From Candidatus Bathyarchaeota archaeon (GTDB taxonomy: Archaea > Thermoproteota > Bathyarchaeia > Bathyarchaeales > Bathycorpusculaceae): DNA of 64,000 nucleotides. Below, in pieces: positions 1-64,000 of the stretch (its first letter is position 1; each line of letters begins with the position of its first letter). The notes under the pieces were generated by a model. The model worked only from the letters and a program-made list of their open reading frames with translations, ran no database searches and was not told the origin of the DNA. The DNA lies in contig CAVTBV010000009.1 in assembly GCA_963733095.1 (NCBI GenBank), forward strand, positions 203,372-267,371. Direction: 5' to 3'. The translations under genes and the position numbers were made by a program.

Positions 1-1154
1 ATCTTCTTCTCGGCTTTTCCTGAGTTAATCATTTCATCGGCCAAGCCGCGCGGGTTTTCAACGCCTACCATTTCAAAGAGCATGCTGGCTAAGCCAACTG
101 CTTTTTCCCGTAAGTCAGGAGGGCCGCCACCCATCAGAGTCGTCAACGCTTCCCGCGCTTCTAAAGCTGGTCCGATGCCGCAGCCTAAAGGTTGCTCACC
201 AAAAGTAAGGGCACACTGGATGTTTAATCCTAAACGTTTCCCCATATCGACAAAATCGGATGCTAAAGAATAGGCTTCTGTTCGGGTTTTGATTTTTGCA
301 CCCATGCCTGTTGGGATGTCTATGGCAACGTGTGTGGCACCGACGGCTTTTTTCTTGCTCAGAATTGATGGCAAAAGCATTGGGTCAATTCCCAATGGGT
401 ATTCGACTTGGATGAAGAGGTCGTCGGCTGGCGCAAGTTCAAGTGAGCCGCCCCAGACGAGGCATCCGTTGGTTTTTGCCACTACTTCTTTGATTTCTTT
501 TATTGAGAGGTTGACTGGGCAGAGTGTTTCCATGCGGTCTGCCGTTCCTGCAGGAGATGTGATTGCTCGCGAGGAGGTTTTGGGGATGGTGAATCCGGCA
601 GCTGCAACGATGGGCACGACAAGCATGCTGGTTTTGTCGCCCGGGATGCCGCCGACACTGTGTTTGTCAAGGATGGGTCCCGATCCGAAATCGAGTGTTT
701 TGCCTGTAGAAATCATTGCCCTAGACAACGCTTCGGTTTCGCCTGTGCTAAGTCCATGGATGCTCAGGGCCGTAAGAAACGCGGCGATTTCAACGGTGCT
801 CAAATGCCGCTCAACGACATCCTTTACGATGGCGACGAGGTCTTTCTCGCGTAAGCGTTCTCCATGCAGTTTGGCGCGTATGTTGAAGAGAGATTCAGGC
901 AGCGGAGCTAACTGCACATTAACAATTTCCGCTTCCTTGACCCCGAGTGCAGCAACGGTTTCCCGGTAGAGTCCGATACGGTTTGAGGGAAAATAATCAG
1001 CGATGTTAGCAATAGCTATCATTTCTTGGTTTTTGCAAGTAATTTTTATTCTGTCTGAACTGTGCACGCCCAGCATGTTGGCGGTTTGTTCGCTGAGCAA
1101 GGCAATTCTGCTGCCGCCTGTAGCAATCATCAAGACTTCAACGCTAAGTTCCAT
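1..1154 (-). CDS. deoA: AMP phosphorylase (3' end runs off the window)
   Basis: Manual translation from ATG at 1154: MELSVEVLMIATGG...LDKHSVGGIPGDKTSMLVVPIVAAAGFTIPKTSSRAITSPAGTADRME, the thymidine/AMP phosphorylase motifs. Divergent from rbcL. Absent from the ORF track because there is no stop in the window. Confidence 0.93.
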   Translation of the reverse strand, partial: MELSVEVLMIATGGSRIALLSEQTANMLGVHSSDRIKITCKNQEMIAIANIADYFPSNRIGLYRETVAALGVKEAEIVNVQLAPLPESLFNIRAKLHGERLREKDLVAIVKDVVERHLSTVEIAAFLTALSIHGLSTGETEALSRAMISTGKTLDFGSGPILDKHSVGGIPGDKTSMLVVPIVAAAGFTIPKTSSRAITSPAGTADRMETLCPVNLSIKEIKEVVAKTNGCLVWGGSLELAPADDLFIQVEYPLGIDPMLLPSILSKKKAVGATHVAIDIPTGMGAKIKTRTEAYSLASDFVDMGKRLGLNIQCALTFGEQPLGCGIGPALEAREALTTLMGGGPPDLREKAVGLASMLFEMVGVENPRGLADEMINSGKAEKK

Positions 1155-1232
1155 CTGAAACACTCAGTACCAAGTAGGCTGGGAAATAGTTAAAGATTTT
1201 AAGGCAAAGCCAATTGGTCTAGCATACGAGGA

Positions 1233-2462
1233 TTGCTCTTGAAGTACCTTGACTTTATAGATTTATCTTATGAACCTAAAGAAACTGATTTAGTCTGCAC
1301 TTTTCATGTTGAGCCTGAAGGTATAAGCCTGAAAGAGGCGGCGGGCGGGGTAGCAGCGGAAAGCTCTGTTGGAACCTGGACTGAACTAACGACCGAGAAG
1401 CCCTACGTCAAACGGTTAGCCGCACGCGTCTTCAGCATAGAAGGCAGAACGGTCAAAATTGCCTATCCTGTCGAGCTCTTTGAACCAGCCAACATGCCCA
1501 ACATCCTGAGCAGTGTAGCTGGGAACGTCTTTGGGCTAAAAGCACTAAAAAACCTGCGTTTGCTTGACATAGAATTTCCAAGACAACTCCTGAGCAACTT
1601 TAAAGGTCCCGCTTTTGGCATCTCGGGAATCCGTAAACTCCTCAAAATCCCAAAACGCCCCCTCATCGGTACAATCATCAAACCCAAACTCGGATTAGAA
1701 ACCAAAGACCACGCCAAAGTTGCTTACGACGCATGGCTTGGCGGATGCGACGTAGTAAAAGACGACGAAAATCTGAGCAGCCAAAGCTTCAACCCCTTCG
1801 AAGAGCGCTTAACACAGACTCTGGAGAGCCGAGATAAAGCCCAAGAGGAGACGGGTGAACGCAAAGTCTACATGATAAACATCACAGCAGAAACCCAAAC
1901 AATGCTCAAACGCGCTCAAGCCGTCGTTGACCAAGGCGGTGAATACGTCATGGTGGATATCTTGACCTGTGGCTGGTCAGCTTTGCAGACGTTGCGTGAC
2001 CAAGACTTCAGACTCGTTATCCACGCACACCGTGCCGGACACGCAGCCTTCACTAAGAATCAGCTGCACGGCATCGCCATGAAATCAATAGCCAGGGTTG
2101 CAAGAATAATTGGAATTGACCAATTGCATGTGGGAACGGTTGTTGGCAAAATGTCAGAAACCAGATTCGAAGTAACCGAAAACATCGCTGCCTGCAAATC
2201 CGAAATGGGTCTCCTCAAACCCGTTTTGCCCGTTGCAAGTGGAGGACTGCACCCTCGACTCGTTCCCGCACTCATGGAGACGTTCGGCAGCGACTTTGTT
2301 ATCCAAGCAGGCGGTGGCATCCACGGCCACCCAGAAGGCACTGTCTGTGGCGCCAAAGCCATGCGCCAAGCAGTTGACGCTACCCTTTATGGAAAAACCC
2401 TTGAAGAATACGCCAAAACTCATCAAGAACTCGCCTCAGCCCTAAAACAATGGAAATCCTAG
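1233..2462 (+). CDS. rbcL: Form III ribulose-1,5-bisphosphate carboxylase
   Basis: AAESSVGTW, IKPKLGL, catalytic VKDDE, HAHRAGH, SGGLHP and GGGIHGHP motifs; AMP-pathway context. Confidence 0.96.
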   Translation: MLLKYLDFIDLSYEPKETDLVCTFHVEPEGISLKEAAGGVAAESSVGTWTELTTEKPYVKRLAARVFSIEGRTVKIAYPVELFEPANMPNILSSVAGNVFGLKALKNLRLLDIEFPRQLLSNFKGPAFGISGIRKLLKIPKRPLIGTIIKPKLGLETKDHAKVAYDAWLGGCDVVKDDENLSSQSFNPFEERLTQTLESRDKAQEETGERKVYMINITAETQTMLKRAQAVVDQGGEYVMVDILTCGWSALQTLRDQDFRLVIHAHRAGHAAFTKNQLHGIAMKSIARVARIIGIDQLHVGTVVGKMSETRFEVTENIAACKSEMGLLKPVLPVASGGLHPRLVPALMETFGSDFVIQAGGGIHGHPEGTVCGAKAMRQAVDATLYGKTLEEYAKTHQELASALKQWKS

Positions 2463-2697
2463 CAAGCTCTCAACACACAGTTTAAGTCAAAAACTACGGT
2501 TTTTTTGCTGTTTTTCTTAATGCCTCTGGTGTCTGACCCGCCGTTTTAGCCATTATTGGGTAAAATTGGCTGTTTTTTTAGTTGTCAGTACCCTCTTTCC
2601 AATCATGAATATAAAGGATTGATGTGATAAAACCTGCGATTAGGCAAATCATTGTTTTAACAGAACATACTTTGCCTAATAAAACAAAAAAGAAAAA

Positions 2698-5259
2698 ATG
2701 CTAAGAGGAAAGGAAATGAATTCAAAGAAAATATTTGCAATTCTAATAATTGCAGCATTCATTGCATCAGCAATGACAGTTATGTCAACCACACAAGTTG
2801 AAGCACAAACGACTCCCACATTGAAAACCTACCCCATCATCGACGCCATACCCAACCCAATAGGTGTTGGACAAGTAACACTGTTAAAAACTGGAATTCT
2901 GCAGCAAATTGCCGGTTCTCTCAACGGTTGGACTGGTATAACCATAACCGTAACCAAACCAGACGGCACAAAAGAAACACTTGGACCATTCAAAACAGAC
3001 TCCACAGGATCAACCTTCACATCGTACACACCTGACCAAATCGGTACATACATGTTAACGACAAACTTCCCCGAACAAACCAATCCAGTCACTTTCTATA
3101 ACAATGAAGGCGGTAACACAATTGAAGCAGGCACAATAATGCTTGCAAGCACCGCAACAATTAACATGACCGTACAACAAGATCCTTTGCCATTCTACCC
3201 AGGTCACGCTCTTCCAACAGAATACTGGAACCGCCCAATCGACCCACAATTAAGAGAATGGTACTCCATCTCAGGCAACTGGGTACAGAGACCAGACAAC
3301 TCACTAGCACTCTACAACGACGATGCACCAGAAACCGCACACGTACTATGGGCACACCCAATAACTACCGGAGGCTTAATGGGCGGTCTATGGGGCGACG
3401 GACAAGTTCCATCAAGCGCTGAAGCAGGCGACGCATATGAAGGCAAATTCCCCGGATCAGTGATACTCAACGGAATACTCTACTACCAAAGAACAGATAC
3501 CCGAAGAGAAACTGCACCAGCAATCATCGCAGTTGATCTACACACTGGCGAAGAATGGATGTTCAAGAACAACACAGTCCTATCATTTGGTCAAATCTTC
3601 TACTTCAACAGCTACAACTATGACGGCACATTCTCATACATCTGGTCAGTATCTGGTAGCACCTACACTGCGTACGACCCATTCACTGGCAACCAACAAA
3701 TACAAATAACCAATGTTCCATCAGGCACACGCTTCTTTGGACCTAGCGGCGAAATTTTGATTCTACAAATCGATTATAACCGCGGCTGGATGGCACTATG
3801 GAACGAAACCGACTGTGGACTACAGAATGCAGTTATCGGCACACCTGACTACGGCAGCTGGGGTAACACAGCCCATGGGAACGCTTTAGGACCCGGATTG
3901 AATGGAACTAACCCACGATGCTACACATGGAACGTAACAATCCCGCGGGGCTTAGGTGCCACTAGCGGAATTGGCGGAGCAGCACTGAAAATCTACGTTG
4001 AAGACAGAATAGTTGGCATGATGTTCAACCGAACAAACGTCAACATCTGGTCACTTGACATCTCACCAGGGCATGAAGGCGCAGTCATATTCAACAAGAA
4101 CTGGACACCACCATCAGAATGGAATGAAGGCTCCAACACCTTAGCTTACACCGGCGCAACCAACTACGTTAAAGATGACACATATGGAAACGGCGTAATC
4201 GCAATATGGGACAAAGAAATAACAACACACTACGGATTTAGCGTACAAACCGGAGATTTCCTATGGCAAACAGGCGGTGAAATCTACTTAGACTCTTACG
4301 GCTGGGGCAACGCAGAACACACATGGTACTTTGCATACGGCAAACTCTACTCTGTCGGCGTCGGAGGCATACTATACGCTTACGATTTAGCCACAGGCAA
4401 AACCGACTGGACATACACTCTCTCAGACCCATACAAAGAACCAGTCACAGGCGAAAACTGGTGGGGCTGGATCGACCTAATCACTGACGGCAAAATCTAC
4501 ATCGGCACACTCGAACACTCTGCAGAACAGCCAGTACCAAGAGGCGGACCATACGCAGCAATAAACGCAACCGACGGCAGTGTCATCTGGCGTGTTAACG
4601 GCATGTTCCGTGAAACCCGCTGGGGTGGTAACGGAATCATCGGCGACAGCATCATAGCTACCATGGACACCTACGACCAACAAGTCTGGGCAATCGGCAA
4701 AGGACCAACAGCAGTTACAATGTCCGCTTCACCAAAAGTTTCAGTGCAAGGCAGCAGCGTCCTAATTGAAGGAAGCATAACTGATACATCACCAGGAACA
4801 AACGACTACACAATGAAGGCTCGATTCCCCGACGGCGTCCCTGCAGTCTCTGACGAAAGCCAGAGCGAATGGATGCTGTACGTCTACAAGCAATTCGAAA
4901 AACCAACCAACGCAACCGGAGTTGCACTATCAGTAGATGTCATTGACGCAAACGGCAACCTAAGAAACATCGGCACAACCACAAGCGACTCCACCGGCGC
5001 ATATAGCCTCAGCTGGATGCCAGACATTCCAGGAAAATACACGGTCCTTGTTAACTTTGCTGGTTCAAAAGCTTACTGGGGTTCATCTGCTGAAAGCGCA
5101 TTCGTAGTTGACGCAGCACCCGAAGCAACAGCGGCACCCGATGTCTCGCAATCAAATTCCGCAGCTGATCTGTACTTTGTACCAGCGGTCATTGGCTTAT
5201 TGATAGCCATAGTGGCTGTTGGTTTAATGACAGTACTATTGCTTAGGAAACGACCATAA
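2698..5259 (+). CDS. PQQ-binding-like beta-propeller surface protein (signal peptide, C-terminal TM anchor)
   Basis: Signal peptide, YW.RPI motif, propeller repeats (LYAYDLATGKTDW), conserved GVPAVSDESQSEWM.YVY region, C-terminal TM followed by RKRP. Paralog of 57458-60169. Confidence 0.85.
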   Translation: MLRGKEMNSKKIFAILIIAAFIASAMTVMSTTQVEAQTTPTLKTYPIIDAIPNPIGVGQVTLLKTGILQQIAGSLNGWTGITITVTKPDGTKETLGPFKTDSTGSTFTSYTPDQIGTYMLTTNFPEQTNPVTFYNNEGGNTIEAGTIMLASTATINMTVQQDPLPFYPGHALPTEYWNRPIDPQLREWYSISGNWVQRPDNSLALYNDDAPETAHVLWAHPITTGGLMGGLWGDGQVPSSAEAGDAYEGKFPGSVILNGILYYQRTDTRRETAPAIIAVDLHTGEEWMFKNNTVLSFGQIFYFNSYNYDGTFSYIWSVSGSTYTAYDPFTGNQQIQITNVPSGTRFFGPSGEILILQIDYNRGWMALWNETDCGLQNAVIGTPDYGSWGNTAHGNALGPGLNGTNPRCYTWNVTIPRGLGATSGIGGAALKIYVEDRIVGMMFNRTNVNIWSLDISPGHEGAVIFNKNWTPPSEWNEGSNTLAYTGATNYVKDDTYGNGVIAIWDKEITTHYGFSVQTGDFLWQTGGEIYLDSYGWGNAEHTWYFAYGKLYSVGVGGILYAYDLATGKTDWTYTLSDPYKEPVTGENWWGWIDLITDGKIYIGTLEHSAEQPVPRGGPYAAINATDGSVIWRVNGMFRETRWGGNGIIGDSIIATMDTYDQQVWAIGKGPTAVTMSASPKVSVQGSSVLIEGSITDTSPGTNDYTMKARFPDGVPAVSDESQSEWMLYVYKQFEKPTNATGVALSVDVIDANGNLRNIGTTTSDSTGAYSLSWMPDIPGKYTVLVNFAGSKAYWGSSAESAFVVDAAPEATAAPDVSQSNSAADLYFVPAVIGLLIAIVAVGLMTVLLLRKRP

Positions 5260-5352
5260 AATCGATAAAGACAAAAAATAATCTCCCTTTTTATTTTTTT
5301 CAACTTTTCAATTAAATGAAAATAGCAACGTTTTACAGGTTATTGCGAACAG

Positions 5353-6270
5353 TTAGAAAACCCATGGATATCTTAGACGCATTACTTCAACGATGGATTG
5401 AGGTGCGATTATGCCTTCTTCGCATATTAAGCCGTGGATGTAGCGGTTCGGGGTGACATCGAAAGCAGGGTTGCAAACGTTTAGCTTTGCAGGTGCTTCA
5501 CTCCAAACTTCTGCTGGGTTTCGTTGTTCAATCTTTTCGCATTCACCTTGAAGGGTTGCTGGGTCGAATTTTAGCAGTTCCGAAACCACGTAGAAGGGCA
5601 CTCGGGCTTCATGGGATAAGACCGCTATACCGCTTGACCCAATCTTGTTAACCACATTGCCCTCTGAAGTAATTGCGTCAGCTCCCACGATTACAATATC
5701 AACCTCTCCCATGAAAGTCCGCGCGGCAGAGTCAACAATAAAAGTGGTTTCGATGCCTAGCTCGACAAGTTCTTTGGCAGTTATTCTTCCCTGAAACGCT
5801 GGGCGCGTCTCGGTGCATATTACCTTAAAGTTTTTGCCACCTGCCTTGGCTTTGGCTAGCAGGCGAGTTACGGTTGAGGAGTGGCAATGAGTTAAAACTA
5901 TGGAGCCATTACGGATTCGTTTGGCTCCAATTTCCGCTATATGCTCTTTTGACGTCTCTAAATCTTTGAGGAATTGGTTTGCGCTTGCAACTAAGTTTTG
6001 GTTTAGTGTCTTAACTTTCTCAGTTTCGGCGGCTTGGGCTTGGGTGATTAGCCAGCGGATGGCGTTGCTCATCAATGGCTCAGTTTCTCTTGAGGCGGCG
6101 AAGATAGTTTGGGCTTCTTTGAGTTCCTCAATGAATTGGGTTTTGGTTTTTGCTTTTGTATGTTCTGCTTGAGTTTGAATGGCTTTGATGGCAGCTATGG
6201 CGACGTTTCTGGCGCCTTGAACTTGGAGTTTTCGGATTTTTTCGGCTGTTGCGTGGATTGTTACGGCCAT
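5353..6270 (-). CDS. Ribose-1,5-bisphosphate isomerase (eIF2B-like family)
   Basis: VQGARNVA, LTHCHSSTV, TETRP, VGADAI, NKIGS and NPAFDVTP motifs; next to rbcL and AMP phosphorylase. Confidence 0.9.
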   Translation of the reverse strand: MAVTIHATAEKIRKLQVQGARNVAIAAIKAIQTQAEHTKAKTKTQFIEELKEAQTIFAASRETEPLMSNAIRWLITQAQAAETEKVKTLNQNLVASANQFLKDLETSKEHIAEIGAKRIRNGSIVLTHCHSSTVTRLLAKAKAGGKNFKVICTETRPAFQGRITAKELVELGIETTFIVDSAARTFMGEVDIVIVGADAITSEGNVVNKIGSSGIAVLSHEARVPFYVVSELLKFDPATLQGECEKIEQRNPAEVWSEAPAKLNVCNPAFDVTPNRYIHGLICEEGIIAPQSIVEVMRLRYPWVF

Positions 6271-6352
6271 GATTCTCAACCTAAGCGTACATGTTTTCCA
6301 GTTTTAGTTTATTTGTGGAGAAGCATATAAGCAAAACCATAACAAAGGGTTA

Positions 6353-7501
6353 ATGAGCATTATGTTGCCTGACGAAGATAGCATCAACAGTATTCTGAGA
6401 CCGTACATTCAGCCTTGGTATGACTCAATAGAGAACCCGCAGAAGGCGCAGGAGCATGTGCTGGCTGATTTGGTGGTGAAATACGGTGCCACAGATTATG
6501 GCACAAGCCACAACGCTTCTCAAGTCAAAGGCATATTGGATTTCCGGGCTAATTTTCCCATAATCGACTATTCAAAGATTATTCCATACCTCGTTCAGGT
6601 AAAAGAGAAAAACTACAAGACGTTTTTATCTGAACAACCCCAAACTTGGGTTATGACCCGAGGCTCGACAGGAACATCTAAAGTCCTTCCAGCAACCCAA
6701 ACACACCTAAAACAAATCTACAGTTGCGGCGCACGCGGACTCATAAACTACGCTGTACAAAAAAAGAATTATGAGGTTTTTTTGGGCGTTATTTTGAACT
6801 TGAATTTTCCCTCCAACGTCCACACTATGTGTGTCAAAGGGAAACAAGTAACTTACGGGTACAGTTCAGGTACCTATGCACGTCTTAACCCGATGTTTGA
6901 CAGGGTAAGCCTTCTGCCTCGCCAAGAAGAAATCGACGCATTAGGCAGCGGCGTTAGTAGAAAAGATTGGGAAAAACGCTTTGACCTCGCCTACCAGATG
7001 GCGCTAAACCAAAACGTAACCGCCGCCATGGGTGTAACCCCAGTAATCCTTTCTTTCGCCCGATACGTTAGACGTAAATATGGAAAAAAGCCTGTCGATA
7101 TATGGAAAACCCAAGCATTATTCTGTACCAGCGTACCCAAAATCCAATTCAAGTACGGGCCAATTCTCAAACGGTACTTCGGCGATGTACCTATCGTTGA
7201 GATGTATACTGCCACAGAAGGCGTCTTTGGACAGCAATTAGACGATTACCCATACATAACCCCAAACTACGACACCTACCTCTTTGAAGTTGCCACAGGC
7301 AAAAGAGTTAAAATGTTGCATGAACTCAAACGTGGCGAATGGGGCAGACTAATCGTTTCCACATGCATGTTCCCACGCTATGACATCGGAGACCTGATTG
7401 AAGCGGCAGGCAAAAACCATTACCGGGTATTTGGAAGAAAGAAAACCCTAACACTTCTTGAACATAGGCTCTACCGGTCGTTTTTAGGCTGGATGCTTTA
7501 G
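6353..7501 (+). CDS. GH3 (auxin-responsive) acyl-adenylate family protein
   Basis: TRGSTGTSK, EMYTATEG and RYDIGDLI motifs typical of GH3/ANL enzymes. Confidence 0.8.
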   Translation: MSIMLPDEDSINSILRPYIQPWYDSIENPQKAQEHVLADLVVKYGATDYGTSHNASQVKGILDFRANFPIIDYSKIIPYLVQVKEKNYKTFLSEQPQTWVMTRGSTGTSKVLPATQTHLKQIYSCGARGLINYAVQKKNYEVFLGVILNLNFPSNVHTMCVKGKQVTYGYSSGTYARLNPMFDRVSLLPRQEEIDALGSGVSRKDWEKRFDLAYQMALNQNVTAAMGVTPVILSFARYVRRKYGKKPVDIWKTQALFCTSVPKIQFKYGPILKRYFGDVPIVEMYTATEGVFGQQLDDYPYITPNYDTYLFEVATGKRVKMLHELKRGEWGRLIVSTCMFPRYDIGDLIEAAGKNHYRVFGRKKTLTLLEHRLYRSFLGWML

Positions 7502-7914
7502 ACTGGTTGTGGCGAGCGTCTTCGTGCAACCATGGCAACGTAAATGGCGCCGACGATGATGATTATGCCGATTATTAGCAGCATTATCGCCCAGCTTTGT
7601 CCAGGATCCGTGAAATAGTTACTTAATTGTAGTACGGCGAACAAGCCCAGCGTGATGAGGATTAAACCACCTATCAAATAGCCGATAAAGCCCGATTCGC
7701 CCTTTTCTTGCTTTTCGGTTCTTTGAGGATGCTCATTTTTTTCTTGCTTTTCTTGTTTCTCGTTTTTTTCTGATTTTTCGTTTCTCCCATAATAGGGTTG
7801 CGCAGGCGGTGGTGCAGGTTGACCAGCCGAAACAGCCTTCAATGATGCTCCGCAGCGAGGGCAGAAAGCCATCGTGTCTTCAACTTTATTGCCGCATTTT
7901 GGACAATACGACAT
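7498..7914 (-). CDS. Zinc-ribbon membrane protein with EK-repeat linker
   Basis: YCPKCG...FCPRCG, EKxEK repeats, two C-terminal TM helices. Confidence 0.8.
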   Translation of the reverse strand: MSYCPKCGNKVEDTMAFCPRCGASLKAVSAGQPAPPPAQPYYGRNEKSEKNEKQEKQEKNEHPQRTEKQEKGESGFIGYLIGGLILITLGLFAVLQLSNYFTDPGQSWAIMLLIIGIIIIVGAIYVAMVARRRSPQPV

Positions 7915-7989
7915 GAATTCCCATCCAATTATCCTTTATCAGGTCTTGATATTTAAAACATGCACTTCCTCCTCTAAAGAGAAAGATAT

Positions 7990-8523
7990 ATGTTCCAACT
8001 AATGCATTTTCGAATGGTGAAAAACTCTTTGAAGATTACCTTGAGCCTGCAGGGATTATCAGAAAAGAAACAAGAAAACCTGTTAACGGCTATTTATGTT
8101 GGGGGATTCTTCATAATTTTAGCTTTAATTTATTCTATTAATCCTGGTCTTTGGGATAATTTGGTAAATTTTTTCTCATCTCTCACTCTTGCACCGGTTC
8201 CCGCCACAGGTATTTCCTTGCCTGCCCCTGCAAACCCAGCCAATTACACAAGCCTCTATTTGGCTGGATTTCAACTTGCCCTAGCCATAGGCATCTTAGA
8301 AATTGTAATTCTATTCCTCAGAGTTGGATTGCATTCGTCTGTGACGCGTAAGGCTGAAACCATCGAAAACATCGTTTTCTGGCTCGGCTCAAGCTATCTG
8401 ATAATCTCTTACCTGGTTAACATGACTATTTCGAGCGAGTGGTTTGTTTTCTGGGCTGGAATAATTCTAGTCTTCGGGTTGGCTTTGGTTGCCCGGGCAT
8501 TTGTGTTATTAGCTAAAAAGTAG
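7990..8523 (+). CDS. Hypothetical multi-pass membrane protein
   Basis: About 4 hydrophobic segments; start may be TTG at 8041. Confidence 0.7.
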   Translation: MFQLMHFRMVKNSLKITLSLQGLSEKKQENLLTAIYVGGFFIILALIYSINPGLWDNLVNFFSSLTLAPVPATGISLPAPANPANYTSLYLAGFQLALAIGILEIVILFLRVGLHSSVTRKAETIENIVFWLGSSYLIISYLVNMTISSEWFVFWAGIILVFGLALVARAFVLLAKK

Positions 8524-9255
8524 CTACTGTTTTTTTATTTTCAGTTTCCACCAAAGCGACATTATTTGTCTAAACATGTTCCAGGAATCTTTGAGCAAGT
8601 TAACTTTGGTGTCTCTGCCGCTTTTCCATTCCACCGCAATCTCTTTTATCTTAAACCCTGCAAAGTGAGCTCTAACGAGGATTTCGGTGTCCCAAAACCA
8701 ATGAGTCGCCTCAACATTATCGATTAAGCCCATCAAGGGTTCTCTCTTGAAAGCTTTGAAGCCACACTGGTGATCATGAAGTTCAGAGCCAAGCATATGC
8801 CTGACCAGAAAATTATATGTTTTTGAGCTTATTCCCCTGCTGAAGGTGCGTTTAGCCTTGCTTTCAGCCAGCATTCTAGATCCAGTCGAAAAATCGTAAT
8901 TTTCAACCTCGATAGCTTCAACAAGAGGTTTTAGGTACTTGAGGTCTGTGGCTAAGTCTAAATCCATGTACGCTAAAACCTCGCCGTTGCTATGCTTAAA
9001 TGCGTTGTTGAGCGCTGTTCCTCTTCCAAGTCGCTTTTCACGGTGAATATGCCTGACATGTGGGGTTTTTTGTGCGAGTTCTTCGGCGCGTTCAGCGGTG
9101 CCGTCGGTGCTGCCGTCTTCAGCGATTATGACCTCGTAGGATTGGGTGAACTGGCTTAGGGTCTGGATAGTTTTCTCTACAGCTGGCTGGAGGTTGTCGA
9201 CTTCGTTGTAGGCTGGAAGTACTACTGAAATCTGGACTTGTTTTGTCGCTGCCAT
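8524..9255 (-). CDS. GT2 polyprenol-phosphate hexosyltransferase (Dol-P-Man/Glc synthase-like)
   Basis: VVLPAYNE, EDGSTDGT, YMDLD, HDHQCGFKAF and WFWDTEIL motifs. Confidence 0.9.
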   Translation of the reverse strand: MAATKQVQISVVLPAYNEVDNLQPAVEKTIQTLSQFTQSYEVIIAEDGSTDGTAERAEELAQKTPHVRHIHREKRLGRGTALNNAFKHSNGEVLAYMDLDLATDLKYLKPLVEAIEVENYDFSTGSRMLAESKAKRTFSRGISSKTYNFLVRHMLGSELHDHQCGFKAFKREPLMGLIDNVEATHWFWDTEILVRAHFAGFKIKEIAVEWKSGRDTKVNLLKDSWNMFRQIMSLWWKLKIKKQ

Positions 9256-11111
9256 TAAACGAACGCTCCCCAGCTTGGGAACCACCTGAGATAATTATTG
9301 ATAAATGAGGTTGAAACTGAGGCGCCTGAAATTACTGGATAAAAGAGGAGAAACATCGCCACTGTAGCCGCGAATATTGCTATTGCAGCAACTTTACCCA
9401 GTCGGGTATTCCAGTACTTGTTGATAAAGTACGTTGTTGCTAGGCAAATCAGAGGTACGCTGAGGTAGTAGTGATAGATGTAGGTAGCTCTGCCGATGAA
9501 TACATAGGGTAGCCAAGAGAAAGCGTATACCACCACTATGTATATCGCTTGTACATCCCAACCTTTACCTCGAATATTGACCTGCTTGCTTACAGAGGAT
9601 TTAGAAATTCGGCTCCAAAGGTTCGCTACTAACTGTCTGCCGTGGATTGCTCTCTCGGCAAGCACAAGCATGAGCGCAAAACCAACCCACCAAACAACGG
9701 GGTTGCCCAAAACTGAAATTGTAGAAACCGTATTGTTGGGCAGGTAAGTAATGTCAAACCATCTTGGAACCGTGCCTGTGCCCACCATTAAGGGCCAAGA
9801 CCACCAAGGAGAAGAAGATGGATCAACCACTGAGCCTCCATGGAAGCTAAGCATGGCTGACTGCAAGTTAACAATCTTTGTGAACGAGTCACCCAGAAGC
9901 ATGTCTGGAATATAGGTTGCGAAGTAAATGAGCGCTACCAGACCGATGCTGGCTACCAGAAGCAGAAACGGATGGTCAAAGAAACCCACGTACTTGTCAG
10001 CTAAGCTGCCCTTTTGCTTCCAGAGGTCCCTTAAACGAACTGCCACAAGCAACGCAAGCAGTCCTAACGCGGGAAAAAGCGGGAACCCGAACTTTGTGGA
10101 AAACCCAAGTGCAAAGAAAACCACCGCCAACATCAGCGGCCAAACCGCAGTTTTCTTCCACCCATCTTTAAGCATTTTCATAAAGTAGACTAAGAAGAAC
10201 AACTGAGAAAGCAACGAGAAAAATATCAGGTAAGTATCGACTGTGCCGATTCGCGCCATGGTAAAGTGCATAAAATCGAAAGTCATCAAAAACGCTGCGG
10301 AGAACCCGCCAATCCAGGTGCCGAACAGTTTCTTACCTAAAAGGAACATAACCACAACTATTAAGGCACCAAATATGACTCCCATTATGCGCCAAGCAAA
10401 CGGCGTTGCACCAAGGGCTGCTACTCCAACCGCCTGGATAAGTTTTCCAAGGTCTGGGTGGGTTCTTTCATCAGGTATTTGGTGGTTAACAAATTGTATA
10501 GCGGATCTGGCAAAGTAAACTTCGTCAAAGTACATTTTGGACATGTATGTTGGTGGAATCTGAAGCGCACCTTGTTCATCAATCAGTTTAGAAAGCGTTG
10601 CGTCTGTGTTGTTTTCGCCTGTTATGCCTTTGATGGGGATTTGTTGGTTGTTTTGGTTTGATATGCCTATTTCGGAGATTTCTATGAAGGGTGAGGGTGT
10701 TTGGTCAGTTGGGTTGGGGACTGACCAGTAAAAGTCTGGTCTTGAATCGTAGGTTTCGGCTGTAACGTTGAACTCGAGATATTGGGTGTTTACGTTGACG
10801 GGTGTGTCTACTTGGACCATGTAGTCTGTGGCTCTGCTCTGAAGATTTTGGGCACGTACGAAACTCCAGTTTCCAGGTGAACCGGAGGACACATCGACTG
10901 AGGCGTTTCCGCTTGGAACCCAGAAATAAACCGTCTGAACCTGCTGCGTAGAACCCAAATCAACGTAAAACCTCTGTTGTGAGGTACTCTGCCAGTTTGT
11001 AAGCGGTGCTTTGACTTCGCCAACGTTCCAAGTGGCGATGCCAAAAAAGATGATTGCTAACAGAATCATTGTTATGACGTCTTTTTTTGTGAGTCTTAAT
11101 TCGAAGTTCAT
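9255..11111 (-). CDS. Dolichyl-phosphate-mannose protein O-mannosyltransferase-like (GT39/PMT)
   Basis: YFDEVYF, THPDLGKL, SSPWWSWP, GNPVVWW and YIYHYY motifs; many TM helices. Confidence 0.85.
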   Translation of the reverse strand: MNFELRLTKKDVITMILLAIIFFGIATWNVGEVKAPLTNWQSTSQQRFYVDLGSTQQVQTVYFWVPSGNASVDVSSGSPGNWSFVRAQNLQSRATDYMVQVDTPVNVNTQYLEFNVTAETYDSRPDFYWSVPNPTDQTPSPFIEISEIGISNQNNQQIPIKGITGENNTDATLSKLIDEQGALQIPPTYMSKMYFDEVYFARSAIQFVNHQIPDERTHPDLGKLIQAVGVAALGATPFAWRIMGVIFGALIVVVMFLLGKKLFGTWIGGFSAAFLMTFDFMHFTMARIGTVDTYLIFFSLLSQLFFLVYFMKMLKDGWKKTAVWPLMLAVVFFALGFSTKFGFPLFPALGLLALLVAVRLRDLWKQKGSLADKYVGFFDHPFLLLVASIGLVALIYFATYIPDMLLGDSFTKIVNLQSAMLSFHGGSVVDPSSSPWWSWPLMVGTGTVPRWFDITYLPNNTVSTISVLGNPVVWWVGFALMLVLAERAIHGRQLVANLWSRISKSSVSKQVNIRGKGWDVQAIYIVVVYAFSWLPYVFIGRATYIYHYYLSVPLICLATTYFINKYWNTRLGKVAAIAIFAATVAMFLLFYPVISGASVSTSFINNYLRWFPSWGAFV

Positions 11112-11117
11112 GTTGGC

Positions 11118-12353
11118 TCAACTCTCGCTTGAATTTGGCTTGATGGCTCCAGAGTCAGGTTCCGCTTTGAGCCATCCGTGTCCTTTTAGCTCATGCCACA
11201 ACAGTATGGAAGCATAAGCAAGCATTAATAAATTAATAGCGCTAACAGCCAAGATTACGGGGTCCCAAGGAAAATCAGAAGGATACCCAGTATTGAGCCA
11301 ATTGAGAACCACAGCTTGATTGAGAAAAAGCGTTACAGTTAATGTGGCATAAATTAAGCGCGTTTTTTTAATAAGTGGAAACATTAAAGCTAACATGCTT
11401 ATCGCTGGAAACATGTAGCGCTCATGAATCCGTGTGGGCAACATAAAAAAGCAGAACAGCAGCATGAACGCTGCGAAAATCGCCAAATAATCGCCTGAAA
11501 CGTGAAAACGCTTGTGCACAACATACAGCGTGAAGGCTGCTAATGCCCCAAACAAAACCCAACCTACAACATAGAGACTGCCGTCATGCACCCATGATAA
11601 ACCAAGCAAACCCCACAAGTTAAAAGCATTAACTGAACCATAGTTATAATAGGTGTAGCCAGAGGAGTAAATATTCGTTAGAAAAGAAATTGATACGCCT
11701 TCAAAGGGCAAAACAACAACAAAAACCGTTGCTGCGAATGCAAGCACAGAAAACAATAGTTTTCTCACCCCATTCTTCTTGTAAATCAACAGGACAATCA
11801 GTGGGAGCAGTGCGATACCCTGTGGTTTAGTTAAAAGCCCTATCGCAAACACAACTGCAGAGGGTACTGGTTTAGATTTCAATGCAAGCATAACTGACAG
11901 CACAAGGAAGAAGGTATAGACTGCGTCAAATTGCCCCCAAACCGCTGCGTTATAGATTACTGCAGGGTTAAACGTGTAGAGCGCTGTGGATACAAGGGCT
12001 ACTTTAAAGGATGCCTGTTTTCTAGCAAAAACGAAAATTAGCAGTGCCGTCGCTAAATCAAAAAGGTTTGGAACAACCTTAACCATCGCTGCCATGTTCA
12101 GGTTAAAAGCGTTGGCAAGTGAGCCGAACGCCCAGAAGATGTAAACGTTAAAGGGAGGGTAATCGGCGAAGCCTGCTACGGAATAGAACGGTCTTATACC
12201 ATGCTGAGAGGCAGTTGTAAACCAAGAGATAAAATCTCCTGTGTCAGTTGGAAATCCTTGCATGGGAAACAGTAGAGCCCTGACTAAGGCGGAAATAGCA
12301 AGCACCACAGCTAAAATAACAGCTTCGCGCCTGGCAAACGAGAAGTTAACCAC
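11118..12353 (-). CDS. GT-C fold membrane glycosyltransferase
   Basis: DYPP, NPAVIYNAAVWGQFD, KPQG, SVNAFNLW and TRIHERY motifs. Likely GTG start at 12353. Confidence 0.8.
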   Translation of the reverse strand: MVNFSFARREAVILAVVLAISALVRALLFPMQGFPTDTGDFISWFTTASQHGIRPFYSVAGFADYPPFNVYIFWAFGSLANAFNLNMAAMVKVVPNLFDLATALLIFVFARKQASFKVALVSTALYTFNPAVIYNAAVWGQFDAVYTFFLVLSVMLALKSKPVPSAVVFAIGLLTKPQGIALLPLIVLLIYKKNGVRKLLFSVLAFAATVFVVVLPFEGVSISFLTNIYSSGYTYYNYGSVNAFNLWGLLGLSWVHDGSLYVVGWVLFGALAAFTLYVVHKRFHVSGDYLAIFAAFMLLFCFFMLPTRIHERYMFPAISMLALMFPLIKKTRLIYATLTVTLFLNQAVVLNWLNTGYPSDFPWDPVILAVSAINLLMLAYASILLWHELKGHGWLKAEPDSGAIKPNSSES

Positions 12354-12764
12354 GGTTCCCCTCTCGGAGAAATACTCACTGCCAAAGCATAAGAAGCTTT
12401 TTCCAAAATCCATCTTTAGATTATATTGATGCCGATAGTTTGTAGAAGCCCTTATTTTTTTACCACGAGCATGAAGATTTTTGAAGTTGTTGTTGTTAAG
12501 CAATGCAGCAGCATTTCAGCCCTTCACTACTCGGTGCCCGAAGCGCTCGCTACTAACATGAGCCAAGAACTCAATTCAAACATTCTTTAAATTAATCCCT
12601 TTCTCAATAAAAATGAGCCGCTTAAACAAATATCATTAATTAAAATAGCTTTATTTGAGTGGGGATTCAATTTGATTTCCCACATAAAACACCCAAGGAT
12701 TGGAGTTCCACTCCTGTCAAAATCATATAACAGTAACTAATTAGATTTCGTCCCAAGTGTTTGC

Positions 12765-14426
12765 TTATTTCCAAGCCTTTTCTATATATTCACTTAACAT
12801 TCTTTTAGTGTTATAATAAGAAGCCAGCGAAATAGAATTTTTTTGCATTTCTACCCATTTTTCGTGGTTACTGTAAAATGTGGGCATTACCTTTTGTTCT
12901 AATACGTTGTATAAGCCGAGAGCATTTTGAAAATCTGTTTCATGTTGGTAACCAAAAGCCCAGCCTATTTTGCCTTCTTTTGTTTTGAATTCTTCATCTA
13001 TCCATCCGTCCCAAGAACTAACATTTATAACTCCGTTTGGAAGGGCTTTCATTCCGCTAGTTCCTGAGGCTTCATTGGGCGGTCGTGGAGTATTCAATAG
13101 AACATCAACACCCGCGATCAACGTGGGGCTGATTTCCATCCCGTAGTTTTCAATAAAAATGGTTGGGATCGCTCCATTAATTATTCGGCTCTCTTCATGA
13201 ATCTTTGTTATTGCCTCTTTGCCATAGCCATCTCTCGGATGGGCTTTTCCAGCCATTAGAATTTGGATTTTTCCCGATCCAATAAGTTTAAGCCTTTCTC
13301 TCTCGGTGAAAATCAATGTTGGTCTTTTATATTCAGCTATTCTTCTAAACCAACCTAGAGTCAGTTTGTTCCTATCCAAATCTATTCCATATTCATCTTC
13401 AATGAAGTCCAATAAAATTATCTTGTTTTCTAAGTGAGCTTTCCATACTTCGTCATTGGGTAATCTCAGGGCATCTTTTAATTTTTCTGGGTTCTCTTCC
13501 CAACCAGGAAAATGCCTATCAAATAACCCTTTAAAACTACCACTGGTCCATGTCCCAAGATGTACAGCATTGGTAATATAATCTATATTTTTATTAGGAA
13601 ACATATCTCGGGCTGCTTCAGCATTTTTTTTAGAAACACCGTTCTGATAATCGCTTAAACTCATGGCAAGTTTTGTCATGTTTAAACAGTTTGCCTGTTC
13701 ACCGTATTCTTTAATTTTGTCTAATGGAAAAGAATCTTTTAGAATGCGCTCAACCAATCTCATAGGAAATATTTCGTGTCCCGCGGGAACTAAAGTATGA
13801 GTTGTGAAGCTAAATTTTTTCTTTGTTTTATCCTCATCCCAATTGTATTTATTTGCAAGTTCTAATGTTGCAAGCGCCGTATGACCTTCGTTCATGTGGT
13901 ACTTTCGTATATTGTACCCTAGCTTTTCTAAAAATCTAACTCCACCGATTCCAAGGACTACTTCTTGTTTGAATCTATGGCTTTGGTGTTCGTCGTATGT
14001 AGTGGATTTGCCCTTCCAATAGCAATTCTCACTGATTTCTTTATCTTCTGTAGCATTCTCACTTAATCTAGTGTCAAGAAAATATATCAAGACTTTATTG
14101 TTATGTCCATTTTTAATGACATACTCTTCTGCACCAATTGTAACGTCTCTATCTTCAATTTTTACCTTGACCTTTTCATCCCTTTTTCTCAACACACCGA
14201 AGGGATTTGACCTTTTTAGCACTTCTTTTTGCTGGTAATTTTCAATTTTTTGTTCAAAATACCCTTTATGATGTCTTAATGACACACCCACTAACGGAAA
14301 ATTTAGTTCAGCTGCACCTTTTATTGTATCTCCCGCTAAAACACCAAGCCCTCCACAACAGGTGGGAAGGCGAGCGTTTACGCCGATTTCCATTGAAAGA
14401 TAAGCGACACTATCCGTATATGACAT
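12765..14426 (-). CDS. glgP: Alpha-glucan (glycogen/maltodextrin) phosphorylase
   Basis: GGLGVLAGD, HMNEGH, FTTHT, RRIAEYKR, AGKAHP and EASGTSGMK (PLP lysine) motifs. AT-rich relative to flanking core genes. Confidence 0.9.
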   Translation of the reverse strand: MSYTDSVAYLSMEIGVNARLPTCCGGLGVLAGDTIKGAAELNFPLVGVSLRHHKGYFEQKIENYQQKEVLKRSNPFGVLRKRDEKVKVKIEDRDVTIGAEEYVIKNGHNNKVLIYFLDTRLSENATEDKEISENCYWKGKSTTYDEHQSHRFKQEVVLGIGGVRFLEKLGYNIRKYHMNEGHTALATLELANKYNWDEDKTKKKFSFTTHTLVPAGHEIFPMRLVERILKDSFPLDKIKEYGEQANCLNMTKLAMSLSDYQNGVSKKNAEAARDMFPNKNIDYITNAVHLGTWTSGSFKGLFDRHFPGWEENPEKLKDALRLPNDEVWKAHLENKIILLDFIEDEYGIDLDRNKLTLGWFRRIAEYKRPTLIFTERERLKLIGSGKIQILMAGKAHPRDGYGKEAITKIHEESRIINGAIPTIFIENYGMEISPTLIAGVDVLLNTPRPPNEASGTSGMKALPNGVINVSSWDGWIDEEFKTKEGKIGWAFGYQHETDFQNALGLYNVLEQKVMPTFYSNHEKWVEMQKNSISLASYYNTKRMLSEYIEKAWK

Positions 14427-14704
14427 AGATAGGGATGTAATTACTACAAAAATAATAAAGCTTTACACGCAAAAGCATAATCCTGTTATTTTTTGTGAAC
14501 CTGAAGTTTATTCTTAGATTATAACCTCAACAGTAAGTTTACAATACATTACTTTCTGTAACCATTACTCACCAGTTTCTTCTTTATGTGACTTGACGTA
14601 AGGTCGTTGGCGGGATTAGTAACAGAATGCTGTAACAAGTTAAGGAATTTAGTCACCACAAAAAGGGCGCAGATAAAACCCCTTCAATGAATTAGGAGCA
14701 GATT

Positions 14705-14720
14705 TGGAGCCTTCGGCGGG
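14705..14720 (-). repeat. Duplicated 3' end of tRNA-Thr (att site)
   Basis: TGGAGCCTTCGGCGGG is identical to 20882-20897. Confidence 0.9.
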
Positions 14721-15506
14721 TATTCTAGCTACAGAAACACAGTCTTATGCTGTGTTAAGAAGTACCATTACTTGCTTAAGGCAGATAGCAATCTTAGAGA
14801 ATTAGAGCTACGCAGCAATGATGTTAAGAGTAGTATTGCTAAGTCTCTGTTGTTATTCTCAAAGTTTAACGGTTGCTACTCACAGTTTAAGGCAAGGCTA
14901 TCTGAGTATGGGATAAATCTGTACAGACCTGACAGTCTGAATGCTTTTCTAAGAATACTTGGCGCCACCAACTCAAACATCTTAGAGTATTATAATGAAG
15001 TTACTCCATTGCTTAGAGATAATGAGCAGTTATTTGCAAAGTTTCTCTTGCAAAGTGGCTTGAGGGTTAGTGAGGGAATTGAGAGCTTTAACCTGATAAT
15101 TCAGCTAGCACGTAACAATAAGCTATTAGACTATTATGATGAGAACTTAAGCTGTTTAATGCACTTCAAATATCCAACGCTCTTCATCAGACACACTAAG
15201 AATGCATTTATCACCTTCATCAGCAAAGATTTCTTGGAGCAAATAGCAGAGAGCCAGCCAGTTACTTACTTTAGCATTAGAAAGAGGTTAGAGAGAAACA
15301 AGAAGCCTTTGAGGCTCAATGAGTTTAGAGACTACTTTGGAACAACCTTAGTCAATAATGGAATCTTAGACCGAACAGAACTTAGTCTGCGGAAGAATAC
15401 CAATTAGCATATTTTCAGCAGACACTATTGGAGCCCTAAGCTCAAAGAATTGGGAGAAAGAATCTTTGCTGCTACTTCTAAAATAGGCGTAACAGTAACT
15501 TGCTAA
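14721..15506 (+). pseudogene. Tyrosine integrase C-terminal part, int(C), frameshifted
   Basis: SGLRVSE, RHTKNAFI and LNEFRDYF motifs. The terminal motifs NLVCGRIP and RHYWSP (catalytic Tyr) are separated by frameshifts and a stop near 15370-15415. Confidence 0.85.
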
Positions 15507-15668
15507 AACCATTCTAAGTCTTGACCATGCCAATCATTGTCCTCTGATTTTATAGGCTAAGTTACCTGTTCAAAATGCTTGATGTCTAAGACGAAAAAGT
15601 ATCATAAACAGATATTGAGACGTCAGACCTGATTTTAGATAGAAGCTTAAGTTAGAATCGAACTGCTT

Positions 15669-16007
15669 TTATTTCATAAATGAGTCTGCAGAATTAATTT
15701 GCCTTAATTCGTGCTCCAAACAATCAGTAAGAGTGGAATCTTGTTTTATAAGGATAATAATTTTCTCCTTAAACTGGAAGGTATGTGCTTCAACATTTTT
15801 GTTGTCAAAACCTGCTCCATTTTTTTCAACTCTAGTGTTTATCATATTAGGAGTTGTCTGCAACAAATTCGCCATACGCAAAAAGTCTCTATCATCAAAT
15901 GTGAAGGCATAAATTTCTGGCATTGGTTTATCTGAAATCTTTTTCCAAACACTTTCAAGAATTCTATCAGAAACTGGATTGGTAGATGGAAGTTGAGGTA
16001 ATTGCAA
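15669..16007 (-). CDS. Hypothetical protein (possible HExxH-derived motif)
   Basis: 112 aa ORF ending in ...CLEHEL; inside the element. Confidence 0.55.
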   Translation of the reverse strand: MQLPQLPSTNPVSDRILESVWKKISDKPMPEIYAFTFDDRDFLRMANLLQTTPNMINTRVEKNGAGFDNKNVEAHTFQFKEKIIILIKQDSTLTDCLEHELRQINSADSFMK

Positions 16008-16125
16008 ATTGATACCCTCGCATTTATTGCTAGAGTATGCTTATAAACCAATTGTTTAAGGTGTTACGGATCGTAACTAGTACATTAACTGGAGGTTGGA
16101 GAGATTAACAACTGCTTTCTTCCGA

Positions 16126-16416
16126 CTAGATTTTTTCATCTATGGTAATCTGATGAATTTTGCCCAGTTTCTTCTCTATGGTTATGCCAATGTTTCTTCC
16201 AATATAAGGTGCAAAGATTTCCTCAACGGATAAAACATCTTCTAATGGAAATGGCGGTATTGCACTTTCAGGTTTATGTGGCATGTCAAGAGCTATATAT
16301 GACTTGCCATTTACGTTAAGCTCTGTAACTTTACCGTTATAAACAATTTTTTCCCTGCTTAAACCGTTTCTATACTTTGGAGACAAAGAAAATCTAGTTC
16401 TATGCTTTGCAGACAT
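16126..16416 (-). CDS. Hypothetical protein
   Basis: 96 aa ORF with ATG and an upstream TTAAAT box. Confidence 0.55.
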   Translation of the reverse strand: MSAKHRTRFSLSPKYRNGLSREKIVYNGKVTELNVNGKSYIALDMPHKPESAIPPFPLEDVLSVEEIFAPYIGRNIGITIEKKLGKIHQITIDEKI

Positions 16417-16609
16417 AATTAGCCTATTTCTATGCTGTGCAGATTTAAGACTTGTTAATTATTCAACAAAAATCCTTTCTGTTCAGTTCTTGCGCTTTTG
16501 CATCACTCTAAACTTAGACTTAGAATAGATTCTTAGCACTATTCTATTCTACTGGAACAATCAGGTATTAACAAACTAGAGTATGATAAAAAAAGTGAAA
16601 GCGGCTATC

Positions 16610-16894
16610 TTATTTGGGAGGATGAAGATACATATGTAACTGAGCTTTTGAAACTTGAACTTCAACTCTATCCTTAGATGTGCTCTTAGAAGCTGGCGCA
16701 ACAGCTGAAATTGCCAGAGTATTATAGAACGATTTCTCTGCACCAAGCAACTCTTTAGTCGCTTCTTTAGTCATTTTTATTGCAAGATGAGTTATTTTCC
16801 ACTCTTCTGGATCTAAAATGATATCCGTGATAATGCCCAGTTTTAGATTTTCACAATAGACCTCTTTATAGAGCAATTCATAACGAAATTTCAT
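16610..16894 (-). CDS. PRC-barrel-like protein
   Basis: ELLYKEVY...KLGIITDIILDPEEWKITHL pattern; likely start MKFRY. Confidence 0.65.
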   Translation of the reverse strand: MKFRYELLYKEVYCENLKLGIITDIILDPEEWKITHLAIKMTKEATKELLGAEKSFYNTLAISAVAPASKSTSKDRVEVQVSKAQLHMYLHPPK

Positions 16895-17330
16895 AAAATA
16901 AACCACGCTCTTAATAGATATATACTCTATTTTCTTTATAAGATTTGCGAAATTGTGAAAAACTTGGCTAATTATGATTGATCTGAACAAACCATGATGC
17001 TTGTGGACACTTTATTGGGTGGATTCAAACACTGCCCAAAATGCCACATTTACCTCTGTGGTCTATGCTCATATCAACTGATGAGTATACAAAGTAAATT
17101 TCCAATAGAGTGCCTAATGTGCAGAGGAATACTAAGTTAAGCAATTTGCCATTTGCTTTAGTTCGTAACTTTTTGATTCTATACATTTAATGCCTTGATT
17201 AGCTCTTCCCTTGTTTCAGGCAATCTAGATTTGATGATGCTTGAGACGTAAGACCTGCTTTAGATAGAAAATAAAAACTGGAGCAATGGCTAAGATTCCC
17301 ACTTCTATGAGTATTTCTTTGTATGTCATT

Positions 17331-17627
17331 TCAACTTGCATGAATGGTTGACTGAATAGTCTTGTAATAGGCTTCTTCACCTATTGTTTCCTTAATAATC
17401 TTCTTCTCTATTTTCTTCTCTTCCACTAATTTATCTAAAGCTGTCCTTACTTGTGCAGCAAGCTCATAACTCTTTGCCTCTTTTGTGACTTCGTACCCCA
17501 AACCATTCATTATGCTCACAAGACTAAAAGCAACATTCACGCCATCTTTTTTGTTCAGAAAAGACATTATTCTATCTTCAAGTGGACGTACTTTTCCAGA
17601 ATCCCATTCATCATTATCAATAGGCAT
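17331..17627 (-). CDS. Small winged-helix-like protein
   Basis: RIMSFL...AFSLVSI...VRTALDKLVEEKKIEK...YY pattern. Confidence 0.6.
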   Translation of the reverse strand: MPIDNDEWDSGKVRPLEDRIMSFLNKKDGVNVAFSLVSIMNGLGYEVTKEAKSYELAAQVRTALDKLVEEKKIEKKIIKETIGEEAYYKTIQSTIHAS

Positions 17628-18029
17628 TTTTCAACCCAATTCTATTTCTAGCCATTATGCAGATTTAAGATTTACCTTTATGAAAATTGCTTGGCTGAGA
17701 TTATCCAGTTAAGAGTCAGCACTTAAAAGGTTAAGCCAAAAGTTATCTTGGATTCCTTTTTAGCACTAACGCACTAATTGAGCCTGTTACAATTAGGGCT
17801 ATTATGATTATCAACGATGGAAACTCTGGAACTGTTGGAGTTGGAGAAGAGGTGCTAATTTGCTGGTTGTGTTTCTTTTAAAAACTTTTCTAGTAAAAGA
17901 GTTATTGTCGTAACTATTAGTGTCTATCATATTAATTGATGTTAATAGTTGTTATTTACATAAGTGGTTGGTGTATTTACTGTGTTTATTAGACTTAGTA
18001 TTAAATAGTGTGATTAACATATATTTAGT

Positions 18030-18338
18030 GTGAATTATATGGTAGATTTGAATAACTCTAAAAAGAAGTTAGCAGTGAAAGCTACGCCAGTAAAGGAAGT
18101 TCCAGAGGGCAAAAAGATAGCTAGAAGACCAGAGTATGATGAAGCATTCAAAAAGGTTATGGACAGCCCAGAGAAGATTTTCAAGATTGAAGTGGAAGGC
18201 AGGACAGTAAAAACAATGTATGCACCATTTGCTTCTAGAGTAAAGAGATACAATAAACAATCTGACAGAAAATTCAATGCACAGCTTAAAGTAAGAAGTA
18301 AGGAAATCTATATTGTCAAATTAGATAAGTCAGACTAG
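18030..18338 (+). CDS. Hypothetical basic protein
   Basis: 102 aa Lys-rich ORF with AT-rich promoter region and T-rich terminator. Confidence 0.55.
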   Translation: MNYMVDLNNSKKKLAVKATPVKEVPEGKKIARRPEYDEAFKKVMDSPEKIFKIEVEGRTVKTMYAPFASRVKRYNKQSDRKFNAQLKVRSKEIYIVKLDKSD

Positions 18339-18460
18339 AATACTACAGAATATTTTCTTTTGTCCGCTCTTTTCTTTTCACTTCATTTTTCAGCAGAGTT
18401 TTCTTTACGCTCCAAAATTAGTTCTTAATGGTTGGAAGCTGTCATAGGTGTATTGCAGGT

Positions 18461-18751
18461 TTAGCGCATATTACTTTGGCTTAGGGCGCTATTGGTTTTT
18501 TGAAGTTTAATTTTGCCATGAAAAACATGGTATGAAAAAATAGCAATTATTAAACCTGCAATGCTCATAATAGAGCCAATTAGTAGTTTAGGATAAGTTA
18601 TAATCACTCCATTGTTTAAGGTATGAATTTCAGTAGTTGAAAGGGCATTTAAGATTCCACTTACAACCAAAACAACACCAAACAACAGAAGCAAAGGTAC
18701 AACTATTCCTCTAATAAAATCAATCAAATTAAATGAAGAATAAGTTGACAT
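18461..18751 (-). CDS. Small two-TM membrane protein
   Basis: Two hydrophobic helices; flanked by ~27 bp direct repeats. Confidence 0.55.
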   Translation of the reverse strand: MSTYSSFNLIDFIRGIVVPLLLLFGVVLVVSGILNALSTTEIHTLNNGVIITYPKLLIGSIMSIAGLIIAIFSYHVFHGKIKLQKTNSALSQSNMR

Positions 18752-19047
18752 AACTCTCGATGATAATTTAGGTTAATACTCTTAAATATTTTTCTAAGAG
18801 TATTCATACGCTCCAAATTTGTTCTTTAATGGTCACTAAATAGCTCCTCTTGCACTCTGCCCCGCTCCTGTCTCGAGATAGGCACGGATTAGTCGGAACC
18901 TGCCCGAACACAATGTATCAAGGCAACGGTCATATGAATTCTGGATGCATAAGGCTTATGAAAAGTGTATCCTTAGGCTGATTGGGCGGGTTCAGAGGGA
19001 ACTGCTGGCTCACGCACTTCCACAAACTCTCAACCTCCCCCTTCTTT

Positions 19048-19181
19048 AAGGCCTTCCGAAATCTAGGGGACATAGTAGAAAAGGCTTATCTGAATTTAGC
19101 TTATCATCAGAACATAAAAAAAAATAAATAATATTATTTTGATTTCTCTTTCTCTATACGGGTCAATTTGTTAAAGGCCTT
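19048..19181 (+). repeat. AGGCCT-bounded ~132 bp repeat, copy A
   Basis: AAGGCCTTCCGAAATCT...TTATCATCAGAACATAAAA...CAATTTGTTAAAGGCCTT aligns with copies B and C. Confidence 0.85.
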
Positions 19182-19183
19182 GG

Positions 19184-19330
19184 TTAAGCTTTCCTTTTCG
19201 CTTTGCCTACTTCTTCCTGGACCTTGCCTTCTACTTCTTCAACTTTGCCTTTAATCTGTTCAGTTTTGTCGCCAGTAATTTTACCTAAGCCTTCGCGGAC
19301 TTTGCCCTTGAAGCCTACCCTGATCGTCGC
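19184..19330 (-). pseudogene. CsbD-family fragment (no start codon)
   Basis: FKGKVREGLGKITGDKTEQIKGKVEEVEGKVQEEVGKAKRKA*. Confidence 0.7.
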
Positions 19331-19396
19331 CTGCTTCGGACTGAGAAATTAGCCCTTAGTTAAAAAAAACTAAACTGTAACTTGAGCCTTTTTGCT

Positions 19397-19627
19397 CTAC
19401 ATGCACTGAAGAGGCGTGCTTGCGGAGATTTTCGGTTTATGTCCTTGATTTAGGAGTTCTAGTGCCTCATCGTTTGTTATTCCGAAGGGAAGAATATCTT
19501 TGTGAAAATTTTCAACATGTGACCGTACAATGGATATGGCTTCACATATGCTGCCTAAGATTTCAAAACTATAACCGCAGGGACATTGACCTTTTAGCTT
19601 CCTTCTCAAATCGCTCTCCTCAATCAA
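19397..19627 (-). CDS. Small metal-binding protein (DUF1059-like)
   Basis: CPCG...HVENFH pattern. Confidence 0.55.
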   Translation of the reverse strand: MIEESDLRRKLKGQCPCGYSFEILGSICEAISIVRSHVENFHKDILPFGITNDEALELLNQGHKPKISASTPLQCM

Positions 19628-19726
19628 CTCAAAGATGTATTTAAAATAAAAAATGAGATATTAACTTCTGTGACTGCACAAGCGCAATCACAACATTATC
19701 ATTTAGAAAGTTAGTCCAAGCCAACC

Positions 19727-19858
19727 AAGGCCTTCCAAAATCTGGGCCCCATAGTAGAAGAGGCTTTTCAGGTTTTATCTTATCATCACAACATATAAAA
19801 AATAAATATAGAATATCGATCTGGCTCTATCTATCCCCCTCAATTTGGTGAAGGCCTT
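19727..19858 (+). repeat. AGGCCT-bounded repeat, copy B
   Basis: AAGGCCTTCCAAAATCTGGG...CATAGTAGAAG...TTATCATCACAACATATAAAA...CAATTTGGTGAAGGCCTT. Confidence 0.85.
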
Positions 19859-20109
19859 CATTTACATGAAAAATCAGGCGCGTCTGAGCATGCAGGGCTA
19901 CCTTAGCGCCCCTCTAAAATAGAAACAGCCGGCGGGCAGCAGCACGCGTTCGAGATCCGCCTCAAGAAGAAGTTTGAATGGTTCCACAGCACCGAATTCA
20001 AGAGCCTCTGGCGGCAGCAGATTCAGTACCAAGAAGTAGCATATCCGGTCAGTCACCTTCGCCCGGGCGAGGCATTGATTGAGCGCTTTGACACGTGGGA
20101 CATCGACGA

Positions 20110-20240
20110 AAGGCCTGCAGCAAACCAGGGGGCATAAGGTAAGTGCATTCTATTTTTCTTTATTTTTTTTAATGTTCTGATGATTAGCTGTTTTGCCCCA
20201 AACCTCTCTTCTACTATACCCCCAGAAAATTGCAGGCCTT
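20110..20240 (-). repeat. AGGCCT-bounded repeat, copy C (inverted)
   Basis: Reverse complement AAGGCCTGCAATTTTCTGGGGGTATAGTAGAAG...TAATCATCAGAACATTAAAA...GCAGGCCTT. Confidence 0.8.
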
Positions 20241-20665
20241 GTGAGTATCCCGCTACCGCACGATAGAAGAAATGCGCTTGCTGGAAAATGCCGAATTAAT
20301 TGCACCAGAATTTGCACGAACGGTTGCTCCGATTTTCATAGGAAATAACCGAACTCGACCGATTCCGATGCCGCAGTTACGCCGTTCCTACGGGCTTTCG
20401 TTTTGATCGCCCGTATCTGAAATAGTAACCAATGAGCATGAGGCCAATTGTAACAGCGATTACTATAATTGCCGTATCAGTAGTCGTGTTGTTTCCCCTC
20501 TATCCATGCGTTGTTTAACATCTAATAGCCCTACCTGCACGTTTAAAGTATGCAATGTCACGCTTATATGGCACGCTGTTCTTAGAGCGCAACAAATTGA
20601 AGGCCTTTAGCTATCGCAAGAAAACCTGTAGAGGCGATTAAATATCGCTCAAGGAAAATTTTTTT

Positions 20666-20947
20666 ATGCTCAGCAAAACGGAACAGGAATTTCTTCGGGA
20701 CCCATCAAGTTTTAACTCGAATTATCAGCGTTCATTGCGTTGCCGCCTTAAAGTCAAAGCCGAAAAAATGCGCGGGGAACTTTCTTTGCTTAACGCTACG
20801 GAAAACTGTAGCGGCGTTGCTGAATTCTGCAGCGAAAATAAACGTCTAAATCAAGACCATTCAATGAATCAGGGGCAGAAATGGAGCCTTCGGCGGGATT
20901 TGGACCCGCGACCATTACCTTACCAAGGTAACGCCCCACCGGGCTAG
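20666..20947 (+). pseudogene. Integrase N-terminal fragment, int(N), overlapping tRNA-Thr
   Basis: ORF reads through the antisense tRNA (WSLRRDLDPRPLPYQG), the hallmark of SSV-type split integrases. Confidence 0.7.
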
Positions 20948-20958
20948 GCTACGAAGGC
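20882..20958 (-). tRNA. tRNA-Thr(GGT)
   Basis: GCCTTCG acceptor / CGAAGGC-T-CCA; anticodon arm TTACC-TTGGTAA-GGTAA; T arm GCGGG-TCCAAAT-CCCGC. Confidence 0.95.
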
Positions 20959-21125
20959 AAATTTGTGTTCTTCTCTCAAACAACATGCAGTTCTAAATAA
21001 AGAGCTTACGGTTACCCAGCCCAATCCAACGATGGAAACCAGCAAAATAACGCTGAAACACCAGACTTTAGGGGGCAAATAAATATTAAAGGAGGCTAAA
21101 CGTATTGTCACACAGTTCAACGTGT

Positions 21126-21213
21126 GCAGGGGTCTCCAAGCCAGGTCAACGGAGTAGGGCTTAGGACCCTATCGCGTAGGCGTTCGTGGGTTCGAATCCC
21201 ACCCCCTGCACCA
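21126..21213 (+). tRNA. tRNA-Leu(TAG)
   Basis: GCAGGGG / CCCCTGC-A-CCA; anticodon arm TAGGG-CTTAGGA-CCCTA; long variable arm; T arm GTGGG-TTCGAAT-CCCAC. Confidence 0.96.
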
Positions 21214-21280
21214 TATATAAATAAACTGCAGTGGATTTATCCTGGCGATGTATACCTGTTTTTTCTTGGTTTTTCATATT

Positions 21281-21358
21281 TTAAATATTCCTTTTTCTAA
21301 AGAACTTGAGCCCTTCAAAGTCGGTGATGTACTCAAAGCCTTCTTCTTTCCAACAAGC
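21281..21358 (-). pseudogene. Putative integrase C-terminal stub
   Basis: EEGFEYITDFEGLKFFRKRNI*, homologous to 56577-56663. The GFEY...FRKRK tail is as I recall it from archaeal Zn-ribbon tyrosine integrases. Confidence 0.6.
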
Positions 21359-21550
21359 GTAGGACTGTCACTTAACTAAAAGAAGACGACAACATTCCTG
21401 TACACAGCGCTGTCTTCTGTCGACTTAAAGCTGATTCCCAACGCAAGCCATCAGTTACCGGGTAGAAGAAGCGTCCGTGCAGCAATCTTCTTCTTCTCTT
21501 AAAGTAGACTACCGACGAACAAATAACCTTGTGCAGGACCTTAACTGGAC

Positions 21551-22240
21551 TTAATAATATTTCTTCAACGGGTTTTGCGGGTCCGTCGCTAACTTCACAG
21601 ACGACGGAATTATGACGTTGCGCCAATCCGGTTCGAATGTTCTTGCTTCAATACCAGAAACATTAACTCGGTGGATGTGGAGAGCATATTCCATCGCTTG
21701 GTCCTGAGGGTTCTCAAGCTCAAGCATCTGCTTTAGGCTTAAGTGTTCAAAGACTCTTCTAATCGGGCGCATCGAGTTGCCATGGCACGAGATAGCCACA
21801 TTACAAGGATTCTGTCGAAGCCAACTTTCAAGTTGCACAATAAAGGGCAAGGTGCGGCTTTCAACCATTTTGAGGCTTTCGCCGTCTGGAGGCGCAAAAT
21901 CGTAGCCTCGATGAACTTTGGCAAACCACTCAGGTTTTTCGGCTGCTACCTCAACCTTGCTTTTGCCCTGCAACGTACCATAACAACGTTCTATCAGGCG
22001 GTCGTCTACGAAAACAGGAACGTTGAGGTGCGGTTTGAGGACAATCTCAAGGGTTCTTTTGGCTCTCAACAGATGTGATGTAAATGCATAGTCAATTTTT
22101 TCTTGTTCCAACTGTTGAGCAATTTCTTGTGCCTGTAAAAGTCCTTTTGCAGTTAAGTCTGGGTCACGCCAGCCCGAGAATATTCGGTTGCTATTATCAG
22201 TGGTCTCAGCGTGTCTAAAAACGAACAGATTACAAATCAT
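21551..22240 (-). CDS. Histidine phosphatase / 2,3-BPG-dependent phosphoglycerate mutase family
   Basis: FRHAET, FSGWRDPDLT, ERCYGTLQG, PPDGESL and SCHGNSMR motifs. Confidence 0.88.
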   Translation of the reverse strand: MICNLFVFRHAETTDNSNRIFSGWRDPDLTAKGLLQAQEIAQQLEQEKIDYAFTSHLLRAKRTLEIVLKPHLNVPVFVDDRLIERCYGTLQGKSKVEVAAEKPEWFAKVHRGYDFAPPDGESLKMVESRTLPFIVQLESWLRQNPCNVAISCHGNSMRPIRRVFEHLSLKQMLELENPQDQAMEYALHIHRVNVSGIEARTFEPDWRNVIIPSSVKLATDPQNPLKKYY

Positions 22241-22563
22241 AAATTAGCTTCACCAAATGTCGAGTAAACTGGGGCTATCGCAAATTGTCTTAACTCTTTT
22301 ATTTACATATCTCAATTGAGTTACTGGCATGTTCCAAAGCGGTTCTCACATCCTCGGTGAACAGAACATTTCTTCATCTTAACCGTACGCATTTCATAAA
22401 GTCTGTTTGCAACTGTTAATAATCTGTCTTTTTCTTCACGGTAGTTTATCACCAAAACCGTGTTGCTTACAGAAACATAAACAACATTTTGAATCTCAAT
22501 TTCTTCTGAATTAGACCCTCCTTTCTCTTTTTATTTTTCTTTATTTAATTTGCAAAAAAGGCA

Positions 22564-23079
22564 CTATAATTGTTCAATTTCAATTGCAACCTCGTTTCTG
22601 CGCAAAAATCCCGGAATAAATGGCGGATTGTAAAGCATTGTGAACACTTCACCTTTTGTTTTGATTTTCGCCGCTGTTAATTCGTGCAATAGTTCTTGCG
22701 TCTCTTTTTCAAAATGAGCTTCTGACCACCCGCCTGAGAAACAAAGGGCAGCAACAGTTCTCTCAGGAATTTCAGATATTTTCACCTTATCATCCAAAGG
22801 TTCAGGAGTGGTCTCAAGCGTGTATTCTGCAGGCATCACAAAGGCCATAGCACCAGTCTCCGAGATAACGGGTGAAGTCATCGAGATTTTTTGAGAAACC
22901 ACTGGCGCAGTCATTTTCACTTTTGATTGTTGCTTATTTTGGCCCGTTATGAACTTGTAAAGAAGACTAAACGCATCTACTGTTGGATCTTCGACCTTTG
23001 CAATAACGGTCTTTGGGTATCGACGAATCTCAACTTTTCCTATCTCTCGAATTACTTCATATTTTAATGTCTCAACCAT
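22564..23079 (-). CDS. SOUL heme-binding protein
   Basis: EIRRYP, KMTAPV, MAFVMP and YNPPF...RRNEV motifs; start MVETLKY. Confidence 0.88.
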   Translation of the reverse strand: MVETLKYEVIREIGKVEIRRYPKTVIAKVEDPTVDAFSLLYKFITGQNKQQSKVKMTAPVVSQKISMTSPVISETGAMAFVMPAEYTLETTPEPLDDKVKISEIPERTVAALCFSGGWSEAHFEKETQELLHELTAAKIKTKGEVFTMLYNPPFIPGFLRRNEVAIEIEQL

Positions 23080-23098
23080 TTTTTCCACTTCCAAGTTT

Positions 23099-23881
23099 TT
23101 AGGAGATTTTGCGTCTAAACAACAGAATACTGGCACCCAAACTAAGAACGCCCACGATAAATATTGCAATCAATGCGTACCAAATATCTTGCCAGACGAA
23201 GCCCTTGATTATTAATGACTGAAAGGCGCCAGCAACATAGGTGAAGGGGTTGACCTTCGCGACTTGTTGAACCCAATCAGGTAACAGACCAAGCGGCATT
23301 ACAGCAGCGGAGAGAAACAAAAGCGGAAAAGTAGTTAAAAGACCAATTGAAAGGGTAGTTTCAGCATTCTTGGTGTTTAAAGCCACAAACAAGGAAATTC
23401 CTGACCAAGCAATTCCGAAAAGGGCGGCTAACACGAAAATCAATAAAACTCCGAGAACACCCGAGGCTATGTTTACACCTAAAACTAAACCAATCGCAAG
23501 TATAATTGCAACCTGAATAACTGTAGTCAATGCGCTACTGAAAAGTCTCCCAAAGAGAATTGATGATTTATTGATTGGAGCAACTCGCATTTTGTCCATA
23601 AAGCCGCTGTCAAAATCGTTCACTATTCCAATCCCTGTATTCAACGCTGAGGAGGCAATTGTTTGTATTACGACTGCGGCAGTGAAGAACGTAATGTAGC
23701 TGCTTGTTCCAGTGAGCAGTCGGAAGGTTGGTATGTTTCCAATTGCCGAGAAAGCTTGAGTGAAAAGCAAAAACCAAACTAGCGGTTGAATGAGATTGAA
23801 GAAAATTAAAATTGGCTGGCGCAACAGTTTTTTGTTCCAGCGCATAAAAATAGCTGCAACTTCCGAGAGCATTTCCATCAT
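23099..23881 (-). CDS. ABC-2 exporter permease
   Basis: Six TM helices, LLPDWVQQVAKVNPFTY motif. Confidence 0.9.
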   Translation of the reverse strand: MMEMLSEVAAIFMRWNKKLLRQPILIFFNLIQPLVWFLLFTQAFSAIGNIPTFRLLTGTSSYITFFTAAVVIQTIASSALNTGIGIVNDFDSGFMDKMRVAPINKSSILFGRLFSSALTTVIQVAIILAIGLVLGVNIASGVLGVLLIFVLAALFGIAWSGISLFVALNTKNAETTLSIGLLTTFPLLFLSAAVMPLGLLPDWVQQVAKVNPFTYVAGAFQSLIIKGFVWQDIWYALIAIFIVGVLSLGASILLFRRKIS

Positions 23882-23883
23882 TT

Positions 23884-24900
23884 TTAACGTCTCCTTCTTT
23901 TTTGAGCACCAATTGCTTCTTTGCGTTCTACAACGTTGAGGGTTTTTCCTGTTAGTTTAAGGAAGACTTCATCAAGAGTGGGCGCTGAAAGGTTAAGTTG
24001 TTCAATGTCAATACCAGCATTATCCAATTCTCGTACTATTTGCGTAATAACTGTTGGGCCATTTTTTGCTGTTATCGTCAAGCCGTTCTCGGAGATTAAG
24101 CCGTCGTTGCATTTGCCGACTTCTTGAATCCCGGGCAACGTAGAGATTAATTCTTTAGCCTTATCACACGCTGAGGAATCGGCTATTTTGAATCGGAGTT
24201 TGATTTTGTCTGAGCCTATTTGCTCCTTTAGTTCATTTGGTGAGCCTTCCGCAACAATTTTACCTTGATCGATGATACATAATCTTCCGGCTAAAAGGTC
24301 AGCTTCTTCCATATACTGTGTGGTTAAGAAGATTGTCATTCCTTGACGGTTGAGCTTTGTTATGTAACTCCAAATATCTTGACGGCTCTGTGGGTCTAAA
24401 CCTGTTGTTGGTTCATCTAAGAATAGAATTTTAGGTTCAGAAACTAATGCTGACGCTAAGTCGAGCCTCTTTCTCATTCCACCTGAAAAAGTCTTTAATC
24501 TACGGTCAGCTGCCTCAGCAAGCCTGATTGTTTGTAGGAGTTCGTTAACTTTTGCTTTCGCTTTTTCTTTTGCAATATGATGAAAGCTGCATTGCAACAT
24601 TAGGTTCTCACGTGCAGTGAGGTCATCATCGACTCCGACTTCCTGTGACGAGTATCCTATTATGCGTCTTACCTTGGCTTGGTCAGCATCAACGTCTAAT
24701 CCATCGATTGTGACTTCTCCAGAACTTTTTTCTAAAAGTGTTGTTAGGATTTTAATTGTTGTACTTTTTCCTGCTCCGTTCGGACCTAGAAAACCGAAAA
24801 TTTCGCCTTTTTTCACAGTGAAAGATATGTCATTTACTGCAACAATGTTTTTGCCGTAAGTTTTGTTTAGATTTTTTACTTCTACAATATTTTCTGCCAT
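23884..24900 (-). CDS. ABC exporter ATP-binding protein (DrrA-like)
   Basis: GPNGAGKST, FSGGMRKRL and LDEPTTGLDP motifs. Confidence 0.93.
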   Translation of the reverse strand: MAENIVEVKNLNKTYGKNIVAVNDISFTVKKGEIFGFLGPNGAGKSTTIKILTTLLEKSSGEVTIDGLDVDADQAKVRRIIGYSSQEVGVDDDLTARENLMLQCSFHHIAKEKAKAKVNELLQTIRLAEAADRRLKTFSGGMRKRLDLASALVSEPKILFLDEPTTGLDPQSRQDIWSYITKLNRQGMTIFLTTQYMEEADLLAGRLCIIDQGKIVAEGSPNELKEQIGSDKIKLRFKIADSSACDKAKELISTLPGIQEVGKCNDGLISENGLTITAKNGPTVITQIVRELDNAGIDIEQLNLSAPTLDEVFLKLTGKTLNVVERKEAIGAQKRRRR

Positions 24901-25119
24901 CTTTTTCTCACTGCAGTTAAAAACTAGGGGTAATTCCTACACTTAACCTATTTCTAAGGGTGTAATAACCTTATCGTTGAGTTCTTTAACAACTTGTTTC
25001 TCAGGATTATTATTTATAATTAAAATCTTGTTTTTCTTCTCTAAAATACAAAGAAAAAGGGGAAAGTAACTGCACAGAAGCAAATCAAACGATAGATGCA
25101 TCCCCACAAGTACCCTCGG

Positions 25120-25180
25120 CCCAATTACCTCTTGGCCATTAAGGGTTCGAGGCAACGGCTGCTCAAACTACCAGGGGATT
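25120..25180 (+). repeat. att-like site, non-tRNA right arm type
   Basis: AGGGTTCGAGGCAACGGCTGCTCAAACTACCAGGGG matches the reverse complement of 62086-62120. Confidence 0.65.
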
Positions 25181-25287
25181 AAAACACAACCTACTGCAGG
25201 CGAATTCTTTCGATACCACAAATCGTACTTCAACTCAAAAGCCCATCCCCAGCACTATGGTTAAGATTCAGTATATAGAAAGAATTT

Positions 25288-25327
25288 TTGGGCAAAGAGT
25301 ACTTTCATTGGGCAAAGAGGACTTTCA
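25288..25327 (+). repeat. Tandem 20 bp duplication
   Basis: TTGGGCAAAGAGTACTTTCA followed by TTGGGCAAAGAGGACTTTCA. Confidence 0.9.
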
Positions 25328-25391
25328 ATGAACTATAACAAAGCAAATTTAGCTGTAACTACATAAATGAACTTTAAGATGAGGGTTTGAA

Positions 25392-26009
25392 GTGCAAATT
25401 TGGTTCCTGCTTTCCTTATTAGGCTTCATCGCAGTAATACCAATTTATTTCTTATCAATTGAGCACTCAAAACTCAAACAAAAATATGGTGAACAAAAAG
25501 GAAAAAGGATCGGAGAAATATTAGGTATAGTTTCTGGTTGGGGATTTTTTCTTTTTTGGTTCGGAATCTGGTTTTCTCCGCAAGACAGATTTGCTACTCC
25601 ATTTCTTGAGGATTTGTCAATTCAAATTCCATACATCAACTTCACACTCAATGTCGCCAATCTAATTGTTTTTCTGCCGTTTTTCATAGCTGGTGCATGG
25701 TTTGGAGTCAAAGGCGTTCTAGAAACATCTCTTAAGGTTGCAGAAACTCACAGAGCAGAAAAAATCACCTCCACAGGCGTTTACTCAATTATGCGTCACC
25801 CACAATATTTTGGCGGAATACTAGCACACATCGGTTTTTCCATTCTACTATCAGCAACTTTTTCTCTTCTCGTTACTCCTTTGGTAGTGGCTGAAATCTA
25901 CTTGATTTCACTAAAGGAAGAAAGCGAACTATCCAAAGAATTTGAAAAAGAATATGAAGACTACAAAACGAAAGTTCCGATGTTGTTTCCCAGGAAATTG
26001 AGAAGGTAG
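25392..26009 (+). CDS. Isoprenylcysteine carboxylmethyltransferase (ICMT/PEMT) family membrane protein
   Basis: TGVYSIMRHPQY and EE..L...F..EY..YK.KVP motifs. Confidence 0.88.
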   Translation: MQIWFLLSLLGFIAVIPIYFLSIEHSKLKQKYGEQKGKRIGEILGIVSGWGFFLFWFGIWFSPQDRFATPFLEDLSIQIPYINFTLNVANLIVFLPFFIAGAWFGVKGVLETSLKVAETHRAEKITSTGVYSIMRHPQYFGGILAHIGFSILLSATFSLLVTPLVVAEIYLISLKEESELSKEFEKEYEDYKTKVPMLFPRKLRR

Positions 26010-26166
26010 AAAATGCATGTTTTTCAAACCTTGGTTCTTTGTTGCAGGTGCTATGTTGGCGAACACGATTTTGTACTTGTCGTCCCAGCGTGATAGATGA
26101 GTTGAGGTCAACCCTATCCTGAAAGCCTAATAGGGCAGATGAGAAATTCCTTTTGGGGTGTAGTAA

Positions 26167-26403
26167 GTGAAGAATGGCGAATGCACGATTTACATTATGA
26201 AAGGTGAGAAATGTATCAATAAGTTTAGGAGAGCAAAGGATGGTTGGAGTTTAACCATTGCGAGCGGTCGTGTGTTTTCTTGTACCTGTGAACAGATGGT
26301 TTCTCATTTACTACCCGCTTTAGCATTTGGGAGCAAGAAGGGCATAGCGGTTAAGGTCATCCCCGACAAAGAATTGTTGACAAAATCGCCAACTAATAGC
26401 TGA
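26167..26403 (+). CDS. Hypothetical protein
   Basis: 78 aa ORF ending just before a hairpin and an att-like site. Confidence 0.55.
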   Translation: MKNGECTIYIMKGEKCINKFRRAKDGWSLTIASGRVFSCTCEQMVSHLLPALAFGSKKGIAVKVIPDKELLTKSPTNS

Positions 26404-26421
26404 ACAAACCCCTCTTAAGAT

Positions 26422-26481
26422 AAAAGAGGGATGTGCGGGTGACATCTCCACGGGTAGAGGGTTCAAATCCCACCTGCACAA
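26422..26481 (+). repeat. tRNA-T-arm att-like site (Leu-type)
   Basis: AAAAGAGGGATGTGCGGGTGACATCTCCACGGGTAGAGGGTTCAAATCCCACCTGCACAA. Confidence 0.88.
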
Positions 26482-26699
26482 CAATCGGACCACATCGCAA
26501 CGCCATTGCTCCGATAAACGGCTTTTTGAGCTGCTAAAGAACTTCTGTTGCCTAGAGCGCTCAAAGAAGAAAAAGATGGTGCAGCAATCAAACTACTCAA
26601 TAACCCATAAGGAAAACAAAACAGACAACTAAGATGCCCACCCCTCTTAGGATTCTCCCGATTAAGCGCTTGTTGCTTTAAACCTGCAGCGGAGTGCAA

Positions 26700-26890
26700 A
26701 GGCATTGGGTTTGCCTAAATGCTTGTACACTCACGTCCACACTGCTCTGCATGGGTTCTATGTTGAGCTGTGTGGGCAAACGCTCTTCCCACACTAAAAC
26801 CGCATAAGGCAAAAAGCCTAAACCAAGAAAGCAGACGTTTGCAAAGCCCACAGTGTAGTGTTGAATCTTTAGAGCCCCACACTCACACAA
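26700..26890 (-). repeat. GTGTG/CACAC-rich non-coding element, copy 1
   Basis: Aligns with 56776-56945; contains the hairpin GTGTGGG-N11-CCCACAC. Confidence 0.8.
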
Positions 26891-26930
26891 AGAAAAAAGA
26901 AATGAACCTCTTTCATGGCTAAAGCGATTA

Positions 26931-26979
26931 GGGTCTGAGCGTTAAATTTAGACGTGGTTTAAATCTAACCCCTGCGCCA
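26931..26979 (+). repeat. Degenerate att-like site (Leu-type 3' end)
   Basis: ...GTGGTTTAAATCTAACCCCTGCGCCA. Confidence 0.55.
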
Positions 26980-27197
26980 GTTTAAGCAAAACGTATGAGG
27001 GTACGTTCGGGTATAATTCCGCTAAAGTTTACATTCTCTAAAGATTCTGGCGCCACCAAATTCTGTGACCTACTCAAAGCCTGATTCTACAAAGCTACAG
27101 ATTTCTTTTTCCGTTTTAGCAACTTTTGAGTTGTAGCTTGTTTTGCCTTGGAATAATGCTTCTTCAAGCTGGACGCAAAAAGGAAAGTTTTGGACTT

Positions 27198-27665
27198 CTA
27201 TGCGAAGCTAACAAATTTTTTCGGTTCATTACTCGTTGCAAAAGTCCAGAAGTGAGCTGTGCATTTAATGATTCTAAAGAGAATCAGCCCTGGATTTTCC
27301 GGTGTTAATCCTGCCTTCTTTAGGAAGGGCCTGGCGTCAAGAAGCTTCTTTTTCATTTCTATATCATCAATGAATTCAACCGTGCCGGCTACCCTCATTT
27401 GCTGCATGTCTTTGCTTTTACTGTTAAAGAAGCACACTTCAACCTTAGGTGTAGCTTTCAACTGCTTATAGACATCTTTTCCAGCGGCAGAGCTGTAATA
27501 TAGACCTGACTTGTCAGCGTACCAAAGTTGAAATCCTCTGACCCGCGGTTGTCCACTATCTACGGTTGCTAAGAAGCCTATTGGATTTTCATTTACAAAC
27601 TTGATATACTCTTCTAATGTAGATGGTTGACTCATGTTGTTTTTCACTGAAAGATACTTTGGCAA
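27198..27665 (-). CDS. Pyridoxamine 5'-phosphate oxidase-like FMN-binding protein
   Basis: FLATVDSGQPRVR, KQLKATPKVEVCF and QMRVAG motifs. Confidence 0.88.
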   Translation of the reverse strand: MPKYLSVKNNMSQPSTLEEYIKFVNENPIGFLATVDSGQPRVRGFQLWYADKSGLYYSSAAGKDVYKQLKATPKVEVCFFNSKSKDMQQMRVAGTVEFIDDIEMKKKLLDARPFLKKAGLTPENPGLILFRIIKCTAHFWTFATSNEPKKFVSFA

Positions 27666-27724
27666 CAGTATATTTATTGTTATTAAATTATGAAAGTTAA
27701 TCTCTCAAAAAAGATTATTCTTTC

Positions 27725-27786
27725 AAAATAGGGAAGTGCGGGAACATCTCCACCGGCTTGAGGGTTTGAATCCCATCCCTGCACCA
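27725..27786 (+). repeat. tRNA-T-arm att-like site (Leu-type)
   Basis: AAAATAGGGAAGTGCGGGAACATCTCCACCGGCTTGAGGGTTTGAATCCCATCCCTGCACCA. Confidence 0.88.
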
Positions 27787-28065
27787 TTTTCGAACACTAT
27801 CACATGACTTAGAAACCAAGCAGTCAATAATGACTGCCAGAACCCTGACGAACCCATTCAAAGGCTGGGTTCTTCCAAACGCCTAAATGCTGGATAGGGC
27901 TTAACCATCTATTCCAGAGATTTGGTGTACCCAACTCTATTTATTTCGTCAAGAGTCAGCTAACGTTGTACAAATCGATAAAGCAACAATCAAAACGGTA
28001 AACTTCAATGGACAATTAGTCCATACAAACTAAATTGCAACCCAAATTTTCTTCTTTATTCATTA

Positions 28066-29784
28066 TCAAATAAGATTCGTTTGGTCTTGACACCCTCTAT
28101 GTGTAAGTTTCCCGTTTACTACGTTTGAGGCGTCAATATCGTTGTTCGTTGCGTTTTGAAGAATTAAGTTGTAGATGTTCCCTCCGATTTGGTTAGTTCT
28201 AAACGTGTTCCCTGTGGAGTCCTGGAGGAAAACTCCAACATAGTTGCCGGTAATACTGTTGCCGATTACTGTGCAGTTATGGGCGTTTTCAAGCAATAGT
28301 CCAGTGCCCAAACTATCTGAGGGGTAACCGCTGTTTGTTATGGTAAATCCACTTACTGTAATGTTGTCAGTAACTATTGTTAATGCAGTGCCATTATCTA
28401 CGCCTGAAATCACGGTTGTTTCGTTGTTACCACTGAACAATTCCACAGACTTATTTAAAATAATATTTTCTTGATAGGTACCTGGATTAACCTGAATGAT
28501 GTCTCCTTTGTAGGTTGCAAAGGAGTAGATTGCCTCTTGAATAGCGTTGTATCCTAAGCCATTATTTACGTCAGTAACTGAGTAGTTAACTCCTGATTCA
28601 AAATCCTGCGGCCAAACAAGAATTCTGCCGTATAGACTCTGAGTCTGATTGTCGAATTGTGGATCATTGTAAACGATGTCAAAACTTGAGTTATACTGAT
28701 TAAGCAGTTCTGCTATGTCGCTGTAGAGTTTTTTGGTCCAACTCGATGCTGTATGGTATTGCCAAACTGAATCATCAGGACTCCTGAACCCAAATCCGTA
28801 ATCATCTGGAAGCACGACAGCCGTGTTTGCTTTGAGGTAACCCTGTTTGTAAGGATTATTTTTTACGTAGCTCCAGAAGTCTTTGAGTGCATCAAAATGA
28901 CTTTGGTTTAGGGTAGTGCTTGTGTAGTTTTGGCTTGAATCATAAACTGCTATGTATGTTGCGCCTGAATTGTAAGCTAAAACCATGTCACTGTACATTT
29001 GGGGACCGGATTCAAGGTAGGGCGCTTGATTGTATGTCCAAGTTATGATAGCACCCCAGGTTTTATCTTGCACTTGCGCAGAGCCCCTCAGCTGGCTGAT
29101 TTGCAATTGCCTACTATTGTTCCAGCCAAATTGAGCTAAAATCGTATCGTATCCCAGTTCATAATCAAACCAGTAGAGCGCATAATCTGAAGTGAATAGT
29201 AAAGAATCTAGGCTGTGGGTAAAGTTGGCGGCTACTGGTACACCTTGACCCTGAGTCCATATGTGGAAGTACCAATTAGCGTAGTCCAGATAACTAGTAG
29301 GTTGGCTTGTCACGTTGTAAATGCTGTTAGACGTTAAGTTGACAGTTTCATCCAGCTGAATACCTCCAGGTTCATCGTAAAAATAGATTCCGAGCAACCG
29401 ATTACCAAACTGTTCTTTTGCCGAGACAAACCAAGCTTCTGGAGTGTAACCGATGTATCCAGGGCTATTTAGGTCTTGGTAGTAGGCGGGCATAAAATAC
29501 ATACCTGCGTTGTAAGCGTAGTCACAAGTTTGGTTGAGCAATGTCTCGTTGCTTAAAATGTAGGGTGAAGCAATAATGAATAGGTTAGTGTAGTCTTTGA
29601 CTTTGTCGATTAGGGCTTTACAGTCTGCAACTGTACTGTTCCACCCCGTCTCAATTCCCACATAGAAAGTCTTAGATTCACCCGGGGTTTGTCTTGATGG
29701 GGTACGCAGAGTGTATGCTAAAATAAAAGACAAAAGCACTAACGCAACCAGCAGTGCTGCAGTAACAGTTCTTTTATGTTTCAA
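28066..29784 (-). CDS. Membrane-anchored surface protein with C-terminal NosD/parallel beta-helix domain
   Basis: N-terminal TM, YFYDEPGG domain, then IQEAI...PGTYQENI...ITVSGFTI beta-helix repeats. Confidence 0.8.
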   Translation of the reverse strand: MKHKRTVTAALLVALVLLSFILAYTLRTPSRQTPGESKTFYVGIETGWNSTVADCKALIDKVKDYTNLFIIASPYILSNETLLNQTCDYAYNAGMYFMPAYYQDLNSPGYIGYTPEAWFVSAKEQFGNRLLGIYFYDEPGGIQLDETVNLTSNSIYNVTSQPTSYLDYANWYFHIWTQGQGVPVAANFTHSLDSLLFTSDYALYWFDYELGYDTILAQFGWNNSRQLQISQLRGSAQVQDKTWGAIITWTYNQAPYLESGPQMYSDMVLAYNSGATYIAVYDSSQNYTSTTLNQSHFDALKDFWSYVKNNPYKQGYLKANTAVVLPDDYGFGFRSPDDSVWQYHTASSWTKKLYSDIAELLNQYNSSFDIVYNDPQFDNQTQSLYGRILVWPQDFESGVNYSVTDVNNGLGYNAIQEAIYSFATYKGDIIQVNPGTYQENIILNKSVELFSGNNETTVISGVDNGTALTIVTDNITVSGFTITNSGYPSDSLGTGLLLENAHNCTVIGNSITGNYVGVFLQDSTGNTFRTNQIGGNIYNLILQNATNNDIDASNVVNGKLTHRGCQDQTNLI

Positions 29785-29966
29785 GATAACCTTTGATTAA
29801 TTATTAAGCCATCTTTTAAGTTAGTGTTAAAAAATAATTAATTAGAGCTTGATTAAACGTTCAAGTTAAGTACAACTTCAGAGATGCCGCTTGCATACTC
29901 TTCTGTCCGCCTAGAACTTCCAGTAATCAATACCATTGTATGTTATCCACCTTTAGACATATGCGC

Positions 29967-30034
29967 AAAGAAAAGAGGGAGTTTGGCGAGTGATACCTCG
30001 GCGCCTTGAGGGATTCGAATCCCGCTATCCACTA
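29967..30034 (+). repeat. tRNA-T-arm att-like site (Ala-like TCCAC end)
   Basis: AAAAGAGGGAGTTTGGCGAGTGATACCTCGGCGCCTTGAGGGATTCGAATCCCGCTATCCACTA. Confidence 0.8.
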
Positions 30035-30237
30035 TCGAGGAACCTTAGCTGTCGACACTTTTCACTTCTTGCTCTGAAGACCAAAAACGTTCAATGGATA
30101 ATTCACGCTTAAAAGATGCAGCTAAAACATTTTTATTCAATAGTTTTTTAAGGCGACACAACAATAACTTCTCATTCACTACGGGTACTGCCTACGGTCG
30201 GAAGTTAACAACTTGCCCTATATAGGATGAGAAAACC

Positions 30238-31359
30238 ATGAAAAAACAATTGCTTTCAGCTATTCTTATCGCATTTTTCTTTGTTTCAGTTGCAGCCATT
30301 TCCCAAATATCCCCCTGCCAAACAGTGGCGCCGGGAACAACAGCAACTCCAACGCCAACAGAAGCACCAGCACAAGGAAGTGCCCCTGACTTTTTACTCA
30401 TAGTTGGAACCATAACTGTTGTGGTAGTAGCTATCGGAGGCACGTCTGCATTTTTGGTTGTTAAGAGGAGGCGGGTGAATGAAAAAAGCTTGAGGCGATT
30501 TTCATCCAGTGACTTCCAAGAATGGGTTATCAAAAAATTCAATGGTAAACCAAGTGATTCCTCTTCGGGCGTAAATGGTTTTACCCAGGGAGGTCAACCA
30601 CTTTTGGTTAAACAATCTGACCATGTCAGCTTGGCTGAGGTTGAAGACTTTGTCAAAACACTAGTGAAGGGAAAGGCGCAAAAGGGCACAATTGTAGCTT
30701 TCAACTTTGACAACGATACCATTGAAGGAAAAGTAACGGCTATGGATAACGGAATTGAGCTTCAAATGTTGCGCATAACTGAACTAGTGAATAAACGCTT
30801 CTCTCGCAGAATTGAAAGCCTTGCTCGTTCGCAGGTCACCTTCGATGCCCCAGCCACATACATACCAGCGGAAGCCCGTGGGGGGGAAACACAAAAACAA
30901 ACTTTTGAGAAAATACCAACAATGCTCCCTAAGGATGGTGTGGGCAAACCTAAGGTATTCGTATCTAATAGTAACACGAAGGTAGCTGACCAAGTAAAGA
31001 AAATGCTGGATTTTCTTCATTATGACTATGTCATAGGTGACAAAGAAGAAACGTCTGTCCCAATTCCTGAGAGCAAATTTGGTCTTATGCAAAGCTGTGA
31101 TTGCGCAATAATTAACATCGCTGCTGCTGAACAAGAGAGAAGGTACAGCGGACTTTACGTCCTTAATTCTAATATTATCTCAGAAATCAATGCAGCCTAT
31201 CTGAAATATAATACGCAAGTTATCTTGTTGTTGGAGAGAAAGATAGACCTCCCTACAAATCTTAAAGGGCTAAAAAGAATTGAATACGACAGCGATGATC
31301 TGTCTTTCAATGCAGCAATGGATCTGGAGAAAGCTTTGGCAGATTTCAAAGAAATATAA
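30238..31359 (+). CDS. Signal peptide/TM + Mrr-like domain + TIR-like nucleotide-binding domain protein
   Basis: DFQEWVI...LLVKQS...VEDF...GTIVAFNF (Mrr-like). KVFVSNS...CDCAII...NIISEI...LPTNLKGLKRIEY (TIR-like, PF10137-type). Confidence 0.7.
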   Translation: MKKQLLSAILIAFFFVSVAAISQISPCQTVAPGTTATPTPTEAPAQGSAPDFLLIVGTITVVVVAIGGTSAFLVVKRRRVNEKSLRRFSSSDFQEWVIKKFNGKPSDSSSGVNGFTQGGQPLLVKQSDHVSLAEVEDFVKTLVKGKAQKGTIVAFNFDNDTIEGKVTAMDNGIELQMLRITELVNKRFSRRIESLARSQVTFDAPATYIPAEARGGETQKQTFEKIPTMLPKDGVGKPKVFVSNSNTKVADQVKKMLDFLHYDYVIGDKEETSVPIPESKFGLMQSCDCAIINIAAAEQERRYSGLYVLNSNIISEINAAYLKYNTQVILLLERKIDLPTNLKGLKRIEYDSDDLSFNAAMDLEKALADFKEI

Positions 31360-31421
31360 TATTTTGAATTCCTGTCTCTAGCAAAACCTTCTTTAGCTGG
31401 GGTTCGGGAAAGAAAATCTGA

Positions 31422-31452
31422 GTGCGGTTCGAATCCGACTCCTGGACAACCA
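31422..31452 (+). repeat. Degenerate T-arm att-like site
   Basis: GTGCGGTTCGAATCCGACTCCTGGACAACCA. Confidence 0.6.
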
Positions 31453-31607
31453 AATTAATACATGCAAAATATATCTTTGCGATGTCCCGTTTGTTTTAAT
31501 CAAAAGTTGATTTAAGGGTTTTTTTGTTGTAGTCAACGACATAGCCCTTTGTCGTAACCGGGCATATACTAGCATTTTAATATCATAAATCCATGCCCTA
31601 TGGATAA

Positions 31608-31925
31608 GTGAAAAATTCGATGTTAGTAAAAGTTGAAATGAAAGATTTGATCGGTGAGACCGAGAGCCTTGTCAACTTTTTAACCAAGCACTACAAATTA
31701 CATCCATCTTTAAACCGTAACGGTTTGGAGTTAACTGAGGAGGTTGTTTCAACTTTTGGGGTTGTGCGGATGGTAAACAAGTTTCTTGGTAGCAAGAAAC
31801 TAAACAGTACTTACTGGGCTAGTGTGCAAGGTAACGCAGTTTTGATCAACAGGTTTAACCGGAAAAAGAACGAAAAGAAAAACAAGCATCCGACTGCTCC
31901 ACACATGATTAGTCATGGTTGGTAG
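31608..31925 (+). CDS. Small basic protein, possibly eL22-like
   Basis: LVNFL...RMVNKFLGSKKLNSTYW pattern and basic tail. Confidence 0.55.
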   Translation: MKNSMLVKVEMKDLIGETESLVNFLTKHYKLHPSLNRNGLELTEEVVSTFGVVRMVNKFLGSKKLNSTYWASVQGNAVLINRFNRKKNEKKNKHPTAPHMISHGW

Positions 31926-32028
31926 CATAAGCTTCTATATCTAAGGAAAGTCTAAATTCCAATTTAGGACTATTTGCAGGGTCCAAAATTTGGAAAATAA
32001 TTTGTAGATAGAAAAGACCTAATTGTTT

Positions 32029-32065
32029 GTGCCGTTATAAGGGTTTGAATCTCCCTTCTGCACCA
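32029..32065 (+). repeat. Terminal att-like site (Leu-type), right boundary of the island
   Basis: AAGGGTTTGAATCTCCCTTCTGCACCA; core genes resume immediately after. Confidence 0.75.
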
Positions 32066-32185
32066 TTGTTATCAAAACGTTAAAGTGTTCCAAATGCCGT
32101 TTATTTTGGTAGAAAAACTTATCTTTAACATAGAATACAAAGCAGTCAAAAAAAAGATAGGTCTTGCTTGAGTAGGATGTAAACA

Positions 32186-32974
32186 ATGTCTGAACATAAA
32201 CCTGTATGGCCTGAATCGGGTGACCTCGTGATCGCTACGATAGAAAGCGTTATGGATTACGGAGCATATGCTAACCTAGATGAGTACAGCCGAAGAGGTT
32301 TCCTTCACATCTCCGAGATCTCCAGCGCCCGTATAAGAAACGTCCGAGACTTTGTTCGTGAAAACCAAAAAATGGTCCTCAAAGTCCTTCGCGTAGATAT
32401 CGAAAAAGGTCACATCGACCTATCACTACGAAGAGTAACTAAACGTGAAAGAATCGAAAAAATCAAATCTTGGAAAAAAGACCGCAAAGGCGACGCCCTC
32501 CTGCATGCAGTAGCAGAAAAAACTGGGTTACCCATACATGAGGTCTACCAGAAAGCCGGTGTACTTCTTGAAGAAAAATACGGCTTATATGACGGCTTCG
32601 AAAAAGTCGTGAAAGAAGGCACAGATGTCTTAACTAAACTCAACATTCCTGAAGACCTTGCCAAAGTTATCGCTCAAGTTGCTGAAGAACGAATAAAAAT
32701 CAAAACCGTGAAAGTGCGAGGCGTTATCGAGGTTCGTTGCATGAAGCCCAACGGTGTTCGATGTATCCAAGAAGCATTTGGCAAAGCTAAGAAAACACAA
32801 GAAGTAAAAGATGCCCAAATAGAATTTGCAGTAATCGCAGCCCCAAAATACAGCGTAGAAGTCTCCGCTGATAATTGGAAACGCGCCGAAGAAGTGCTAG
32901 ATAAAGTAAGCGAAAGCGTAGTTGCCAACATAACTAACGCAGGCGGACACGGCTCTTTTAAGAGAGAAAAATAG
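32186..32974 (+). CDS. eif2a: Translation initiation factor aIF2 alpha subunit
   Basis: S1 domain GFLHISEIS, KGHIDLSLRRV and AAPKY motifs. Confidence 0.95.
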   Translation: MSEHKPVWPESGDLVIATIESVMDYGAYANLDEYSRRGFLHISEISSARIRNVRDFVRENQKMVLKVLRVDIEKGHIDLSLRRVTKRERIEKIKSWKKDRKGDALLHAVAEKTGLPIHEVYQKAGVLLEEKYGLYDGFEKVVKEGTDVLTKLNIPEDLAKVIAQVAEERIKIKTVKVRGVIEVRCMKPNGVRCIQEAFGKAKKTQEVKDAQIEFAVIAAPKYSVEVSADNWKRAEEVLDKVSESVVANITNAGGHGSFKREK

Positions 32975-32983
32975 GGTGAGAAA

Positions 32984-33358
32984 TTGAGAGAACCCTCAGT
33001 CAAAATAGAATGGGGTCAAGTGGAGAAGATAGGAAAGGGAACCAAGGCAAACTATGATTCAAAGAAGCTGGCGCTGACTTTCTGCTTTAAGCGGGGACCT
33101 GATATGTCGAGCGAGCTTCTGAGGGCATCTCGGGAACTTTTGATGAAAGAACTCAAAGAGCTAGGTTATACGAGTCGCATGAAGTACAATGGAGAAGTTG
33201 TTGTTGATAATGTCCAGGAGAGCAATGTAGTTTTGGTCAAGAAAAACCATAAACTTGTGATTCGCTTGAACAAGAAGCAAACTGAAGAAGAACTCAATTT
33301 GTCTTCAGAGACGCTCGATTCTAAGAGTGATAGCCAGAGTAACATAAAGTTCTCTTAA
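32984..33358 (+). CDS. Hypothetical protein
   Basis: 124 aa ORF with GGTGA RBS directly after eif2a. Confidence 0.55.
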   Translation: MREPSVKIEWGQVEKIGKGTKANYDSKKLALTFCFKRGPDMSSELLRASRELLMKELKELGYTSRMKYNGEVVVDNVQESNVVLVKKNHKLVIRLNKKQTEEELNLSSETLDSKSDSQSNIKFS

Positions 33359-33476
33359 AATCAATCCCCACTTAGTTTTTCTCGGGGTAGGCTATTTTAG
33401 CTCTGAATTTTAGGATCGATTTTAATTGGGTTTTTGGGAAAACAACTAAATACTTGATTTAGGAAATGTTAGAGCT

Positions 33477-34166
33477 ATGGCTATTCCAAGAAAACGCTCC
33501 AAAAAGAACCTGTACATTGCCTTGCTTCTTATTGTTATTCTGAGTGTTTCCGTTGCGGCAGCAGCATATGCGTTTTGGCCCCGCGCTGTGGTGGGAAAGG
33601 CGGGTGTCCATGTTGGTGATAGCTTTACCTACAGCATTACTGGATCAGTGTCTTTACAAAGTCCAGACGCAACGGTAGCTCCCGGATTCGAGCAATATAA
33701 CCAAACAGACTATTACAAGGTTTCAGTGACAGATGTAAACGGTCCCATGGTCTCTCTTGATACTCTATGGGCCTTCAAAAACGGAACACAAGTAACTGGG
33801 CAACAAACGATTAATTTGACCGATGGAAGTCAAAGTGTCGATAACGGGTTCTGGGCTATTTACTCAGCTAACCTAAATGTAGGTGACCGACTTCGTCCAA
33901 CTGACAATAGGTACATCGTTAATGCTACTGACACTCAACCCTATGCTGATAGCACCAGACAAAGAAACTTTTGGTTTATAGAAAACGAGTTCTATGATGT
34001 TAACGACCCAACACAAAGCACACTACGCGATGTCTACAACGGTATCTACTTCGACAAACAAACAGGGATGCTCCTAACATTGAACAGCATATCCTACTAC
34101 AACAATCCATTAAGGACAGAAGTCATCACTTGGCAACTGGTCAACTGCACAGTTTGGGCTGTCTGA
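33477..34166 (+). CDS. Membrane-anchored exported protein
   Basis: N-terminal TM, GVHVGDSFTY...NLNVGD...YFDKQTG; same family as 51381-52055. Confidence 0.75.
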   Translation: MAIPRKRSKKNLYIALLLIVILSVSVAAAAYAFWPRAVVGKAGVHVGDSFTYSITGSVSLQSPDATVAPGFEQYNQTDYYKVSVTDVNGPMVSLDTLWAFKNGTQVTGQQTINLTDGSQSVDNGFWAIYSANLNVGDRLRPTDNRYIVNATDTQPYADSTRQRNFWFIENEFYDVNDPTQSTLRDVYNGIYFDKQTGMLLTLNSISYYNNPLRTEVITWQLVNCTVWAV

Positions 34167-34230
34167 GCTTTCTCAATTTTGTTAACTGAAATCAACTTTT
34201 ACTCCATTGCCAAGGCAGAAAAAGAGCAAT

Positions 34231-36144
34231 TCATTTTTGTTTTGCCTTTATAGCAGCCAGTTTTCCGCCTGCCTTAACTATGCTCTTCTCCAAATCACTA
34301 AGGCTCAAAGCAACCTCAAAAGTTGTGCTCTTAGTCAGGTTCTTCACGCACAGGCGCTCCTCTAAGTTCTTAACATCTAAATCCAAAATGTCGCCCTGAG
34401 CTATGCCCAAATAATCCTGCTTGTCAGCAAAGGTTAAGGGCAGAATTCCAAAGTTTACCAGGTTTGCCATGTGTATTCGAGCGAAGGATTTGGCGATTAT
34501 GGCTTTTACGCCGAGGTATTTTGGTGCAAGCGCTGCGTGTTCGCGTGAGGAGCCTTGCCCGTAGTTTTCGCCGCCTACGATGAAACCGCCATTTTTCTCC
34601 AGTGCTCGATTGGCGAAGGTTTTATCGATGTGGATGAAGATGTACTTGCTTATTTCTGGGATGTTGCTTCTAAGCGACATAATTTCGGAGCCGCCTGGGA
34701 GAATGTCGTCGGTTGAGATGTTGTCACCAAGTTTAAGCAAAACTTCCCCCGTCAACTTCTGCGGGGTTGGCGTGAAGGTTGGTAGGGGTTTAATGTTGGG
34801 TCCCATTACAACATTGCCTTGGAATTCTGCTGTGGGGTAGATGAACATTGCGTCGCTTAACATAAACCACTGTGGCATTGTGATTTCGGGGTATTTGCCG
34901 AGTTTGCGCGGGTCGGTGATTTTGCCTGTGAGTGCTGCTGCAACCGCTGTTTCAGGGCTTACAAGGTAGACTTTGGCGTCTTGGGTTCCGCTACGCCCTT
35001 TGAAGTTGCGGTTAAAAGTCCGAAGCGACACGCCCTCACTTGTTGGGGCTTGCCCGATTCCGATGCAGGGTCCACAGGAGTTTTCAAGGATTCGTGCGCC
35101 TGACTGGATTAAGGGTTCAAGTTCACCGGTGGCGGCGAGGTTTTGCATGGCTTGTCTTGAGCCTGCTGAAACGGTTAGGCTTGTGTTTTCGTTGACTTTT
35201 TTGCCCTTTAGAAGTGCTGAGACGATTTTTAGGTCCCGCAAAGACGAGTTGGTGCAGCTTCCAATGCAGACTTGGTCGACTGGGGTGCCTTCGAGTTCAG
35301 ATATTGCTTTTACATTGTCTGGGCTGTGTGGTAAGGCAATTAACGGCTCAACCTTAGAAAGGTCAACGTATAGGGTTTCAGCGTATTTTGCGTCATCGTC
35401 AGCTTTGAGTTCTGACCATTGGTCTTCTCGACCCTGTGCACATAGAAAATCTTTGGTAACTTTATCTGAGGGGAAAATGGATGTGGTGGCGCCTGTTTCA
35501 GTACCCATATTCGTTATGGTGCCCCGTTCGGGAACGGTTAGGGTTTTGACGCCTGGACCAGAGTATTCGAGGATTTTGTTTACTCCACCCTTAACTGATA
35601 ATTCTTTAAGAATTTGGAGTATGACATCTTTGGCGCTAACGAACGGTGCGAGTTTTCCAGTTAATTCTATTCCTGTGATTGAGGGCATTTCGAGGTAGAA
35701 TGGTTCTCCAGCCATGGCGGCGGCGACGTCTAAGCCTCCCGCGCCAATCGAAATCATACTCATGCCACCTGCAGTTGGCGTATGGCTGTCACTGCCCAAC
35801 AAGGTTGCGCCTGGCTTGGCGAATCGTTCGAGGTAGAGTTGGTGGCAGATGCCATTTCCTGGGCGGGAGAAGATGATGCCGTATTTTGCGGCGACTCCTT
35901 GCAGGTAGCGGTGGTCGTCGGCGTTGCGGAAATCGTTCTGCAACATGTTGTGGTCGACAAAGCTTAGGCTTAGTTGGGTTTTGACTTTGGGGATGCCCAT
36001 GGCTTCAAACTCAAGGTAAGCCAATGTGCCTGTGGAGTCTTGGGTGAGTGTGTGGTCGATTTTTAGAGCTATCTCTTCGCCTGCAGCCATTTTTCCCTGG
36101 GCTAAGTGTTTGGCGATGACTTTTTCTGCGATTGTCTGTTTCAC
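34231..36144 (-). CDS. Aconitate hydratase
   Basis: LTQDSTG, GSDSHT, IGSCTNSS, CGPCIG, NRNFKGRSG, STDDI and YGQGSSREHAA motifs. Confidence 0.93.
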   Translation of the reverse strand: MKQTIAEKVIAKHLAQGKMAAGEEIALKIDHTLTQDSTGTLAYLEFEAMGIPKVKTQLSLSFVDHNMLQNDFRNADDHRYLQGVAAKYGIIFSRPGNGICHQLYLERFAKPGATLLGSDSHTPTAGGMSMISIGAGGLDVAAAMAGEPFYLEMPSITGIELTGKLAPFVSAKDVILQILKELSVKGGVNKILEYSGPGVKTLTVPERGTITNMGTETGATTSIFPSDKVTKDFLCAQGREDQWSELKADDDAKYAETLYVDLSKVEPLIALPHSPDNVKAISELEGTPVDQVCIGSCTNSSLRDLKIVSALLKGKKVNENTSLTVSAGSRQAMQNLAATGELEPLIQSGARILENSCGPCIGIGQAPTSEGVSLRTFNRNFKGRSGTQDAKVYLVSPETAVAAALTGKITDPRKLGKYPEITMPQWFMLSDAMFIYPTAEFQGNVVMGPNIKPLPTFTPTPQKLTGEVLLKLGDNISTDDILPGGSEIMSLRSNIPEISKYIFIHIDKTFANRALEKNGGFIVGGENYGQGSSREHAALAPKYLGVKAIIAKSFARIHMANLVNFGILPLTFADKQDYLGIAQGDILDLDVKNLEERLCVKNLTKSTTFEVALSLSDLEKSIVKAGGKLAAIKAKQK

Positions 36145-36288
36145 TTTTCATACCTCAAGGTTGTAATGCTCAAATATCTTATTACATGCCAAATTGAAAG
36201 GCGGGAAATTTTAAGTTTCGCATGTAACTTGAAGGATTAAATGCCCGTTTAACGGAAAAAATGAAATAGTCAAGCACTAACACCTATA

Positions 36289-37071
36289 GTGAGAGGCAAA
36301 GCAATGTCGTTTAAGACTAACATGCATGAAGCAGCAAAAAGCAAGGATTCGCGCCTTGTTTTAGCATTGGATTTTCCATTCGAAGCTGCCGAGAACCGTG
36401 ATAAAATTTTGGCTAAAGCGCAAAAGGTTCTCAAAGCTGTTCATCCCTACATATGTGCGGTTAAGATTAATCATCATTTGACTCTTCCACTTGGTACATT
36501 TGAAGGTGTGGCGCAGCTTGTTGAGCAGATTCGAGGGGAAGGTATGCTTGCAATCATGGATGCGAAAGTTAACGACATCGGCAACACCAACCAAATAATC
36601 GCTGAGTATTATTTTGCCGCAGGATTTGACGCGATAATCGCTAATCCATTTGTCGGTTGGGATGAAGGTTTAAAGCCTCTCTTTGACGTTTCAAAACGAC
36701 TCAACCGAGGAGTAATATTGCTTACATACATGAGCCATAAAGGTGCGGTTGAAGGCTACGGACAAACGGTCATCGACCCTGAAACAGGTCTACAAACCCC
36801 ACAATACTTTTTGTTTACTAGAAAAGCGTTGAAGTGGGGTGCAGATGGAGTGGTGGTTGGAGCAACAGTTCCAGGCAAGATTGCTGAAGTTAAGCAAATT
36901 CTCGGCGAAAAAGTTCCGATTTACTCTCCTGGAGTGGGTGCACAGGGTGGTGCTGCGGAAACAGCCGTCAAAGTAGGTGCCAATTACCTAATTGTCGGAC
37001 GAGAAATAACTAAATCTGATGATCCAGCGAAAGCTGCACGCTTGCTTCGTGATTCGATAAAAGGGATTTAG
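36289..37071 (+). CDS. pyrF: Orotidine-5'-phosphate decarboxylase
   Basis: LALD, DAKVNDIGNT, VVGAT, SPGVGAQGG and IVGR motifs. Confidence 0.93.
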   Translation: MRGKAMSFKTNMHEAAKSKDSRLVLALDFPFEAAENRDKILAKAQKVLKAVHPYICAVKINHHLTLPLGTFEGVAQLVEQIRGEGMLAIMDAKVNDIGNTNQIIAEYYFAAGFDAIIANPFVGWDEGLKPLFDVSKRLNRGVILLTYMSHKGAVEGYGQTVIDPETGLQTPQYFLFTRKALKWGADGVVVGATVPGKIAEVKQILGEKVPIYSPGVGAQGGAAETAVKVGANYLIVGREITKSDDPAKAARLLRDSIKGI

Positions 37072-37078
37072 CCGCAGT

Positions 37079-37231
37079 TTACCTGCGTTTGTTTTCCCAG
37101 AGTTCTTTTTTGAGCAAATCACGCACTGAAGAGCGAATTACGCTGCTTCTGCTGGGGTACATGTTGGCTCGGACTAATTCGTCTAATCCTTCTAGGTAGG
37201 CTTCTGGTAGTAAGACTGTTACAAGTTTCAA
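37079..37231 (-). CDS. Ribbon-helix-helix regulator, CdrS-like (50 aa)
   Basis: Manual translation MKLVTVLLPEAYLEGLDELVRANMYPSRSSVIRSSVRDLLKKELWENKRR*, TTG start, GAGGAGG RBS. Confidence 0.85.
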   Translation of the reverse strand: MKLVTVLLPEAYLEGLDELVRANMYPSRSSVIRSSVRDLLKKELWENKRR

Positions 37232-37310
37232 TTTGTTTTATCCTCCTCAAACTATATCATGGATATAACATGTGGCAAATATAAGAGTTAGCGTAGCAAA
37301 CCCTAACTAG

Positions 37311-38153
37311 TCACAATTGCCGAAGCTGATTTAAAGTTCCCAAAAAAGTGCCATCTAAAAGGTAAAGCTCAGCCTCATCCACATCTACCGCATCCGAACG
37401 CAACACAGGTCCAATCAACGCTTCACTACCGATTTCTTTTCGAGGTCGAGTTTCGTTTACTGGTCTGCCGCCCAAAAAATCGTTAAAGCTGGGCATGATA
37501 AAAATCTCCTTTGCCTTCGCTCTGATGTTATAGTATTTCTTTAGGGTTTCAGCTATGGATCCTTCGATTTTCAAGCCGCTTTTCTGCAGCAGAATTTTCG
37601 TTAAGGCTCCAGTGTCGCATTTTGCCTTCATCCACACTTGCCTTATAATTTTGCAGCCTGTTGGGTCACGAAAAACCACTACGGGATGCAGATGACCCAT
37701 AACCAATGTCTTACATCCCAAAAGAGCAGGTGAAGGCCATTTGTGTCCGTGAAAAACTCCCACATCACCAATTACTGCTCCGGTCGCTGGCAAAAACTCT
37801 ACATTCTCAGGAAGTAGCGGCTCCAAGTTAGCATCATGGTTACCACGAACTACCGCAATACTCTTAATGCAGCTTTCGAGTTTTTTAAAAAAATCCGGGA
37901 TGTCCCGCCATTCGCCAAATTCATGTGAAACAACCGTGTACTTTACATCGCCAAGAATGACTAATCGATCGGGTTTGTTCTCGCAGATAATAGTAGTTAA
38001 TTTGTTTAGTATTTTTGAGGTTTGGCTGGGTACATGGATTCCTTTTTCTTGAAGTTGCATCTCCCAGCCAAGGTGTGGGTCAGCAATTAGGAGCGTTTTG
38101 GTTTTTTCTGTCTTAACAAGGGCTGCTGGGTGGGGCAAGAGCAAATTTAGCAT
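37311..38153 (-). CDS. Metallophosphoesterase
   Basis: IADPHLG, LGDVK, RGNHD, FHGH and MGHLHP motifs. Confidence 0.9.
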   Translation of the reverse strand: MLNLLLPHPAALVKTEKTKTLLIADPHLGWEMQLQEKGIHVPSQTSKILNKLTTIICENKPDRLVILGDVKYTVVSHEFGEWRDIPDFFKKLESCIKSIAVVRGNHDANLEPLLPENVEFLPATGAVIGDVGVFHGHKWPSPALLGCKTLVMGHLHPVVVFRDPTGCKIIRQVWMKAKCDTGALTKILLQKSGLKIEGSIAETLKKYYNIRAKAKEIFIMPSFNDFLGGRPVNETRPRKEIGSEALIGPVLRSDAVDVDEAELYLLDGTFLGTLNQLRQL

Positions 38154-38977
38154 TATGCTTTAACCAAACTCAAGATTTTTTGGTGGATTTCTATGTTACC
38201 TGACGTTATGAAGCTTAACTTTTGTTTTGGGTCCAACTTTACGTTTATTTGCTGGTTTTCTTGGTTGGTTACGATTCCGCCCGCTTCTTTAATTATGAGG
38301 AATCCTGCGGCGACATCGGTTGTGCGAATTTTGTTTCGCAAATCTATGAATGCATCCGTTAATCCTGCTGCAACTTGACAGACTTCCAGTGCATTCGCAC
38401 CGAAGTGACGTGTGTGCCTGATGTTTTCGATTAACGCTGCTGCAACAGTCATGTCCAATTTTGCTTTGTAAGCATTTAAATCCAAACCTACGATCGCTTC
38501 ATAGAGCGACTGGGTTTTTGACGTGTGTATTCGCTCTTTGTTGCGGTATGCGCCTTCACCTTTCAGTGCAATGTAGGTTTCATCGTGGACTAAGTCAGTA
38601 ACCATGCCAGCGTAGACGTCGGCGAGTTCGGGTTTATCGGAAACAGCGATGGAGGAGCAGTAAAAGGGTAAGCCATGCGTCAGGTTAGTTGTTCCATCTA
38701 TGGGGTCTACACACAAATAACACTTGTTGGGTAAAGCGCCGTATTCTTTGATGCCTGATTCTTCGCTGATAAGCGTGAAGGAAACACCGTGCTGCTGGAG
38801 GGTTTCCACAATTGCAGTTTCAGCCGCTAAATCCACTGGTTTCATGGCGTCTCCGCCAGCACCCATGCCTAATTCGGGTTGGGGCTCCTTTAGGGTTTTG
38901 AGACACGGCTGGATGGTTTTTTGTACGTTGTTTTTGCACTCGATCAGGATTTGTTGCCAGTCAATTTGAGTTTTCAT
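38153..38977 (-). CDS. suhB: Inositol monophosphatase / FBPase
   Basis: SEE, DPIDGTTN and DVAAGFLIIKEAGG motifs. Confidence 0.9.
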   Translation of the reverse strand: MKTQIDWQQILIECKNNVQKTIQPCLKTLKEPQPELGMGAGGDAMKPVDLAAETAIVETLQQHGVSFTLISEESGIKEYGALPNKCYLCVDPIDGTTNLTHGLPFYCSSIAVSDKPELADVYAGMVTDLVHDETYIALKGEGAYRNKERIHTSKTQSLYEAIVGLDLNAYKAKLDMTVAAALIENIRHTRHFGANALEVCQVAAGLTDAFIDLRNKIRTTDVAAGFLIIKEAGGIVTNQENQQINVKLDPKQKLSFITSGNIEIHQKILSLVKA

Positions 38978-39122
38978 TGCTTAACCTTCAGTTCTATATT
39001 GCGTACCCAGTTGATAAAGCCCTTACTCCTGGCATCGGACACGGATATCAAAAATAAATATCATAAATGAAGTATTGTCTGAAAATGCAGGTGCTGATTC
39101 AAACTGTTAAAGAATTAAAAAC

Positions 39123-39347
39123 TTAGGCTTTGATTTTTCTAACTCTCTCAGAAGAAGCGATGTAGCTTTGGCCTTTAATGGTGACAACGTATTTGCCGTT
39201 GTTTTGGACAAGCATGCTTTGCCTTGTGAGAACTGTCAGATGGGATTCTGCTTGCACGTCGTTTAAACCTAGCCAGCTCATGATTCTGCCCTTATCTTTC
39301 GGTGTTTCGCAGAAACGGATAATTCCTATCCTCTCACTAAAAGCCAT
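39123..39347 (-). CDS. Small winged-helix protein
   Basis: HLTVL...YVVTIKG pattern of archaeal wHTH proteins. Confidence 0.65.
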   Translation of the reverse strand: MAFSERIGIIRFCETPKDKGRIMSWLGLNDVQAESHLTVLTRQSMLVQNNGKYVVTIKGQSYIASSERVRKIKA

Positions 39348-39498
39348 ATTAAATCACAATATACATACCCATTGAACAGCAAATAAGCCTGCGTGATTGT
39401 TGGGCAACTACAACAAACGACTCATCGATTTTTCAGTAGAGAAACTCATCAGCAACAAATAAGAATCGGCAAAACGATATTTCAACATGTGATTCATC

Positions 39499-39870
39499 TT
39501 GGGAAAAAAAATCCATATACCTCAACTGGCGAAAAACGCAGTAGAACAAATCTTCACTAAACCAGCGACATCCACCTACCCCTTCGATAAATTAAAGTTA
39601 GCAGATAATTTTCGCGGTCAACCAATATTTGATTTTTCGACCTGCATTGGTTGCGGCATGTGTAGCAGAGATTGCCCAGCAAAAGCGATACAGATGGTTT
39701 CGGTTGATGGGAAAAAGCGTCCGGAACTTGACCTTTCTAAATGTGTGTTCTGTTATCAATGTGCTGAGACTTGCCCCAAAAAATCCATAAAAAGCTCCTG
39801 CAACTACGAGTTAGCCACAACCGACAAATCAACTCTGGTTAAGATTCCACAGGCAGACGGAGAAACTTGA
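39499..39870 (+). CDS. 2x[4Fe-4S] protein, NuoI/EchF-like
   Basis: KPATSTYP, FRG, CIGCGMCSRDCP and CVFCYQCAETCP motifs. Confidence 0.88.
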   Translation: MGKKIHIPQLAKNAVEQIFTKPATSTYPFDKLKLADNFRGQPIFDFSTCIGCGMCSRDCPAKAIQMVSVDGKKRPELDLSKCVFCYQCAETCPKKSIKSSCNYELATTDKSTLVKIPQADGET

Positions 39871-40036
39871 TTATTTTCTTTTTCGCGAATTACTCAGTCT
39901 GTTGCCATTGTGCAGCAGTTTCTTTTAGTCGACTTAAATTACCATGAGATAATTGGAAGTTGCCGAGTTGAAACGTTAAAAATTATGAAAACTCTTAAAT
40001 TATACAATTCCCAACAGAACTGGCAAGGTCCCGTTT

Positions 40037-41050
40037 ATGTCATCAAACACTACTAGGCTTCAAATCGAAGGCTACGACGAAAATGAAAAAATGTTCCTCG
40101 TGAAATCGCCTTCAGGCAATATTGTGAAGGTTCAGGATACTTTTGCAGAAATGTTCGCGCTGTGGGCAGGAAGAGTTTTAATTACTGCGCAAAACGAGAA
40201 ATGGGCACAAATCGCTGCAAGTTTAACCACTGGTTTTGCGACGAGTGTAATTGAAGCGACTGCAGAAGCAGCAATCGAACGTGCGGTTCCAGCTGACCAA
40301 ACACCTGACAAACGGCCCGGCGTGCTTATTCAAATTTACAATCGAGACCGTTTTGAACTAAAGCATCAACTGATGGAACGTATCGGTCAATGCACCCTGA
40401 CTTGCCCAACAACCGCAGCTTTCAACGGTTTAACTGGAAAACGCACTCTTAACGTCGGCAGCAGCCTACGGTACTTCGGCGATGGCTTCCAGAAAAAAGC
40501 CATGGTCGGAGGTAGAAAATGCTGGAAGATTCCAGTTATGGAGGGCAACTTCATAGTGGAAGACGGTTTTGGCGCGATGGAGGGGGTTGCAGGCGGCAAC
40601 TTTATGATTTTTGCAGCAGACCAGCCTTCGGGACTTAAGGCGGCTGAAGCAGCAGCAGATGCCATCCGTGCAAACGCTCCGGACGTAATTATGCAGTTTC
40701 CAGGAGGCGTTTGCCGTGCAGGAAGCAAAGCTGGCTCATTAAAATACAAACTGAAAGCATCAACTAACCACCCATATTGCCCAACACTGCGTACGCTTGT
40801 GCCCGACACTGTTGTTCCTGAAGGTGTAACATGCGTCTATGAAATTGTCATGAACGGTTTATCGTTAGATGCAGTTAAAAATGGCATAAAAGTCGGCGTA
40901 ACAGCAGCTGTCGCAGTGCCCGGTGTTGTAAAGATTTCGTCAGGCAACTATGGTGGAAAACTTGGTCCATTCAAGGCTTATCTCAGAGACGCTATAGGTG
41001 TACCTGCTCCCGAACCAGCGCAGACCCCGTCGGCTAAACCAAAAGCCTAA
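40037..41050 (+). CDS. ftr: Formylmethanofuran:tetrahydromethanopterin formyltransferase
   Basis: DTFAEMF, GFATSVI, TPDKRPG, RIGQCTLTCPTTA, FGDGFQ, GVAGGNF, ASTNHPYCPTL and GNYGGKLG motifs. Confidence 0.95.
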   Translation: MSSNTTRLQIEGYDENEKMFLVKSPSGNIVKVQDTFAEMFALWAGRVLITAQNEKWAQIAASLTTGFATSVIEATAEAAIERAVPADQTPDKRPGVLIQIYNRDRFELKHQLMERIGQCTLTCPTTAAFNGLTGKRTLNVGSSLRYFGDGFQKKAMVGGRKCWKIPVMEGNFIVEDGFGAMEGVAGGNFMIFAADQPSGLKAAEAAADAIRANAPDVIMQFPGGVCRAGSKAGSLKYKLKASTNHPYCPTLRTLVPDTVVPEGVTCVYEIVMNGLSLDAVKNGIKVGVTAAVAVPGVVKISSGNYGGKLGPFKAYLRDAIGVPAPEPAQTPSAKPKA

Positions 41051-41129
41051 CTTCCATTTTTTATGTCGGAACTTTTATTTGATTCCTTTTAACGTTAGTT
41101 ATCAAGTTAAAGATATTTAGTGAAGTTAT

Positions 41130-42398
41130 TTGAGTACCGCAAAAAAATCATCCCTCGAACTATTCAAGCTCAGAAAAACCCTCAACTCCCTAGCAAACAA
41201 AGAGGGTAGCCACACCGAACTCATCACAGTCTACGTTCCGCCAGGCAAACAAATCAGCGACGCCCTCAACCTGCTCCGCAACGAATATGGCACAGCTAGC
41301 AACATCAAATCCAATGTTACACGCAAAAACGTGCTCGATGCCATCGTCAAAGCACAACAAAAACTCAAGCTCTTCAAAGATCCAGGAGAAAAAGGCATCG
41401 TGGTCTTTACTGGTGCATTGTTGCCCGAGGGTGCGGCACCGGGAACGGAACGTATGGAAGCCTACGTGATTGTTCCGCCTGAACCTATCAAGATTTTCCT
41501 CTACCGCTGCGATAGCCGTTTTCACACTGAGCACTTGCAAGAGATGCTGCGGGAAAAAGAGACCTACGGCATTTTGCTAGTAGATGCTTCCAACGCTACG
41601 ATTGCAACCCTGCAGGGTAAACGCTTGCAGATTGTGCGGGAGATGCATTCGGGAGTTGCTGGGAAGACTCGAGCTGGTGGTCAGTCTGCGAGACGTTACG
41701 AACGTTTACGGGATATGCAGCTCAACGAGTACTTCACCCGTATTGGGCAACATGCAAACGAAATATTCTTGCCCATCGATACACTCAAGGGTTTAATTAT
41801 AGGTGGACCTGGACCAACAAAATACGACTTCGAAAAAGGCGACTACCTAAACTACCAGCTAAAAAACAAAATCTTGGACACCGTAGACACCGCCTATGTT
41901 GAAGAACAAGGCGTTAAAGAAGTAGTTGAAAAAGCCCCTGAAATCATGCGTAAAGTCCGCTACATCGAAGAGAAAGAAATCATGCAGAAATTCCTCTACG
42001 AAGTCGGACACGACACTGGATTGATAACTTATGGTGAAGGCGAAGTGCGGCGTTTGCTACAGAATGGCGCTGTGCGAACATTGCTCATGTCTGAAGAATT
42101 GGATTTAGTCCGCGTGACCATAAAATGTGGTGCCTGCGGCTTTGAAGAACAACACACCGTTAAAGGTAAGGACGTGGCTGATTTCGAGAAGGGTTTAGTT
42201 GGGCAGCCCTGTGCATCTTGTAAAGCGCCTTCGTTTACGATAGTGGATAAGAAGGATGTTGTGGACGATTTGGGGGAACTGGCTGAGCTCTCAAACACTG
42301 AGGTTGAGGTTATTTCGGCTGAAACCGAAGAGGGCCAAATGCTAAAGAACGCTTTCGGCGGTATCGCGGCAATTCTAAGGTTCAAGATGCAGGGTTAA
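41130..42398 (+). CDS. prf1: Peptide chain release factor aRF1 with Zn-ribbon insertion
   Basis: ASNIKS, YRCD and GGQS motifs; CxxC...CxxC insert. Confidence 0.96.
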   Translation: MSTAKKSSLELFKLRKTLNSLANKEGSHTELITVYVPPGKQISDALNLLRNEYGTASNIKSNVTRKNVLDAIVKAQQKLKLFKDPGEKGIVVFTGALLPEGAAPGTERMEAYVIVPPEPIKIFLYRCDSRFHTEHLQEMLREKETYGILLVDASNATIATLQGKRLQIVREMHSGVAGKTRAGGQSARRYERLRDMQLNEYFTRIGQHANEIFLPIDTLKGLIIGGPGPTKYDFEKGDYLNYQLKNKILDTVDTAYVEEQGVKEVVEKAPEIMRKVRYIEEKEIMQKFLYEVGHDTGLITYGEGEVRRLLQNGAVRTLLMSEELDLVRVTIKCGACGFEEQHTVKGKDVADFEKGLVGQPCASCKAPSFTIVDKKDVVDDLGELAELSNTEVEVISAETEEGQMLKNAFGGIAAILRFKMQG

Positions 42399-42620
42399 AT
42401 TCCTAATCTTCAATTGTTATGGCTCCTGAAAACGCATTACAGCAGGTCCCTTATAGGGTTTTAGAAAATTGCCTCGCCAAATAAAACCGCATAGCAATTG
42501 TTCATAAAAAAACAAAGATGGATGGGGGTAAGGTGAGGGGTTAGTCCCTCTCTCCATCGTTCTCTAATAAATACCTGAATTTTTTGCTTTATAAGGCATA
42601 TTTCAATTCCGGAATATTCC

Positions 42621-42908
42621 TCATCGATAATTGGGCTTTAGTTGCAAAAGTTCCTCTGCTTGCTGCTTTCCCATGCCTGCAACAAAAAGCTGTTTTTCTT
42701 TAGACGTTAGCCCTGAGGCAAGCTCTACTTTTGTATGCAAAAGCTTGGTGAATTCCTTTATTATTTCCTTGTTTACTTTGCCCTTAACTGGTTCTTCGGT
42801 AGAATAAACTACAATGTCAGTGCCGTCGAGCTCTATTTTGAATTTTGGAGAATTGGGTTTAACAAAAATGGTGAGGATTACCCCACCGTTTGCCTCGTTG
42901 ATGCTCAT
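42621..42908 (-). CDS. DUF167 (YggU) family protein
   Basis: VKPNS...PVKGKVNKE...SGLTSKEK pattern. Confidence 0.85.
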   Translation of the reverse strand: MSINEANGGVILTIFVKPNSPKFKIELDGTDIVVYSTEEPVKGKVNKEIIKEFTKLLHTKVELASGLTSKEKQLFVAGMGKQQAEELLQLKPNYR

Positions 42909-44563
42909 GCAGGTATGCACTCAGAATCGCAGGACAATTGTGCTTTGCCAGATTGCAGTGCCCAGCTGAATTTGTTACGTAGCGTTGTGGGGTAGAATTT
43001 TTCTATGTCGAACTTGACTTTTTTTGCCCACTTAACATAAGCGGTTGGGTCAATGTATGATTTGAGCGATGTGCCAAGGTTGTATTCTTTTGTGAGCTTT
43101 GTTAGTTGGATGTCAAGTTTGGCTCTTTCGATTCGGGTTTCAAGCGACTCAGTCTTTTTGCCAGCGACTTTCTTTACTCTCAGTTGTGCTTGCAGGTTTT
43201 TGAGGTTCTCTTCTTTCTTGGCTACGCGGTCATCAAAGGTTGGAGGCACCTTGCGTTTGTGGTTAGCTACTTCTGCTACCTTAAAGTTTGCCATTTTTGC
43301 TGCAAACCGCTTCTTGTAGTCTGGGGTATCTTTGGTTACGCCGCTTTTTTGCAGCTCTTCTTTGACGGTTTTTGTGCATCTCCAAGTGCGGAAGACTTTA
43401 GCGGTTAGTTTTGGCATTTTTTCAGAGAGGAAGCGGCTGACTTTTTTGCTGTCGATTCCTTGGAAAAGGTACTCCATTTTTGGGTCTGCTTCTTGAGCGG
43501 CTTTAAATTCCTTTATGTTTCGGATAACTGCAGGCGGCGCCTTGTAATCTTTTACCCAACGTACACTGTCTTTGCCGAGGAAGTCAAAATGGATTGTGTC
43601 ACCGTTAATTGTGATGTGCTCAGAGCGCAGGGTAATGGCGCCTACCGTGTCGGCTTCATCTGGGTCTTTTTCGTCACCAACCCTCATGTTGGGAACAAGG
43701 ATGAGCCATGAAACCGTCGCAACCTTGCGTCTTTCGATATCTTTGGATTCGAGGTTTTTGAGGATGTGAGCCTCAATTTGTTTGATTTGTTTACCTAAGG
43801 TTTCGGCTTTTTGGAATTTCTCTTTCTCACGGTTCTGCTTGAGAAAAGCAGTATCAGAGAACCAGACATACTTCATCTTGCCAGTTAGCTTGTCTTCCCA
43901 TTTTGCCACATACATCTTGTTGGGTTCCCACACCGCATCTTTCCAACCTTCTTTTTTTGCTTCTTCCCGATCTTTTTCATCCGAGAGATTAAGGATAATG
44001 TCGCTTTTGTTTGGTCCTTCTTTCCATTTTCCACGTTGTGGATGGTCACCGCGTCCAGCGAAAAGGCAGGATGGCTCAGAGGTCCAATTGGCAATTTCCA
44101 GTTTTTGCCCGTCAACGTTCGCGTAACCAAACTTTTCTTTGAATTCCAGCCTTTTGACTTTGCGTTCTTCTGCCAGTTGTTTTTTAACTTCTTTAGTTAA
44201 AGATTCCTTTGTGGCTTTTTCTTGTATTATGAAATTTTTTGGTTGCGTGAAATCTATTTCTCGGGTTAACTCTGGGTTATCTACATTGGACAGATATTTT
44301 GTGCAGAATAGATCAAGAAAGTTTGCTTGAGGATTCTCTTTCCTGAGTTGCCCCAAAAACTCCTTCATAAAGTTCTTCGTAAAAACCGGGTCTGGTGGAG
44401 CCAAGGTGGCGGATAGAATTCTGCGGCACCATGCAACTGCCATGGGTTCAGTTTTTTCTGAAAGTTTGATAGTTTGCCCCTGTATTTTAACGCTAAACCC
44501 CTTGTAATCGTAAGGGGGGACGAATATGCCGTTGTGCTTTAGCCTTTTCATGACATGTTTCAT
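42905..44563 (-). CDS. DNA topoisomerase IB (eukaryote-like)
   Basis: LKHNG, GRGDHP.RGKWK, MRVGDEKD.DEADTVG, FDFLGKDS, TAKVFRTW, NHKR and LGTSLKSYIDP motifs. Confidence 0.95.
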   Translation of the reverse strand: MKHVMKRLKHNGIFVPPYDYKGFSVKIQGQTIKLSEKTEPMAVAWCRRILSATLAPPDPVFTKNFMKEFLGQLRKENPQANFLDLFCTKYLSNVDNPELTREIDFTQPKNFIIQEKATKESLTKEVKKQLAEERKVKRLEFKEKFGYANVDGQKLEIANWTSEPSCLFAGRGDHPQRGKWKEGPNKSDIILNLSDEKDREEAKKEGWKDAVWEPNKMYVAKWEDKLTGKMKYVWFSDTAFLKQNREKEKFQKAETLGKQIKQIEAHILKNLESKDIERRKVATVSWLILVPNMRVGDEKDPDEADTVGAITLRSEHITINGDTIHFDFLGKDSVRWVKDYKAPPAVIRNIKEFKAAQEADPKMEYLFQGIDSKKVSRFLSEKMPKLTAKVFRTWRCTKTVKEELQKSGVTKDTPDYKKRFAAKMANFKVAEVANHKRKVPPTFDDRVAKKEENLKNLQAQLRVKKVAGKKTESLETRIERAKLDIQLTKLTKEYNLGTSLKSYIDPTAYVKWAKKVKFDIEKFYPTTLRNKFSWALQSGKAQLSCDSECIPA

Positions 44564-44709
44564 TAATTAAACACCGTTTTTTGGCAAAGTTTCTGTCTTG
44601 CACACTATTAGCTTAAAGAGGCTTTTTTTATCTTTCTATTTTAAAAACGCAACTTTCCAATAACTGAACTTCGCAACTTAAGAACTTATGACAAAAAAAC
44701 ACGCAAAAA

Positions 44710-45117
44710 TCAGGGAAAAAGCGTTTTTTGACGTTTTGCTGCCCTGTCATTTTGCAGCTTCTTGTAAACTTGCTCAACATTTTTACGTTCAACAAAGCCC
44801 TTGTGGGGACGGAAACCGCCCGAGAACCCTCCTGGAATATGCATGAGTTCATGAATCAGGGTTCTCTCCTTATCCTCGGGGCTCATTCGGTCAAAAATCT
44901 CGGAAATAACCTCAATAGTGTAAGAGGGTGGAAGGTTCAAAACGCCCTGCCAAATCTTACCTAACCCATGAATTCGAGCTATGGTGCGGCGTGCCTTGGA
45001 GCCCCTGCTTCGAACACAAAACACGAATTGAGGAACCACATGGTAGAACTCACATTCTTCTGCTAACTGGTCAACTTGTTTTTTGATCTCAGGGGCCTCA
45101 AAATATTTGATTGGCAA
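44710..45117 (-). CDS. Putative metallopeptidase
   Basis: IHELMHIP (HExxH). Confidence 0.8.
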   Translation of the reverse strand: MPIKYFEAPEIKKQVDQLAEECEFYHVVPQFVFCVRSRGSKARRTIARIHGLGKIWQGVLNLPPSYTIEVISEIFDRMSPEDKERTLIHELMHIPGGFSGGFRPHKGFVERKNVEQVYKKLQNDRAAKRQKTLFP

Positions 45118-45166
45118 TTCAAACCCTCTCTGGTTATCATTGTGATATGTTGTTTAGGTTAAAAAG

Positions 45167-47788
45167 CTAAGTGCTTTTCCGCAGAATTTTCGCAACTTCC
45201 ATCCAGAAGGTAGCAACAAAGGGCACACCTATTACAAGGACCCAATCCTGAGCATGTAAGCCTGTAATCTGGAGGGCTGCCTGTAGAGGCGGCAGTGAGG
45301 TTGCTGCGATCAAGGTTGCAAAAGCAAGCAATGCCCACAGCAGCATTACTTTGTTTGAAAATAGTCCTTCTTTTATTAGGGGCTCGTTTTCTGAGCGGAA
45401 GTTCAAGGCAAGGAAGATGTGTCCAAACATCCAAGTTGCGAAAGCTATAGTTCTCGCGTAGGTAATGTCAGAGGTTGTGTACCATGCAAACAGGAAGGTT
45501 GCGGTGACCGCTAGGAAGAGGCTGAAAGCGCCTAAGGCAAGGCTTCTAAGCATGGGGTTGCTTAAGAATTTCTCTTTTGGGTTTGTAGGCGGTTTTTGCA
45601 TGTTTCCTGCTTCTGCGGGTTCAGCTACAAAGGTGGCTGAGGCAGCCAAATCCATGAAGAGTTCAAGAACTATAATTTGGATTGGCGCAAATGGCAGTTT
45701 AACGCCCAAGAATATTGGAACAATGAAAATCGACACCAAAGCTACCTTGCAAGCTAAGTAGTACCTGACGCCTTTGCGGAGGTTGCCAAACAGTTTGCGC
45801 CCCTCTTTAACCGCAGTTTCTATCGTAGCAAAGTTGTCATCTGTCAAAATCATACTCGCAGCTTCTTTGGCAACATCTGTCCCACGAATACCCATAGCAA
45901 TTCCGATGTGGGCTTCTTTGAGCGCAGGAGCATCATTAATGCCGTCGCCCGTCACAGCCACAACCTCCCCGTTTTCTCTAAGTAGCCTAACCAAGTGCAA
46001 CTTATCTTCAGGAGTTACCCTAGCAAAAACGAACGTGCTTTTCAACGCGGCTTTTAAATCTGCATCAGTCATCTTTGTGATTTCATTCCCTGTCAACACG
46101 TTTGCGCTATTTATTCCGACTTGGCTGGCGATTGTTTTGGCTGTTTCCGGGTGGTCGCCCGTAATCATAATTACTTTAATTCCTGCTTCTTGACAGGTTT
46201 TAATGGCGCCCTTGACTTCTTTTCGGGGTGGGTCGATGAAGCCTATGATGCCCACAAAGACGATTTCCTGTTCTACACTTTCCTTGTCGGCAATGGCGTC
46301 TGCTAATAGTCGGTGGTATCCAAAGGCTAAGAGTCGTTCGCCGCCTTGAGCCATCTGTGCTATAGTGCTGAAAACTTCAACTCGTCTGGCGTCGTTGAGT
46401 TCAGCTTCTTCCCCCCCAAGTAGAATTCGATTGGAGTTTGCTAAGATTTTTTCTGGTGCACCGCTTGAGAGAACCACTTGTGAGCTGCCATATTGGTATA
46501 TGTAGCTGGCGAGTTTGCGCTTAACATCAAAGCTCAGTTCGTCTTTAAGGATCCAATCTTTTGAGAAATCAGCGACATCTACGCCGTCTTGCTTTAATCG
46601 CTCCAGAATTGCTTGAGCCATCGGATTGCTCAGTGTAGCGGTTATCGTAGGGTCGCGGATGGCGTCGCTTGCCAAAAGTGCAGTTCTCAATGCTGCCTTC
46701 TCGTTACCTCCAAACTGGGAACTTGAGCGTACGGCACCGTCAAAATACATGTGTTCTACCCTCATCTTATTCTCAGTAATGGTGCCCGTCTTGTCTGAAG
46801 CTATTACGGTTACAGTTCCAAGAGTTTCAGCTGCACGCAGACGCTTCACGATGGCGCCTTTTCTGGACAGTGCATAGCTGCCGACGCCTAAAACCATAGT
46901 GATTATGATGGGAAGTTCTTCTGGGATAACGACAAATGCCAAAGACAGTCCATACAGCACGGCTTCTGCTGGGCTTGGCTGTAAACCCCTGATGTAGCTA
47001 AGGACTGGTATGAGGATGGCGAATAAGAGTGCCACCCATACCAACGTTTTCGAAAGCTGCTTCATAGCCAATTGCAACTGAGTTTTGGGTTCTTTGGCTG
47101 CTTTAGTTATGCCTGCGACTCTTCCAAGTTCAGTCTTAACACCTGTTGCAGTTACAAGCGCTTTTGCTCTTCCTCGGGTGACAACGGTTCCGGTGAAGAG
47201 CATGTTAGTTTGGTCAGTTATCCGAGTTTCACGGGTTAGTATGGCAATGGCGTCTTTGGCTGCCGGAAACGACTCGCCAGTTAAAGAGGATTCATCAACT
47301 TCTAAACCGTACGCTTCAAGGATTCGGGCGTCAGCTGGGATGCGCTGACCAATTTTAATAAGCAAGACGTCGCCTGGAACCAAAAATGCTGTCTGCACTT
47401 CCATAGGTTGTCCGTTCCGAAGAACCAACGCGGTTGGCGGCGCCAGTTGACGAAGTGCAGAAATAGAACGTTTAGCTCTGTACTCGTTCCAAACCTCGGC
47501 CAAGACAAGAATGATGATTATGACAATTATTGTAAAGGCGTCGGTTAGGCTGCCCAAGATGCTGTATAGAACTCCAACGGTGATTAGTAGCAGAATCATT
47601 GGTTCGGTGATTTCTTCCCGTAAAATCCCCAAGAAACGGATTTCACGTTCTTCTACCAAGCTGTTTTTGCCGTATTGGTTTAGGCGCTGTGCTGCCTGTT
47701 GGTCTGTTAAGCCCTTCTCAGGGTCGGTGCCTAACGCCGAAACGACCTCTTGCGGCTGTTGCGTGTGCGGTTGACTCATCTGCAGCAC
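45167..47788 (-). CDS. P-type cation (Ca2+-like) ATPase
   Basis: TGES, PEELP, DKTGT, DPPR, TGDH and GDGINDAPALK motifs. Confidence 0.94.
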   Translation of the reverse strand: MLQMSQPHTQQPQEVVSALGTDPEKGLTDQQAAQRLNQYGKNSLVEEREIRFLGILREEITEPMILLLITVGVLYSILGSLTDAFTIIVIIIILVLAEVWNEYRAKRSISALRQLAPPTALVLRNGQPMEVQTAFLVPGDVLLIKIGQRIPADARILEAYGLEVDESSLTGESFPAAKDAIAILTRETRITDQTNMLFTGTVVTRGRAKALVTATGVKTELGRVAGITKAAKEPKTQLQLAMKQLSKTLVWVALLFAILIPVLSYIRGLQPSPAEAVLYGLSLAFVVIPEELPIIITMVLGVGSYALSRKGAIVKRLRAAETLGTVTVIASDKTGTITENKMRVEHMYFDGAVRSSSQFGGNEKAALRTALLASDAIRDPTITATLSNPMAQAILERLKQDGVDVADFSKDWILKDELSFDVKRKLASYIYQYGSSQVVLSSGAPEKILANSNRILLGGEEAELNDARRVEVFSTIAQMAQGGERLLAFGYHRLLADAIADKESVEQEIVFVGIIGFIDPPRKEVKGAIKTCQEAGIKVIMITGDHPETAKTIASQVGINSANVLTGNEITKMTDADLKAALKSTFVFARVTPEDKLHLVRLLRENGEVVAVTGDGINDAPALKEAHIGIAMGIRGTDVAKEAASMILTDDNFATIETAVKEGRKLFGNLRKGVRYYLACKVALVSIFIVPIFLGVKLPFAPIQIIVLELFMDLAASATFVAEPAEAGNMQKPPTNPKEKFLSNPMLRSLALGAFSLFLAVTATFLFAWYTTSDITYARTIAFATWMFGHIFLALNFRSENEPLIKEGLFSNKVMLLWALLAFATLIAATSLPPLQAALQITGLHAQDWVLVIGVPFVATFWMEVAKILRKST

Positions 47789-48046
47789 CTGAACATAATT
47801 TTGGATTATTGTTAATTTGCGAAAGGCACACTCCCTAAAAAGATTGCGCAGACAATAACTAAAATTTAGTGAGCGCAGACTTTGCCATTTTCACTGTTCT
47901 TGTAAAGGTGCAACAACAAGTTTCCTTAACTAGGTGTGTAAGCAACCGTTTGACTGCAAATTATGATTTTGAAAATTCTGCAATGCTTATTATGCAAAAC
48001 TTTATAACCGCGCCGAACGTTTTGTGTCTAAAAAGGTAGAATCAAG

Positions 48047-48967
48047 ATGAAATTCGGCACATACATGTTTGAAGCAAAGAAAGTTCCAGGCTTCGACTAT
48101 GACCTTTTCCGAGTAAAACCAGAAGTAGGCAGACGAATGCCGCCCAAAGCTGACATGCACAGCAACATCGCGATCTTTGGAGACAATGTGACCGCCCGCC
48201 TTCACCCCGACTGGATCAGCCAATCCGACTTAGGTCCCGCATGGAGAACCAACGACAACTTTAACGTTCGCTGGGAAGTACTCTGCGCAACACAACCCGA
48301 ACACAGAGCAGAACAACTCGACTACATCGAAGACGTTGCACGCAAAAGCGAAGGCATCTGGCTAAACAGCATCCACTTTGCAGAACACGGCCACTGCACA
48401 TGCCCACGATGCAAAGACCTATGGAAGAAAAGCGGCTTAAGCTGGTATGAATGGAGACGCAAAGAAATCACAGGCTACATGGCACAAGTAAGCGACCGCG
48501 TACGCAACAAAGCAAAGAAAAAATTCGTAATCGGTGTCCTTCCAGACCCAGTTACAAACTATGAACGCTTCGGCGTAAACTTCGACGATTTAGCACCCCT
48601 AACCGATGAATTCCTCGTTGTTATGTTCAGCAAAAACTACGCTACACCATGGTATTGGGAAATGCTCACACGCAACTTCAAGAAACTCTTCAAAGACGTC
48701 AAACTAAACATTGCACTATACGTTATCGGGCCCGGCGACGATCCAAAAGAAACTCCAACCCCAAGCGAACTCTTAACAGTCTCAGTTCGTATGGCAAGAG
48801 CAGGAGTAGACGGAATCCTATACTTAACCGACAAAGCAGCACAGATGCAAGAATTCCAGAAAGCAGCAATCGCACAGAAAGACACACGCGAACGCCTAGT
48901 AAGCTACGGCGGAAAGCAAGGTCAAGAAGTTCTCGACTTAGTCACAAGTTGGGAAAAGCTCTTCTAA
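48047..48967 (+). CDS. Conserved hypothetical protein, possible GH-like TIM barrel with CxCxxC
   Basis: GIWLNSIHF...HCTCPRC; core-like codon usage. Confidence 0.7.
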   Translation: MKFGTYMFEAKKVPGFDYDLFRVKPEVGRRMPPKADMHSNIAIFGDNVTARLHPDWISQSDLGPAWRTNDNFNVRWEVLCATQPEHRAEQLDYIEDVARKSEGIWLNSIHFAEHGHCTCPRCKDLWKKSGLSWYEWRRKEITGYMAQVSDRVRNKAKKKFVIGVLPDPVTNYERFGVNFDDLAPLTDEFLVVMFSKNYATPWYWEMLTRNFKKLFKDVKLNIALYVIGPGDDPKETPTPSELLTVSVRMARAGVDGILYLTDKAAQMQEFQKAAIAQKDTRERLVSYGGKQGQEVLDLVTSWEKLF

Positions 48968-49052
48968 AATAAACCAAACCGTTGCAGGCAGAAACAACCT
49001 GTGTGGTACAAACCACCAAGGCTGCCCTTTTTATTTAATTTAAAAAAAAGAT

Positions 49053-49484
49053 TTATTGTATGTATCCCAAGTTTTTGTTCTGGGTTTCGCTTATTTCCTT
49101 CATCGATTCGTAGTGGGCTTCGATTAGGATTTTGAGGGCTTCAATATTCTTTTTAATGTCCTCTACCTCGCCGCTCTTCTGCAAAACCCCCGACTTTATT
49201 AGCTGTTCATTTATCTTACTGACCGAAACCTCGATCACTTTAACTTTGAACGCAAAAATCTGCAGCGTATAGAGCAAGCTAAGCTGAGAATTCAAACGTT
49301 CTAAACGGTCTAACTCAAGAGTTTTTCCGATAAATGCTTTTAATTTTTGTTCCTGAGATGCTAGCGGTGAAACCAAAAGTCCCTCATAAACAGCTGTCTG
49401 TTTTGCAGTGGCTTCTTTTGTTTCATCCACAACTTTCTGAACCCGCTTAGCGGTTTTATCCAACATTTCTAAGACTTCATCCAT
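49053..49484 (-). CDS. Hypothetical coiled-coil protein
   Basis: 143 aa helical ORF. Confidence 0.7.
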   Translation of the reverse strand: MDEVLEMLDKTAKRVQKVVDETKEATAKQTAVYEGLLVSPLASQEQKLKAFIGKTLELDRLERLNSQLSLLYTLQIFAFKVKVIEVSVSKINEQLIKSGVLQKSGEVEDIKKNIEALKILIEAHYESMKEISETQNKNLGYIQ

Positions 49485-49641
49485 TCCGATGTTACCCCAA
49501 AGTATCAGTAAATTTAACTTTCATCAAACTGTATAACCCCATGTATATATAATTTAAACTCAGCAAATCAGTTTTTTAATAGTTAAGCTTTTAGGCAAAT
49601 CTACACATAATAACTAACCAGAATCAACTAAGAGGAATAAT

Positions 49642-49710
49642 ATGCCATCTCTAGCAAAAAAGAACGCTGCAAAAAAGAAGAAACACGAAGAAAAAACCGG
49701 AAAGAAGTAG
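49642..49710 (+). CDS. 22 aa Lys-rich peptide
   Basis: MPSLAKKNAAKKKKHEEKTGKK*, GAGGA RBS, T-rich terminator immediately after. Confidence 0.6.
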   Translation: MPSLAKKNAAKKKKHEEKTGKK

Positions 49711-50417
49711 CTTTTCTTTTTTGAACGCTACTTAACCGAAAAACTACTCATACCTTTTCTCTTTATTACAAACCAGAATAGCAGTCCTGTTTTTTCCCTT
49801 TCACTCCAGAACTCTTACACAACTATATTTTTCATCACACGGTTTTACAAAGATACCGAGAAATGGCGGATACAAAAGGTTTACTTGCCAGTTAAGTTGA
49901 GGTTTAATTTTCTTAACTGGCACCTGTAGTGGTCCGAGTTTATATACTATTGTATACTGTTTGATATACAATTGGCGATGTCCAAAAAACCTAAAACGGA
50001 TTAACCAACTTCAGAATAATTACGTAATGGATGTCGGTAGAGTCCCAGTAAACCCAGTGGCAATTTCTTCTTTTTATTTTTGTGCAGCAAGGAGGAGTGT
50101 TAAATTGAATTATGCTGCGTGGCGAAGCGGTTTTTTCGAACTTTATTTCTGCCTGATTTGGGATTAAATTGGGGTATTCTTGGGCTTAATGTTGAAAAAT
50201 CATTTAATAAGCGTTTGAACAACGTTGTTTTGAGCAACGAAGCCAAAGAGATGAACTGAGAACTATTCGGTCGATGCGACAAGCTTAAGGTTTTTTGCAT
50301 TTTTCTCCTAAGCTTGTTTAGGAAGCCTCAGTCTCTCTTTCTTCATTGCGATTTTCTCTAACAGTAAGAAATTAAAGCACTACCAGCCTATCTGCCCTAT
50401 TACAGGATGAACACCGC

Positions 50418-51260
50418 TTGGTAGCCTTCGTAACTAAAGCAGACGGCACAAAACAGCCATTTGACAGAGAAAAGATAGTTCAAACTTGCCAAAGAATGGG
50501 CGCAAACCGCGACGTTGCCATTCAAGTAGCCCAAGAAGTAGAAAAAAATCTCTACTCCGACATAACCACAAAGAAGATCCTTCAAATAATCTTTACCCAG
50601 ATGAGCAAACACAAACCCGCTGTAAAACACCTCTTCGACCTCAAATACGGTATAAGCCTAATGGAGCCAAAACCCGAATTCGAAGCCTTTGTCCGAGTTG
50701 TCTTAGCTCACGGTGGCTTCATAGTTAAGCCCAACATGATTCTTAAGGGAATGTGCGGGGAACATGAAGTGGATGCTATAGCTACCAAAGAAGGCTTAAC
50801 TTATCTTGTGGAAGCAAAACATCACCTAAGCTACCATTCACTGACTGGACTTGATGAAACTCGCATAGCTCGAGCAATCATAGAAGACGTCACAGAAAGT
50901 TACACAAATGGCGAAACAAAAATCAAGATTGACCGCGCAATGATAGTTACAAACACCCGTTACTCAGACCATGCAGTAATGTATGGGGGTTGCCGCGGCA
51001 TTTTGCAGGTCGGATGGGCTTCTCCTAAAGGTTTCGGGTTAAAAGATCTTGTTGAGAAACACAGGTTGTATCCCTTGAGTTGCTTGCGTGGAGTTAGCAC
51101 AGAAACACGACTGCGCCTTGTTGAGGAGGGAATAGTACTCATAAAACAGCTACTCGAACAAGACAGTCACTACATTGAAAGAAAAATTGGGCTGCCCCAA
51201 CGAACCGTCTTGTCCATAATGGAAAAAGCCCGACACACAACAGAAACACTATGGCTTTAG
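50418..51260 (+). CDS. ATP-cone + PD-(D/E)xK (Mrr-like) nuclease domain protein
   Basis: VTKADGTKQPFDREKI; FEAFV...EHEVDAIA...VEAKHH; IVTNTRYS. Confidence 0.85.
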   Translation: MVAFVTKADGTKQPFDREKIVQTCQRMGANRDVAIQVAQEVEKNLYSDITTKKILQIIFTQMSKHKPAVKHLFDLKYGISLMEPKPEFEAFVRVVLAHGGFIVKPNMILKGMCGEHEVDAIATKEGLTYLVEAKHHLSYHSLTGLDETRIARAIIEDVTESYTNGETKIKIDRAMIVTNTRYSDHAVMYGGCRGILQVGWASPKGFGLKDLVEKHRLYPLSCLRGVSTETRLRLVEEGIVLIKQLLEQDSHYIERKIGLPQRTVLSIMEKARHTTETLWL

Positions 51261-51283
51261 TCAAAACTAACCGAATTCGAGTC

Positions 51284-51336
51284 AGTCAAACTTTCTTGAC
51301 TAACCTCCTTTTCAGCTTAGTCAAAGTTTCTTGACG
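51284..51336. promoter_or_regulatory. Pair of palindromic operator-like sites AGTCAA-N6-TTGAC
   Basis: 51284-51301 and 51319-51336, upstream of the CDS at 51381. Confidence 0.5.
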
Positions 51337-51380
51337 AAAAACGTCTTAAGGAGAAAGCATCAAGGCTCTATCGATGTGAA

Positions 51381-52055
51381 ATGAAAGCATTTACCGCCCT
51401 GATTTTGGTAGGCCTGATACTTTCTGTCTTAACTACATCGTCGCTGACTTATGCTAATGCTGGGTATTCTGTGGGTGTTAAAGAGGGCGATTGGATGGAA
51501 TACGACGTCAACGTCAAGGACACTCCCCCGCCAATACATAATGTTACATGGATGAGACTTGAAGTCCTTCAGGTTGAAGGAGCAGCGTTCCCAGCGAACC
51601 TAACTGTAAGGTTTCAAAACGGGACATTCTACAGTTCCATCTGGCAGTTTAACTTCACAGAAGGCAACCTTGAAGGCTGGATAATAATACCCTCAAACCT
51701 CAGTCCAGGAGACACATTCTATGATAACTATTCCAAAACGGACAAAAACATAGCAATACAAAGTCAAACCCAAAAAACGGTGTTAGCGGCAAGCCGAATA
51801 GTAACTTACGGAAGTGATTCCTACAGAACCAAGGAATGGGACAAAACAACGGGCGTCATTGTGCATTCTTCAGAGATTCTGAAGAACTGGAGTGTTAACG
51901 TCGATATGATTGCCACTAACCTGTGGGGTCCTCAGACTCTGGGACTAAGTAAAACGGCATTCTACACTATTGTTGGGGTAGGTGTCGGAATAGCAGTGTC
52001 GATAGGGTCTTCAGCAATTTTTGTTGTAAAAAGAAAGAGGCGGAAACTTGTATGA
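51381..52055 (+). CDS. Exported protein with C-terminal TM anchor
   Basis: Signal peptide, VGVKEGDWMEY, NLSPGD, WDKTTG, TM followed by KRKRR. Confidence 0.8.
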   Translation: MKAFTALILVGLILSVLTTSSLTYANAGYSVGVKEGDWMEYDVNVKDTPPPIHNVTWMRLEVLQVEGAAFPANLTVRFQNGTFYSSIWQFNFTEGNLEGWIIIPSNLSPGDTFYDNYSKTDKNIAIQSQTQKTVLAASRIVTYGSDSYRTKEWDKTTGVIVHSSEILKNWSVNVDMIATNLWGPQTLGLSKTAFYTIVGVGVGIAVSIGSSAIFVVKRKRRKLV

Positions 52056-52465
52056 GTGTAGCAGAAATTAACCTGATCGTGCAAACCTTTTGGACAACTT
52101 TGATTTTGGTAAGTATGTGGTTTAGAAACAAAGGCAACTATCTCATACATGGTATACTAATGGCGATAGTAGTCGTTGCAACGTTGGTTAGTTTTTCTTT
52201 TGTGCTGCTCATGACTCCTCCCAGCGGTAGTTCCATGCAAGTATATTTCGGTTCGCCTCTAAAAATGGCGGAATTCGTTTCGCATGCCATTCTTTCGATT
52301 CCAGCAATATTCTTTGGAGTTTGGCTTGTAGCACTTTGGCGTCCCAACTCAATAACATTTCCAGCAAAGAGCAAAAGGATAGCCCAAATTACCGCAACCC
52401 TGTGGGTTCTATCATATGTAGCGGGCGTTCTGGGTTTTCTAGCAGACTACGTTCTATTTAGATAA
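52052..52465 (+). CDS. Four-TM membrane protein (DUF420-like)
   Basis: HGILM and HAIL histidines in TM helices. Confidence 0.7.
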   Translation: MSVAEINLIVQTFWTTLILVSMWFRNKGNYLIHGILMAIVVVATLVSFSFVLLMTPPSGSSMQVYFGSPLKMAEFVSHAILSIPAIFFGVWLVALWRPNSITFPAKSKRIAQITATLWVLSYVAGVLGFLADYVLFR

Positions 52466-52477
52466 GCAAAGTCTGGA

Positions 52478-52528
52478 GAGCGATTACATCGAACTCTGTT
52501 GAGCCAATTTAAGTGACTTTGCAAATTC
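52478..52528 (-). repeat. Degenerate att-like site (non-tRNA right arm type)
   Basis: GAGCGATTACATCGAACTCT resembles GAGCAGTCGTTACATCGAACCCT at 62098. Confidence 0.5.
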
Positions 52529-52658
52529 GATAATGTCTATGCAGTTTTCTTTTTTGCATAGAAATTTAGTCAAACGTTAAATAACAAAACTGAGCTGACT
52601 TGGAGGAGATCTGAAATTGTAGCTTGAGTGCTGTGAGGCATTCATATCATGCGGCGAT

Positions 52659-52994
52659 TTAAGGATCTATCAGTTGCAGTTCAGATATTCTTTTCTCTAC
52701 CGTTTCGGCCAACTGTTGACTTAACTGTTCATCAGGCGTTGTCTTGTCTATCTTTTCTATTCTTCGGGCGAGCTCATCATCGCCGATTGCGCCTCTTAGC
52801 CACTTTTGGAAGTCTCCGCGTTCAAAGTGGAACCTGATTGATTGACTATCCATGCGTTCTAGGTCTTTTAAGAAAGTGCAAAGAGAAGTGGCTGTTTCAC
52901 CTGAATAATGTCCGTCTGGCATGAAGAAGTGGAAGCCTTTCTCGTAAGGAACTGGGCTGAGTATTTTCTGTACGGTTTCGGCGCTCATTTTCAA
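52659..52994 (-). CDS. DUF5752-like protein
   Basis: KGFHF...ATSL...SIRFHFERGDFQKW...IGDDELA pattern. Confidence 0.75.
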   Translation of the reverse strand: MKMSAETVQKILSPVPYEKGFHFFMPDGHYSGETATSLCTFLKDLERMDSQSIRFHFERGDFQKWLRGAIGDDELARRIEKIDKTTPDEQLSQQLAETVEKRISELQLIDP

Positions 52995-53053
52995 GATGGC
53001 AACATCCTTGATGTATATTTGGATGAGATGTTAAAACGGTTTTGGCGTTGTTT

Positions 53054-53154
53054 TTCCAAAATTTGGGCTCATGTCGGGAAAGTGGTCTTTCGCAATTAAT
53101 TTATCGTCAGAACATATAAAATAGCAATCTATGCGTCCGATTCTTGGAAGTCTT
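53054..53154 (+). repeat. Degenerate copy D of the AGGCCT-bounded repeat
   Basis: TTCCAAAATTTGGGCTCATG...TTATCGTCAGAACATATAAAA. Confidence 0.55.
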
Positions 53155-53530
53155 AGAGTTTTTTCCGCGCTAAAACAAAGACATGTATGTTCATTAAAGC
53201 GAAACCGAACATCCAAAATTCAATCGCATAGAGCATAGAATGGAAATAGGCAGGGACACATCCTGAGCTAAGAAATATCAGAGCAAGAATGCCTAAGATT
53301 TTTTCGTTGATACGCAAGTTGCTTCAGTATTCTTCTGCTGTTTCTTCGAAAATAAGGCTTATGAATTGAGAATATTGATACTAAATAGACTAGTTGCATT
53401 GATTTGTGTAGAGCTTCTGCTTTAATGCATTAAGAAGCGCAAAGTCTTCAAAGTTTGTCAGTTCTATCGGACTTTGTTACGTGTTAGTTCGATTGCAAAA
53501 CGACGTAGAATTAGTGAAAAAGATGTTGGA

Positions 53531-53592
53531 GTGGACTGGGGGTATTTGAACTCCTCGTAAAGTGGAGATATGACCCGCGATCCCCCTTTTTT
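53531..53592 (-). repeat. tRNA-T-arm att-like site (Ala-type)
   Basis: Plus strand GTGGACTGGGGGTATTTGAACTCCTCGTAAAGTGGAGATATGACCCGCGATCCCCCTTTTTT. Confidence 0.88.
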
Positions 53593-53657
53593 CTTGTTAC
53601 GCCATATTTTTAGGCTAATTTGTTTCATTATCCAGTTTTTGTGCATAACCGGTTTAC

Positions 53658-55088
53658 TTAATCTGTTGGCTTCTTATTGAGCAAATACTTATGGATAGCC
53701 TGCGCGGCCCTCTTTCCTGAACCCATAGCGTTGATGACTGTGGCTTCCCCTGTCATGATATCTCCACCCGTGAAAACACCGGGTAGTTTGGTTTCTCCAG
53801 TTTCTGGGTCGGCGACAATAGTGCCTTGTTTTGTTGTTTGGAGACCTTTGGTGACAGTCTGAATTACTGGATTGGGAGTTCGTCCAATGGCCACGATGAC
53901 TGTATCTGCTTTAGTGATATTTTCTGAGCCTTTGATTGGGACTGGTCTTCGCCTGCCTGAAGCATCTGGTTCTCCGAGTTCCATATTTACCAGTTCAATA
54001 GCGGCTACCCTGCCTTGCTCGTCGCCTATAAATCTGGTTGGAGTGGAAAGGAACTTGAAGTTAATGCCTTCTTCTTCGGCGTTAAGTAACTCTTCTTGCC
54101 TGGCAGGTATCTCTTCTTTTGATCTTCGATAGATTATGTTCACTTCATCTGCACCGCTTCTTATGGCACAGCGCGCTGCGTCCATCGCTACGTTTCCCCC
54201 GCCGATGACTGCCACTTTTTTTCCTACTTTAATGGGTGTATCATAAAGTGGAAATTGGTATGCTTTCATGAGGTTTACTCGTATTAGAAACTCGTTAGCT
54301 GAGTAGATGCCTGCCAAGTTTTCGCCAGGAATATTTAGAAAGAGTGGTAGCCCCGCACCGGATCCAATGAAGACTGCTTCGAATCCTTTTTTGAATAGTT
54401 CTTCAATCGTAAATGTTCTCCCCGCCAGGATGTCCGTGTGAAGTTCAACGCCTAATTTTTTAATGTAATCAACTTCTGCCTGGACAATTCTTTTCGGCAA
54501 CCTGAACTCAGGGATGCCGTAGATTAGAACACCGCCAGCATTGTGAAGTGCCTCGAAAACTACCACTTTGTGACCCAGTTTTGCTAGTTCAGCTGCCACT
54601 GTCAAGCCAGCTGGTCCTGAACCTATGACTGCAACTTTTCCTTCTAATGGTTTTGGTAAGGCAGGCATTTCCACGCCTCTTTCCAATTCGAAGTCAGCGA
54701 CGAACCTTTCAAGCCTACCGATCGAAACAGCTTGGTCTTTTTTTCTCAATATACAGAATTTTTGACATTGCTCTTCTTGGGGACAGACCCTACCACATAT
54801 GGCTGGAAGAGTATTTTTCTCTTTAATCTTTTGGCTGCCTTCGTTAAACTTTTTTTCTTTAATGAGCTTGATAAAGGCTGGAATGTCTACGCCTACAGGA
54901 CAGCCTTTTACGCATTGCGGTTTTGGACAACTAAGGCATCTATTTGCTTCCCGCGATGCTTCTGCTTCTGAATATCCAATTGCGACTTCGTCGAAGCTCT
55001 GTATTCGGGTTTTTGGAGGTTGTTTGCGCATTGGAACAGCGTTTTTGTTGGGTTGAGCTGGTGTTTTGTCTTTCAAGTTTTCTTGCAT
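53658..55088 (-). CDS. NfnB/SudA (NADPH-dependent glutamate synthase beta-like) large subunit
   Basis: RCLSC...CVKGCP, CGRVCPQEEQC, GSGPAGL, YGIPEFRLPK and GGGNVAMD motifs. Confidence 0.93.
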   Translation of the reverse strand: MQENLKDKTPAQPNKNAVPMRKQPPKTRIQSFDEVAIGYSEAEASREANRCLSCPKPQCVKGCPVGVDIPAFIKLIKEKKFNEGSQKIKEKNTLPAICGRVCPQEEQCQKFCILRKKDQAVSIGRLERFVADFELERGVEMPALPKPLEGKVAVIGSGPAGLTVAAELAKLGHKVVVFEALHNAGGVLIYGIPEFRLPKRIVQAEVDYIKKLGVELHTDILAGRTFTIEELFKKGFEAVFIGSGAGLPLFLNIPGENLAGIYSANEFLIRVNLMKAYQFPLYDTPIKVGKKVAVIGGGNVAMDAARCAIRSGADEVNIIYRRSKEEIPARQEELLNAEEEGINFKFLSTPTRFIGDEQGRVAAIELVNMELGEPDASGRRRPVPIKGSENITKADTVIVAIGRTPNPVIQTVTKGLQTTKQGTIVADPETGETKLPGVFTGGDIMTGEATVINAMGSGKRAAQAIHKYLLNKKPTD

Positions 55089-56032
55089 TCACAAGTAGCT
55101 CCTTCACCTTTTTCACGGAAGGCTAAAGCTGAATGCTCCTCCTCGGGATATTCCCTTAATCGACCCATTAGTTCTTTGAAGTCCGTTTTGTGTGCATCAA
55201 ACTCGGGTCCGTCAATGCAGGCAAACTTGGTTTTACCACCAACGGTTACTCTACATGAGCCGCACATGCCCATCCCATCAACCATTATTGGGTTTAAGCT
55301 GACTATTGTTTTAATGCCGTAAGGTCGTGTGACCTCTGCTGTTGCCCTCATCATAGGCACTGGACCTATAGCGTATACTATGCCAAACGAGTAGTTCCTC
55401 TCAATAAGTGATCTTAGAACATCAGTAACAAACCCTTTCTGTCCTTTTGACCCATCATCTGTTGAGATGTAGAATTTATCAGAAACTGCTTTCATTTCAT
55501 CCTCAAGAATTAGAAGTTCTTTGTTCCTTGCTCCGAGAATAGAAACAACTTTGTTTCCTGCAGCTTTAAGGGCCTTTGCAATAGGGTGAGCCGCAGCAGT
55601 GCCTACTCCTCCGCAAACGACCGCGACCACACCATAATTCTGTATGCAGCTGGGATTCCCTAATGGACCAGCAACGTTCAAGATTTCATCTCCGACGTTT
55701 AGAGCAGCTAGCTTTTTGGTTGATACCCCCAGGTGTTGGAAAATCAAAGTAATCGTTCCAGAACTGCCTTGTGCACTTTTCCATTGGAAGAGTGTAAGAG
55801 GGATTCTTTCTCCTTCTTCATCTATCCTAAGTATTACAAACTGGCCTGCTTGGGCTTTCTCAGCTATTTCTGGCGCAACTAACGTAATTTCTGTAACTTG
55901 GGGATTAAGGGTGCGTTTGCGTATTATGGGATGTCCTTTCCTGTCCAGTGGAAATGAATTCCTTGATTCAATATTTTGAATCGTAGGCGTGTCTTCAACC
56001 TTCTATTCTTTTATCTTTTTGTTTTTGAGCAT
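55073..56032 (-). CDS. NfnA/SudB FAD/2Fe-2S subunit; start ambiguous (in-frame TAG at 56003-56005)
   Basis: AQAGQFVILRIDEEGERIPLT lies in frame upstream of the called ORF; GPLG, TDDGS, MVDGMGMCGSCRV and CIDGPEFD motifs. Confidence 0.85.
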
Positions 56033-56093
56033 TTATGTTTCGCTCTAAGAAAGGATGTGGGGAAATAATTTTTTGTGTAATCTTTAATTTGAA

Positions 56094-56321
56094 TCAGGTG
56101 TGGACTGCTACTTCGGTTCGAATTACAGCATTGATTTGGCTAACAGCCTCGCGGATGCGCCTTAAATCATCAAGGTCTTTTGCTTCTGCATAGAGTATTA
56201 CGTCATATGATCCCATTACTGAATGGGTAATTTTGACGCCTTCAATTTTTTGGGTTTCTTGTACAGTGAGAAAAGCCTGTCCTTTCTTGGTTCGAATAAG
56301 CATATAAAAAGGAACGACCAC
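56094..56321 (-). CDS. Lrp/AsnC ligand-binding domain protein
   Basis: HSVMGSYDVILYAEA pattern. Confidence 0.85.
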   Translation of the reverse strand: MVVPFYMLIRTKKGQAFLTVQETQKIEGVKITHSVMGSYDVILYAEAKDLDDLRRIREAVSQINAVIRTEVAVHT

Positions 56322-56576
56322 TGATTTTCTCCTCAGAAATAATTATAAATAAACTAAAATGTAAAGTTTGTTGTTTGCACCCCGCAAGTAGCTGAGGAAA
56401 AAGCGAGAAATCTCAGTGTTGTGGAACTAATAGAATTCCCATTTTCTCTATTCTTATCTACATAAACCACCTAAGACTTTCTGAATTTAGAAGTATATTA
56501 TAATCATAGTAAAAAGCACCATTTCTACTGCGACTTCACCAGCAAAACCCCTTCTTTTTCTAATTAAAAAAACTCT

Positions 56577-56663
56577 GAACAAGAGGCTTGCCACCTTATA
56601 GAATCCGGTTTTGAGTTTGTTTGTGATTTTGGTGATAACCGGCTCTTTAGAAAGCGGAAATAA
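56577..56663 (+). pseudogene. Putative integrase C-terminal stub
   Basis: EQEACHLIESGFEFVCDFGDNRLFRKRK*, ending about 45 bp before an att-like site. Confidence 0.65.
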
Positions 56664-56707
56664 AGGTGTTTTCATAAGGACCGGGGTGTATCAAAAAGTA
56701 TGTTTAA

Positions 56708-56770
56708 GTGGACTGGGAGGATTTGAATCCCTCGTAAAGTGGAGATGTCACTAGCAGAATTCCTTTATTT
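56708..56770 (-). repeat. tRNA-T-arm att-like site (Ala-type)
   Basis: GTGGACTGGGAGGATTTGAATCCCTCGTAAAGTGGAGATGTCACTAGCAGAATTCCTTT; closely similar to 53531. Confidence 0.88.
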
Positions 56771-56775
56771 TCTCT

Positions 56776-56945
56776 TTGTGTGGGTGTGGGACCTAAAAAC
56801 TGCACACTACACTGGAAGCTTTGGGAATGGTTCCTTTTTCAGTTTGGGTCGTTTTCCTATTGTTGTTTGAGTGTGGGAAGAGGGTTTAGCCCACACATTC
56901 AACATGGATGCTATGTTGGAGTGTGTGGGTGTGAGTGTGGTTGTA
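56776..56945 (+). repeat. GTGTG/CACAC-rich non-coding element, copy 2
   Basis: TTGTGTGGGTGTGGGACCTAAA...ACACTACACTG...AGTGTGGGAAGAG...CCCACACA.TCAACAT...GTGTGG..GTGAGTGT. Confidence 0.8.
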
Positions 56946-57206
56946 TGTTGGCGACTCTATTCCTGTATCCTGTGCCTGTTTTTCTTTCTGACCTAAACTA
57001 CGGTTTTGTAAGTTCATTTAGCGATCAAACAATCGGGGGATCAAACTGTGACTAATCGCAGAAAGATGAACTGTCCACTTGGAGGCGAAGCATAAAGCGA
57101 TAGTCGAAAGTAATGCAAATGTCGAGCAGATTGCCTCTAAACTTCAGAAGACGCCTTTGAGTTGTGATAGTGAAATGTCAACGCTTAGGCTTGTAGTAAT
57201 AGCGAT

Positions 57207-57272
57207 GGGTCGGCGGGGCTGGGATTCGACCCCTCTACCAATGGAGATATCACCCGCATTCTCACTTTTTTT
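57207..57272 (-). repeat. tRNA-T-arm att-like site (CCCCGCCG end)
   Basis: CGGCGGGGCTGGGATTCGACCCCTCTACCAATGGAGATATCACCCGCATTCTCACTTTTTT. Confidence 0.85.
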
Positions 57273-57457
57273 CAAGGTTTTTTTCCGCTGTCTTTTCCGC
57301 TAATCGTTTACGGAAATTACTTAGCTGGCAAGAGGCTTCTTTTTTTCGCAAAAAGCTTGCATTATTTTTTAGAATGTTGACTATTCTGCATTTGTTTGTT
57401 TTATTTGTCACATGTTTTTGTTGGTTTATAGCAAGTTTTAAGTTAACTTCGTTATAG

Positions 57458-60169
57458 ATGTGGTCGGCAGAAAGAAAATGGAGAAAAAAACAAATGAAAA
57501 TTTCTGGAAAAAAAAATGCGACAATAGTGATCGTAATATTATTGGCTTTTTCAATCACAGCGTCAATGACATTGATATCAAGTGTTAACGCACATTACCC
57601 CCCGATGAATATTCCAACGTTCTCTTTCATTAGCGTTTCACCAGATCCAATAGGCATAGGACAAACAGCTCGCGTTAACTTCTGGCTCGGTCAACCTCCA
57701 CCAACAGCAAATGGACAATACGGTGATAGATGGACAAATATGACTGTGAAAGTTACGCATCCTGGTGGAACAACTGAGACTTTAGGACCTTTTACTTCCG
57801 ATGATACAGGAGGAGCCCACACAAGTTATACGCCTATTGTACTGGGAAATTATACTTTCCAGTTCATCTTTGGTGGACAAACATTGGCAGGCAACAATCT
57901 TGCTCCTGGAGCTCCCTCGTCTGGACCTGGCTCTAACATAAATATCGGCGATTATTTCCAACCCAGCTCAAGCAACGTATTTACACTAACAGTACAACAG
58001 GAAGCAATCCAATATCCAACGGAAGCTCCACTTCCAACAGGCTACTGGACACGCCCAATTTATGCTGAAAACAACAACTGGTACTCAATTGCCGGGAACT
58101 GGCTTGGTTTTGGTCAGACATCATTTGCTAACACTGGAATGTACAGTGTTGACGTAAACTATAATCCGTATACAACCGCGCCCAACACTGCTCATATTTT
58201 ATGGACGAAACCTGAAGCTTTCGGTGGTACAATCGGTGGAGAATTCGGCGGCAGCGAGCAAGGCAACTTCTTTTCAACTTCGCAGTACGAGCCAAAGTTT
58301 GCGCCAATAATCATGAATGGTATTCTCTACTATACCCAGTACCCAGGAAGTGCTGCTAATCCAGCAGGATGGGTAGCCGCAGACTTACACACAGGACAAA
58401 CATTATGGACAAAGAACACAACTGAACTTTTAAGATGCGGTCAAATACTCCAAATGACTACACCCAATCAATACGGAGCCCTCGCATACCTCTGGAGCCA
58501 GCCGTTGGGTCCTAGGGTTGTAAACGAAAACTTCGGCGCAAGCGTCGGCGGATCTTTAGAGATGTGGGATGCAATGACTGGAAACTACATATTAAAGATA
58601 ACTGGCGTTCCTATTGCAGTAAATGGCCCTGGTACTGGCATAGTACTTTCAAAAGATGATCGTGGCGATTTAATAGGTTATTATGTGGATTCGAGCAACC
58701 CGTTCGCACCAAAGCTGAACATGTGGAACTCGACACGATGCATTAACCTAGCCGTTCCGAACTCTTACGGTGGACCAAATGTTGCAGATAATTGGTATTG
58801 GAGACCTCCTCAAAACGCAGAAATAAACTTCACCTTAGGAATACAATGGTCGGCTCCAATCGCTACAAGTGTTTCAGGCTCGCCAATCGTAGATTTCGCT
58901 AATGGCCTCTACGGTCTCGGAATTACTTATGTCAGCAGCGGAGTAGTGTATATGTCAGAATACACTATGGGCGGAGGACTATTCTACCAACCCGGATGGA
59001 CTATTGAAGCAGGCTACAGCGCAACAGACGGCTCACAACTGTGGATAACTAACCGAACTCAAATACCCTACACTCTCATATCTGCGGGTGCCGGTACCTA
59101 TTTCGCCGGCGACGGATATTACGTACAATTCACCCAGAATGCATTGTCCATCTCATGCTTCAGCCTAACAACAGGAAACAAAGTATGGGGACCAACTACA
59201 CTTCCAAACGCTAGTCCTTTTGATTCTCTTGGAGGCAACTCAGTCATCGCCAACGGCACAATTTACCTATGGGCTTACGGAGGAGACGTTTACGCATACA
59301 ACCTTGCCGATGGAACTCTCAAATGGCATTACAGCACACCAAGCGGCGGCTTAGAGTCTCCCTATGGTGTCGAGCCATTATGGACTTTCACGGTAGGTAC
59401 CGTTGCTGACGGCAAACTCTTCGTTCCTGAAGGCCATATGTACAGTCCACCACTTTTCCACCAAGCACAGCAGCTCGCCCTCAATATTACTGACGGCAGT
59501 GTGGTTTGGAGTATTGATGCTTTCGACGTTACTAGCGGTCCAGCTATTGTAGATGGCATTATGACAACGTTAAACGCTTACGACAACCAAATATATGCCT
59601 GGGGTAAAGGACCAACCGTTACCACTGTTTCAGCGCCAAACATTGGGGTTACAACTGCCACACCAATTACGATAAGCGGAACTGTTATCGACATCTCTGC
59701 AGGTACAAAACAACAAGCGCAAGCAGCAAACTTCCCCAAGGGTGTTCCTGCGGTTTCTGACGCAAGCCAAAGTGGCTGGATGGAATATGTTTATATGCAG
59801 CAACCTTGCCCAGCAAACGTAACCGGCGTTCCAGTTTCTCTCGAAGTTCTTGATTCAAACGGCAACTATAGACAAATCGGCTCTACATCAAGTGATGGCA
59901 GCGGCGCATTCCGCTTCACGTGGACACCTGATATAATAGGCGATTACACGATCGTTGCGAACTTTGCAGGTTCTGAATCGTACTATCCTTCCTCTGCAGA
60001 AGCATTCTTTACTGCCAGCGAACCAGCGTCGACATCAGCACCAACCGTTGCACCTGTAACAGACATAGCAACAATGTCAGGCCTAACTATTGGAATCGCT
60101 GCAGCAACAATTGCCATAATCATCGCTATAGCAATAGTCGGGATTCTTCTACTCAAAAAAAAGCCATAA
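57458..60169 (+). CDS. PQQ-binding-like beta-propeller surface protein
   Basis: Paralog of 2698-5259; likely start ATG at 57493. Confidence 0.85.
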   Translation: MWSAERKWRKKQMKISGKKNATIVIVILLAFSITASMTLISSVNAHYPPMNIPTFSFISVSPDPIGIGQTARVNFWLGQPPPTANGQYGDRWTNMTVKVTHPGGTTETLGPFTSDDTGGAHTSYTPIVLGNYTFQFIFGGQTLAGNNLAPGAPSSGPGSNINIGDYFQPSSSNVFTLTVQQEAIQYPTEAPLPTGYWTRPIYAENNNWYSIAGNWLGFGQTSFANTGMYSVDVNYNPYTTAPNTAHILWTKPEAFGGTIGGEFGGSEQGNFFSTSQYEPKFAPIIMNGILYYTQYPGSAANPAGWVAADLHTGQTLWTKNTTELLRCGQILQMTTPNQYGALAYLWSQPLGPRVVNENFGASVGGSLEMWDAMTGNYILKITGVPIAVNGPGTGIVLSKDDRGDLIGYYVDSSNPFAPKLNMWNSTRCINLAVPNSYGGPNVADNWYWRPPQNAEINFTLGIQWSAPIATSVSGSPIVDFANGLYGLGITYVSSGVVYMSEYTMGGGLFYQPGWTIEAGYSATDGSQLWITNRTQIPYTLISAGAGTYFAGDGYYVQFTQNALSISCFSLTTGNKVWGPTTLPNASPFDSLGGNSVIANGTIYLWAYGGDVYAYNLADGTLKWHYSTPSGGLESPYGVEPLWTFTVGTVADGKLFVPEGHMYSPPLFHQAQQLALNITDGSVVWSIDAFDVTSGPAIVDGIMTTLNAYDNQIYAWGKGPTVTTVSAPNIGVTTATPITISGTVIDISAGTKQQAQAANFPKGVPAVSDASQSGWMEYVYMQQPCPANVTGVPVSLEVLDSNGNYRQIGSTSSDGSGAFRFTWTPDIIGDYTIVANFAGSESYYPSSAEAFFTASEPASTSAPTVAPVTDIATMSGLTIGIAAATIAIIIAIAIVGILLLKKKP

Positions 60170-60391
60170 AACCAAAAAAATATTTTCCCCTTTTTTAGTT
60201 TTTAAAAATAACAATGCTTGAGAAAAGAAGGGGCTGAGCCTGCTGTGACAACTATTCATGAAATAGCTGTAGATTAAAAGAAGATTTTTGCATTTTCCCT
60301 CTTTCTCCTATTTCGGTTCAGGAGCCTCAGCAAACCCAACTTCATTCTTGCAAAATAGTTGGCTTGTTTTCATTTACCTCCCAGTCCTAAA

Positions 60392-60454
60392 TTGGACCAG
60401 GCTTGATTTGAACCCTTGTCATATCCGTGACTTCACTCGCATATTCCTTTTTTT
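60392..60454 (-). repeat. tRNA-T-arm att-like site (GGTCCA end)
   Basis: TTGGACCAGGCTTGATTTGAACCCTTGTCATATCCGTGACTTCACTCGCATATTCCTTTTTTT. Confidence 0.75.
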
Positions 60455-60545
60455 AATCAAGTGTAATTGGTTCGAAACACATAATCTAAAAAAGCAGAAA
60501 GCAATAAACTTATAATCCAAGTCAAACCAATAAAAGCCGAAGTAA

Positions 60546-60767
60546 GTGGATGAAATGGACAGAAAATTAAAAACTATACCCGAACCGAAAAAGGGAACGC
60601 GCACCGTTTTTGTTTCTAAAACGTTGCCAGTAATAAAAAGCAAGGGCGGTAATACTACTTATCTATGTGGTAATTGTGGAGCAAAGCTAGGCGAGACTAT
60701 AATCGAAGGAAAATTCAAGAATGTTGTGTTAAAGTGTCCAACTTGTAACCTCTACAACGACATATAG
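60546..60767 (+). CDS. Small zinc-ribbon protein
   Basis: YLCGNCG...KCPTC..YN pattern. Confidence 0.7.
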   Translation: MDEMDRKLKTIPEPKKGTRTVFVSKTLPVIKSKGGNTTYLCGNCGAKLGETIIEGKFKNVVLKCPTCNLYNDI

Positions 60768-61066
60768 TTTAGGTGACGATTTTCACAAAGAGAAGAATTC
60801 TGCTCAAGTGACAGAGACTTAACTGACCCGCCGAAAAGACTTTGTAACCGCTGCGCCTTCATGGTTCCAACTTCTCTGCTGGAACAGGGAACATAGGCAA
60901 TTCTACTTTTCCATCTTTGTTCCCACTAGTTAATTCCAATTGTTTAACTGCTCACCCATTTCCTCTCTTAAATGCTGAGTTTTAATTTTATCCATCGTTA
61001 TCTAACACGATAGGGAAAAAACCAGCTATTCAGGGCCAATAAAGAGCTAGCTATTTTACTTAAATC

Positions 61067-61128
61067 GGTGCAGGGGCGGGATTCGAACCCTCTGTAAATG
61101 GAGAAATCACCCGCACAACCCCTTTTTC
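61067..61128 (-). repeat. tRNA-T-arm att-like site (Leu-type)
   Basis: GGTGCAGGGGCGGGATTCGAACCCTCTGTAAATGGAGAAATCACCCGCACAACCCCTTTTTC. Confidence 0.9.
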
Positions 61129-61164
61129 TTTAAACTAGACGAAAAATAGCAGGGAAATGAAAAC

Positions 61165-61296
61165 ATGTTGGAAGAAAAAACAGTAAAATGCCCCGTATGC
61201 GGCAGTCAGAAGTCATACAAGGACGGCATAAGGTACACTCATTCAAAGGAAATTCAGTGTTACCAATGCCGTGAATGCAGCCACAGGTTCTCATAA
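61165..61296 (+). CDS. 43 aa Zn-ribbon ORF (InsA-like / putative integrase N-terminal stub)
   Basis: MLEEKTVKCPVCGSQKSYKDGIRYTHSKEIQCYQCRECSHRFS*. Confidence 0.65.
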   Translation: MLEEKTVKCPVCGSQKSYKDGIRYTHSKEIQCYQCRECSHRFS

Positions 61297-61360
61297 CGGT
61301 GGGGAGCGATTTGGACTATGATTGGGTGAAGATGTCGCCTCTAACCCATTTTTTCATTAT

Positions 61361-61963
61361 TTAATGAAGAGGCTTTCGGCGTCTTCTATAAAGCATTAAA
61401 CCCACACTTATTCCGAAAACTACTGAGATGATAGAAACAACAGCTATGACGGAAAAAGACGAAGAAGGCTGTGGTTTTTCTATTAGCTTTTCGGTTGAAA
61501 ATGTAACTGTTGCATTACTATGGGAATTATCATGGGTATTAGCATAAACGGTCAATGTATGATTACCGAAAGGAATCTGTTGAAACGTTGCGCTAATTGA
61601 GGCGTTTAATGAGTTTACATACTGCGTCTGATGACCAAAAAGCTGGTGAATACCGTCTTGCCAATCCGCCTGGTAATAAACACTATCAATTGTCCAAAAA
61701 TACGAAGCCACATCTACTGCCAATGTAAAGTTGCTTGCTTGAATTACGGTTTGGTTTTCTGGCGTTATGATTTCAACAATTGGTGAAACATGTGCTTCAC
61801 GGATTGCAGGCGGTTGAATAACAGGTGAACTTGTATCCCATTGAGTAAACGAAACAATGGGTTCTATTTGGCTTTTGACTGTTGAAAACGAAGCCGTGCT
61901 TGAAAGGCAAAGAATACAAAGAATTGTTACGGATAGAAGCTTAGCTTTCTTCATGTTTATCAT
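61361..61963 (-). CDS. Exported Ig-like protein with C-terminal TM anchor
   Basis: Signal peptide, PIVEIITPENQT...GNHTLTVYAN, TM followed by RRRRK. Confidence 0.8.
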   Translation of the reverse strand: MINMKKAKLLSVTILCILCLSSTASFSTVKSQIEPIVSFTQWDTSSPVIQPPAIREAHVSPIVEIITPENQTVIQASNFTLAVDVASYFWTIDSVYYQADWQDGIHQLFGHQTQYVNSLNASISATFQQIPFGNHTLTVYANTHDNSHSNATVTFSTEKLIEKPQPSSSFSVIAVVSIISVVFGISVGLMLYRRRRKPLH

Positions 61964-62085
61964 AGAACTTTAAGGTAGAGTTGCTAATTACTCTCCCCAA
62001 AGAACAGCATGTTCCTCTAAAAGAACAGCAAAAGTTTCTTGTCTATCCTGGAATGATGCATTCTGCAGGATATAGAAGCTACACC

Positions 62086-62164
62086 CCCTGGCGTTTTGAG
62101 CAGTCGTTACATCGAACCCTCCACTCGATGGAGATGTCACCCGCGTTCCCCTCTTTTCTTTTTT
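62086..62164 (-). repeat. att-like site, conserved left arm with non-tRNA right arm
   Basis: CCCTGGCGTTTTGAGCAGTCGTTACATCGAACCCTCCACTCGATGGAGATGTCACCCGCGTTCCCCTCTTTT. Confidence 0.85.
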
Positions 62165-62245
62165 GTTGAAAATGACCGAGGTGAGGTAGCTTGTTTGGAG
62201 CAGATGTCGCCAACATAAACTCTTTGCCATTCTAGATGCTGATAC

Positions 62246-63730
62246 TCATAGTGAACCAGCGAGTTTCGTTCCTGTGTGCAATACTTCACTCACCAGAATC
62301 TCAAAGTCTTCACGTCGACTTCGATGATTTGTGTTAGCCACTCTAAGAACATACTTCCCATTTATGACGGTTCCAGTTAAAACGGCGATGCCGCGTTCCT
62401 GTAAATCAATAGCAATTTCCTTGTTAACTTCATCGAGTAACATATCAGTCAAATCAGATGAGACAAAACGGAAGCAAACTACGTTTAGCGAAATCGGCGC
62501 CGAAAGTTCCAGTCCCGGAGAAGCTTTGATAAGTTCGCCCAAATAGAAAGCCTGATCGATGTTCTGTTGAATTATCCTTGCATATTTCTTTGTGCCGTGC
62601 TCCTTAATAGAAATCCATGCCTTAAGCGCACGAAATCCCCGAGAAAGCTCATAACTGTAATCGCTAAACCATGGCAAATCGCCGCCGGCAACACCGTGTT
62701 CTTCTTTTCCGTGAGCAAGGTATTTAGGAGTTAAACAGAAAGCCTTTCGATGCTGCTTTTCTTCCCTCACTAAAATGCATCCAATTTCGTAAGGCATATA
62801 CATCCACTTATGCAAGTCTAATGCCAACGAGTCAGCCAACTCCATTCCCGCAACAGTTTTTTCCGCTTTGGGCGACAGGCGAGCCCAGGCGCCAAATGCG
62901 CCGTCAACATGGAACCAAAGTTTTTCTCTTCGGCATATATTAGCCAGAGCCTTAAGATCGTCCACGCTTCCAGTGTTCGTTGTGCCGGCAGCTCCAATAA
63001 TGCAGAATGGAGAAAAACCGCTTTCGCGGTCTCTTGTGATAGCTGCTTCAAGTTTTGCGATATCAATTTGGAACTGATTATTAACTGGCAAAAATCGCAG
63101 TGCCTCACTTCCCAGTCCAAGCAGCTCCACAGCTTTCTGAATTGAACTGTGGGCTTCTTCGCTAGCGTAGAGCACCATATTCTTAGGTGCCATTTGAAGT
63201 CCCTTCCTGCGGAGGTCAAAACCTGCTTTCGTGTTGCGGGCAACTGTTAGTCCGATTAGGTTAGAGGCTGAGCAACCGCTGGTTAATACTCCGCTCGCTG
63301 AGGCTGGAAACTGGAGCATTTCCTTAATCCAGTCGAGAACTTGCTTTTCAACGTGTACAGCAATGTGGTCTCCCCCTCCATTGTTTGTGTTCATTGTAGC
63401 CGCCAAAAGTTCAGAATAAGCCCCCATGATGGTTCCAGTTCCAAGTATCCAACCCCAGAAGCGCGGGTGGATGTTTCCCATCGGGTACGGAAGCACTTTT
63501 TCAGTAAATTCCTTGTAGACCTCTTCGGGTCGTTCAGGATTTACAGGCACAGGTGCTGTGAACTGAGCTTTTACTTGTTCAGGAATATTTTGCCAGACAG
63601 GACGCTCTCGAACTGATTTCAAGTAATCTACCACGTCATCAAGCATCTTGTGACCAAGCTTTCGCATTGATTCCCAATTATCAGGGTCCAGCGTTTCTTC
63701 AGACACTGCATTATTGATTTCTGTTTTCAC
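62246..63730 (-). CDS. PLP-dependent group II (aromatic-L-amino-acid-like) decarboxylase
   Basis: HPRFWG, AHSSIQKA, AGTTNTG, HVDGAFG, DLHKW and SRGFRALK motifs. Confidence 0.92.
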   Translation of the reverse strand: MKTEINNAVSEETLDPDNWESMRKLGHKMLDDVVDYLKSVRERPVWQNIPEQVKAQFTAPVPVNPERPEEVYKEFTEKVLPYPMGNIHPRFWGWILGTGTIMGAYSELLAATMNTNNGGGDHIAVHVEKQVLDWIKEMLQFPASASGVLTSGCSASNLIGLTVARNTKAGFDLRRKGLQMAPKNMVLYASEEAHSSIQKAVELLGLGSEALRFLPVNNQFQIDIAKLEAAITRDRESGFSPFCIIGAAGTTNTGSVDDLKALANICRREKLWFHVDGAFGAWARLSPKAEKTVAGMELADSLALDLHKWMYMPYEIGCILVREEKQHRKAFCLTPKYLAHGKEEHGVAGGDLPWFSDYSYELSRGFRALKAWISIKEHGTKKYARIIQQNIDQAFYLGELIKASPGLELSAPISLNVVCFRFVSSDLTDMLLDEVNKEIAIDLQERGIAVLTGTVINGKYVLRVANTNHRSRREDFEILVSEVLHTGTKLAGSL

Positions 63731-63866
63731 TCTGAATGCCTCTCATGAATCCTATCGAATACTTGATTTATTTATTGCTATAAAATTGCGAATTGATGCT
63801 GATAAACTGAAGTGACTGTTCTAAGACAGAAATTTCTGACAAACCTTATATTATTTTGATGTTGAA

Positions 63867-63930
63867 GTGGACTGGGGGGATTTGAACCCAGGACAGCAAT
63901 GAGGATTCACTCGCAAAATTCCTCTTTTTT
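63867..63930 (-). repeat. tRNA-T-arm att-like site (Ala-type)
   Basis: GTGGACTGGGGGGATTTGAACCCAGGACAGCAATGAGGATTCACTCGCAAAATTCCTCTTTTTT. Confidence 0.88.
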
Positions 63931-63957
63931 GTGTGTACTTGGCATAGGTGAACAAAC

Positions 63958-64000
63958 ATGGAACGCAAAATCATAAATTGCCCGCATTGCGGCAAAACTA
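63958..64000 (+). CDS. Start of a Zn-ribbon protein (possibly an integrase), runs off the window
   Basis: AGGTGA RBS, MERKIINCPHCGKT; same position relative to the att-like site as the ORF at 61165. Confidence 0.55.
   Translation, partial: MERKIINCPHCGKT

Follow-up and report, generated by a model that had tools for sequence, protein, structure and literature searches.

Arrays of tRNA T-arm sites as probable scars of small integrative elements in a Bathyarchaeota genome

We analysed a 64,000-nt stretch of the genome of a Candidatus Bathyarchaeota archaeon (GCA_963733095.1, CAVTBV010000009.1:203372-267371; hereafter the window), in which a short conserved site recurs as two arrays in two islands. 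These sites most likely represent both the scars of small mobile elements and their landing pads, the elements having been inserted serially into tRNA T arms by a tyrosine integrase. We think it probable that elements integrated serially, both at tRNA T arms and at sites already resident, and that decay followed, a history resembling that of tycheposon-like islands; that the sites represent the element-side attachment junctions of small integrative elements across this Bathyarchaeia order also seems a reasonably good bet. This island-building route is already known and the novelty lies in its occurrence in this archaeal group: our literature search found no description of such sites or arrays for Bathyarchaeia, in agreement with what had been claimed in an earlier interpretation of the window (the sequence-only reading).

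The site, ~65 nt long, consists of a constant arm of ~30 nt (an A-run, GGGG and TGCGGGTGAYATCTCCA), a T stem-loop, and a 3' acceptor strand plus trailer coming from various tRNAs (Table 1). The sequence-only reading had listed 15 sites in the window. Ten of them stood as strong copies, and the other five (at 25120, 26931, 31422, 32029 and 52478) turned out to be degenerate tRNA-3' or variant remnants, the one at 52478 on the - strand being judged by eye only. The recurrence that it described was confirmed and exceeds chance: the T-arm motif had eight matches in the window (including two true tRNAs and the opposite strand of one site) versus 0.11 expected, the arm motif had six versus 0.59 expected, and none of 100 shuffles reached these counts for either motif. 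A model based only on the sequence of 31 sites, run unfiltered across the window, produced 20 matches at E<=1, ten of them at E<=2.9e-10, scores that are partly so by construction because the window sites were among the training set. Independent support for the sites comes from the shuffles and from the matches in other genomes. Copies were absent from the core (no model match at E<0.01 in blocks 1-20800 and 32100-52400), as previously noted for 32.2-49.7 kb, and all those on the + strand are located, again as noted before, downstream of tRNA-Leu(TAG) and co-oriented with it.

Table 1 Features of the two islands in the window, with the evidence for each.
Feature	Position	Strand	Detection	Remarks
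tRNA-Thr(GGT)	20882-20958	-	ARAGORN, Rfam	
tRNA-Leu(TAG), head of island 1	21126-21213	+	ARAGORN, Rfam	
Family-I integrase C-terminal stub, ~20 aa	21287-21346	-	tblastn E 0.001; weak match	Family-I HMM positions 334-353, E 0.0048 genome-wide; 74 nt behind tRNA-Leu, convergent
Degenerate variant-type remnant, GGGTTCGA + alternative right half, without arm	25128-25200	+	model E 0.48	Listed at 25120 in the sequence-only reading; 36 nt at 92% to a variant copy on contig C7
Site: arm + T arm + Leu-like 3' end with small deletion	26420-26482	+	E 1.2e-16	
tRNA-Leu 3' remnant without arm	26954-26979	+	sequence	Listed at 26931; followed by integrase stub
Family-I integrase C-terminal stub, 57 aa	27025-27195	-	tblastn E 2e-11	HMM positions 300-338, E 1.3e-5; ~45 nt behind remnant 26954-26979, convergent
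Site: arm (one base missing) + T arm + Leu-type 3' end with CCA	27725-27785	+	E 1.2e-10	
Site: diverged arm + T arm + decayed 3' end	29971-30030	+	E 2.9e-10	
tRNA-Leu 3' remnant closing TIR-like module	31422-31450	+	E 0.49	Counterpart at homologous place in G010
Last tRNA-Leu-like 3' remnant before aIF2-alpha	32041-32065	+	judged by eye; missed by model	Listed at 32029
aIF2-alpha, core gene	32186-32974			
Site: tRNA-Ala(TGC)-type 3' end + trailer	53530-53594	-	E 3.8e-14	2 mismatches/13 to tRNA-Ala(TGC)
Half-arm	56532-56559	-	E 0.0023	
Family-I integrase C-terminal stub, 30 aa	56571-56660	+	tblastn E 3.7e-10	HMM positions 325-353, E 3.3e-8; ~44 nt behind core of site 56706-56771, convergent
Site: Ala(TGC)-type 3' end	56706-56771	-	E 1.8e-13	
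Site: 3' end unlike Ala or Leu (CCCAGCCCCGCCG)	57211-57272	-	E 8.2e-15	
Site: diverged arm, 3' end of no assigned type	60390-60455	-	E 2.1e-11	
Site: Leu-like 3' end within otherwise Ala-type array	61068-61130	-	E 1.3e-17	
Family-I integrase zinc-ribbon N-terminal stub	61177-61293	+	tblastn E 2.6e-6 to 2.5e-5, four family-I queries	Below significance in genome-wide HMM search; ~50 nt from arm of site 61068-61130, divergent
Variant site: arm + GGGTTCGA + alternative right half	62060-62160	-	E 1.5e-11, arm half (62111-62160)	
Site: Ala(TGC) 3' end + 10-nt trailer of the tRNA-Ala gene on contig C16	63866-63930	-	E 8e-13	33 nt at 97% to tRNA-Ala(TGC) + trailer
ORF start MERKIINCPHCGKT..., zinc-ribbon motif CPHCG, runs off contig	63958-64000	+	sequence	Begins 28 nt from arm of last site

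Comparison of the right halves with the tRNA genes of this genome revealed only 0-2 mismatches over 13 nt for the Leu, Ala(TGC), Val(GAC), Cys, Pro(GGG) and Arg(CCG)-like ends (Leu, Ala, Val, Cys, Pro and other types were recognized in all), and Ala- and Cys-type sites also carry the trailers of the tRNA genes. The most decayed arms are those of the distal-most sites. In alignments of 5 and 9 copies, variant sites share a conserved alternative right half of 50 nt with a hairpin at its end. The ~40 copies of a short repeat related to tRNA, dispersed and preceded by an A-rich 5' flank, might call to mind a MITE or SINE-like element derived from a tRNA and propagated by transposition or retroposition with no connection to integrases. 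However, the alignments contained neither terminal inverted repeats nor target duplications, the right halves derive from different tRNA genes, trailers included, and the copies are clustered, co-oriented and close to tRNAs or integrase stubs instead of being scattered through genes, so that we consider this origin very improbable.

An even more remote explanation is that each site encodes a non-coding RNA derived from a tRNA, in which acceptor stem and T arm form a minihelix; the gene would have been copied around the genome, and its product would act at the RNA level, for instance as a signal for processing. Its TGCGGG can pair with the CCTGCA or CCCGCA of the 3' strand in some copies, and the hairpin of the variant right half shows, when inspected by hand, compensatory changes and G-U pairs, although it is absent from the tool's consensus fold. 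Nevertheless, at least six tRNA types are represented in the 3' acceptor strand next to an arm that does not change, and none of the 25 top mutual-information pairs in 68 sites corresponds to Watson-Crick partners; this lack of covariation between arm and acceptor strand indicates a DNA site rather than an RNA. Moreover, Rfam detected in the window the two true tRNAs and nothing further, and the sites have neither a conserved promoter upstream nor a fixed orientation with respect to neighbouring genes. The view of the sites as attachment-type junctions tied to tRNA T arms is supported.

The sequence-only reading had suggested scanning this genome and its relatives with a model of the site. We found 40 copies in the genome and matches to the site family in 39 of 41 related genomes, and also in metagenome arrays. 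Neighbouring sites less than 10 kb apart were co-oriented in 22 of 23 pairs in this genome, 25 of 25 in the loci of relatives and 39 of 40 in metagenome loci. Arrays are dense, with a median site spacing of 0.9-1.6 kb, and at the shortest spacings, of 79-100 nt, paired sites form 'empty' doublets that could never have accommodated an integrase. The expected position of the arrays downstream of tRNAs was observed in part. The tRNA-Thr(GGT)/tRNA-Leu(TAG) pair stands at the head of a variable island in all seven genomes compared, and the array on contig C13 follows tRNA-Leu(CAG), so that both begin at a tRNA 3' end as tandem-accretion islands do; no co-oriented tRNA gene precedes the arrays on C7, C12 and C9:109-121 kb. 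The head tRNA of the - array is not visible in the window because this ends at the contig end. The direct repeats typical of tandem accretion appear as Leu-type remnants through island 1 and as Ala-type ends with their own trailer in island 2, and the single - array mixes Ala, Leu-like, variant and unassigned 3' ends. In each island, a ~250-nt repeat makes up the entire content of one module.

Several of these traits (the different tRNA-type 3' ends within an array, the arrays without head tRNA, the dense co-oriented spacing with its doublets, and the ~250-nt repeat as sole module content) would also fit a cassette system, in which an integrase, resident or visiting, mobilises modules in trans (insertion, excision and shuffling) by recombining site with site or site with tRNA, in the manner of integron cassettes or Xer-exploiting elements. 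That most modules never had an integrase and moved as non-autonomous circles with one arm plus T-arm site seems to us possible but rather doubtful. The integrases provided evidence on both sides. They were assigned by PF00589 membership and comparison of paralogues. The genus has 30 loci that encode zinc-ribbon tyrosine integrases of one family (family I). In 20 of them the gene is convergent with a tRNA 3' end, adjoining the att site as in tandem-accretion islands; in three it is co-oriented with tRNA-His, in one it is convergent with a site, and in six there is no tRNA in the locus. In the genome studied here, full-length copies lie beside intact tRNAs, with 57-63 nt between the tRNA end and the integrase stop codon. 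In agreement with the sequence-only reading, no complete integrase occurs between sites in the window, where PF00589 had no match and we detected only short stubs and the cut ORF start at the contig end. Three of the stubs are C-terminal and lie 40-75 nt behind tRNA-Leu, the 26954 remnant and site 56706, and one is N-terminal, next to site 61068; they sit exactly where decayed autonomous elements predict. According to the ORF list, a PNPOx-like gene ends 3 nt upstream of the stub at 27025-27195. Comparable arrangements exist in other genomes, one (G003) with the order tRNA-Cys, 73-aa integrase stub, one cargo gene and Cys-type site, and another (G015) with tRNA-Ala, an integrase fragment and a site all within 1.1 kb.

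Stubs at four module borders of the window argue against a cassette system; their rarity beside well-kept arms argues in its favour. A convergent C-terminal stub accompanies one of the 40 arm-bearing sites of this genome and one of 119 in metagenome loci (among the matches listed), and a divergent N-terminal stub, at the thresholds used, none of the 40 and none of the 119 (again among the matches listed). The good preservation of the arms suggests that many modules are young. Complete family-I integrases beside tRNAs on C5, C14 and C2 have no arm-bearing site nearby. In line with cassettes, an integrase-only unit seemingly heads the tRNA-Ala array: the ORF at the end of the window is probably the 5' end of an integrase whose 3' end adjoins tRNA-Ala on C16, where a cut family-I gene (C16:178421-178981), convergent with this tRNA, reaches the contig end, which would join both contigs.

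As noted from the beginning, the sites bound small modules of unrelated accessory genes. Their content is hypervariable: the interval between tRNA-Leu(TAG) and aIF2-alpha measures 7.4-29 kb and is almost unrelated among seven species. The TIR-like module is placed directly behind tRNA-Leu in G010 and fifth in G000, the genome of the window, and is closed in both by a tRNA-Leu 3' remnant. In G000, and likewise in 3 of 24 Bathyarchaeia loci, a PLP-decarboxylase gene is preceded by a co-oriented site, with different head tRNAs (G000, Ala; L091, Cys; L094, Phe; L096, none visible), as cassettes would allow. However, 15 of the 24 loci have no site within 4 kb of the gene, and relatives share this module as a bare gene only, homology stopping at the gene itself. 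Likewise, a NosD-like gene 90% identical in G012 lacks flanking sites there, module genes occur on both strands, unlike promoterless cassettes, and none of 80 metagenome loci exhibited terminal overlap among the matches listed. Contigs of four sequencing runs on 49000-64000, short and with a depth of 2-4, revealed no reliable joint, circle or strain-level breakpoint. Given the four stubs, the gene order in G003, the mixed gene orientation, the NosD-like gene unflanked in G012 and the decarboxylase shared as a bare gene, we do not find support for the integron analogue with a trans-acting integrase in the form put forward by the sequence-only reading. Trans-mobilisation is possible, yet unneeded for most data.

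Under serial integration, the attP of each element would comprise the constant ~30-nt arm, the T stem-loop and a copy of the target tRNA 3' end with ~10 nt of trailer. Crossover would take place in or next to the T loop, catalysed by a zinc-ribbon tyrosine integrase; we infer from a handful of loci that this enzyme is family I, which presumably binds the arm. The tRNA would be rebuilt from the element's own copy, and the displaced old 3' end would become fused to the element's arm, generating the fusion originally noticed. Repeated insertion at one tRNA, and apparently also into resident sites, would stack modules in one orientation, and later deletion of integrase genes would leave cargo-only modules between sites. 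Pure accretion at one tRNA does not predict mixed 3' ends in one array, which may come from insertion into resident sites. The headless arrays, few stubs, tiny modules and complete integrases with no arm-bearing site nearby also count against serial integration.

In integrons, attC is a folded imperfect palindrome, promoterless cassettes point one way from a common promoter near intI/attI, and IntI has a characteristic extra domain. The arrays described here resemble them in their short co-oriented recombination sites between unrelated modules of one or a few genes and in the one array apparently headed by an integrase. In contrast, the site lacks such a palindromic fold (68 sites showed neither a hairpin nor covariation) and has a tRNA fragment as its right half, genes within modules differ in orientation, the integrase family targets tRNAs, and stubs are found inside the arrays.

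Other parallels come from tRNA-targeting elements, compared here through the available portions of the corresponding reports. The 'suicidal' integrases of SSV type in hyperthermophilic archaea (PMC7253208) are also tyrosine integrases aimed at tRNA genes, and their decay traps the element; however, their att lies inside the integrase ORF and the gene is split, whereas full-length integrases remain intact beside the tRNA here, the possible exceptions being C13:87130 and the IMG/VR locus L022, the only two short-form genes overlapping or directly after a core. Other archaeal elements form arrays by re-using one att site (Krupovic et al. 2019, PMC6563490). They share with ours the tRNA 3' integration, the regenerated tRNA and displaced fragment at island ends, and the existence of small cryptic elements with the integrase as sole conserved gene (PMC6563490; Islander, PMC4383910), but they are defined singly by direct repeats, and an order-wide arm common to many tRNA specificities is not reported in the portions of that work considered. 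In Prochlorococcus, as far as the portions available of the tycheposon report describe, islands contain partial tRNAs and integrase fragments left behind by serial integration (Hackl et al.; bioRxiv 10.1101/2020.12.28.424599). Common to both are tyrosine-recombinase elements at a few tRNA genes, newcomers pushing earlier ones inward, and small adaptive cargo. By their description, tycheposons differ in host domain and integrase family (with a zinc-ribbon N terminus here). In addition, nearly every partial tRNA here has the constant ~30-nt arm, whatever its tRNA source, the arrays pack their sites far more tightly (median ~1-1.6 kb; 40 per genome), and the window revealed no modules for replication or packaging, which together with particular recombinase clades define the tycheposon family. 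Two further features fall outside the serial-integration model: the variant right half, and family-II elements that have inserted into the arm.

The site that recurs along both islands of the window is ~65 nt long and consists of a constant arm, a T arm and the 3' acceptor strand of some tRNA. From 5' to 3', it reads as an A-run plus GGGG, 3 nt, TGCGGGTGAYATCTCCA, ~7 variable nt, the T stem-loop GGGTTCRAATCCC and the acceptor strand. The latter varies from copy to copy and corresponds to real tRNA genes of this genome (hereafter G000), with 3' ends at 0-2 mismatches per 13 nt from Leu, Ala(TGC), Val(GAC), Cys, Pro(GGG) and Arg(CCG)-like tRNAs; the Ala- and Cys-type sites even include the 3' trailers of those tRNA genes. 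Sites of related genomes show more end types, for example a Pro(GGG)-type that matches exactly the gene of G000 itself. The arm is constant irrespective of the type of acceptor strand. In the window, the T-arm motif had 8 matches (0.11 expected) and the arm motif 6 (0.59 expected), numbers reached in 0 of 100 shuffles in both cases. A sequence-only model built from 31 copies, used to search the window unfiltered, retrieved ten strong sites, whose scores are partly by construction because the window sites were among the input copies. The sequence-only reading had counted 15 recurrent sites: these ten proved robust, whereas the other five positions are weak, degenerate remnants. It had also described a core block devoid of sites and, indeed, the model found no match at E<0.01 in window positions 32100-52400, nor in 1-20800.

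The window spans positions 203372-267371 of contig C9 and terminates at the end of that contig. Iterated nhmmer searches detected 40 sites in G000, 16 of them on C9, 6 on C7, 4 each on C12 and C13, 3 on C3, 2 on C6 and 5 as singletons. Their median spacing was 1.6 kb, and 22 of the 23 neighbouring pairs within 10 kb were co-oriented. At E≤0.001, the model matched 39 of 41 genomes; each of the 24 other members of the genus had a match, as did 14 of the order's 16 genera. Some of the weak matches may be plain tRNA T arms, and the top ones cover the whole model. A pattern scan of metagenomes yielded at least 120 stretches; among the 80 loci listed there were 119 arm-bearing sites, with 39 of 40 pairs co-oriented and arrays of up to 6 sites in ~4 kb. 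The same type of scan on IMG/VR gave ten matches, of which three were true sites; a short-form integrase of the zinc-ribbon family (family I, see below) lies directly behind one of them (locus L022), and the other two records contained no integrase. The repeated site is a genuine, order-wide feature.

The main site is a DNA site rather than a folded RNA, since its arm is constant and the 25 top mutual-information pairs across 68 sites were adjacent acceptor columns, none of them Watson-Crick partners, a pair analysis that ruled out RNA structure. We also rejected the arm as opposite-strand coding sequence (short ORFs in inconsistent frames), as a ribosome-binding site followed by a sense-strand gene start (peptides of 26-50 aa, broken by indels between copies) and as the promoter of the downstream gene (downstream genes occur on both strands). 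Arm decay is most advanced at the distal-most sites; therefore, arms decay in place and well-kept ones correspond to recent events.

Coordinates of sites, integrase remnants and associated features in the window and on other contigs (C) or loci (L)
Feature	Location	Strand	Remarks
tRNA-Thr(GGT)	window 20882-20958	-	
tRNA-Leu(TAG)	window 21126-21213	+	
Strong sites	window 26420, 27725, 29971	+	model E≤2.9e-10
Strong sites	window 53530, 56706, 57211, 60390, 61068, 62111, 63866	-	model E≤2.9e-10
Family-I C-terminal stub	window 21287-21346		convergent, behind tRNA-Leu, within 40-75 nt
Family-I C-terminal stub	window 27025-27195		convergent, behind tRNA-Leu remnant, within 40-75 nt
Family-I C-terminal stub	window 56571-56660		convergent, behind site 56706, within 40-75 nt
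Family-I zinc-ribbon N-terminal stub	window 61177-61293		50 nt from arm of site 61068; significant only in window-sized search
tRNA-Leu gene with apparent insertion or intron	C14:10400-10492	+	
Variant site	window 62060-62160	-	
Variant sites	C13:28680-28776; C13:19590-19687; C7:85170-85272; C3:3500-3600		
Variant right half	L003:2041-2118		
Family-II elements	C9:114625-118666; C13:14155-17705		4 kb each
Cys-rich ORF	C13:28790-29088 (L006 16800-17090)	-	~60 aa
TIR-like membrane protein gene	window 30238-31359	+	373 aa
Mrr-like nuclease gene	window 50418-51260	+	inner edge of island 2
PQQ-repeat / Ig-domain surface protein gene	window 57458-60169	+	903 aa
~180-250-nt repeat	window 26651-26902; 56748-56975		
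~180-250-nt repeat	C11:18335-18587; C13:11493-11680; C7:150135-150390; C7:141336-141514; C12:505307-505554; C14:32836-33018; C8:32689-32863; C9:45659-45905		

The genome contains 20 matches to PF00589, forming three families, none of them within the 64-kb window. Family I, tyrosine integrases with a zinc-ribbon N terminus, is the one to which the sites are tied, which makes it the candidate enzyme. At four G000 loci, its gene and a tRNA converge, with 57-63 nt between the tRNA 3' end and the integrase gene. The 30 family-I loci of the genus comprise 20 in which the integrase converges on a tRNA, 3 in which it is co-oriented with tRNA-His, 1 in which it converges on a site and 6 without tRNA. 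A relaxed search with this family also detected four stubs (decayed integrase fragments) in the window, at module borders. Similar arrangements occur in relatives: genome G003 has, in this order, tRNA-Cys, an integrase stub (73 aa), a single cargo gene and a Cys-type site, and genome G015 holds tRNA-Ala, an integrase fragment and a site in 1.1 kb. At the end of the window, an ORF beginning with MERKIINCPHCGKT opens 28 nt away from the arm of site 63866 and is cut by the contig end. Contig C16 terminates in the 3' half of a family-I integrase gene, which converges on a tRNA-Ala(TGC); this tRNA agrees with that same site in its 3' end and trailer. Judging from these sequences, we infer that both contig ends join, in which case island 2, the tRNA-Ala-linked island, would be headed by an integrase-only unit. 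Family II, the second tyrosine integrase family, was discarded as the main enzyme: of 41 genus genomes, just 3 have close homologues, versus sites in all 24 other genus genomes searched. As a side observation, one tRNA-Leu gene, on contig C14, appears to be interrupted by an insertion or intron close to the D/anticodon region and is absent from the ARAGORN and Rfam results; a complete family-I integrase lies convergent 57 nt behind it.

The sites most likely belong to tRNA-targeted integrative elements that build islands, an already known kind; their distinguishing trait is an unusually conserved arm. The best-supported reading, which we favour with some reserve, is the serial integration of small elements at tRNA T arms followed by integrase loss. 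These elements would bring an attP in which arm, T arm and tRNA 3' end are combined, and the family-I integrase would cross over within the T loop or next to it. The tRNA would be restored, and the displaced old 3' end would stay fused to the arm; successive events would pile up modules, the integrase genes being deleted afterwards. The same process is described for tycheposons (bioRxiv 10.1101/2020.12.28.424599) and for arrays of archaeal elements (PMC6563490). The interval from the tRNA-Thr/tRNA-Leu(TAG) pair, which heads island 1, to aIF2-alpha ranges from 7.4 to 29 kb in seven species, and that of G000 has nothing in common with the other six except two modules. The module encoding a TIR-like protein is found immediately behind tRNA-Leu in the related genome G010 and fifth in G000, ending in both with a tRNA-Leu 3' remnant, and this difference in position fits later insertions at the tRNA. 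A NosD-like gene has a 90% identical copy in genome G012, without adjoining sites. A PLP-decarboxylase gene has a co-oriented site ahead in 3 of 24 Bathyarchaeia loci (L091, L094 and L096) and no site within 4 kb in 15 of them; it is located behind tRNA-Cys in L091, tRNA-Phe in L094 and tRNA-Ala in G000. Homology ends at the gene in all 24 loci, which does not decide between readings.

Several observations fit poorly with pure serial integration. A single array can hold differing tRNA-type ends, and some G000 arrays have no head tRNA. Some doublets have their two sites only 79-100 nt apart. Back-to-back sites at 79-102 nt, corresponding to 'empty' modules, occur in metagenome loci L179, L192, L172 and L181 and in locus L030 of genome G016. 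Finally, stubs are scarce beside well-kept, arm-bearing sites (1/40 in G000 and 1/119 among the metagenome loci listed). These features suggest that resident sites recombine with one another and, possibly, that integrase-less modules are moved in trans, in line with the integron-like cassettes and trans-acting integrase proposed by the sequence-only reading. According to this alternative, zinc-ribbon tyrosine integrases would move integrase-less modules as cassettes, genome-wide and in the Bathyarchaeia of this order, with the ~65-nt site, its constant arm joined to a tRNA T arm, as the sole cis requirement of a DNA segment. The integrases, some of them as integrase-only units heading arrays, would insert, excise and exchange one-gene modules, swapping them between tRNA-linked arrays and resident sites, which would serve as harmless landing pads sparing the tRNA genes. 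We consider such generalised cassette traffic rather unlikely. Seven public runs containing this DNA are listed, none of them RNA; the contigs of four runs compared with window 49000-64000 were short and of low depth, with joints having sides of 21-29 nt or deriving from repeats. Neither a circle nor a strain-level breakpoint was found in these public-run contigs or in the metagenome loci listed, the 80 loci including no circular contig. If modules did move in trans, they would represent an archaeal counterpart of integrons, analogous in function and based on tRNA T arms, and the compact arm and T-arm substrate might, with its integrase, become an archaeal genetic tool.

Bathyarchaeia are abundant and uncultivated and, to our knowledge, little is known about gene exchange among them. 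The ~65-nt site provides a searchable signature of their flexible gene pool, usable in metagenome-assembled genomes to annotate island borders, assembly breaks and accessory genes, including transporters, surface proteins and TIR-like and AbiV-like defence genes. Literature searches on Bathyarchaeia integrases, tRNA integration and integrons brought up no description of this site family; in passages of three articles (PMC10848311, PMC11697101 and PMC8371274), what is mentioned is limited to integrases encoded by viruses, a provirus and topoisomerase-like proteins.

In addition to the main site, we identified a variant that retains the arm and GGGTTCGA, followed by a conserved 50-nt sequence (right half TGCAACGGCTGCYCAAAWTGCCAGGGGGTGTAGCTTCTATATCC), with five copies in G000 and more in the related genomes G001, G002 and G012. 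Its right half is also found in locus L003 and behind the stop codon of a gene for a BNR-repeat surface protein at C7:78040. When paired by hand on the alignment, this right half ends in a hairpin in which the copies differ by compensatory and G-U changes; the consensus fold of the variant copies has a weak energy (-7.8). An arm variant, GCGGGAGACATCRCCAC..., lacks the T arm, with full sites ~88 nt downstream, and is one of the members of some empty doublets. The two family-II elements (loci L004 and L006, outside the window) are 78-85% alike, and each encodes a tyrosine integrase of 424-458 aa; the one on C9 also carries an AbiV-type HEPN gene. Their left end corresponds to the first half of the arm and their right end to its second half plus the T arm, so that, by sequence, they look as if they had been inserted into a site arm at CGGGTG. 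Separately, a Cys-rich ORF occupies the 312 nt from tRNA-Leu(CAG) to the first variant site on C13.

The modules hold unrelated accessory genes, as anticipated from the sequence: transporters, enzymes, surface proteins and a nuclease are all found in those of the window. The proteins encoded are a histidine phosphatase, a SOUL-domain protein, an ABC-2 transporter pair, a PEMT/ICMT-like methyltransferase, a PNPOx-like protein, a NosD-like surface protein, a CAP12/Pycsar TIR-borderline membrane protein, an Mrr-like nuclease with ATP cone, an NfnAB-like pair, a PQQ-repeat surface protein, a Big-domain protein and a PLP decarboxylase. The match of the membrane protein to the CAP12/Pycsar effector TIR domain is borderline (24.4 bits, cut-off 24.7); it forms a one-gene module common to G000 and G010, with 76% nucleotide identity. 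In the nuclease, the ATP-cone, the Mrr-like restriction endonuclease and an AF1548-like C-terminal domain are fused. The PQQ-repeat protein has paralogous stretches at >20 places on at least 9 contigs, one of them within an array at C9:110-113 kb. A repeat of ~180-250 nt, present in ~10 copies, ends in CACACCCACACAAAGAAAA and contains inverted repeats. It abuts a site arm at its end in three or four copies and is the sole content of one module in each island; one copy lies 158 nt behind tRNA-Gln(TTG).

Follow-up and report, generated by a model that had tools for sequence, protein, structure and literature searches.

How does an array of repeats that all face one way come to carry the 3' ends of different tRNAs behind one conserved arm? 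The question is raised by the right end of a 64,000-nt stretch of DNA (the window) that forms the end of a contig, C9, in a genome of the Bathyarchaeia, abundant and uncultured archaea whose mobile elements are little described. An earlier note, made from the sequence alone, had listed six copies of a ~70-nt repeat here; all six right arms were recovered in place, as reverse complements on the plus strand, but a seventh co-oriented copy had been missed, and the array consists of seven copies on the minus strand. These copies are scars, attR sites and element/element junctions, left by small integrative elements whose tyrosine integrases carry a zinc ribbon. The reading developed below, to which a probability of roughly 65% can be given, is that the array is an integration island seeded by tRNA-Ala(tgc), in which attR scars of such elements are stacked and foreign tails were acquired via resident scars.

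The features of the right array are given here in window coordinates; tails were scored against the 3' ends of the genome's own tRNAs, and where a second number follows it is the maximum among shuffles.

53520-53595, minus strand: outermost repeat copy, with an Ala(tgc) tail (nhmmer E=3.9e-16; tail score 18)
53658-56321, minus strand: cargo operon encoding an AsnC-type regulator, an NAD-binding/Fe-S subunit and a GltD/NfnB-like oxidoreductase (Pfam)
56571-56660, plus strand: Ala-clade integrase remnant, the last ~30 aa, convergent with an Ala tail 74 nt away (tblastn, 67% over 30 aa)
56700-56773, minus strand: repeat copy with an Ala(tgc) tail, an element/element junction, followed by the integrase C-terminal remnant (E=1.4e-14; 18)
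56780-56960, plus strand: ~180-nt GT-rich dispersed repeat abutting the A-tract of the preceding copy
57199-57273, minus strand: repeat copy with the tail CCCAGCCCCGCCGA (E=1.2e-14; best tRNA score 15 vs 12)
57458-60169, plus strand: cargo gene for a 903-aa PQQ-propeller surface protein (PF13360; dozens of paralogous matches in the genome)
60383-60457, minus strand: repeat copy with the tail CAAGCCTGGTCCA (E=6e-12; best match Ala(ggc), 17 vs 10)
60546-60767, plus strand: 73-aa zinc-ribbon ORF, divergent from the preceding copy (weak LITAF-like zinc-ribbon match)
61066-61132, minus strand: repeat copy with a Leu-like tail, CCCGCCCCTGCACC (E=3.4e-17; Leu(tag) score 20 vs 10)
61165-61296, plus strand: 43-aa remnant of a zinc-ribbon integrase N-terminus, divergent from the preceding copy (tblastn, blastx)
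61361-61963, minus strand: cargo ORF for a 200-aa signal-peptide/Ig-like membrane protein (weak Big_7 match)
62091-62162, minus strand: repeat copy with the constant arm as far as GGGTTCGA, then a non-tRNA tail (E=1.9e-11; 8 vs 11)
62246-63730, minus strand: cargo gene for a pyridoxal-dependent decarboxylase (PF00282, E=3.6e-63)
63857-63931, minus strand: repeat copy with constant arm, T-arm and tRNA-Ala(tgc) 3' end, flanked by TTCAACATC (E=3e-15; 21 vs 12)
63960-64000, plus strand: start of a zinc-ribbon ORF (CPxCG motif, read from the sequence and placed as in the integrase alignment)

The co-oriented sites border modules of 0.4-3.2 kb that hold zero to three accessory genes, encoded on both strands. 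By blastn no module has a second copy, apart from the paralogues of the PQQ protein and the 180-nt repeat; the latter has nine further copies in the genome at 72-78% identity, one of them in a second array of the window (26727-26886).

Each repeat copy reads, in order, as an A-tract, an inverted repeat centred on TGCGGGTGA, a linker, GGGTTCRAATCC and then the variable tail. The arm containing TGCGRGTGA had been said to stay similar throughout: a conserved arm is indeed present, with the exact motif in four of the seven copies, the other three reading CGCGGGTCA, TGCTAGTGA and CGCGGGTGA. Across the window the motif is found five times (0.53 expected), a count reached by none of 100 shuffles. A profile search with nhmmer recovers 41 copies genome-wide at E<0.01 (best E=3e-17), clustered and co-oriented. 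Of 41 genomes from the order, 38 have the family; ~45 nt beside the T-loop are kept across the order. Of eight pattern matches on viral contigs, three are full arm copies and five are chance matches within other sequence.

What varies is the tail. The right arm GTGGACTGGG stands at 53531, 56708 and 63867, GGTGCAGGGG at 61067, CGGCGGGG at 57211 and TGGACCAGG at 60393. The three tails of the first kind score 18, 18 and 21 against tRNA-Ala(tgc), with shuffle maxima of 10-12; they share with the tRNA-Ala(tgc) gene an identity block, TTCAAATCC..CCAGTCCAC, and beyond it a 9-nt flank resembling TTCAACATC. The tail at 60383-60457 is ambiguous and may be a drifted Ala tail. That at 57199-57273 is unassigned; a pattern search of 40 further genomes of the genus, allowing up to two mismatches, found no genuine tRNA ending in it. 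The mixing that the earlier note had described is thus real: judged by the tail scores against shuffles, one conserved arm is followed by at least Ala, Leu-like and non-tRNA tails. Since some scars carry the tails of other tRNAs, a single stack has come to hold elements with different tRNA targets.

Where do arm and tail meet? The 5' strand of the T-stem is near-constant among the copies and mismatched to the 3' strand: pairing averages 2.6 of 5 pairs in 35 copies, compared with 4.8 of 5 in 31 tRNAs. Broken T-stems place the junction in the T-loop region, as had been proposed, and the non-tRNA tails part directly after GGGTTCRA. The further proposal that recombination needs only the near-universal T-loop is not supported in that form, for integrase clades are tied to particular tRNAs (see below) and the neighbouring ~45-nt arm is itself conserved across the order. 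The inverted repeat of the arm shows no compensatory change (4.92 pairs between cognate halves vs 4.83 between swapped ones, with 272 of 1000 swaps reaching the observed value), which fits a DNA site but proves nothing.

An island of this kind calls for an anchor. A minus-strand tRNA-Ala beyond position 64000 had been predicted, and synteny places it there: in three related genomes (G001, G003 and G016) the orthologue of window 44-51 kb precedes minus-strand copies, which lead on to a minus-strand tRNA-Ala(tgc), and in G001 the sequence on the far side of that gene is orthologous to the terminal part of contig C16, linking the ends of C9 and C16. The only tRNA-Ala(tgc) that ARAGORN finds in the present genome is at C16:178287-178361, with an integrase gene (C16:178418-178984; PF00589, E=1.8e-23) beside it that is cut by the contig end. 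Co-oriented partial copies of a tRNA 3' end downstream of the intact tRNA are found directly at a mirror-image array on the left side of the window, and via synteny at the right one. The left array comprises:

21126-21213, plus strand: tRNA-Leu(tag), upstream of the left array
26415-30040, plus strand: left array of three copies (26415, 27718, 29965) with Leu-like tails
27025-27195, minus strand: Leu-clade integrase remnant within this array

At the C9 end itself, the zinc-ribbon ORF at 63960 is divergent from the copy at 63857-63931, begins 28 nt past its A-tract and runs off the contig, too short to search. That it is the N-terminus of the C16 integrase was considered and rejected: the closest full-length relative of that integrase (425 aa, 99% identical over the C-terminal 170 aa) starts differently. 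Given this difference, the ORF is probably another integrase or a remnant of one, and a gap stays between the two contig ends.

The integrases of the family are tyrosine recombinases with an N-terminal zinc ribbon that match PF00589 only. When a single integrase protein was used as query for relatives' loci (an alignment of seven integrases being too divergent for this purpose), a tRNA was found within 200 nt of the integrase stop in 61 of 80 loci, convergent in 57 of them, at a median gap of 42 nt. The partner tRNA tracks the integrase clade: the closest relatives all sit beside Ala, followed by Arg(cct), Cys and Pro. A tyrosine recombinase beside its target tRNA or a junction is therefore seen on C16, in these 61 loci and, as remnants, in the window. 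Such remnants are scarce (five within 1.6 kb of the 41 copies) and antisense, either 58-118 nt before the A-tract or 74 nt after the tail; the one at 61165-61296 matches residues 43-80 of a full integrase at 47% over 38 aa by tblastn, and for the one at 56571-56660 five of the six top matches come from loci where the integrase partners tRNA-Ala(tgc). Where a remnant borders a tail, its clade is that of the tail's own tRNA: the copy at 56700-56773 is followed by an Ala-clade remnant, that at 26415 by a Leu-clade one, and a Cys tail on contig C14 by a Cys-clade one. No intact element, with integrase, constant arm and cognate tail, is seen whole in this genome, and one viral contig has its integrase in the same orientation as the arm instead of divergent from it.

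How common is the mixing? The tRNA-Ala arrays of the three syntenic genomes hold Ala-type tails only (one of one copy in G001, three of three in G003 and two of two full copies in G016); mixing is therefore not the rule. It recurs in G077, whose four copies have, by eye, one Ala, one Cys-like, one Arg/Pro-like and one unclear tail; this genome has an intact integrase beside tRNA-Ala, with the nearest arm copy ~14 kb off and then short scars. The array on C14 is anchored by a Leu-like tRNA and contains a Cys tail, then a Cys-clade remnant (six of six top matches Cys, 78-90% identity over 60 aa), and ends in a Leu-type junction that has a Leu-clade remnant. Public sequencing runs with some of this DNA number 11 (best share 0.46); among the short, low-depth contigs of the four runs compared, which cover the array in part, no joint adds or removes a module, and the one weak joint, from 51254 to 53522, is unreliable at a depth of 2 with 21 letters on its shorter side.

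In the sequence of events that we infer, small elements, each an integrase gene with zero to three cargo genes, would integrate within the 3' portion of tRNA genes, with the crossover in or beside the T-loop. Each would supply a new 3' end for the tRNA, located ~40-60 nt past the stop of an integrase gene convergent with the tRNA, and bear at its far end the conserved arm, the A-tract with the inverted repeat centred on TGCGGGTGA; insertion would then fuse this arm to the displaced tRNA tail, creating an attR scar. Repeated insertion would shift older elements outward and stack their scars in one orientation, after which integrase genes would decay and cargo remain. The arm is common to sister integrase clades aimed at Ala, Leu, Arg, Cys and Pro tRNAs; its position suggests an arm-type binding site and/or a promoter region beside the integrase gene. 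Because every resident scar offers the same arm and T-loop, an element aimed at another tRNA could occasionally land in, or recombine with, such a scar, which would put a foreign tail, and a foreign integrase behind it, into the stack. Of this picture, the repeat family with its tRNA-derived tails, the breakage of the T-stems, the presence of integrase remnants matching in clade and, through synteny, the anchor are shown.

Must the foreign tails have come by insertion? They could have come by exchange: all scars would stem from ordinary tRNA-specific integration, and pieces of arrays would later have been traded between loci via the dispersed ~60-nt constant arms, through homologous or integrase-driven translocation or inversion. 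The 41 similar copies lie in both orientations, and 23 kb separate the two arrays of the window, which point towards each other; G003 and G000 hold many orphan copies that lack a tRNA within ~8 kb, and one Ala-type copy of G003, with the Ala flank, is ~1.5 Mb from tRNA-Ala. The tRNA specificity of the integrase clades also favours exchange, as does archaeal integrase exchange between short identical segments, quoted in the accessible text of a review (PMC8371274). The pTN3 integrase of Thermococcales is described there and in the accessible part of PMC5495485 as exchanging DNA between tRNA-linked sites, and such reshuffling would explain foreign tails; compared by description only, that integrase belongs to another family, targets the tRNA 5' half and needs identical segments of at least 104 bp. 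Against exchange, the block between both arrays keeps its order and orientation to both anchors in G000 and G001, so there has been no net inversion here. C14, moreover, has exactly the structure predicted for a single insertion into an existing junction, namely a foreign tail, a foreign integrase and then the resident tail, a product that translocation or homologous exchange would equally yield. On balance we regard exchange as unlikely.

Could the arm itself be the active site, with the tRNA tails as passengers? In an integron-like cassette platform a dedicated recombinase would swap modules at the TGCGGGTGA centre. Integrons (IntI, attI and attC cassettes) are reported also in Archaea, and like them the arrays consist of small, promoter-poor accessory modules between co-oriented recombination sites. 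A XerA-like integrase element also sits exactly in the TGCGGGTG centre at three independent places (C9:114.6 kb, where the element extends to 118.7 kb, C13:17.7 kb and in G067), and in every case TACACTTTACTATTA follows the left repeat half; the centre can therefore serve as a recombination target. But this integrase occurs in 4 of 61 genomes of the genus, the repeat in 38 of 41 of the order, and loop variants (GCGAGTGA vs GCGGGTGA) co-vary, by eye, with variants on both sides, which gives no sign of exchange at the centre. Unlike integrons, the arrays have no IntI-type integrase (for the integrases tested, TIGR02249 scores 47.9 and 18.4 bits, far below its cut-off of 265, and NF011946 29.1, with a cut-off of 435) and no evident attC-like sites, and they are anchored at tRNA genes; some modules hold no gene or three, cargo runs in both directions, and the sites carry a T-arm and tail in place of an attC fold. 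A cassette platform is thus very improbable.

Still less probable is descent of all tails from tRNA-Ala by drift. Relatives' Ala arrays do hold drifted Ala tails, and the copy at 60383-60457 could be one; however, by manual count the tail at 61066-61132 agrees with Leu in 13 of 15 positions (one gap) and with Ala in 8 of 14, and near-identical Leu-like tails recur on copies of the family in other genomes. The tail at 62091-62162 is common to C7:85278, C13:28781 and C7:78069, a separate conserved non-tRNA family. Since neighbouring integrase remnants fall in the clade of the tail's own tRNA, the foreign tails are not products of drift, in agreement with the earlier note. That the copies are tRNA-like RNA genes or 3' halves of split or permuted tRNAs is hardly credible: a T-arm-like segment, an acceptor-like 3' end and an upstream A/T-rich tract speak for it, but the copies score neither as tRNAs nor as members of an Rfam family (scanned at E up to 1, the window as a whole gave just the two tRNAs and one chance match), the T-stems are broken, the hairpin lacks covariation, and the loop motif is confined to the copies and comes without complementary 5' halves.

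The island reading, with foreign elements landing in resident scars, has close relatives among described systems. Integrase elements in tRNA genes, with attL/attR duplicates, a T-loop sublocation and 'gene capture' in Sulfolobus, were reportedly treated by Williams in 2002 and by She et al. in 2001. In the accessible text of two sources, tandem integration, three target regions in tRNA genes and integrase-gene loss are described (PMC8371274, PMC6563490). As in tandem tyrosine-integrase arrays at tRNA genes, a co-oriented partial copy of a tRNA 3' end bounds each element, the integrase is beside the tRNA, older elements lie outward and are decayed, and the crossover is at a tRNA stem-loop; unlike those arrays, one ~45-nt arm conserved across an order serves elements of different tRNAs, several tRNAs' tails stand in one array, and the modules are very small. 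A zinc ribbon at the integrase N-terminus has no mention in the accessible text of the review PMC8371274 ('zinc', 0 occurrences). The tycheposons of Prochlorococcus are similar in that tRNA-seeded islands grow by successive insertions and retain scattered partial tRNAs, integrase fragments and adaptive cargo; compared by description only, they are bacterial, their partial copies are of the island's own tRNA, and the accessible text describes neither a shared arm nor foreign tails (bioRxiv 10.1101/2020.12.28.424599). SSV-type ('suicidal') integrases are likewise archaeal, target tRNAs and leave fragments, but as described in the accessible part of PMC7253208 their attP lies within the integrase ORF and integration splits the gene; here the site is outside the ORF, between its stop and start, and the zinc-ribbon integrases match PF00589 only, PF16795 being found at just three other places of the genome. 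An SSV-type integrase fragment lies separately in the window, at 14772-15407.

A bolder version of the landing step would make the arm, with its A-tract and TGCGGGTGA inverted repeat, together with the T-loop a universal docking site, at which any integrase of the zinc-ribbon family could drop small cargo into any junction whatever its first tRNA target, while a second integrase element would have specialised on the arm itself; this would be integron-like gene capture without being an integron. We hold it to be a tentative, rather doubtful, proposal.

A literature search turned up virus surveys; neither these small integrase elements nor a shared arm were described in what it found. New with respect to known tRNA arrays are an order-wide arm common to elements of different tRNAs and the tails of several tRNAs in one array. 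With model R1, which finds several hundred copies, the arm provides a simple sequence handle with which integration islands and their accessory cargo can be mapped across the order, and the arrays illustrate the gathering of genes for surface proteins, redox functions and defence beside tRNA genes. If elements do dock in the scars of other tRNAs, the islands would be a shared market place instead of private sites, the reading of gene flow in these archaea would change, and nature would have supplied, in this family, integrases that differ in core specificity and have one arm site in common.

The arms of the right-hand array, the 52-64 kb part of the window, are pieces of one ~70-nt repeat which reads, in minus-strand order, A-tract, GGGGnTnTGCGGGTGAyATCTCC, 7-10 variable bases, GGGTTCRAATCC and a variable tail; the GGGGnTnTGCGGGTGAyATCTCC segment is an inverted repeat with a conserved 9-letter centre that occurs five times in the window against 0.53 expected. 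The six copies listed in the earlier note are all present, but one had been overlooked and the total is seven. The copies and the integrase pieces that accompany them are:

26415-30040, plus strand, left array, a mirror image of the right-hand one, downstream of tRNA-Leu(tag)
27025-27195, integrase C-terminal piece in the left array
53520-53595, minus strand, copy, Ala(tgc)-matching tail
56571-56660, integrase remnant, last ~30 codons, 74 nt away from the Ala tail of copy 56700, with which it converges
56700-56773, minus strand, copy, Ala(tgc)-matching tail
57199-57273, minus strand, copy
60383-60457, minus strand, copy
61066-61132, minus strand, copy, Leu-like tail
61165-61296, integrase N-terminal piece of 43 codons, diverging from copy 61066
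62091-62162, minus strand, copy, non-tRNA tail
63857-63931, minus strand, copy, Ala(tgc)-matching tail
63960, start of a zinc-ribbon ORF, 28 nt past the A-tract of copy 63857

A profile search finds 41 copies in this genome (G000; 2.84 Mb, 16 contigs, C1-C16), grouped in co-oriented clusters. No copy is scored as a tRNA or as a member of any Rfam family, the T-stem pairs at only 2.6 of 5 positions in the copies (n=35) against 4.8 of 5 in real tRNAs (n=31), and pairing between the two halves of the inverted repeat is no better for cognate than for swapped partners (4.92 versus 4.83 pairs; 272 of 1000 swaps reach the observed value). Together, these results point to a DNA site and hybrid junction rather than an RNA gene.

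Behind the one arm stand tails of several kinds. The Ala(tgc) tails run on into TTCAACATC-like bases that are also present behind the tRNA-Ala(tgc) gene at C16:178287-178361. The Leu-like tail of copy 61066 is one C shorter than the tRNA and recurs on family copies of other genomes; that of copy 62091 is conserved but not tRNA-like, starts directly after GGGTTCGA and is found at three further places. Copy 60383 has an ambiguous tail, perhaps of Ala type and drifted, and copy 57199 one that is not assignable and had no counterpart when 40 other genomes from the genus were searched. Elsewhere in G000 the same arm carries Arg(cct)-, Cys-, Pro(ggg)- and Leu-type tails. The observation that one co-oriented array combines several tRNA identities behind a single arm is thus borne out. 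The non-tRNA tail family (window 62091-62120; C7:85205, C13:28709 and C7:78069) spans ~50 nt, forms its own small hairpin, ends in ...GTAGCTTCTATATCC and meets the constant arm inside the T-loop; 300 nt behind tRNA-Leu(cag) lies one of its copies. Contig C3 opens with three more minus-strand copies (374-3606), one with an exact tRNA-Leu tail, in an array interrupted by the contig end. Variant scars keep the layout (A-tract, GGGG, small inverted repeat, linker, T-arm, tail) with other inverted repeats, such as GGCGATATCGCC or AAGTAT..ATACTT; they lie at C1:89093, C6:55395, C14:23508 and C14:28045 in G000 and at L040:2786 and L039:17773 in a related genome (G016), in which ~110-nt mini-modules separate successive sites.

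Which enzymes left these junctions? G000 has 20 tyrosine-recombinase family matches, one group of which has an N-terminal zinc ribbon (CPxCGS...IQRYxCRxCGxRFS) and adjoins tRNA genes; homologues of the integrase lie nearly all in Bathyarchaeia/Bathyarchaeota records, and the gene content is archaeon-like (eukaryote-type topoisomerase IB, aIF2, formylmethanofuran transferase, RuBisCO). On C16, the stop of a zinc-ribbon integrase gene lies 57 nt after tRNA-Ala(tgc), on the opposite strand; its reading frame stays open over 188 codons, until the contig stops. A collection scan gave 421 relatives, from which 80 loci were kept: in 61 of the 80 a tRNA lies within 200 nt of the integrase stop (median gap 42 nt), convergently in 57. 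Among the closest 13 loci (at least 72% identity), 12 have tRNA-Ala(tgc) and the 13th has an arm copy in its place; more distant clades pair with Arg(cct), Cys, Pro(ggg) and others. From the positions of the remnants in the window, the element unit in tRNA direction is tail, antisense integrase, optional cargo and arm. Two such units in series would present arm, tail and integrase in that order, the junction expected after a second element enters an already occupied tRNA.

Tail and neighbouring integrase agree. The remnant behind the Ala tail is nearest to tRNA-Ala-partnering integrases (5 of the top 6 matches), that behind the Leu-like tail in the left array is closest to Leu-partnering ones, and on C14 a remnant behind a Cys tail has six of its top six matches, at 78-90% identity, among partners of tRNA-Cys. 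The foreign tails are therefore ends of elements with another specificity, and not drifted forms of one tRNA. The array around the C14 Cys unit begins with a Leu-like tRNA that has an integrase of its own, and after the unit comes a junction of Leu type accompanied by a Leu-clade remnant. One Cys element inserting into a resident Leu-type junction would produce this order, and so would a segment transferred from one array to another.

Is the T-loop then sufficient for recombination, as the earlier note proposed? The junction does lie within GGGTTCRAATCCC, since a constant 5' T-stem is joined to varying 3' T-stems and to non-tRNA tails that start inside the T-loop, a known class of tRNA integration sites according to an excerpt of PMC8371274. 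Yet the integrases are tRNA-specific and the adjacent arm is strongly constrained, which argues against the T-loop alone. The arm lies 28-60 nt from integrase starts and is common to clades with different tRNA targets; its position is consistent with an arm-type site bound by the conserved zinc-ribbon domain, or with the promoter region of the integrase.

The window covers C9:203372-267371, and contig C9 stops at base 64000, beyond which a minus-strand tRNA-Ala with an adjoining integrase had been predicted; synteny and the C16 end place both there. In G001, a related genome, tRNA-Thr and tRNA-Leu(tag) come first, then a left array and a core block whose orthologue in the window is 32-51 kb; next stand a single Ala-tailed copy on the minus strand, minus-strand tRNA-Ala(tgc) and ~14 kb whose orthologue runs from C16:176560 down to 162774. 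The same neighbourhood recurs in G003 (on one contig) and G016, and thus the end of C9 and the reversed end of C16 are neighbours on either side of a gap. The zinc-ribbon ORF that opens at 63960 is unlikely to be the beginning of the C16 integrase, given that the closest full-length relative has a different start.

A sequence model finds the arm in 38 of 41 genomes of the order, at 0 to 39 copies per genome, with the maximum in G000; three of eight pattern matches in viral contigs are full arm copies. One 13-kb IMG/VR contig (L142; 3047-4034, minus strand) has a full copy with a Leu-like tail and, ~45 nt after it, a co-oriented 300-aa integrase without zinc ribbon, whereas the genomes show convergent geometry. 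Among full copies, the tRNA-Ala arrays of G001 (1/1), G003 (3/3) and G016 (2/2) have only Ala-type tails, whereas in G077 an intact integrase adjoins tRNA-Ala, the nearest arm copy is ~14 kb off and four scars follow, one with a Cys-like and one with an Arg/Pro-like tail (by eye); tail mixing is thus recurrent but not the rule. The cargo is accessory: oxidoreductases, methyltransferases, a decarboxylase, flavodoxin, glyoxalase, an AbiV-type protein and PQQ-propeller surface proteins. The latter form a very large paralogous family (850-920 aa, C-terminal membrane anchor; window 2698-5259 and 57458-60169, L001:1733-4486, L014:5083-7644 and dozens more), several of them within arrays.

The window has further features of its own. 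A stretch of low GC (14772-20958; 0.34-0.39) adjoins tRNA-Thr(ggt) at 20882-20958. It holds ORFs without Pfam match and, at 14772-15407, a fragment of an SSV-type integrase (PF16795), and is probably a separate integrated element. A GT-rich dispersed repeat of ~180 nt (72-78% identity) occurs in both arrays (56780-56960 and 26727-26886) and at eight further places in G000, also adjoining tRNA-Gln on C11. Directly after the last copy of the left array, a gene at 30238-31359 encodes a protein of 373 aa in which a CAP12/Pycsar-type TIR domain is weakly matched (E=3e-5, narrowly under the cut-off).

The arm itself is a target. At C9:114625-118666 and C13:17705-14155 in G000, and in G067 (L043 around 1425), the TGCGGGTG centre of a copy is interrupted precisely by a 3.5-4 kb element, which carries an AbiV-type gene and encodes a XerA-like integrase that lacks a zinc ribbon (458 and 424 aa). 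In all three the left half of the repeat stands on one flank, and at C9 and C13, the two places where this was checked, the right half stands on the opposite flank. The inferred ends of the element, TACACTT... and ...AAGTGT, form an inverted pair around a TCGGGTG spacer. Since just 4 of 61 genomes from the genus have it, this element is a guest on the arm and not the builder of the arrays.

The arrays are not integrons. They work like tandem tRNA-site integration with integrase decay ('gene capture') and, judging from an excerpt of bioRxiv 10.1101/2020.12.28.424599, like the tycheposon islands of Prochlorococcus. They differ in that a single arm is shared across tRNA specificities and kept across an order, one stack holds tails of other tRNAs, and a second element is specialised on the arm.

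Follow-up and report, generated by a model that had tools for sequence, protein, structure and literature searches.

Organization of the locus

The window analysed here is the whole 64,000-nucleotide stretch of DNA, and it reaches to the end of contig C9. It is a graveyard of mobile elements inserted beside tRNA genes. Rfam model RF00005, at its gathering score, finds only two real tRNAs in the window and no att-like site, and between positions 53000 and 64000 there is no tRNA covariance match up to E = 10. In the window, 14 copies of a T-loop-like motif (GGRTTYRAAYCC) are present where 2.0 would be expected, and none of 100 shuffles attains this count of 14. Each att-like site consists of a 26–35-nt copy of a tRNA 3' end (Ala-TGC, Leu-TAG, or others), spanning from inside the T-stem to the discriminator and sometimes a few bases beyond, and of a conserved arm of about 45 nt that reads GGAGATNTCACCCGCA..CCCCTTTTTT on the integrase-sense strand. 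An nhmmer profile identifies 43 arm-bearing sites in the genome, including the nine window sites used for building it, with cores from different tRNAs. Because one arm joins cores of different tRNAs, the arm belongs to the element.

Eight of these sites lie within 10.5 kb (53.5–64 kb), directly oriented and all on the minus strand. The intervals between them hold one or two genes, mostly without an integrase; gene orientation is mixed, and neighbouring cores are of different tRNA types. The junction at 53525–53592 (nhmmer E = 1.6e-9) has an Ala-type core, 95% identical over 21 nt to the tRNA-Ala end. No Zn-ribbon ORF follows its arm, and it is the left bound of an interval that ends with a C-terminal integrase stub. 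The next core, at 56703–56776 (E = 1.6e-12), is of the tRNA-Ala(TGC) type and shares 94% identity across 18 nt with the 3' end and flank of tRNA-Ala. Further core-plus-arm junctions are located at 57205–57280 (E = 3.5e-13), with a core of another tRNA type, and at 60384–60465 (E = 7.5e-11), followed by the attR of a tRNA-Leu(TAG) integration, with a Leu-type core, at 61062–61138 (E = 3e-16). A degenerate junction, at 61288–61364 (E = 8.1e-8, and alignment), begins at the stop codon of a 43-aa ORF. In the variant junction at 62112–62168 (E = 8.2e-7), the arm and half a T-arm are joined to a different conserved sequence, and five similar copies exist in the genome. Finally, the attR-type junction at 63861–63935 (E = 1.6e-13) has a tRNA-Ala(TGC) core which, with 9 nt of 3' flank, is 97% identical over 32–33 nt to the 3' end of tRNA-Ala(TGC) at G000:C16:178287–178361. 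Because this matching tRNA sits on another contig (C16), we infer the bounds of the window's own Ala array. In genome G001, tRNA-Ala and an Ala-type core with arm bound a 17.4-kb region, which are the classical bounds of a tRNA-integrating element (a tRNA and a direct repeat of its 3' end).

A second accretion array, at 21–32 kb, has tRNA-Leu(TAG) (21126–21213, plus strand) as its attL. It includes Leu-type junctions at 26412–26488 (core and arm, plus strand, E = 3.4e-16), 27714–27790 (E = 8.4e-12), and 29966–30041 (E = 2.6e-11). A 73-aa Zn-ribbon gene (60546–60767, plus strand), 81–88% identical across seven genomes of the genus, directly adjoins the intact tRNA-Leu(TAG)/tRNA-Thr pair in G202 (L150). 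This synteny makes it a native neighbour of tRNA-Leu(TAG) on the chromosome rather than cargo. It is found to the left of the site at 61062–61138, the core of which is similar to the end of tRNA-Leu. Since the original downstream flank adjoins this core on the left and the element arm on the right, the site is a B'-core-arm junction. The identities of the Ala and Leu cores, the element bounds in G001, and the native flank in G202 all bear out the reading of these sites as att sites in the preliminary description, and show that the 3' ends of tRNAs are their source. A point against the hot-spot explanation proposed below is the orientation of the Leu-type attR near 61 kb, which is opposite to that of the tRNA-Leu at 21 kb and calls for either a further rearrangement or a misassembly.

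The integrase family and its C-terminal remnants

An integrase architecture given for Bathyarchaeia in the preliminary description proves to be real: full-length paralogs in the same genome begin with a Zn ribbon, continue with a PF00589 catalytic domain, and end in a ..GFEYVCE..KLFRKRK tail. PF00589 is matched by all six sequences tested (full-length paralogs and a fragment at the end of C16), five of which exceed the gathering score (42–84 bits against a cut-off of 27.1 bits), the C14 copy scoring 26.6 bits. The integrase of locus L012 reaches 86.5 bits. The catalytic residues R..HxxR..H/W..Y can be read in the paralog translations (..TGMRCGEA.., ..FHTFRHWKAT.., and ..LGHKS..T.LYTQL..). They are absent from the stubs, which map outside the catalytic region. 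The family is abundant in Bathyarchaeia: 445 relatives were found and, among the 80 kept, nearly all are titled Bathyarchaeia or Bathyarchaeota. The tRNA-Ala end of contig C16 is a putative neighbour of the C9 end, but its integrase is near-identical to one from G001, the N-terminus of which differs from MERKIINCPHCG.

The integrase stop adjoins an antisense tRNA in C14, in C5, and at the end of C16, and tRNA-Ala(TGC) is located 50–60 nt past the stop in all eight of the closest foreign loci scanned. Within the genome, an antisense T-loop-like motif begins 38–88 nt past the stop in 8 of 16 integrase-type tails; the same motif is present in 137 of 5000 random 130-nt windows (2.7%). A few tens of bases normally separate the integrase stop codon from the end of the tRNA, so that decay of an element leaves a C-terminal stub at this place. 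One such remnant, at 56568–56663 (plus strand), comprises 31 codons and a stop (KNSEQEACHLIESGFEFVCDFGDNRLFRKRK*). It matches the tails of integrase paralogs of the same genome in tblastn (E = 4.6e-11, 6.9e-9, and 3.3e-8, with several tails up to 2e-7), is 67% identical to residues 159–188 of the C16-end integrase and, at about 30 aa too short for it, has no Pfam match on its own. As described earlier, it precedes the site near 56708: its stop ends at 56663, 44 nt ahead of the ..AAGTGGACTGGG.. site (~56706–56708). The stub is thus placed where an integrase end normally lies, tRNA-proximal to the att core, and the site at 56703–56776 with the stub on its left has an attP-like or tandem-junction layout. 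The homologous stub at 21281–21358 (minus strand, ..EEGFEYITDFEGLKFFRKRNI*) also reads as had been claimed, towards the tRNA end, with its stop codon 67 nt short of the tRNA-Leu(TAG) 3' end. The stubs had further been said to sit at fixed positions. The range of distances is indeed narrow, but there is no single distance, and a third C-terminal stub (27022–27207, minus strand) lies about 530 nt from the nearest site. A C-terminal tail precedes only 2 of the 43 arm-bearing sites of the genome.

Free-standing Zn-ribbon genes

Zn-ribbon starts had been noticed behind the sites near 61067 and 63867, and both are present. The former belongs to a 43-aa single-ribbon ORF (61165–61296, plus strand, MLEEKTVKCPVCGSQKSYKDGIRYTHSKEIQCYQCRECSHRFS*) that starts about 30 nt past the T-tract of the site at 61062–61138. 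The latter opens with the ATG at 63958, about 25 nt past the T-tract of the site at 63861–63935, and represents the first 14 codons (63958–64000, plus strand, MERKIINCPHCGKT..) of a small two-ribbon ORF that runs off the window at the contig end. A recombinase domain is encoded by none of its 11 two-ribbon relatives in 201 genomes, whose open frames measure 62–129 aa and which have an arm upstream in about 8 of the 11 loci. Single-ribbon ORFs have 42–56 aa and start codons, end in ..RFS, and have the arm motif upstream in 9 of the 11 loci inspected.

The 43-aa ORF is homologous to the integrase N-terminal domain, with 47% identity to residues 44–81 of the integrase at C16:18679 (E = 6.5e-5). 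Its Pfam matches are to Zn-ribbon models only, below cut-off. With NF050000, the NCBIfam model of the IS1/IS1595 N-terminal Zn-binding domain (cut-off 28 bits), the window ORF (61165–61293) scores 25.9 bits and its relatives 32.9, 29.8, and 35.2 bits. The C-terminal stub and the N-type ORF are thus both homologous to termini of PF00589-family members, and do not resemble them by chance, in agreement with the earlier proposal that the stubs are integrase-related. That part of the proposal which made the Zn-ribbon ORFs N-terminal stubs of broken integrases with a lost interior is not supported, as they form a conserved family of complete, stand-alone short ORFs. These encode 43–79 aa, are found in many genomes of the order, across many genera and several families, and in many elements are the first gene inside the arm. 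They fall into two length classes, each of which keeps its own architecture. A 'longer' search of 5.8 billion proteins returned only proteins of 126–165 aa. In 210 pairs of 21 short ORFs, the median pN is 0.27 and the median pS 0.84; for the same domain in 22 full-length integrases (231 pairs), the values are 0.39 and 0.83. The short-ORF protein is conserved while synonymous sites are saturated. Purifying selection between the copies could partly date from a time inside integrases.

Not all copies are intact. The window ORF is changed at conserved positions (QRY to QCY, and CGYRFS to CSHRFS). Its ortholog in G205 (L146) is 43 aa long and intact, and the two are 77% identical in protein and 84% in DNA. 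Since consensus residues have changed and protein identity is below DNA identity, the window copy may be decaying. A Zn-ribbon ORF follows only 4 of the 43 arm-bearing sites of the genome, one of the four being frameshifted (C9:109.8 kb) and one degenerate (C10:14521), so that the gene is optional or often lost. In G000 and G001, a small ORF is immediately followed by another core and arm, a pattern that simple accretion does not predict.

Proposed mechanism and alternative explanations

We consider that the region is probably the outer part of a tRNA-gene integration hot spot built by classical (non-suicidal) tyrosine integrases, with the C-terminal stubs as integrase leftovers and the Zn-ribbon ORFs as complete small genes. 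These integrases have three parts: an IS1/IS1595-like N-terminal Zn ribbon, a core-binding and PF00589 catalytic part, and the ..GFEYVCE..KLFRKRK tail. Each att-like site would be a recombination junction between the copy of a tRNA 3' end and the element-borne arm, and the integrated element would carry its integrase gene at the tRNA-proximal end, reading towards the tRNA. As elements pile up and decay, the last integrase codons would survive beside the tRNA or a duplicated core, which would explain the remnants at 56568–56663 and 21281–21358. The mixed core types within an array could stem from elements that later integrated into att junctions already in place, and from inversions between such junctions. 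Beyond the observed homology, geometry, tRNA origin of the cores, native flank, and conservation of the short ORFs, the functions that can be proposed for the small protein and the arm are putative. The small genes encode a free-standing copy of the integrase N-terminal Zn-ribbon domain. This ribbon may bind the arm, the T-tract of which may also terminate transcription, and the free-standing copy might modulate the integrase, as a candidate directionality factor or a competitor, by analogy with InsA of IS1. A bolder version, which we regard as rather unlikely, makes it a trans-acting switch of this kind on the arm, with a mini-unit of arm, small ORF, and core mobilised in trans and the arrays serving to capture and rearrange genes on a platform anchored at tRNAs.

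Other explanations start from the same features. The preliminary description postulated a minimal, autonomous att-integrase-att parent and, as its derivatives, modules in which cargo replaced the integrase interior and both ends were left. On paper the geometry fits, with the Zn-ribbon start just inside the arm and the integrase tail just before the core. Post-arm ORFs share similar first codons (MEEKT.., MLEEKT.., and MERKI..), and locus L066, from another Bathyarchaeia MAG, comes near such a parent, with an arm, a 72-aa ORF, an integrase, and a tRNA in about 1.75 kb in total. However, an N-type ORF and a C-terminal stub occur together in none of the eight intervals at 53.5–64 kb, in many genomes the N-type ORFs, conserved in their short form, stop right past ..RFS, and the 73-aa 'cargo' is native chromosome. 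Moreover, directly upstream of tRNA-adjoining full-length integrases lie other element genes, with neither arm nor att site, and a parent of this form is improbable. SSV-type ('suicidal') integration would place attP inside the integrase gene, just past the Zn ribbon, and split the gene into int(N), the Zn ribbon running on into a core, and int(C). As in the SSV-type, pTN3, and pT26-2 systems, integrase-related fragments here lie beside tRNA-derived att sites in an archaeon. The small ORF runs directly into a core in the window, at G000:C9:109.6 kb, in G001, and in L140, and Zn-less integrases adjoin arm-bearing sites (C13:87109, L053, and L172). These integrases are, however, in the opposite orientation to the site. 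SSV-type genes give int(N) and int(C) fragments that flank the provirus. Here, by contrast, the gene contains no att site: in all 68 full-length integrase genes, the 124 nt past ..RFS lack an antisense T-loop-like motif. The family matches PF00589, and PF16795 is absent from the hits of six integrase ORFs at E values up to 0.1. The N-type ORFs have their own stop codons, all three kinds occurring between ..RFS and the core, and integrases in the integrated state beside tRNAs are intact. Suicidal integration is accordingly very improbable.

Another explanation is that integrase-less modules with an arm and a tRNA-like core are moved in and out in trans by the integrases, and that the arrays are cassette arrays on an integron-like platform. 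As with IntI and attC of integrons, closely spaced and directly oriented sites (eight in 10.5 kb) part intervals of one or two genes, mostly without an integrase. A mini-unit of about 300 bp (arm, small ORF, core, and arm) recurs, and in metagenome contigs of related strains the flanks switch exactly at core/arm boundaries, but these joints have short sides (22–27 letters) and are flagged as unreliable. The sites are probably not attC hairpins, as copies of tRNA ends with an arm explain their sequence. IntI models score far below cut-off (TIGR02249, 70 bits against 265; NF011946, 41 against 435). At least one interval is native chromosome, the best-conserved 'module' being the native tRNA-Leu flank. 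Adjacent cores of different tRNA types and mixed gene orientation also argue against cassettes, and no empty-site or circle junction was seen, so that we judge a platform of this kind to be no more probable than the att-integrase-att parent. Somewhat less improbable, though still unlikely, is that the Zn-ribbon ORFs have no function and are remnants of a single ancestral truncation (arm, Zn ribbon, and core) that spread as a passenger of the elements, conservation being only apparent, owing to recent spread and descent from functional integrases. The decayed copies, the altered consensus residues of the window copy, and the scarcity of ORFs behind the arms of the genome (4 of 43) are consistent with inert remnants. 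On the other hand, synonymous sites are saturated (median pS 0.84) and yet frames, starts, and stops are kept. In addition, pN is below that of full-length integrases, copies extend across many genera and several families of the order, and each length class retains its architecture.

Comparison with known systems and significance

IS1 InsA is a small protein with the N-terminal Zn-finger DNA-binding domain of the transposase, and it regulates transposition. In lambda, taken for comparison alongside Xis, the N-terminal domain of Int is the arm-binding domain. As with InsA, the short protein described here corresponds to the DNA-binding domain of a recombinase alone and is encoded at an element end, and relatives of the small ORF match NF050000 above cut-off. 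Unlike InsA, its partner is a tyrosine recombinase instead of a DDE transposase, it is encoded by a separate gene and is not a frameshift product, and its function is predicted.

The scheme of type I and type II integrases and tandem integration are treated in passages of PMC8371274, and arrays of tyrosine-recombinase elements in part of PMC6563490. In the former passages, the domain named for suicidal integrases is Phage_integr_3 (PF16795), and archaeal integrases are presented as needing no essential helper or directionality factor. Like classical type II (pNOB8-type) archaeal integrases, those of the Bathyarchaeia family are intact after integration and next to a tRNA; a direct repeat of the tRNA 3' end likewise delimits their elements, and re-use of the site leads to arrays. 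The family differs from the classical type II in its IS1/IS1595-like N-terminal Zn ribbon, in an arm of about 45 nt common to elements targeting different tRNAs, and in the free-standing Zn-ribbon gene inside the arm. A limited literature search, covering sources in part, returned no description of the Zn-ribbon integrase, of the common arm, or of the free-standing gene. The region is otherwise an ordinary integration hot spot, and the free-standing Zn-ribbon gene at the arm is modestly new.

Bathyarchaeia are abundant sediment archaea that have hardly been cultured, and we know of no genetic tools for them. For one main integrase family of this group, the target rule (tRNA 3' ends), the common element arm, and a candidate accessory protein are now described. 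This offers a concrete route to the annotation of integrated elements and genomic islands in Bathyarchaeia MAGs, helps to account for contig breaks and rearrangements at arm-bearing sites, and provides candidate parts for site-specific integration. Should the small ORFs prove inert, what is left is a decayed integration hot spot of an ordinary kind; if the proposal is true, a recombinase domain with a small gene of its own at the att arm would extend the known modes of control of archaeal tyrosine integrases by a new case. The arm and core are also found in three IMG/VR contigs, in one of which they lie directly beside an integrase gene.

Integrase remnants and the family behind them

The preliminary description placed integrase-like stubs beside att-like sites, and all four of its coordinate claims are borne out by the translated frames. 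One C-terminal stub, on the plus strand in a frame ending at 56663, translates as KNSEQEACHLIESGFEFVCDFGDNRLFRKRK, with its stop codon 44 nt before a site beginning ..AAGTGGACTGGGAGGATTTGAATCC.., and the other, at 21281-21358 on the minus strand (frame ending at 21281), translates as ..EEGFEYITDFEGLKFFRKRNI, its stop codon being separated by 67 nt from the 3' end of tRNA-Leu(TAG) (21126-21213). The two Zn-ribbon frames are a single-ribbon ORF at 61165-61296, which reads MLEEKTVKCPVCGSQKSYKDGIRYTHSKEIQCYQCRECSHRFS up to its stop codon, and a two-ribbon ORF that starts at the ATG at 63958, opens with MERKIINCPHCGKT.. and is cut by the contig end. Both start about 25-35 nt past the T-tract of their own site. 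The window spans C9:203372-267371, and contig C9 terminates at its last base, so the 63958 ORF is not extendable in the assembly; one public metagenome contig (run X1) reaches 68 letters beyond this end.

The integrase tail motif occurs about twenty times in the genome, and frames read back from it are full-length proteins of 377-433 aa, with an N-terminus of the form CPxCGS..KDG..QR(W/Y)xCRxCGYRFS and a C-terminus of the form ..GFEYVCE..KLFRKRK. PF00589 is matched by all six integrases tested, five of which exceed the gathering score, and the R, HxxR, H/W and Y catalytic positions are readable in the translations. A tblastn census of the genome located 22 integrase-like places, 8 of them spanning at least 900 nt and the others being fragments of either end. 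Scanning one genome per species yielded 445 relatives, the best 80 nearly all titled Bathyarchaeia or Bathyarchaeota, and the Zn-ribbon start is present in many of these relatives. The stubs are thus integrase-related, as their tail motif and Zn-ribbon start match the ends of full-length PF00589 paralogs. Since the Zn-ribbon start and the FRKRK tail are seen in the 377-433 aa paralogs and in relatives, the architecture of Bathyarchaeia integrases given in the preliminary description is also correct.

The integrase fragment at the end of contig C16 was considered as the remainder of a gene whose 5' part lies at the end of C9, and this was rejected. The fragment is 97-99% identical to an integrase of a related genome (G001, locus L012) that has a different N-terminus, and it is therefore not the continuation of the 63958 ORF. 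The missing part is on no other contig end, and positions 1-2999 of L012 lack a counterpart in the genome under study.

Anatomy and tRNA origin of the att sites

On the strand opposite the integrase, an att site consists, in order, of an A-rich stretch, the conserved block TGCGGGTGAYATCTCCA, the T-arm-like GGGTTCRAATCC and the acceptor strand of a tRNA 3' end. The copy of the tRNA 3' end (26-35 nt) is called the core here, and the conserved DNA of about 45 nt that accompanies it (GGAGATNTCACCCGCA..) the arm. Searched with a profile built from nine sites of the window, the genome yielded 43 arm-bearing sites (E < 0.01), these nine included; they are clustered, and in their acceptor parts they correspond to the 3' ends of various tRNAs. 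The Ala-type site at 63861-63935 shares 97% identity with the end of tRNA-Ala(TGC) at C16:178287-178361; the match covers 32-33 nt, 9 of them past the tRNA. Decayed copies of this core are found at 56703-56776 and 53525-53592. A Leu-type site is located at 61062-61138, with several more at 26-32 kb. Identity between att cores and real tRNAs begins only within the T-stem. The sites are not tRNA genes: the Rfam tRNA model matches just the two real tRNAs, and 53-64 kb of the window gives no match to it even at E = 10. The conserved block is constant whatever the acceptor part, and is thus not a pairing partner. Split or permuted tRNA halves and a tRNA-like RNA gene were ruled out by this lack of covariation between arm and acceptor part, by the absence of an Rfam match at E = 10 and by the start of tRNA identity no earlier than the T-stem.

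Comparison with two related genomes indicates how the sites arose. G001, which has an integrase sharing 99% identity with the C16-end fragment, contains a 17.4-kb region with tRNA-Ala at one edge and an Ala core plus arm at the other. In G202, a 73-aa gene directly adjoins an intact tRNA-Leu(TAG)/tRNA-Thr pair, and in the window the same gene is the left-hand neighbour of site 61062-61138; the order there is thus original flank, core and arm, which makes this site an attR, the junction at the far end from the tRNA. Judged by these comparisons, the att-like sites are evidently recombination junctions. The arm in turn belongs to the element, being common to sites with different cores and also accompanying a core on 3 contigs of IMG/VR, on one of them directly beside an integrase gene. 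These contigs were obtained by searching IMG/VR for a 16-mer taken from the arm; of the 50 matches, 47 failed the site profile and are probably due to chance. The arm might act as a binding site or as a terminator. Inspection by eye of the spacer between integrase stop codon and core revealed no consistent arm-type repeats.

An accretion array of integrative elements

Intact integrases of this genome (on C14, on C5 and at the end of C16) read towards the tRNA and stop shortly before it, and the same layout is found in all eight of the closest foreign loci scanned. Both stubs therefore occupy the normal place of an integrase 3' end. The stub at 21281-21358 adjoins a real tRNA; the one in 56568-56776 adjoins a duplicated core followed by an arm, a layout that is expected where two elements integrated in tandem meet and that is found again at C14:23.5 kb and in locus L020. 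For tyrosine-recombinase elements, arrays arising from repeated use of one site are known, as described in parts of PMC6563490 and PMC8371274. An antisense T-loop-like motif lies 38-88 nt past the stop codon in 8 of 16 integrase-type tails of the genome, compared with 137 of 5000 random windows, and four of these eight tails are stubs of 28-62 codons. A tail precedes the site in only 2 of the 43 arm-bearing sites, and a further C-terminal stub of the window (27022-27207) adjoins no site.

The region amounts to an ordinary accretion array of integrative elements that target tRNAs. The preliminary description, which was right about the integrase kinship of the stubs and, in view of the tRNA 3'-end cores and of the G001 and G202 comparisons, about the att nature of the sites, had further derived the modules from an att-integrase-att parent in which cargo replaced the integrase interior. 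This parent-and-derivative model predicts that an interval has an N-type start and, at its opposite end, a C-terminal tail. It is not supported: none of the 8 intervals between sites at 53.5-64 kb carries both, and directly upstream of full-length integrases lie other genes of the element. The nearest approach to an att-integrase-att element is locus L066, where arm, 72-aa ORF, integrase and tRNA together occupy about 1.75 kb. The window intervals contain two oxidoreductase subunits with an AsnC-type protein and a C-terminal stub; a 430-nt repeat; a 903-aa secreted propeller protein; the native 73-aa gene; the 43-aa ORF; a 200-aa secreted protein; a PLP decarboxylase; and the ORF cut by the contig end.

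An arrangement of the SSV type, in which integration splits the integrase gene, does not fit either, as a T-loop-like core follows the Zn ribbon in 0 of 68 full-length integrase genes, the short ORFs end in their own stop codons, and the Pfam family of the integrases is not the one named for suicidal integrases in the relevant part of PMC8371274. An integron-like platform may still apply to some units, above all the unit of about 300 bp made of arm, small ORF and core; against it, the best-conserved 'module' is native chromosome, and metagenome contigs of related strains displayed no reliable excision junction. Joints in metagenome contigs were rejected as proof of excision, since all had short sides (22-27 letters) or came from runs with a likeness of only 90-95%.

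A probable free-standing Zn-ribbon gene at the arm

Only 4 of the 43 arms of the genome are followed by a Zn-ribbon ORF: those at 61165-61296 and 63958 of the window, a frameshifted one at C9:109.8 kb of the contig and a degenerate one at C10:14.5 kb. Single-ribbon ORFs measure 42-56 aa, terminate at ..RFS, often have a GGAGGTG-like motif ahead and a second arm-like CCCGCAA..CCCCTTTTT motif 10-40 nt downstream, and are preceded by the arm motif in 9 of 11 loci. Two-ribbon ORFs in the loci examined encode 72-79 aa from the ATG and end 0-9 codons past ..RFS, with an arm upstream in about 8 of 11. A query of the latter type matched 107 of 201 genomes of the order. Among the matches listed, all 11 that cover both ribbons lie in open frames of 62-129 aa, those to the second ribbon alone are full-length integrases (about 340-500 aa) or short frames, and 47 of 150 are below 140 aa by hand count. 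Longer relatives, sought in 5.8 billion proteins, came to only five, of 126-165 aa, reading through core and arm. The 37-codon Zn-ribbon domain aligns without gaps across 21 short ORFs, in which synonymous differences are saturated (median pS 0.84) and median pN is 0.27; in 22 full-length integrases this domain has a higher pN of 0.39, with pS 0.83. Relatives score above the cut-off of NCBIfam NF050000, the N-terminal Zn-binding domain of IS1/IS1595, and the window copy reaches 25.9 bits against a cut-off of 28.

The Zn-ribbon ORFs are read as a family of complete small genes that encode a free-standing copy of the integrase N-terminal domain and take first place inside the arm. Relatives of the genus vary at the orthologous Leu attR: of three, one carries an intact 43-aa ortholog, another a two-ribbon ORF and the third no such gene, so the small gene is an optional part of the elements. 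The 43-aa copy of the window, which differs from the consensus at conserved positions, is possibly in decay. IS1 InsA and lambda Xis are precedents for a small regulatory protein of a recombinase, and by analogy the small Zn-ribbon protein could be a regulator of the integrase. Accretion of such elements is little described in this lineage, and the one feature of the region that merits attention is the conserved Zn-ribbon gene standing free at the att arm. Neither the arm nor the small gene is described in the literature covered by a limited search, partly of excerpts, which is no claim of absence from print; those parts of PMC10848311 and PMC11697101 that present Bathyarchaeia virus integrases and a provirus do not include the Zn-ribbon integrase family, the arm or the small ORF. 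In relatives, with names assigned by eye from sequence, the two-ribbon ORF is followed by an AbrB/SpoVT-like and PIN-like gene pair in three genomes (L107, L108, L114) and by a winged-helix-like protein of 214-262 aa in another three (L103, L105, L106).

Rearrangement and further observations

The native 3' flank of tRNA-Leu(TAG), comprising the 73-aa gene and a Leu-type core (60546-61138), lies 40 kb from the tRNA at 21126-21213 and is inverted. This inverted attR at 61 kb, with its tRNA at 21 kb, suggests either that two att sites recombined by inversion or that the assembly is wrong here.

In public metagenome contigs of related strains, flanks switch exactly at core/arm boundaries (63873-63889, 61099 and 63856), and the Ala core has a G-run of variable length. 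A repeat of about 320 nt (56748-57068), lying immediately inside the arm of site 56703-56776, is 76-80% identical to five places in the related genome G210 and to C8:32652-32877, and carries GT-rich tracts resembling those ahead of the integrase at C2:61078. The 903-aa protein (57458-60169) is a secreted PQQ-propeller/Ig-like protein with a C-terminal membrane anchor, whose family has more than ten partial matches in the genome and many in relatives.

A subfamily of integrases of 294-303 aa lacks the Zn ribbon (C13:87109-88017; IMG/VR locus L172:1545-2429, minus strand); their reading frames open about 35 nt from the acceptor side of a core plus arm, so their orientation to the site is opposite to that of the Zn-ribbon integrases. 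There is also a variant junction whose arm and half T-arm (..GAGGGTTCGA) lead into another conserved stretch of about 45 nt (..GCAACGGCTGCCCAAATTGCCAGGGGGTGTAGCTTCTATATCC) and not into a tRNA acceptor part; it occurs at 62060-62168 (minus strand) and at C13:28780, C7:85276, C13:19694 and C3:3608. Finally, a tRNA with an insertion or intron, Leu-TAA-like by eye and not called by ARAGORN, lies antisense at about 10350-10480 of contig C14; it is the integration target of a full-length integrase, and the same tRNA is found at L066:2330-2450.
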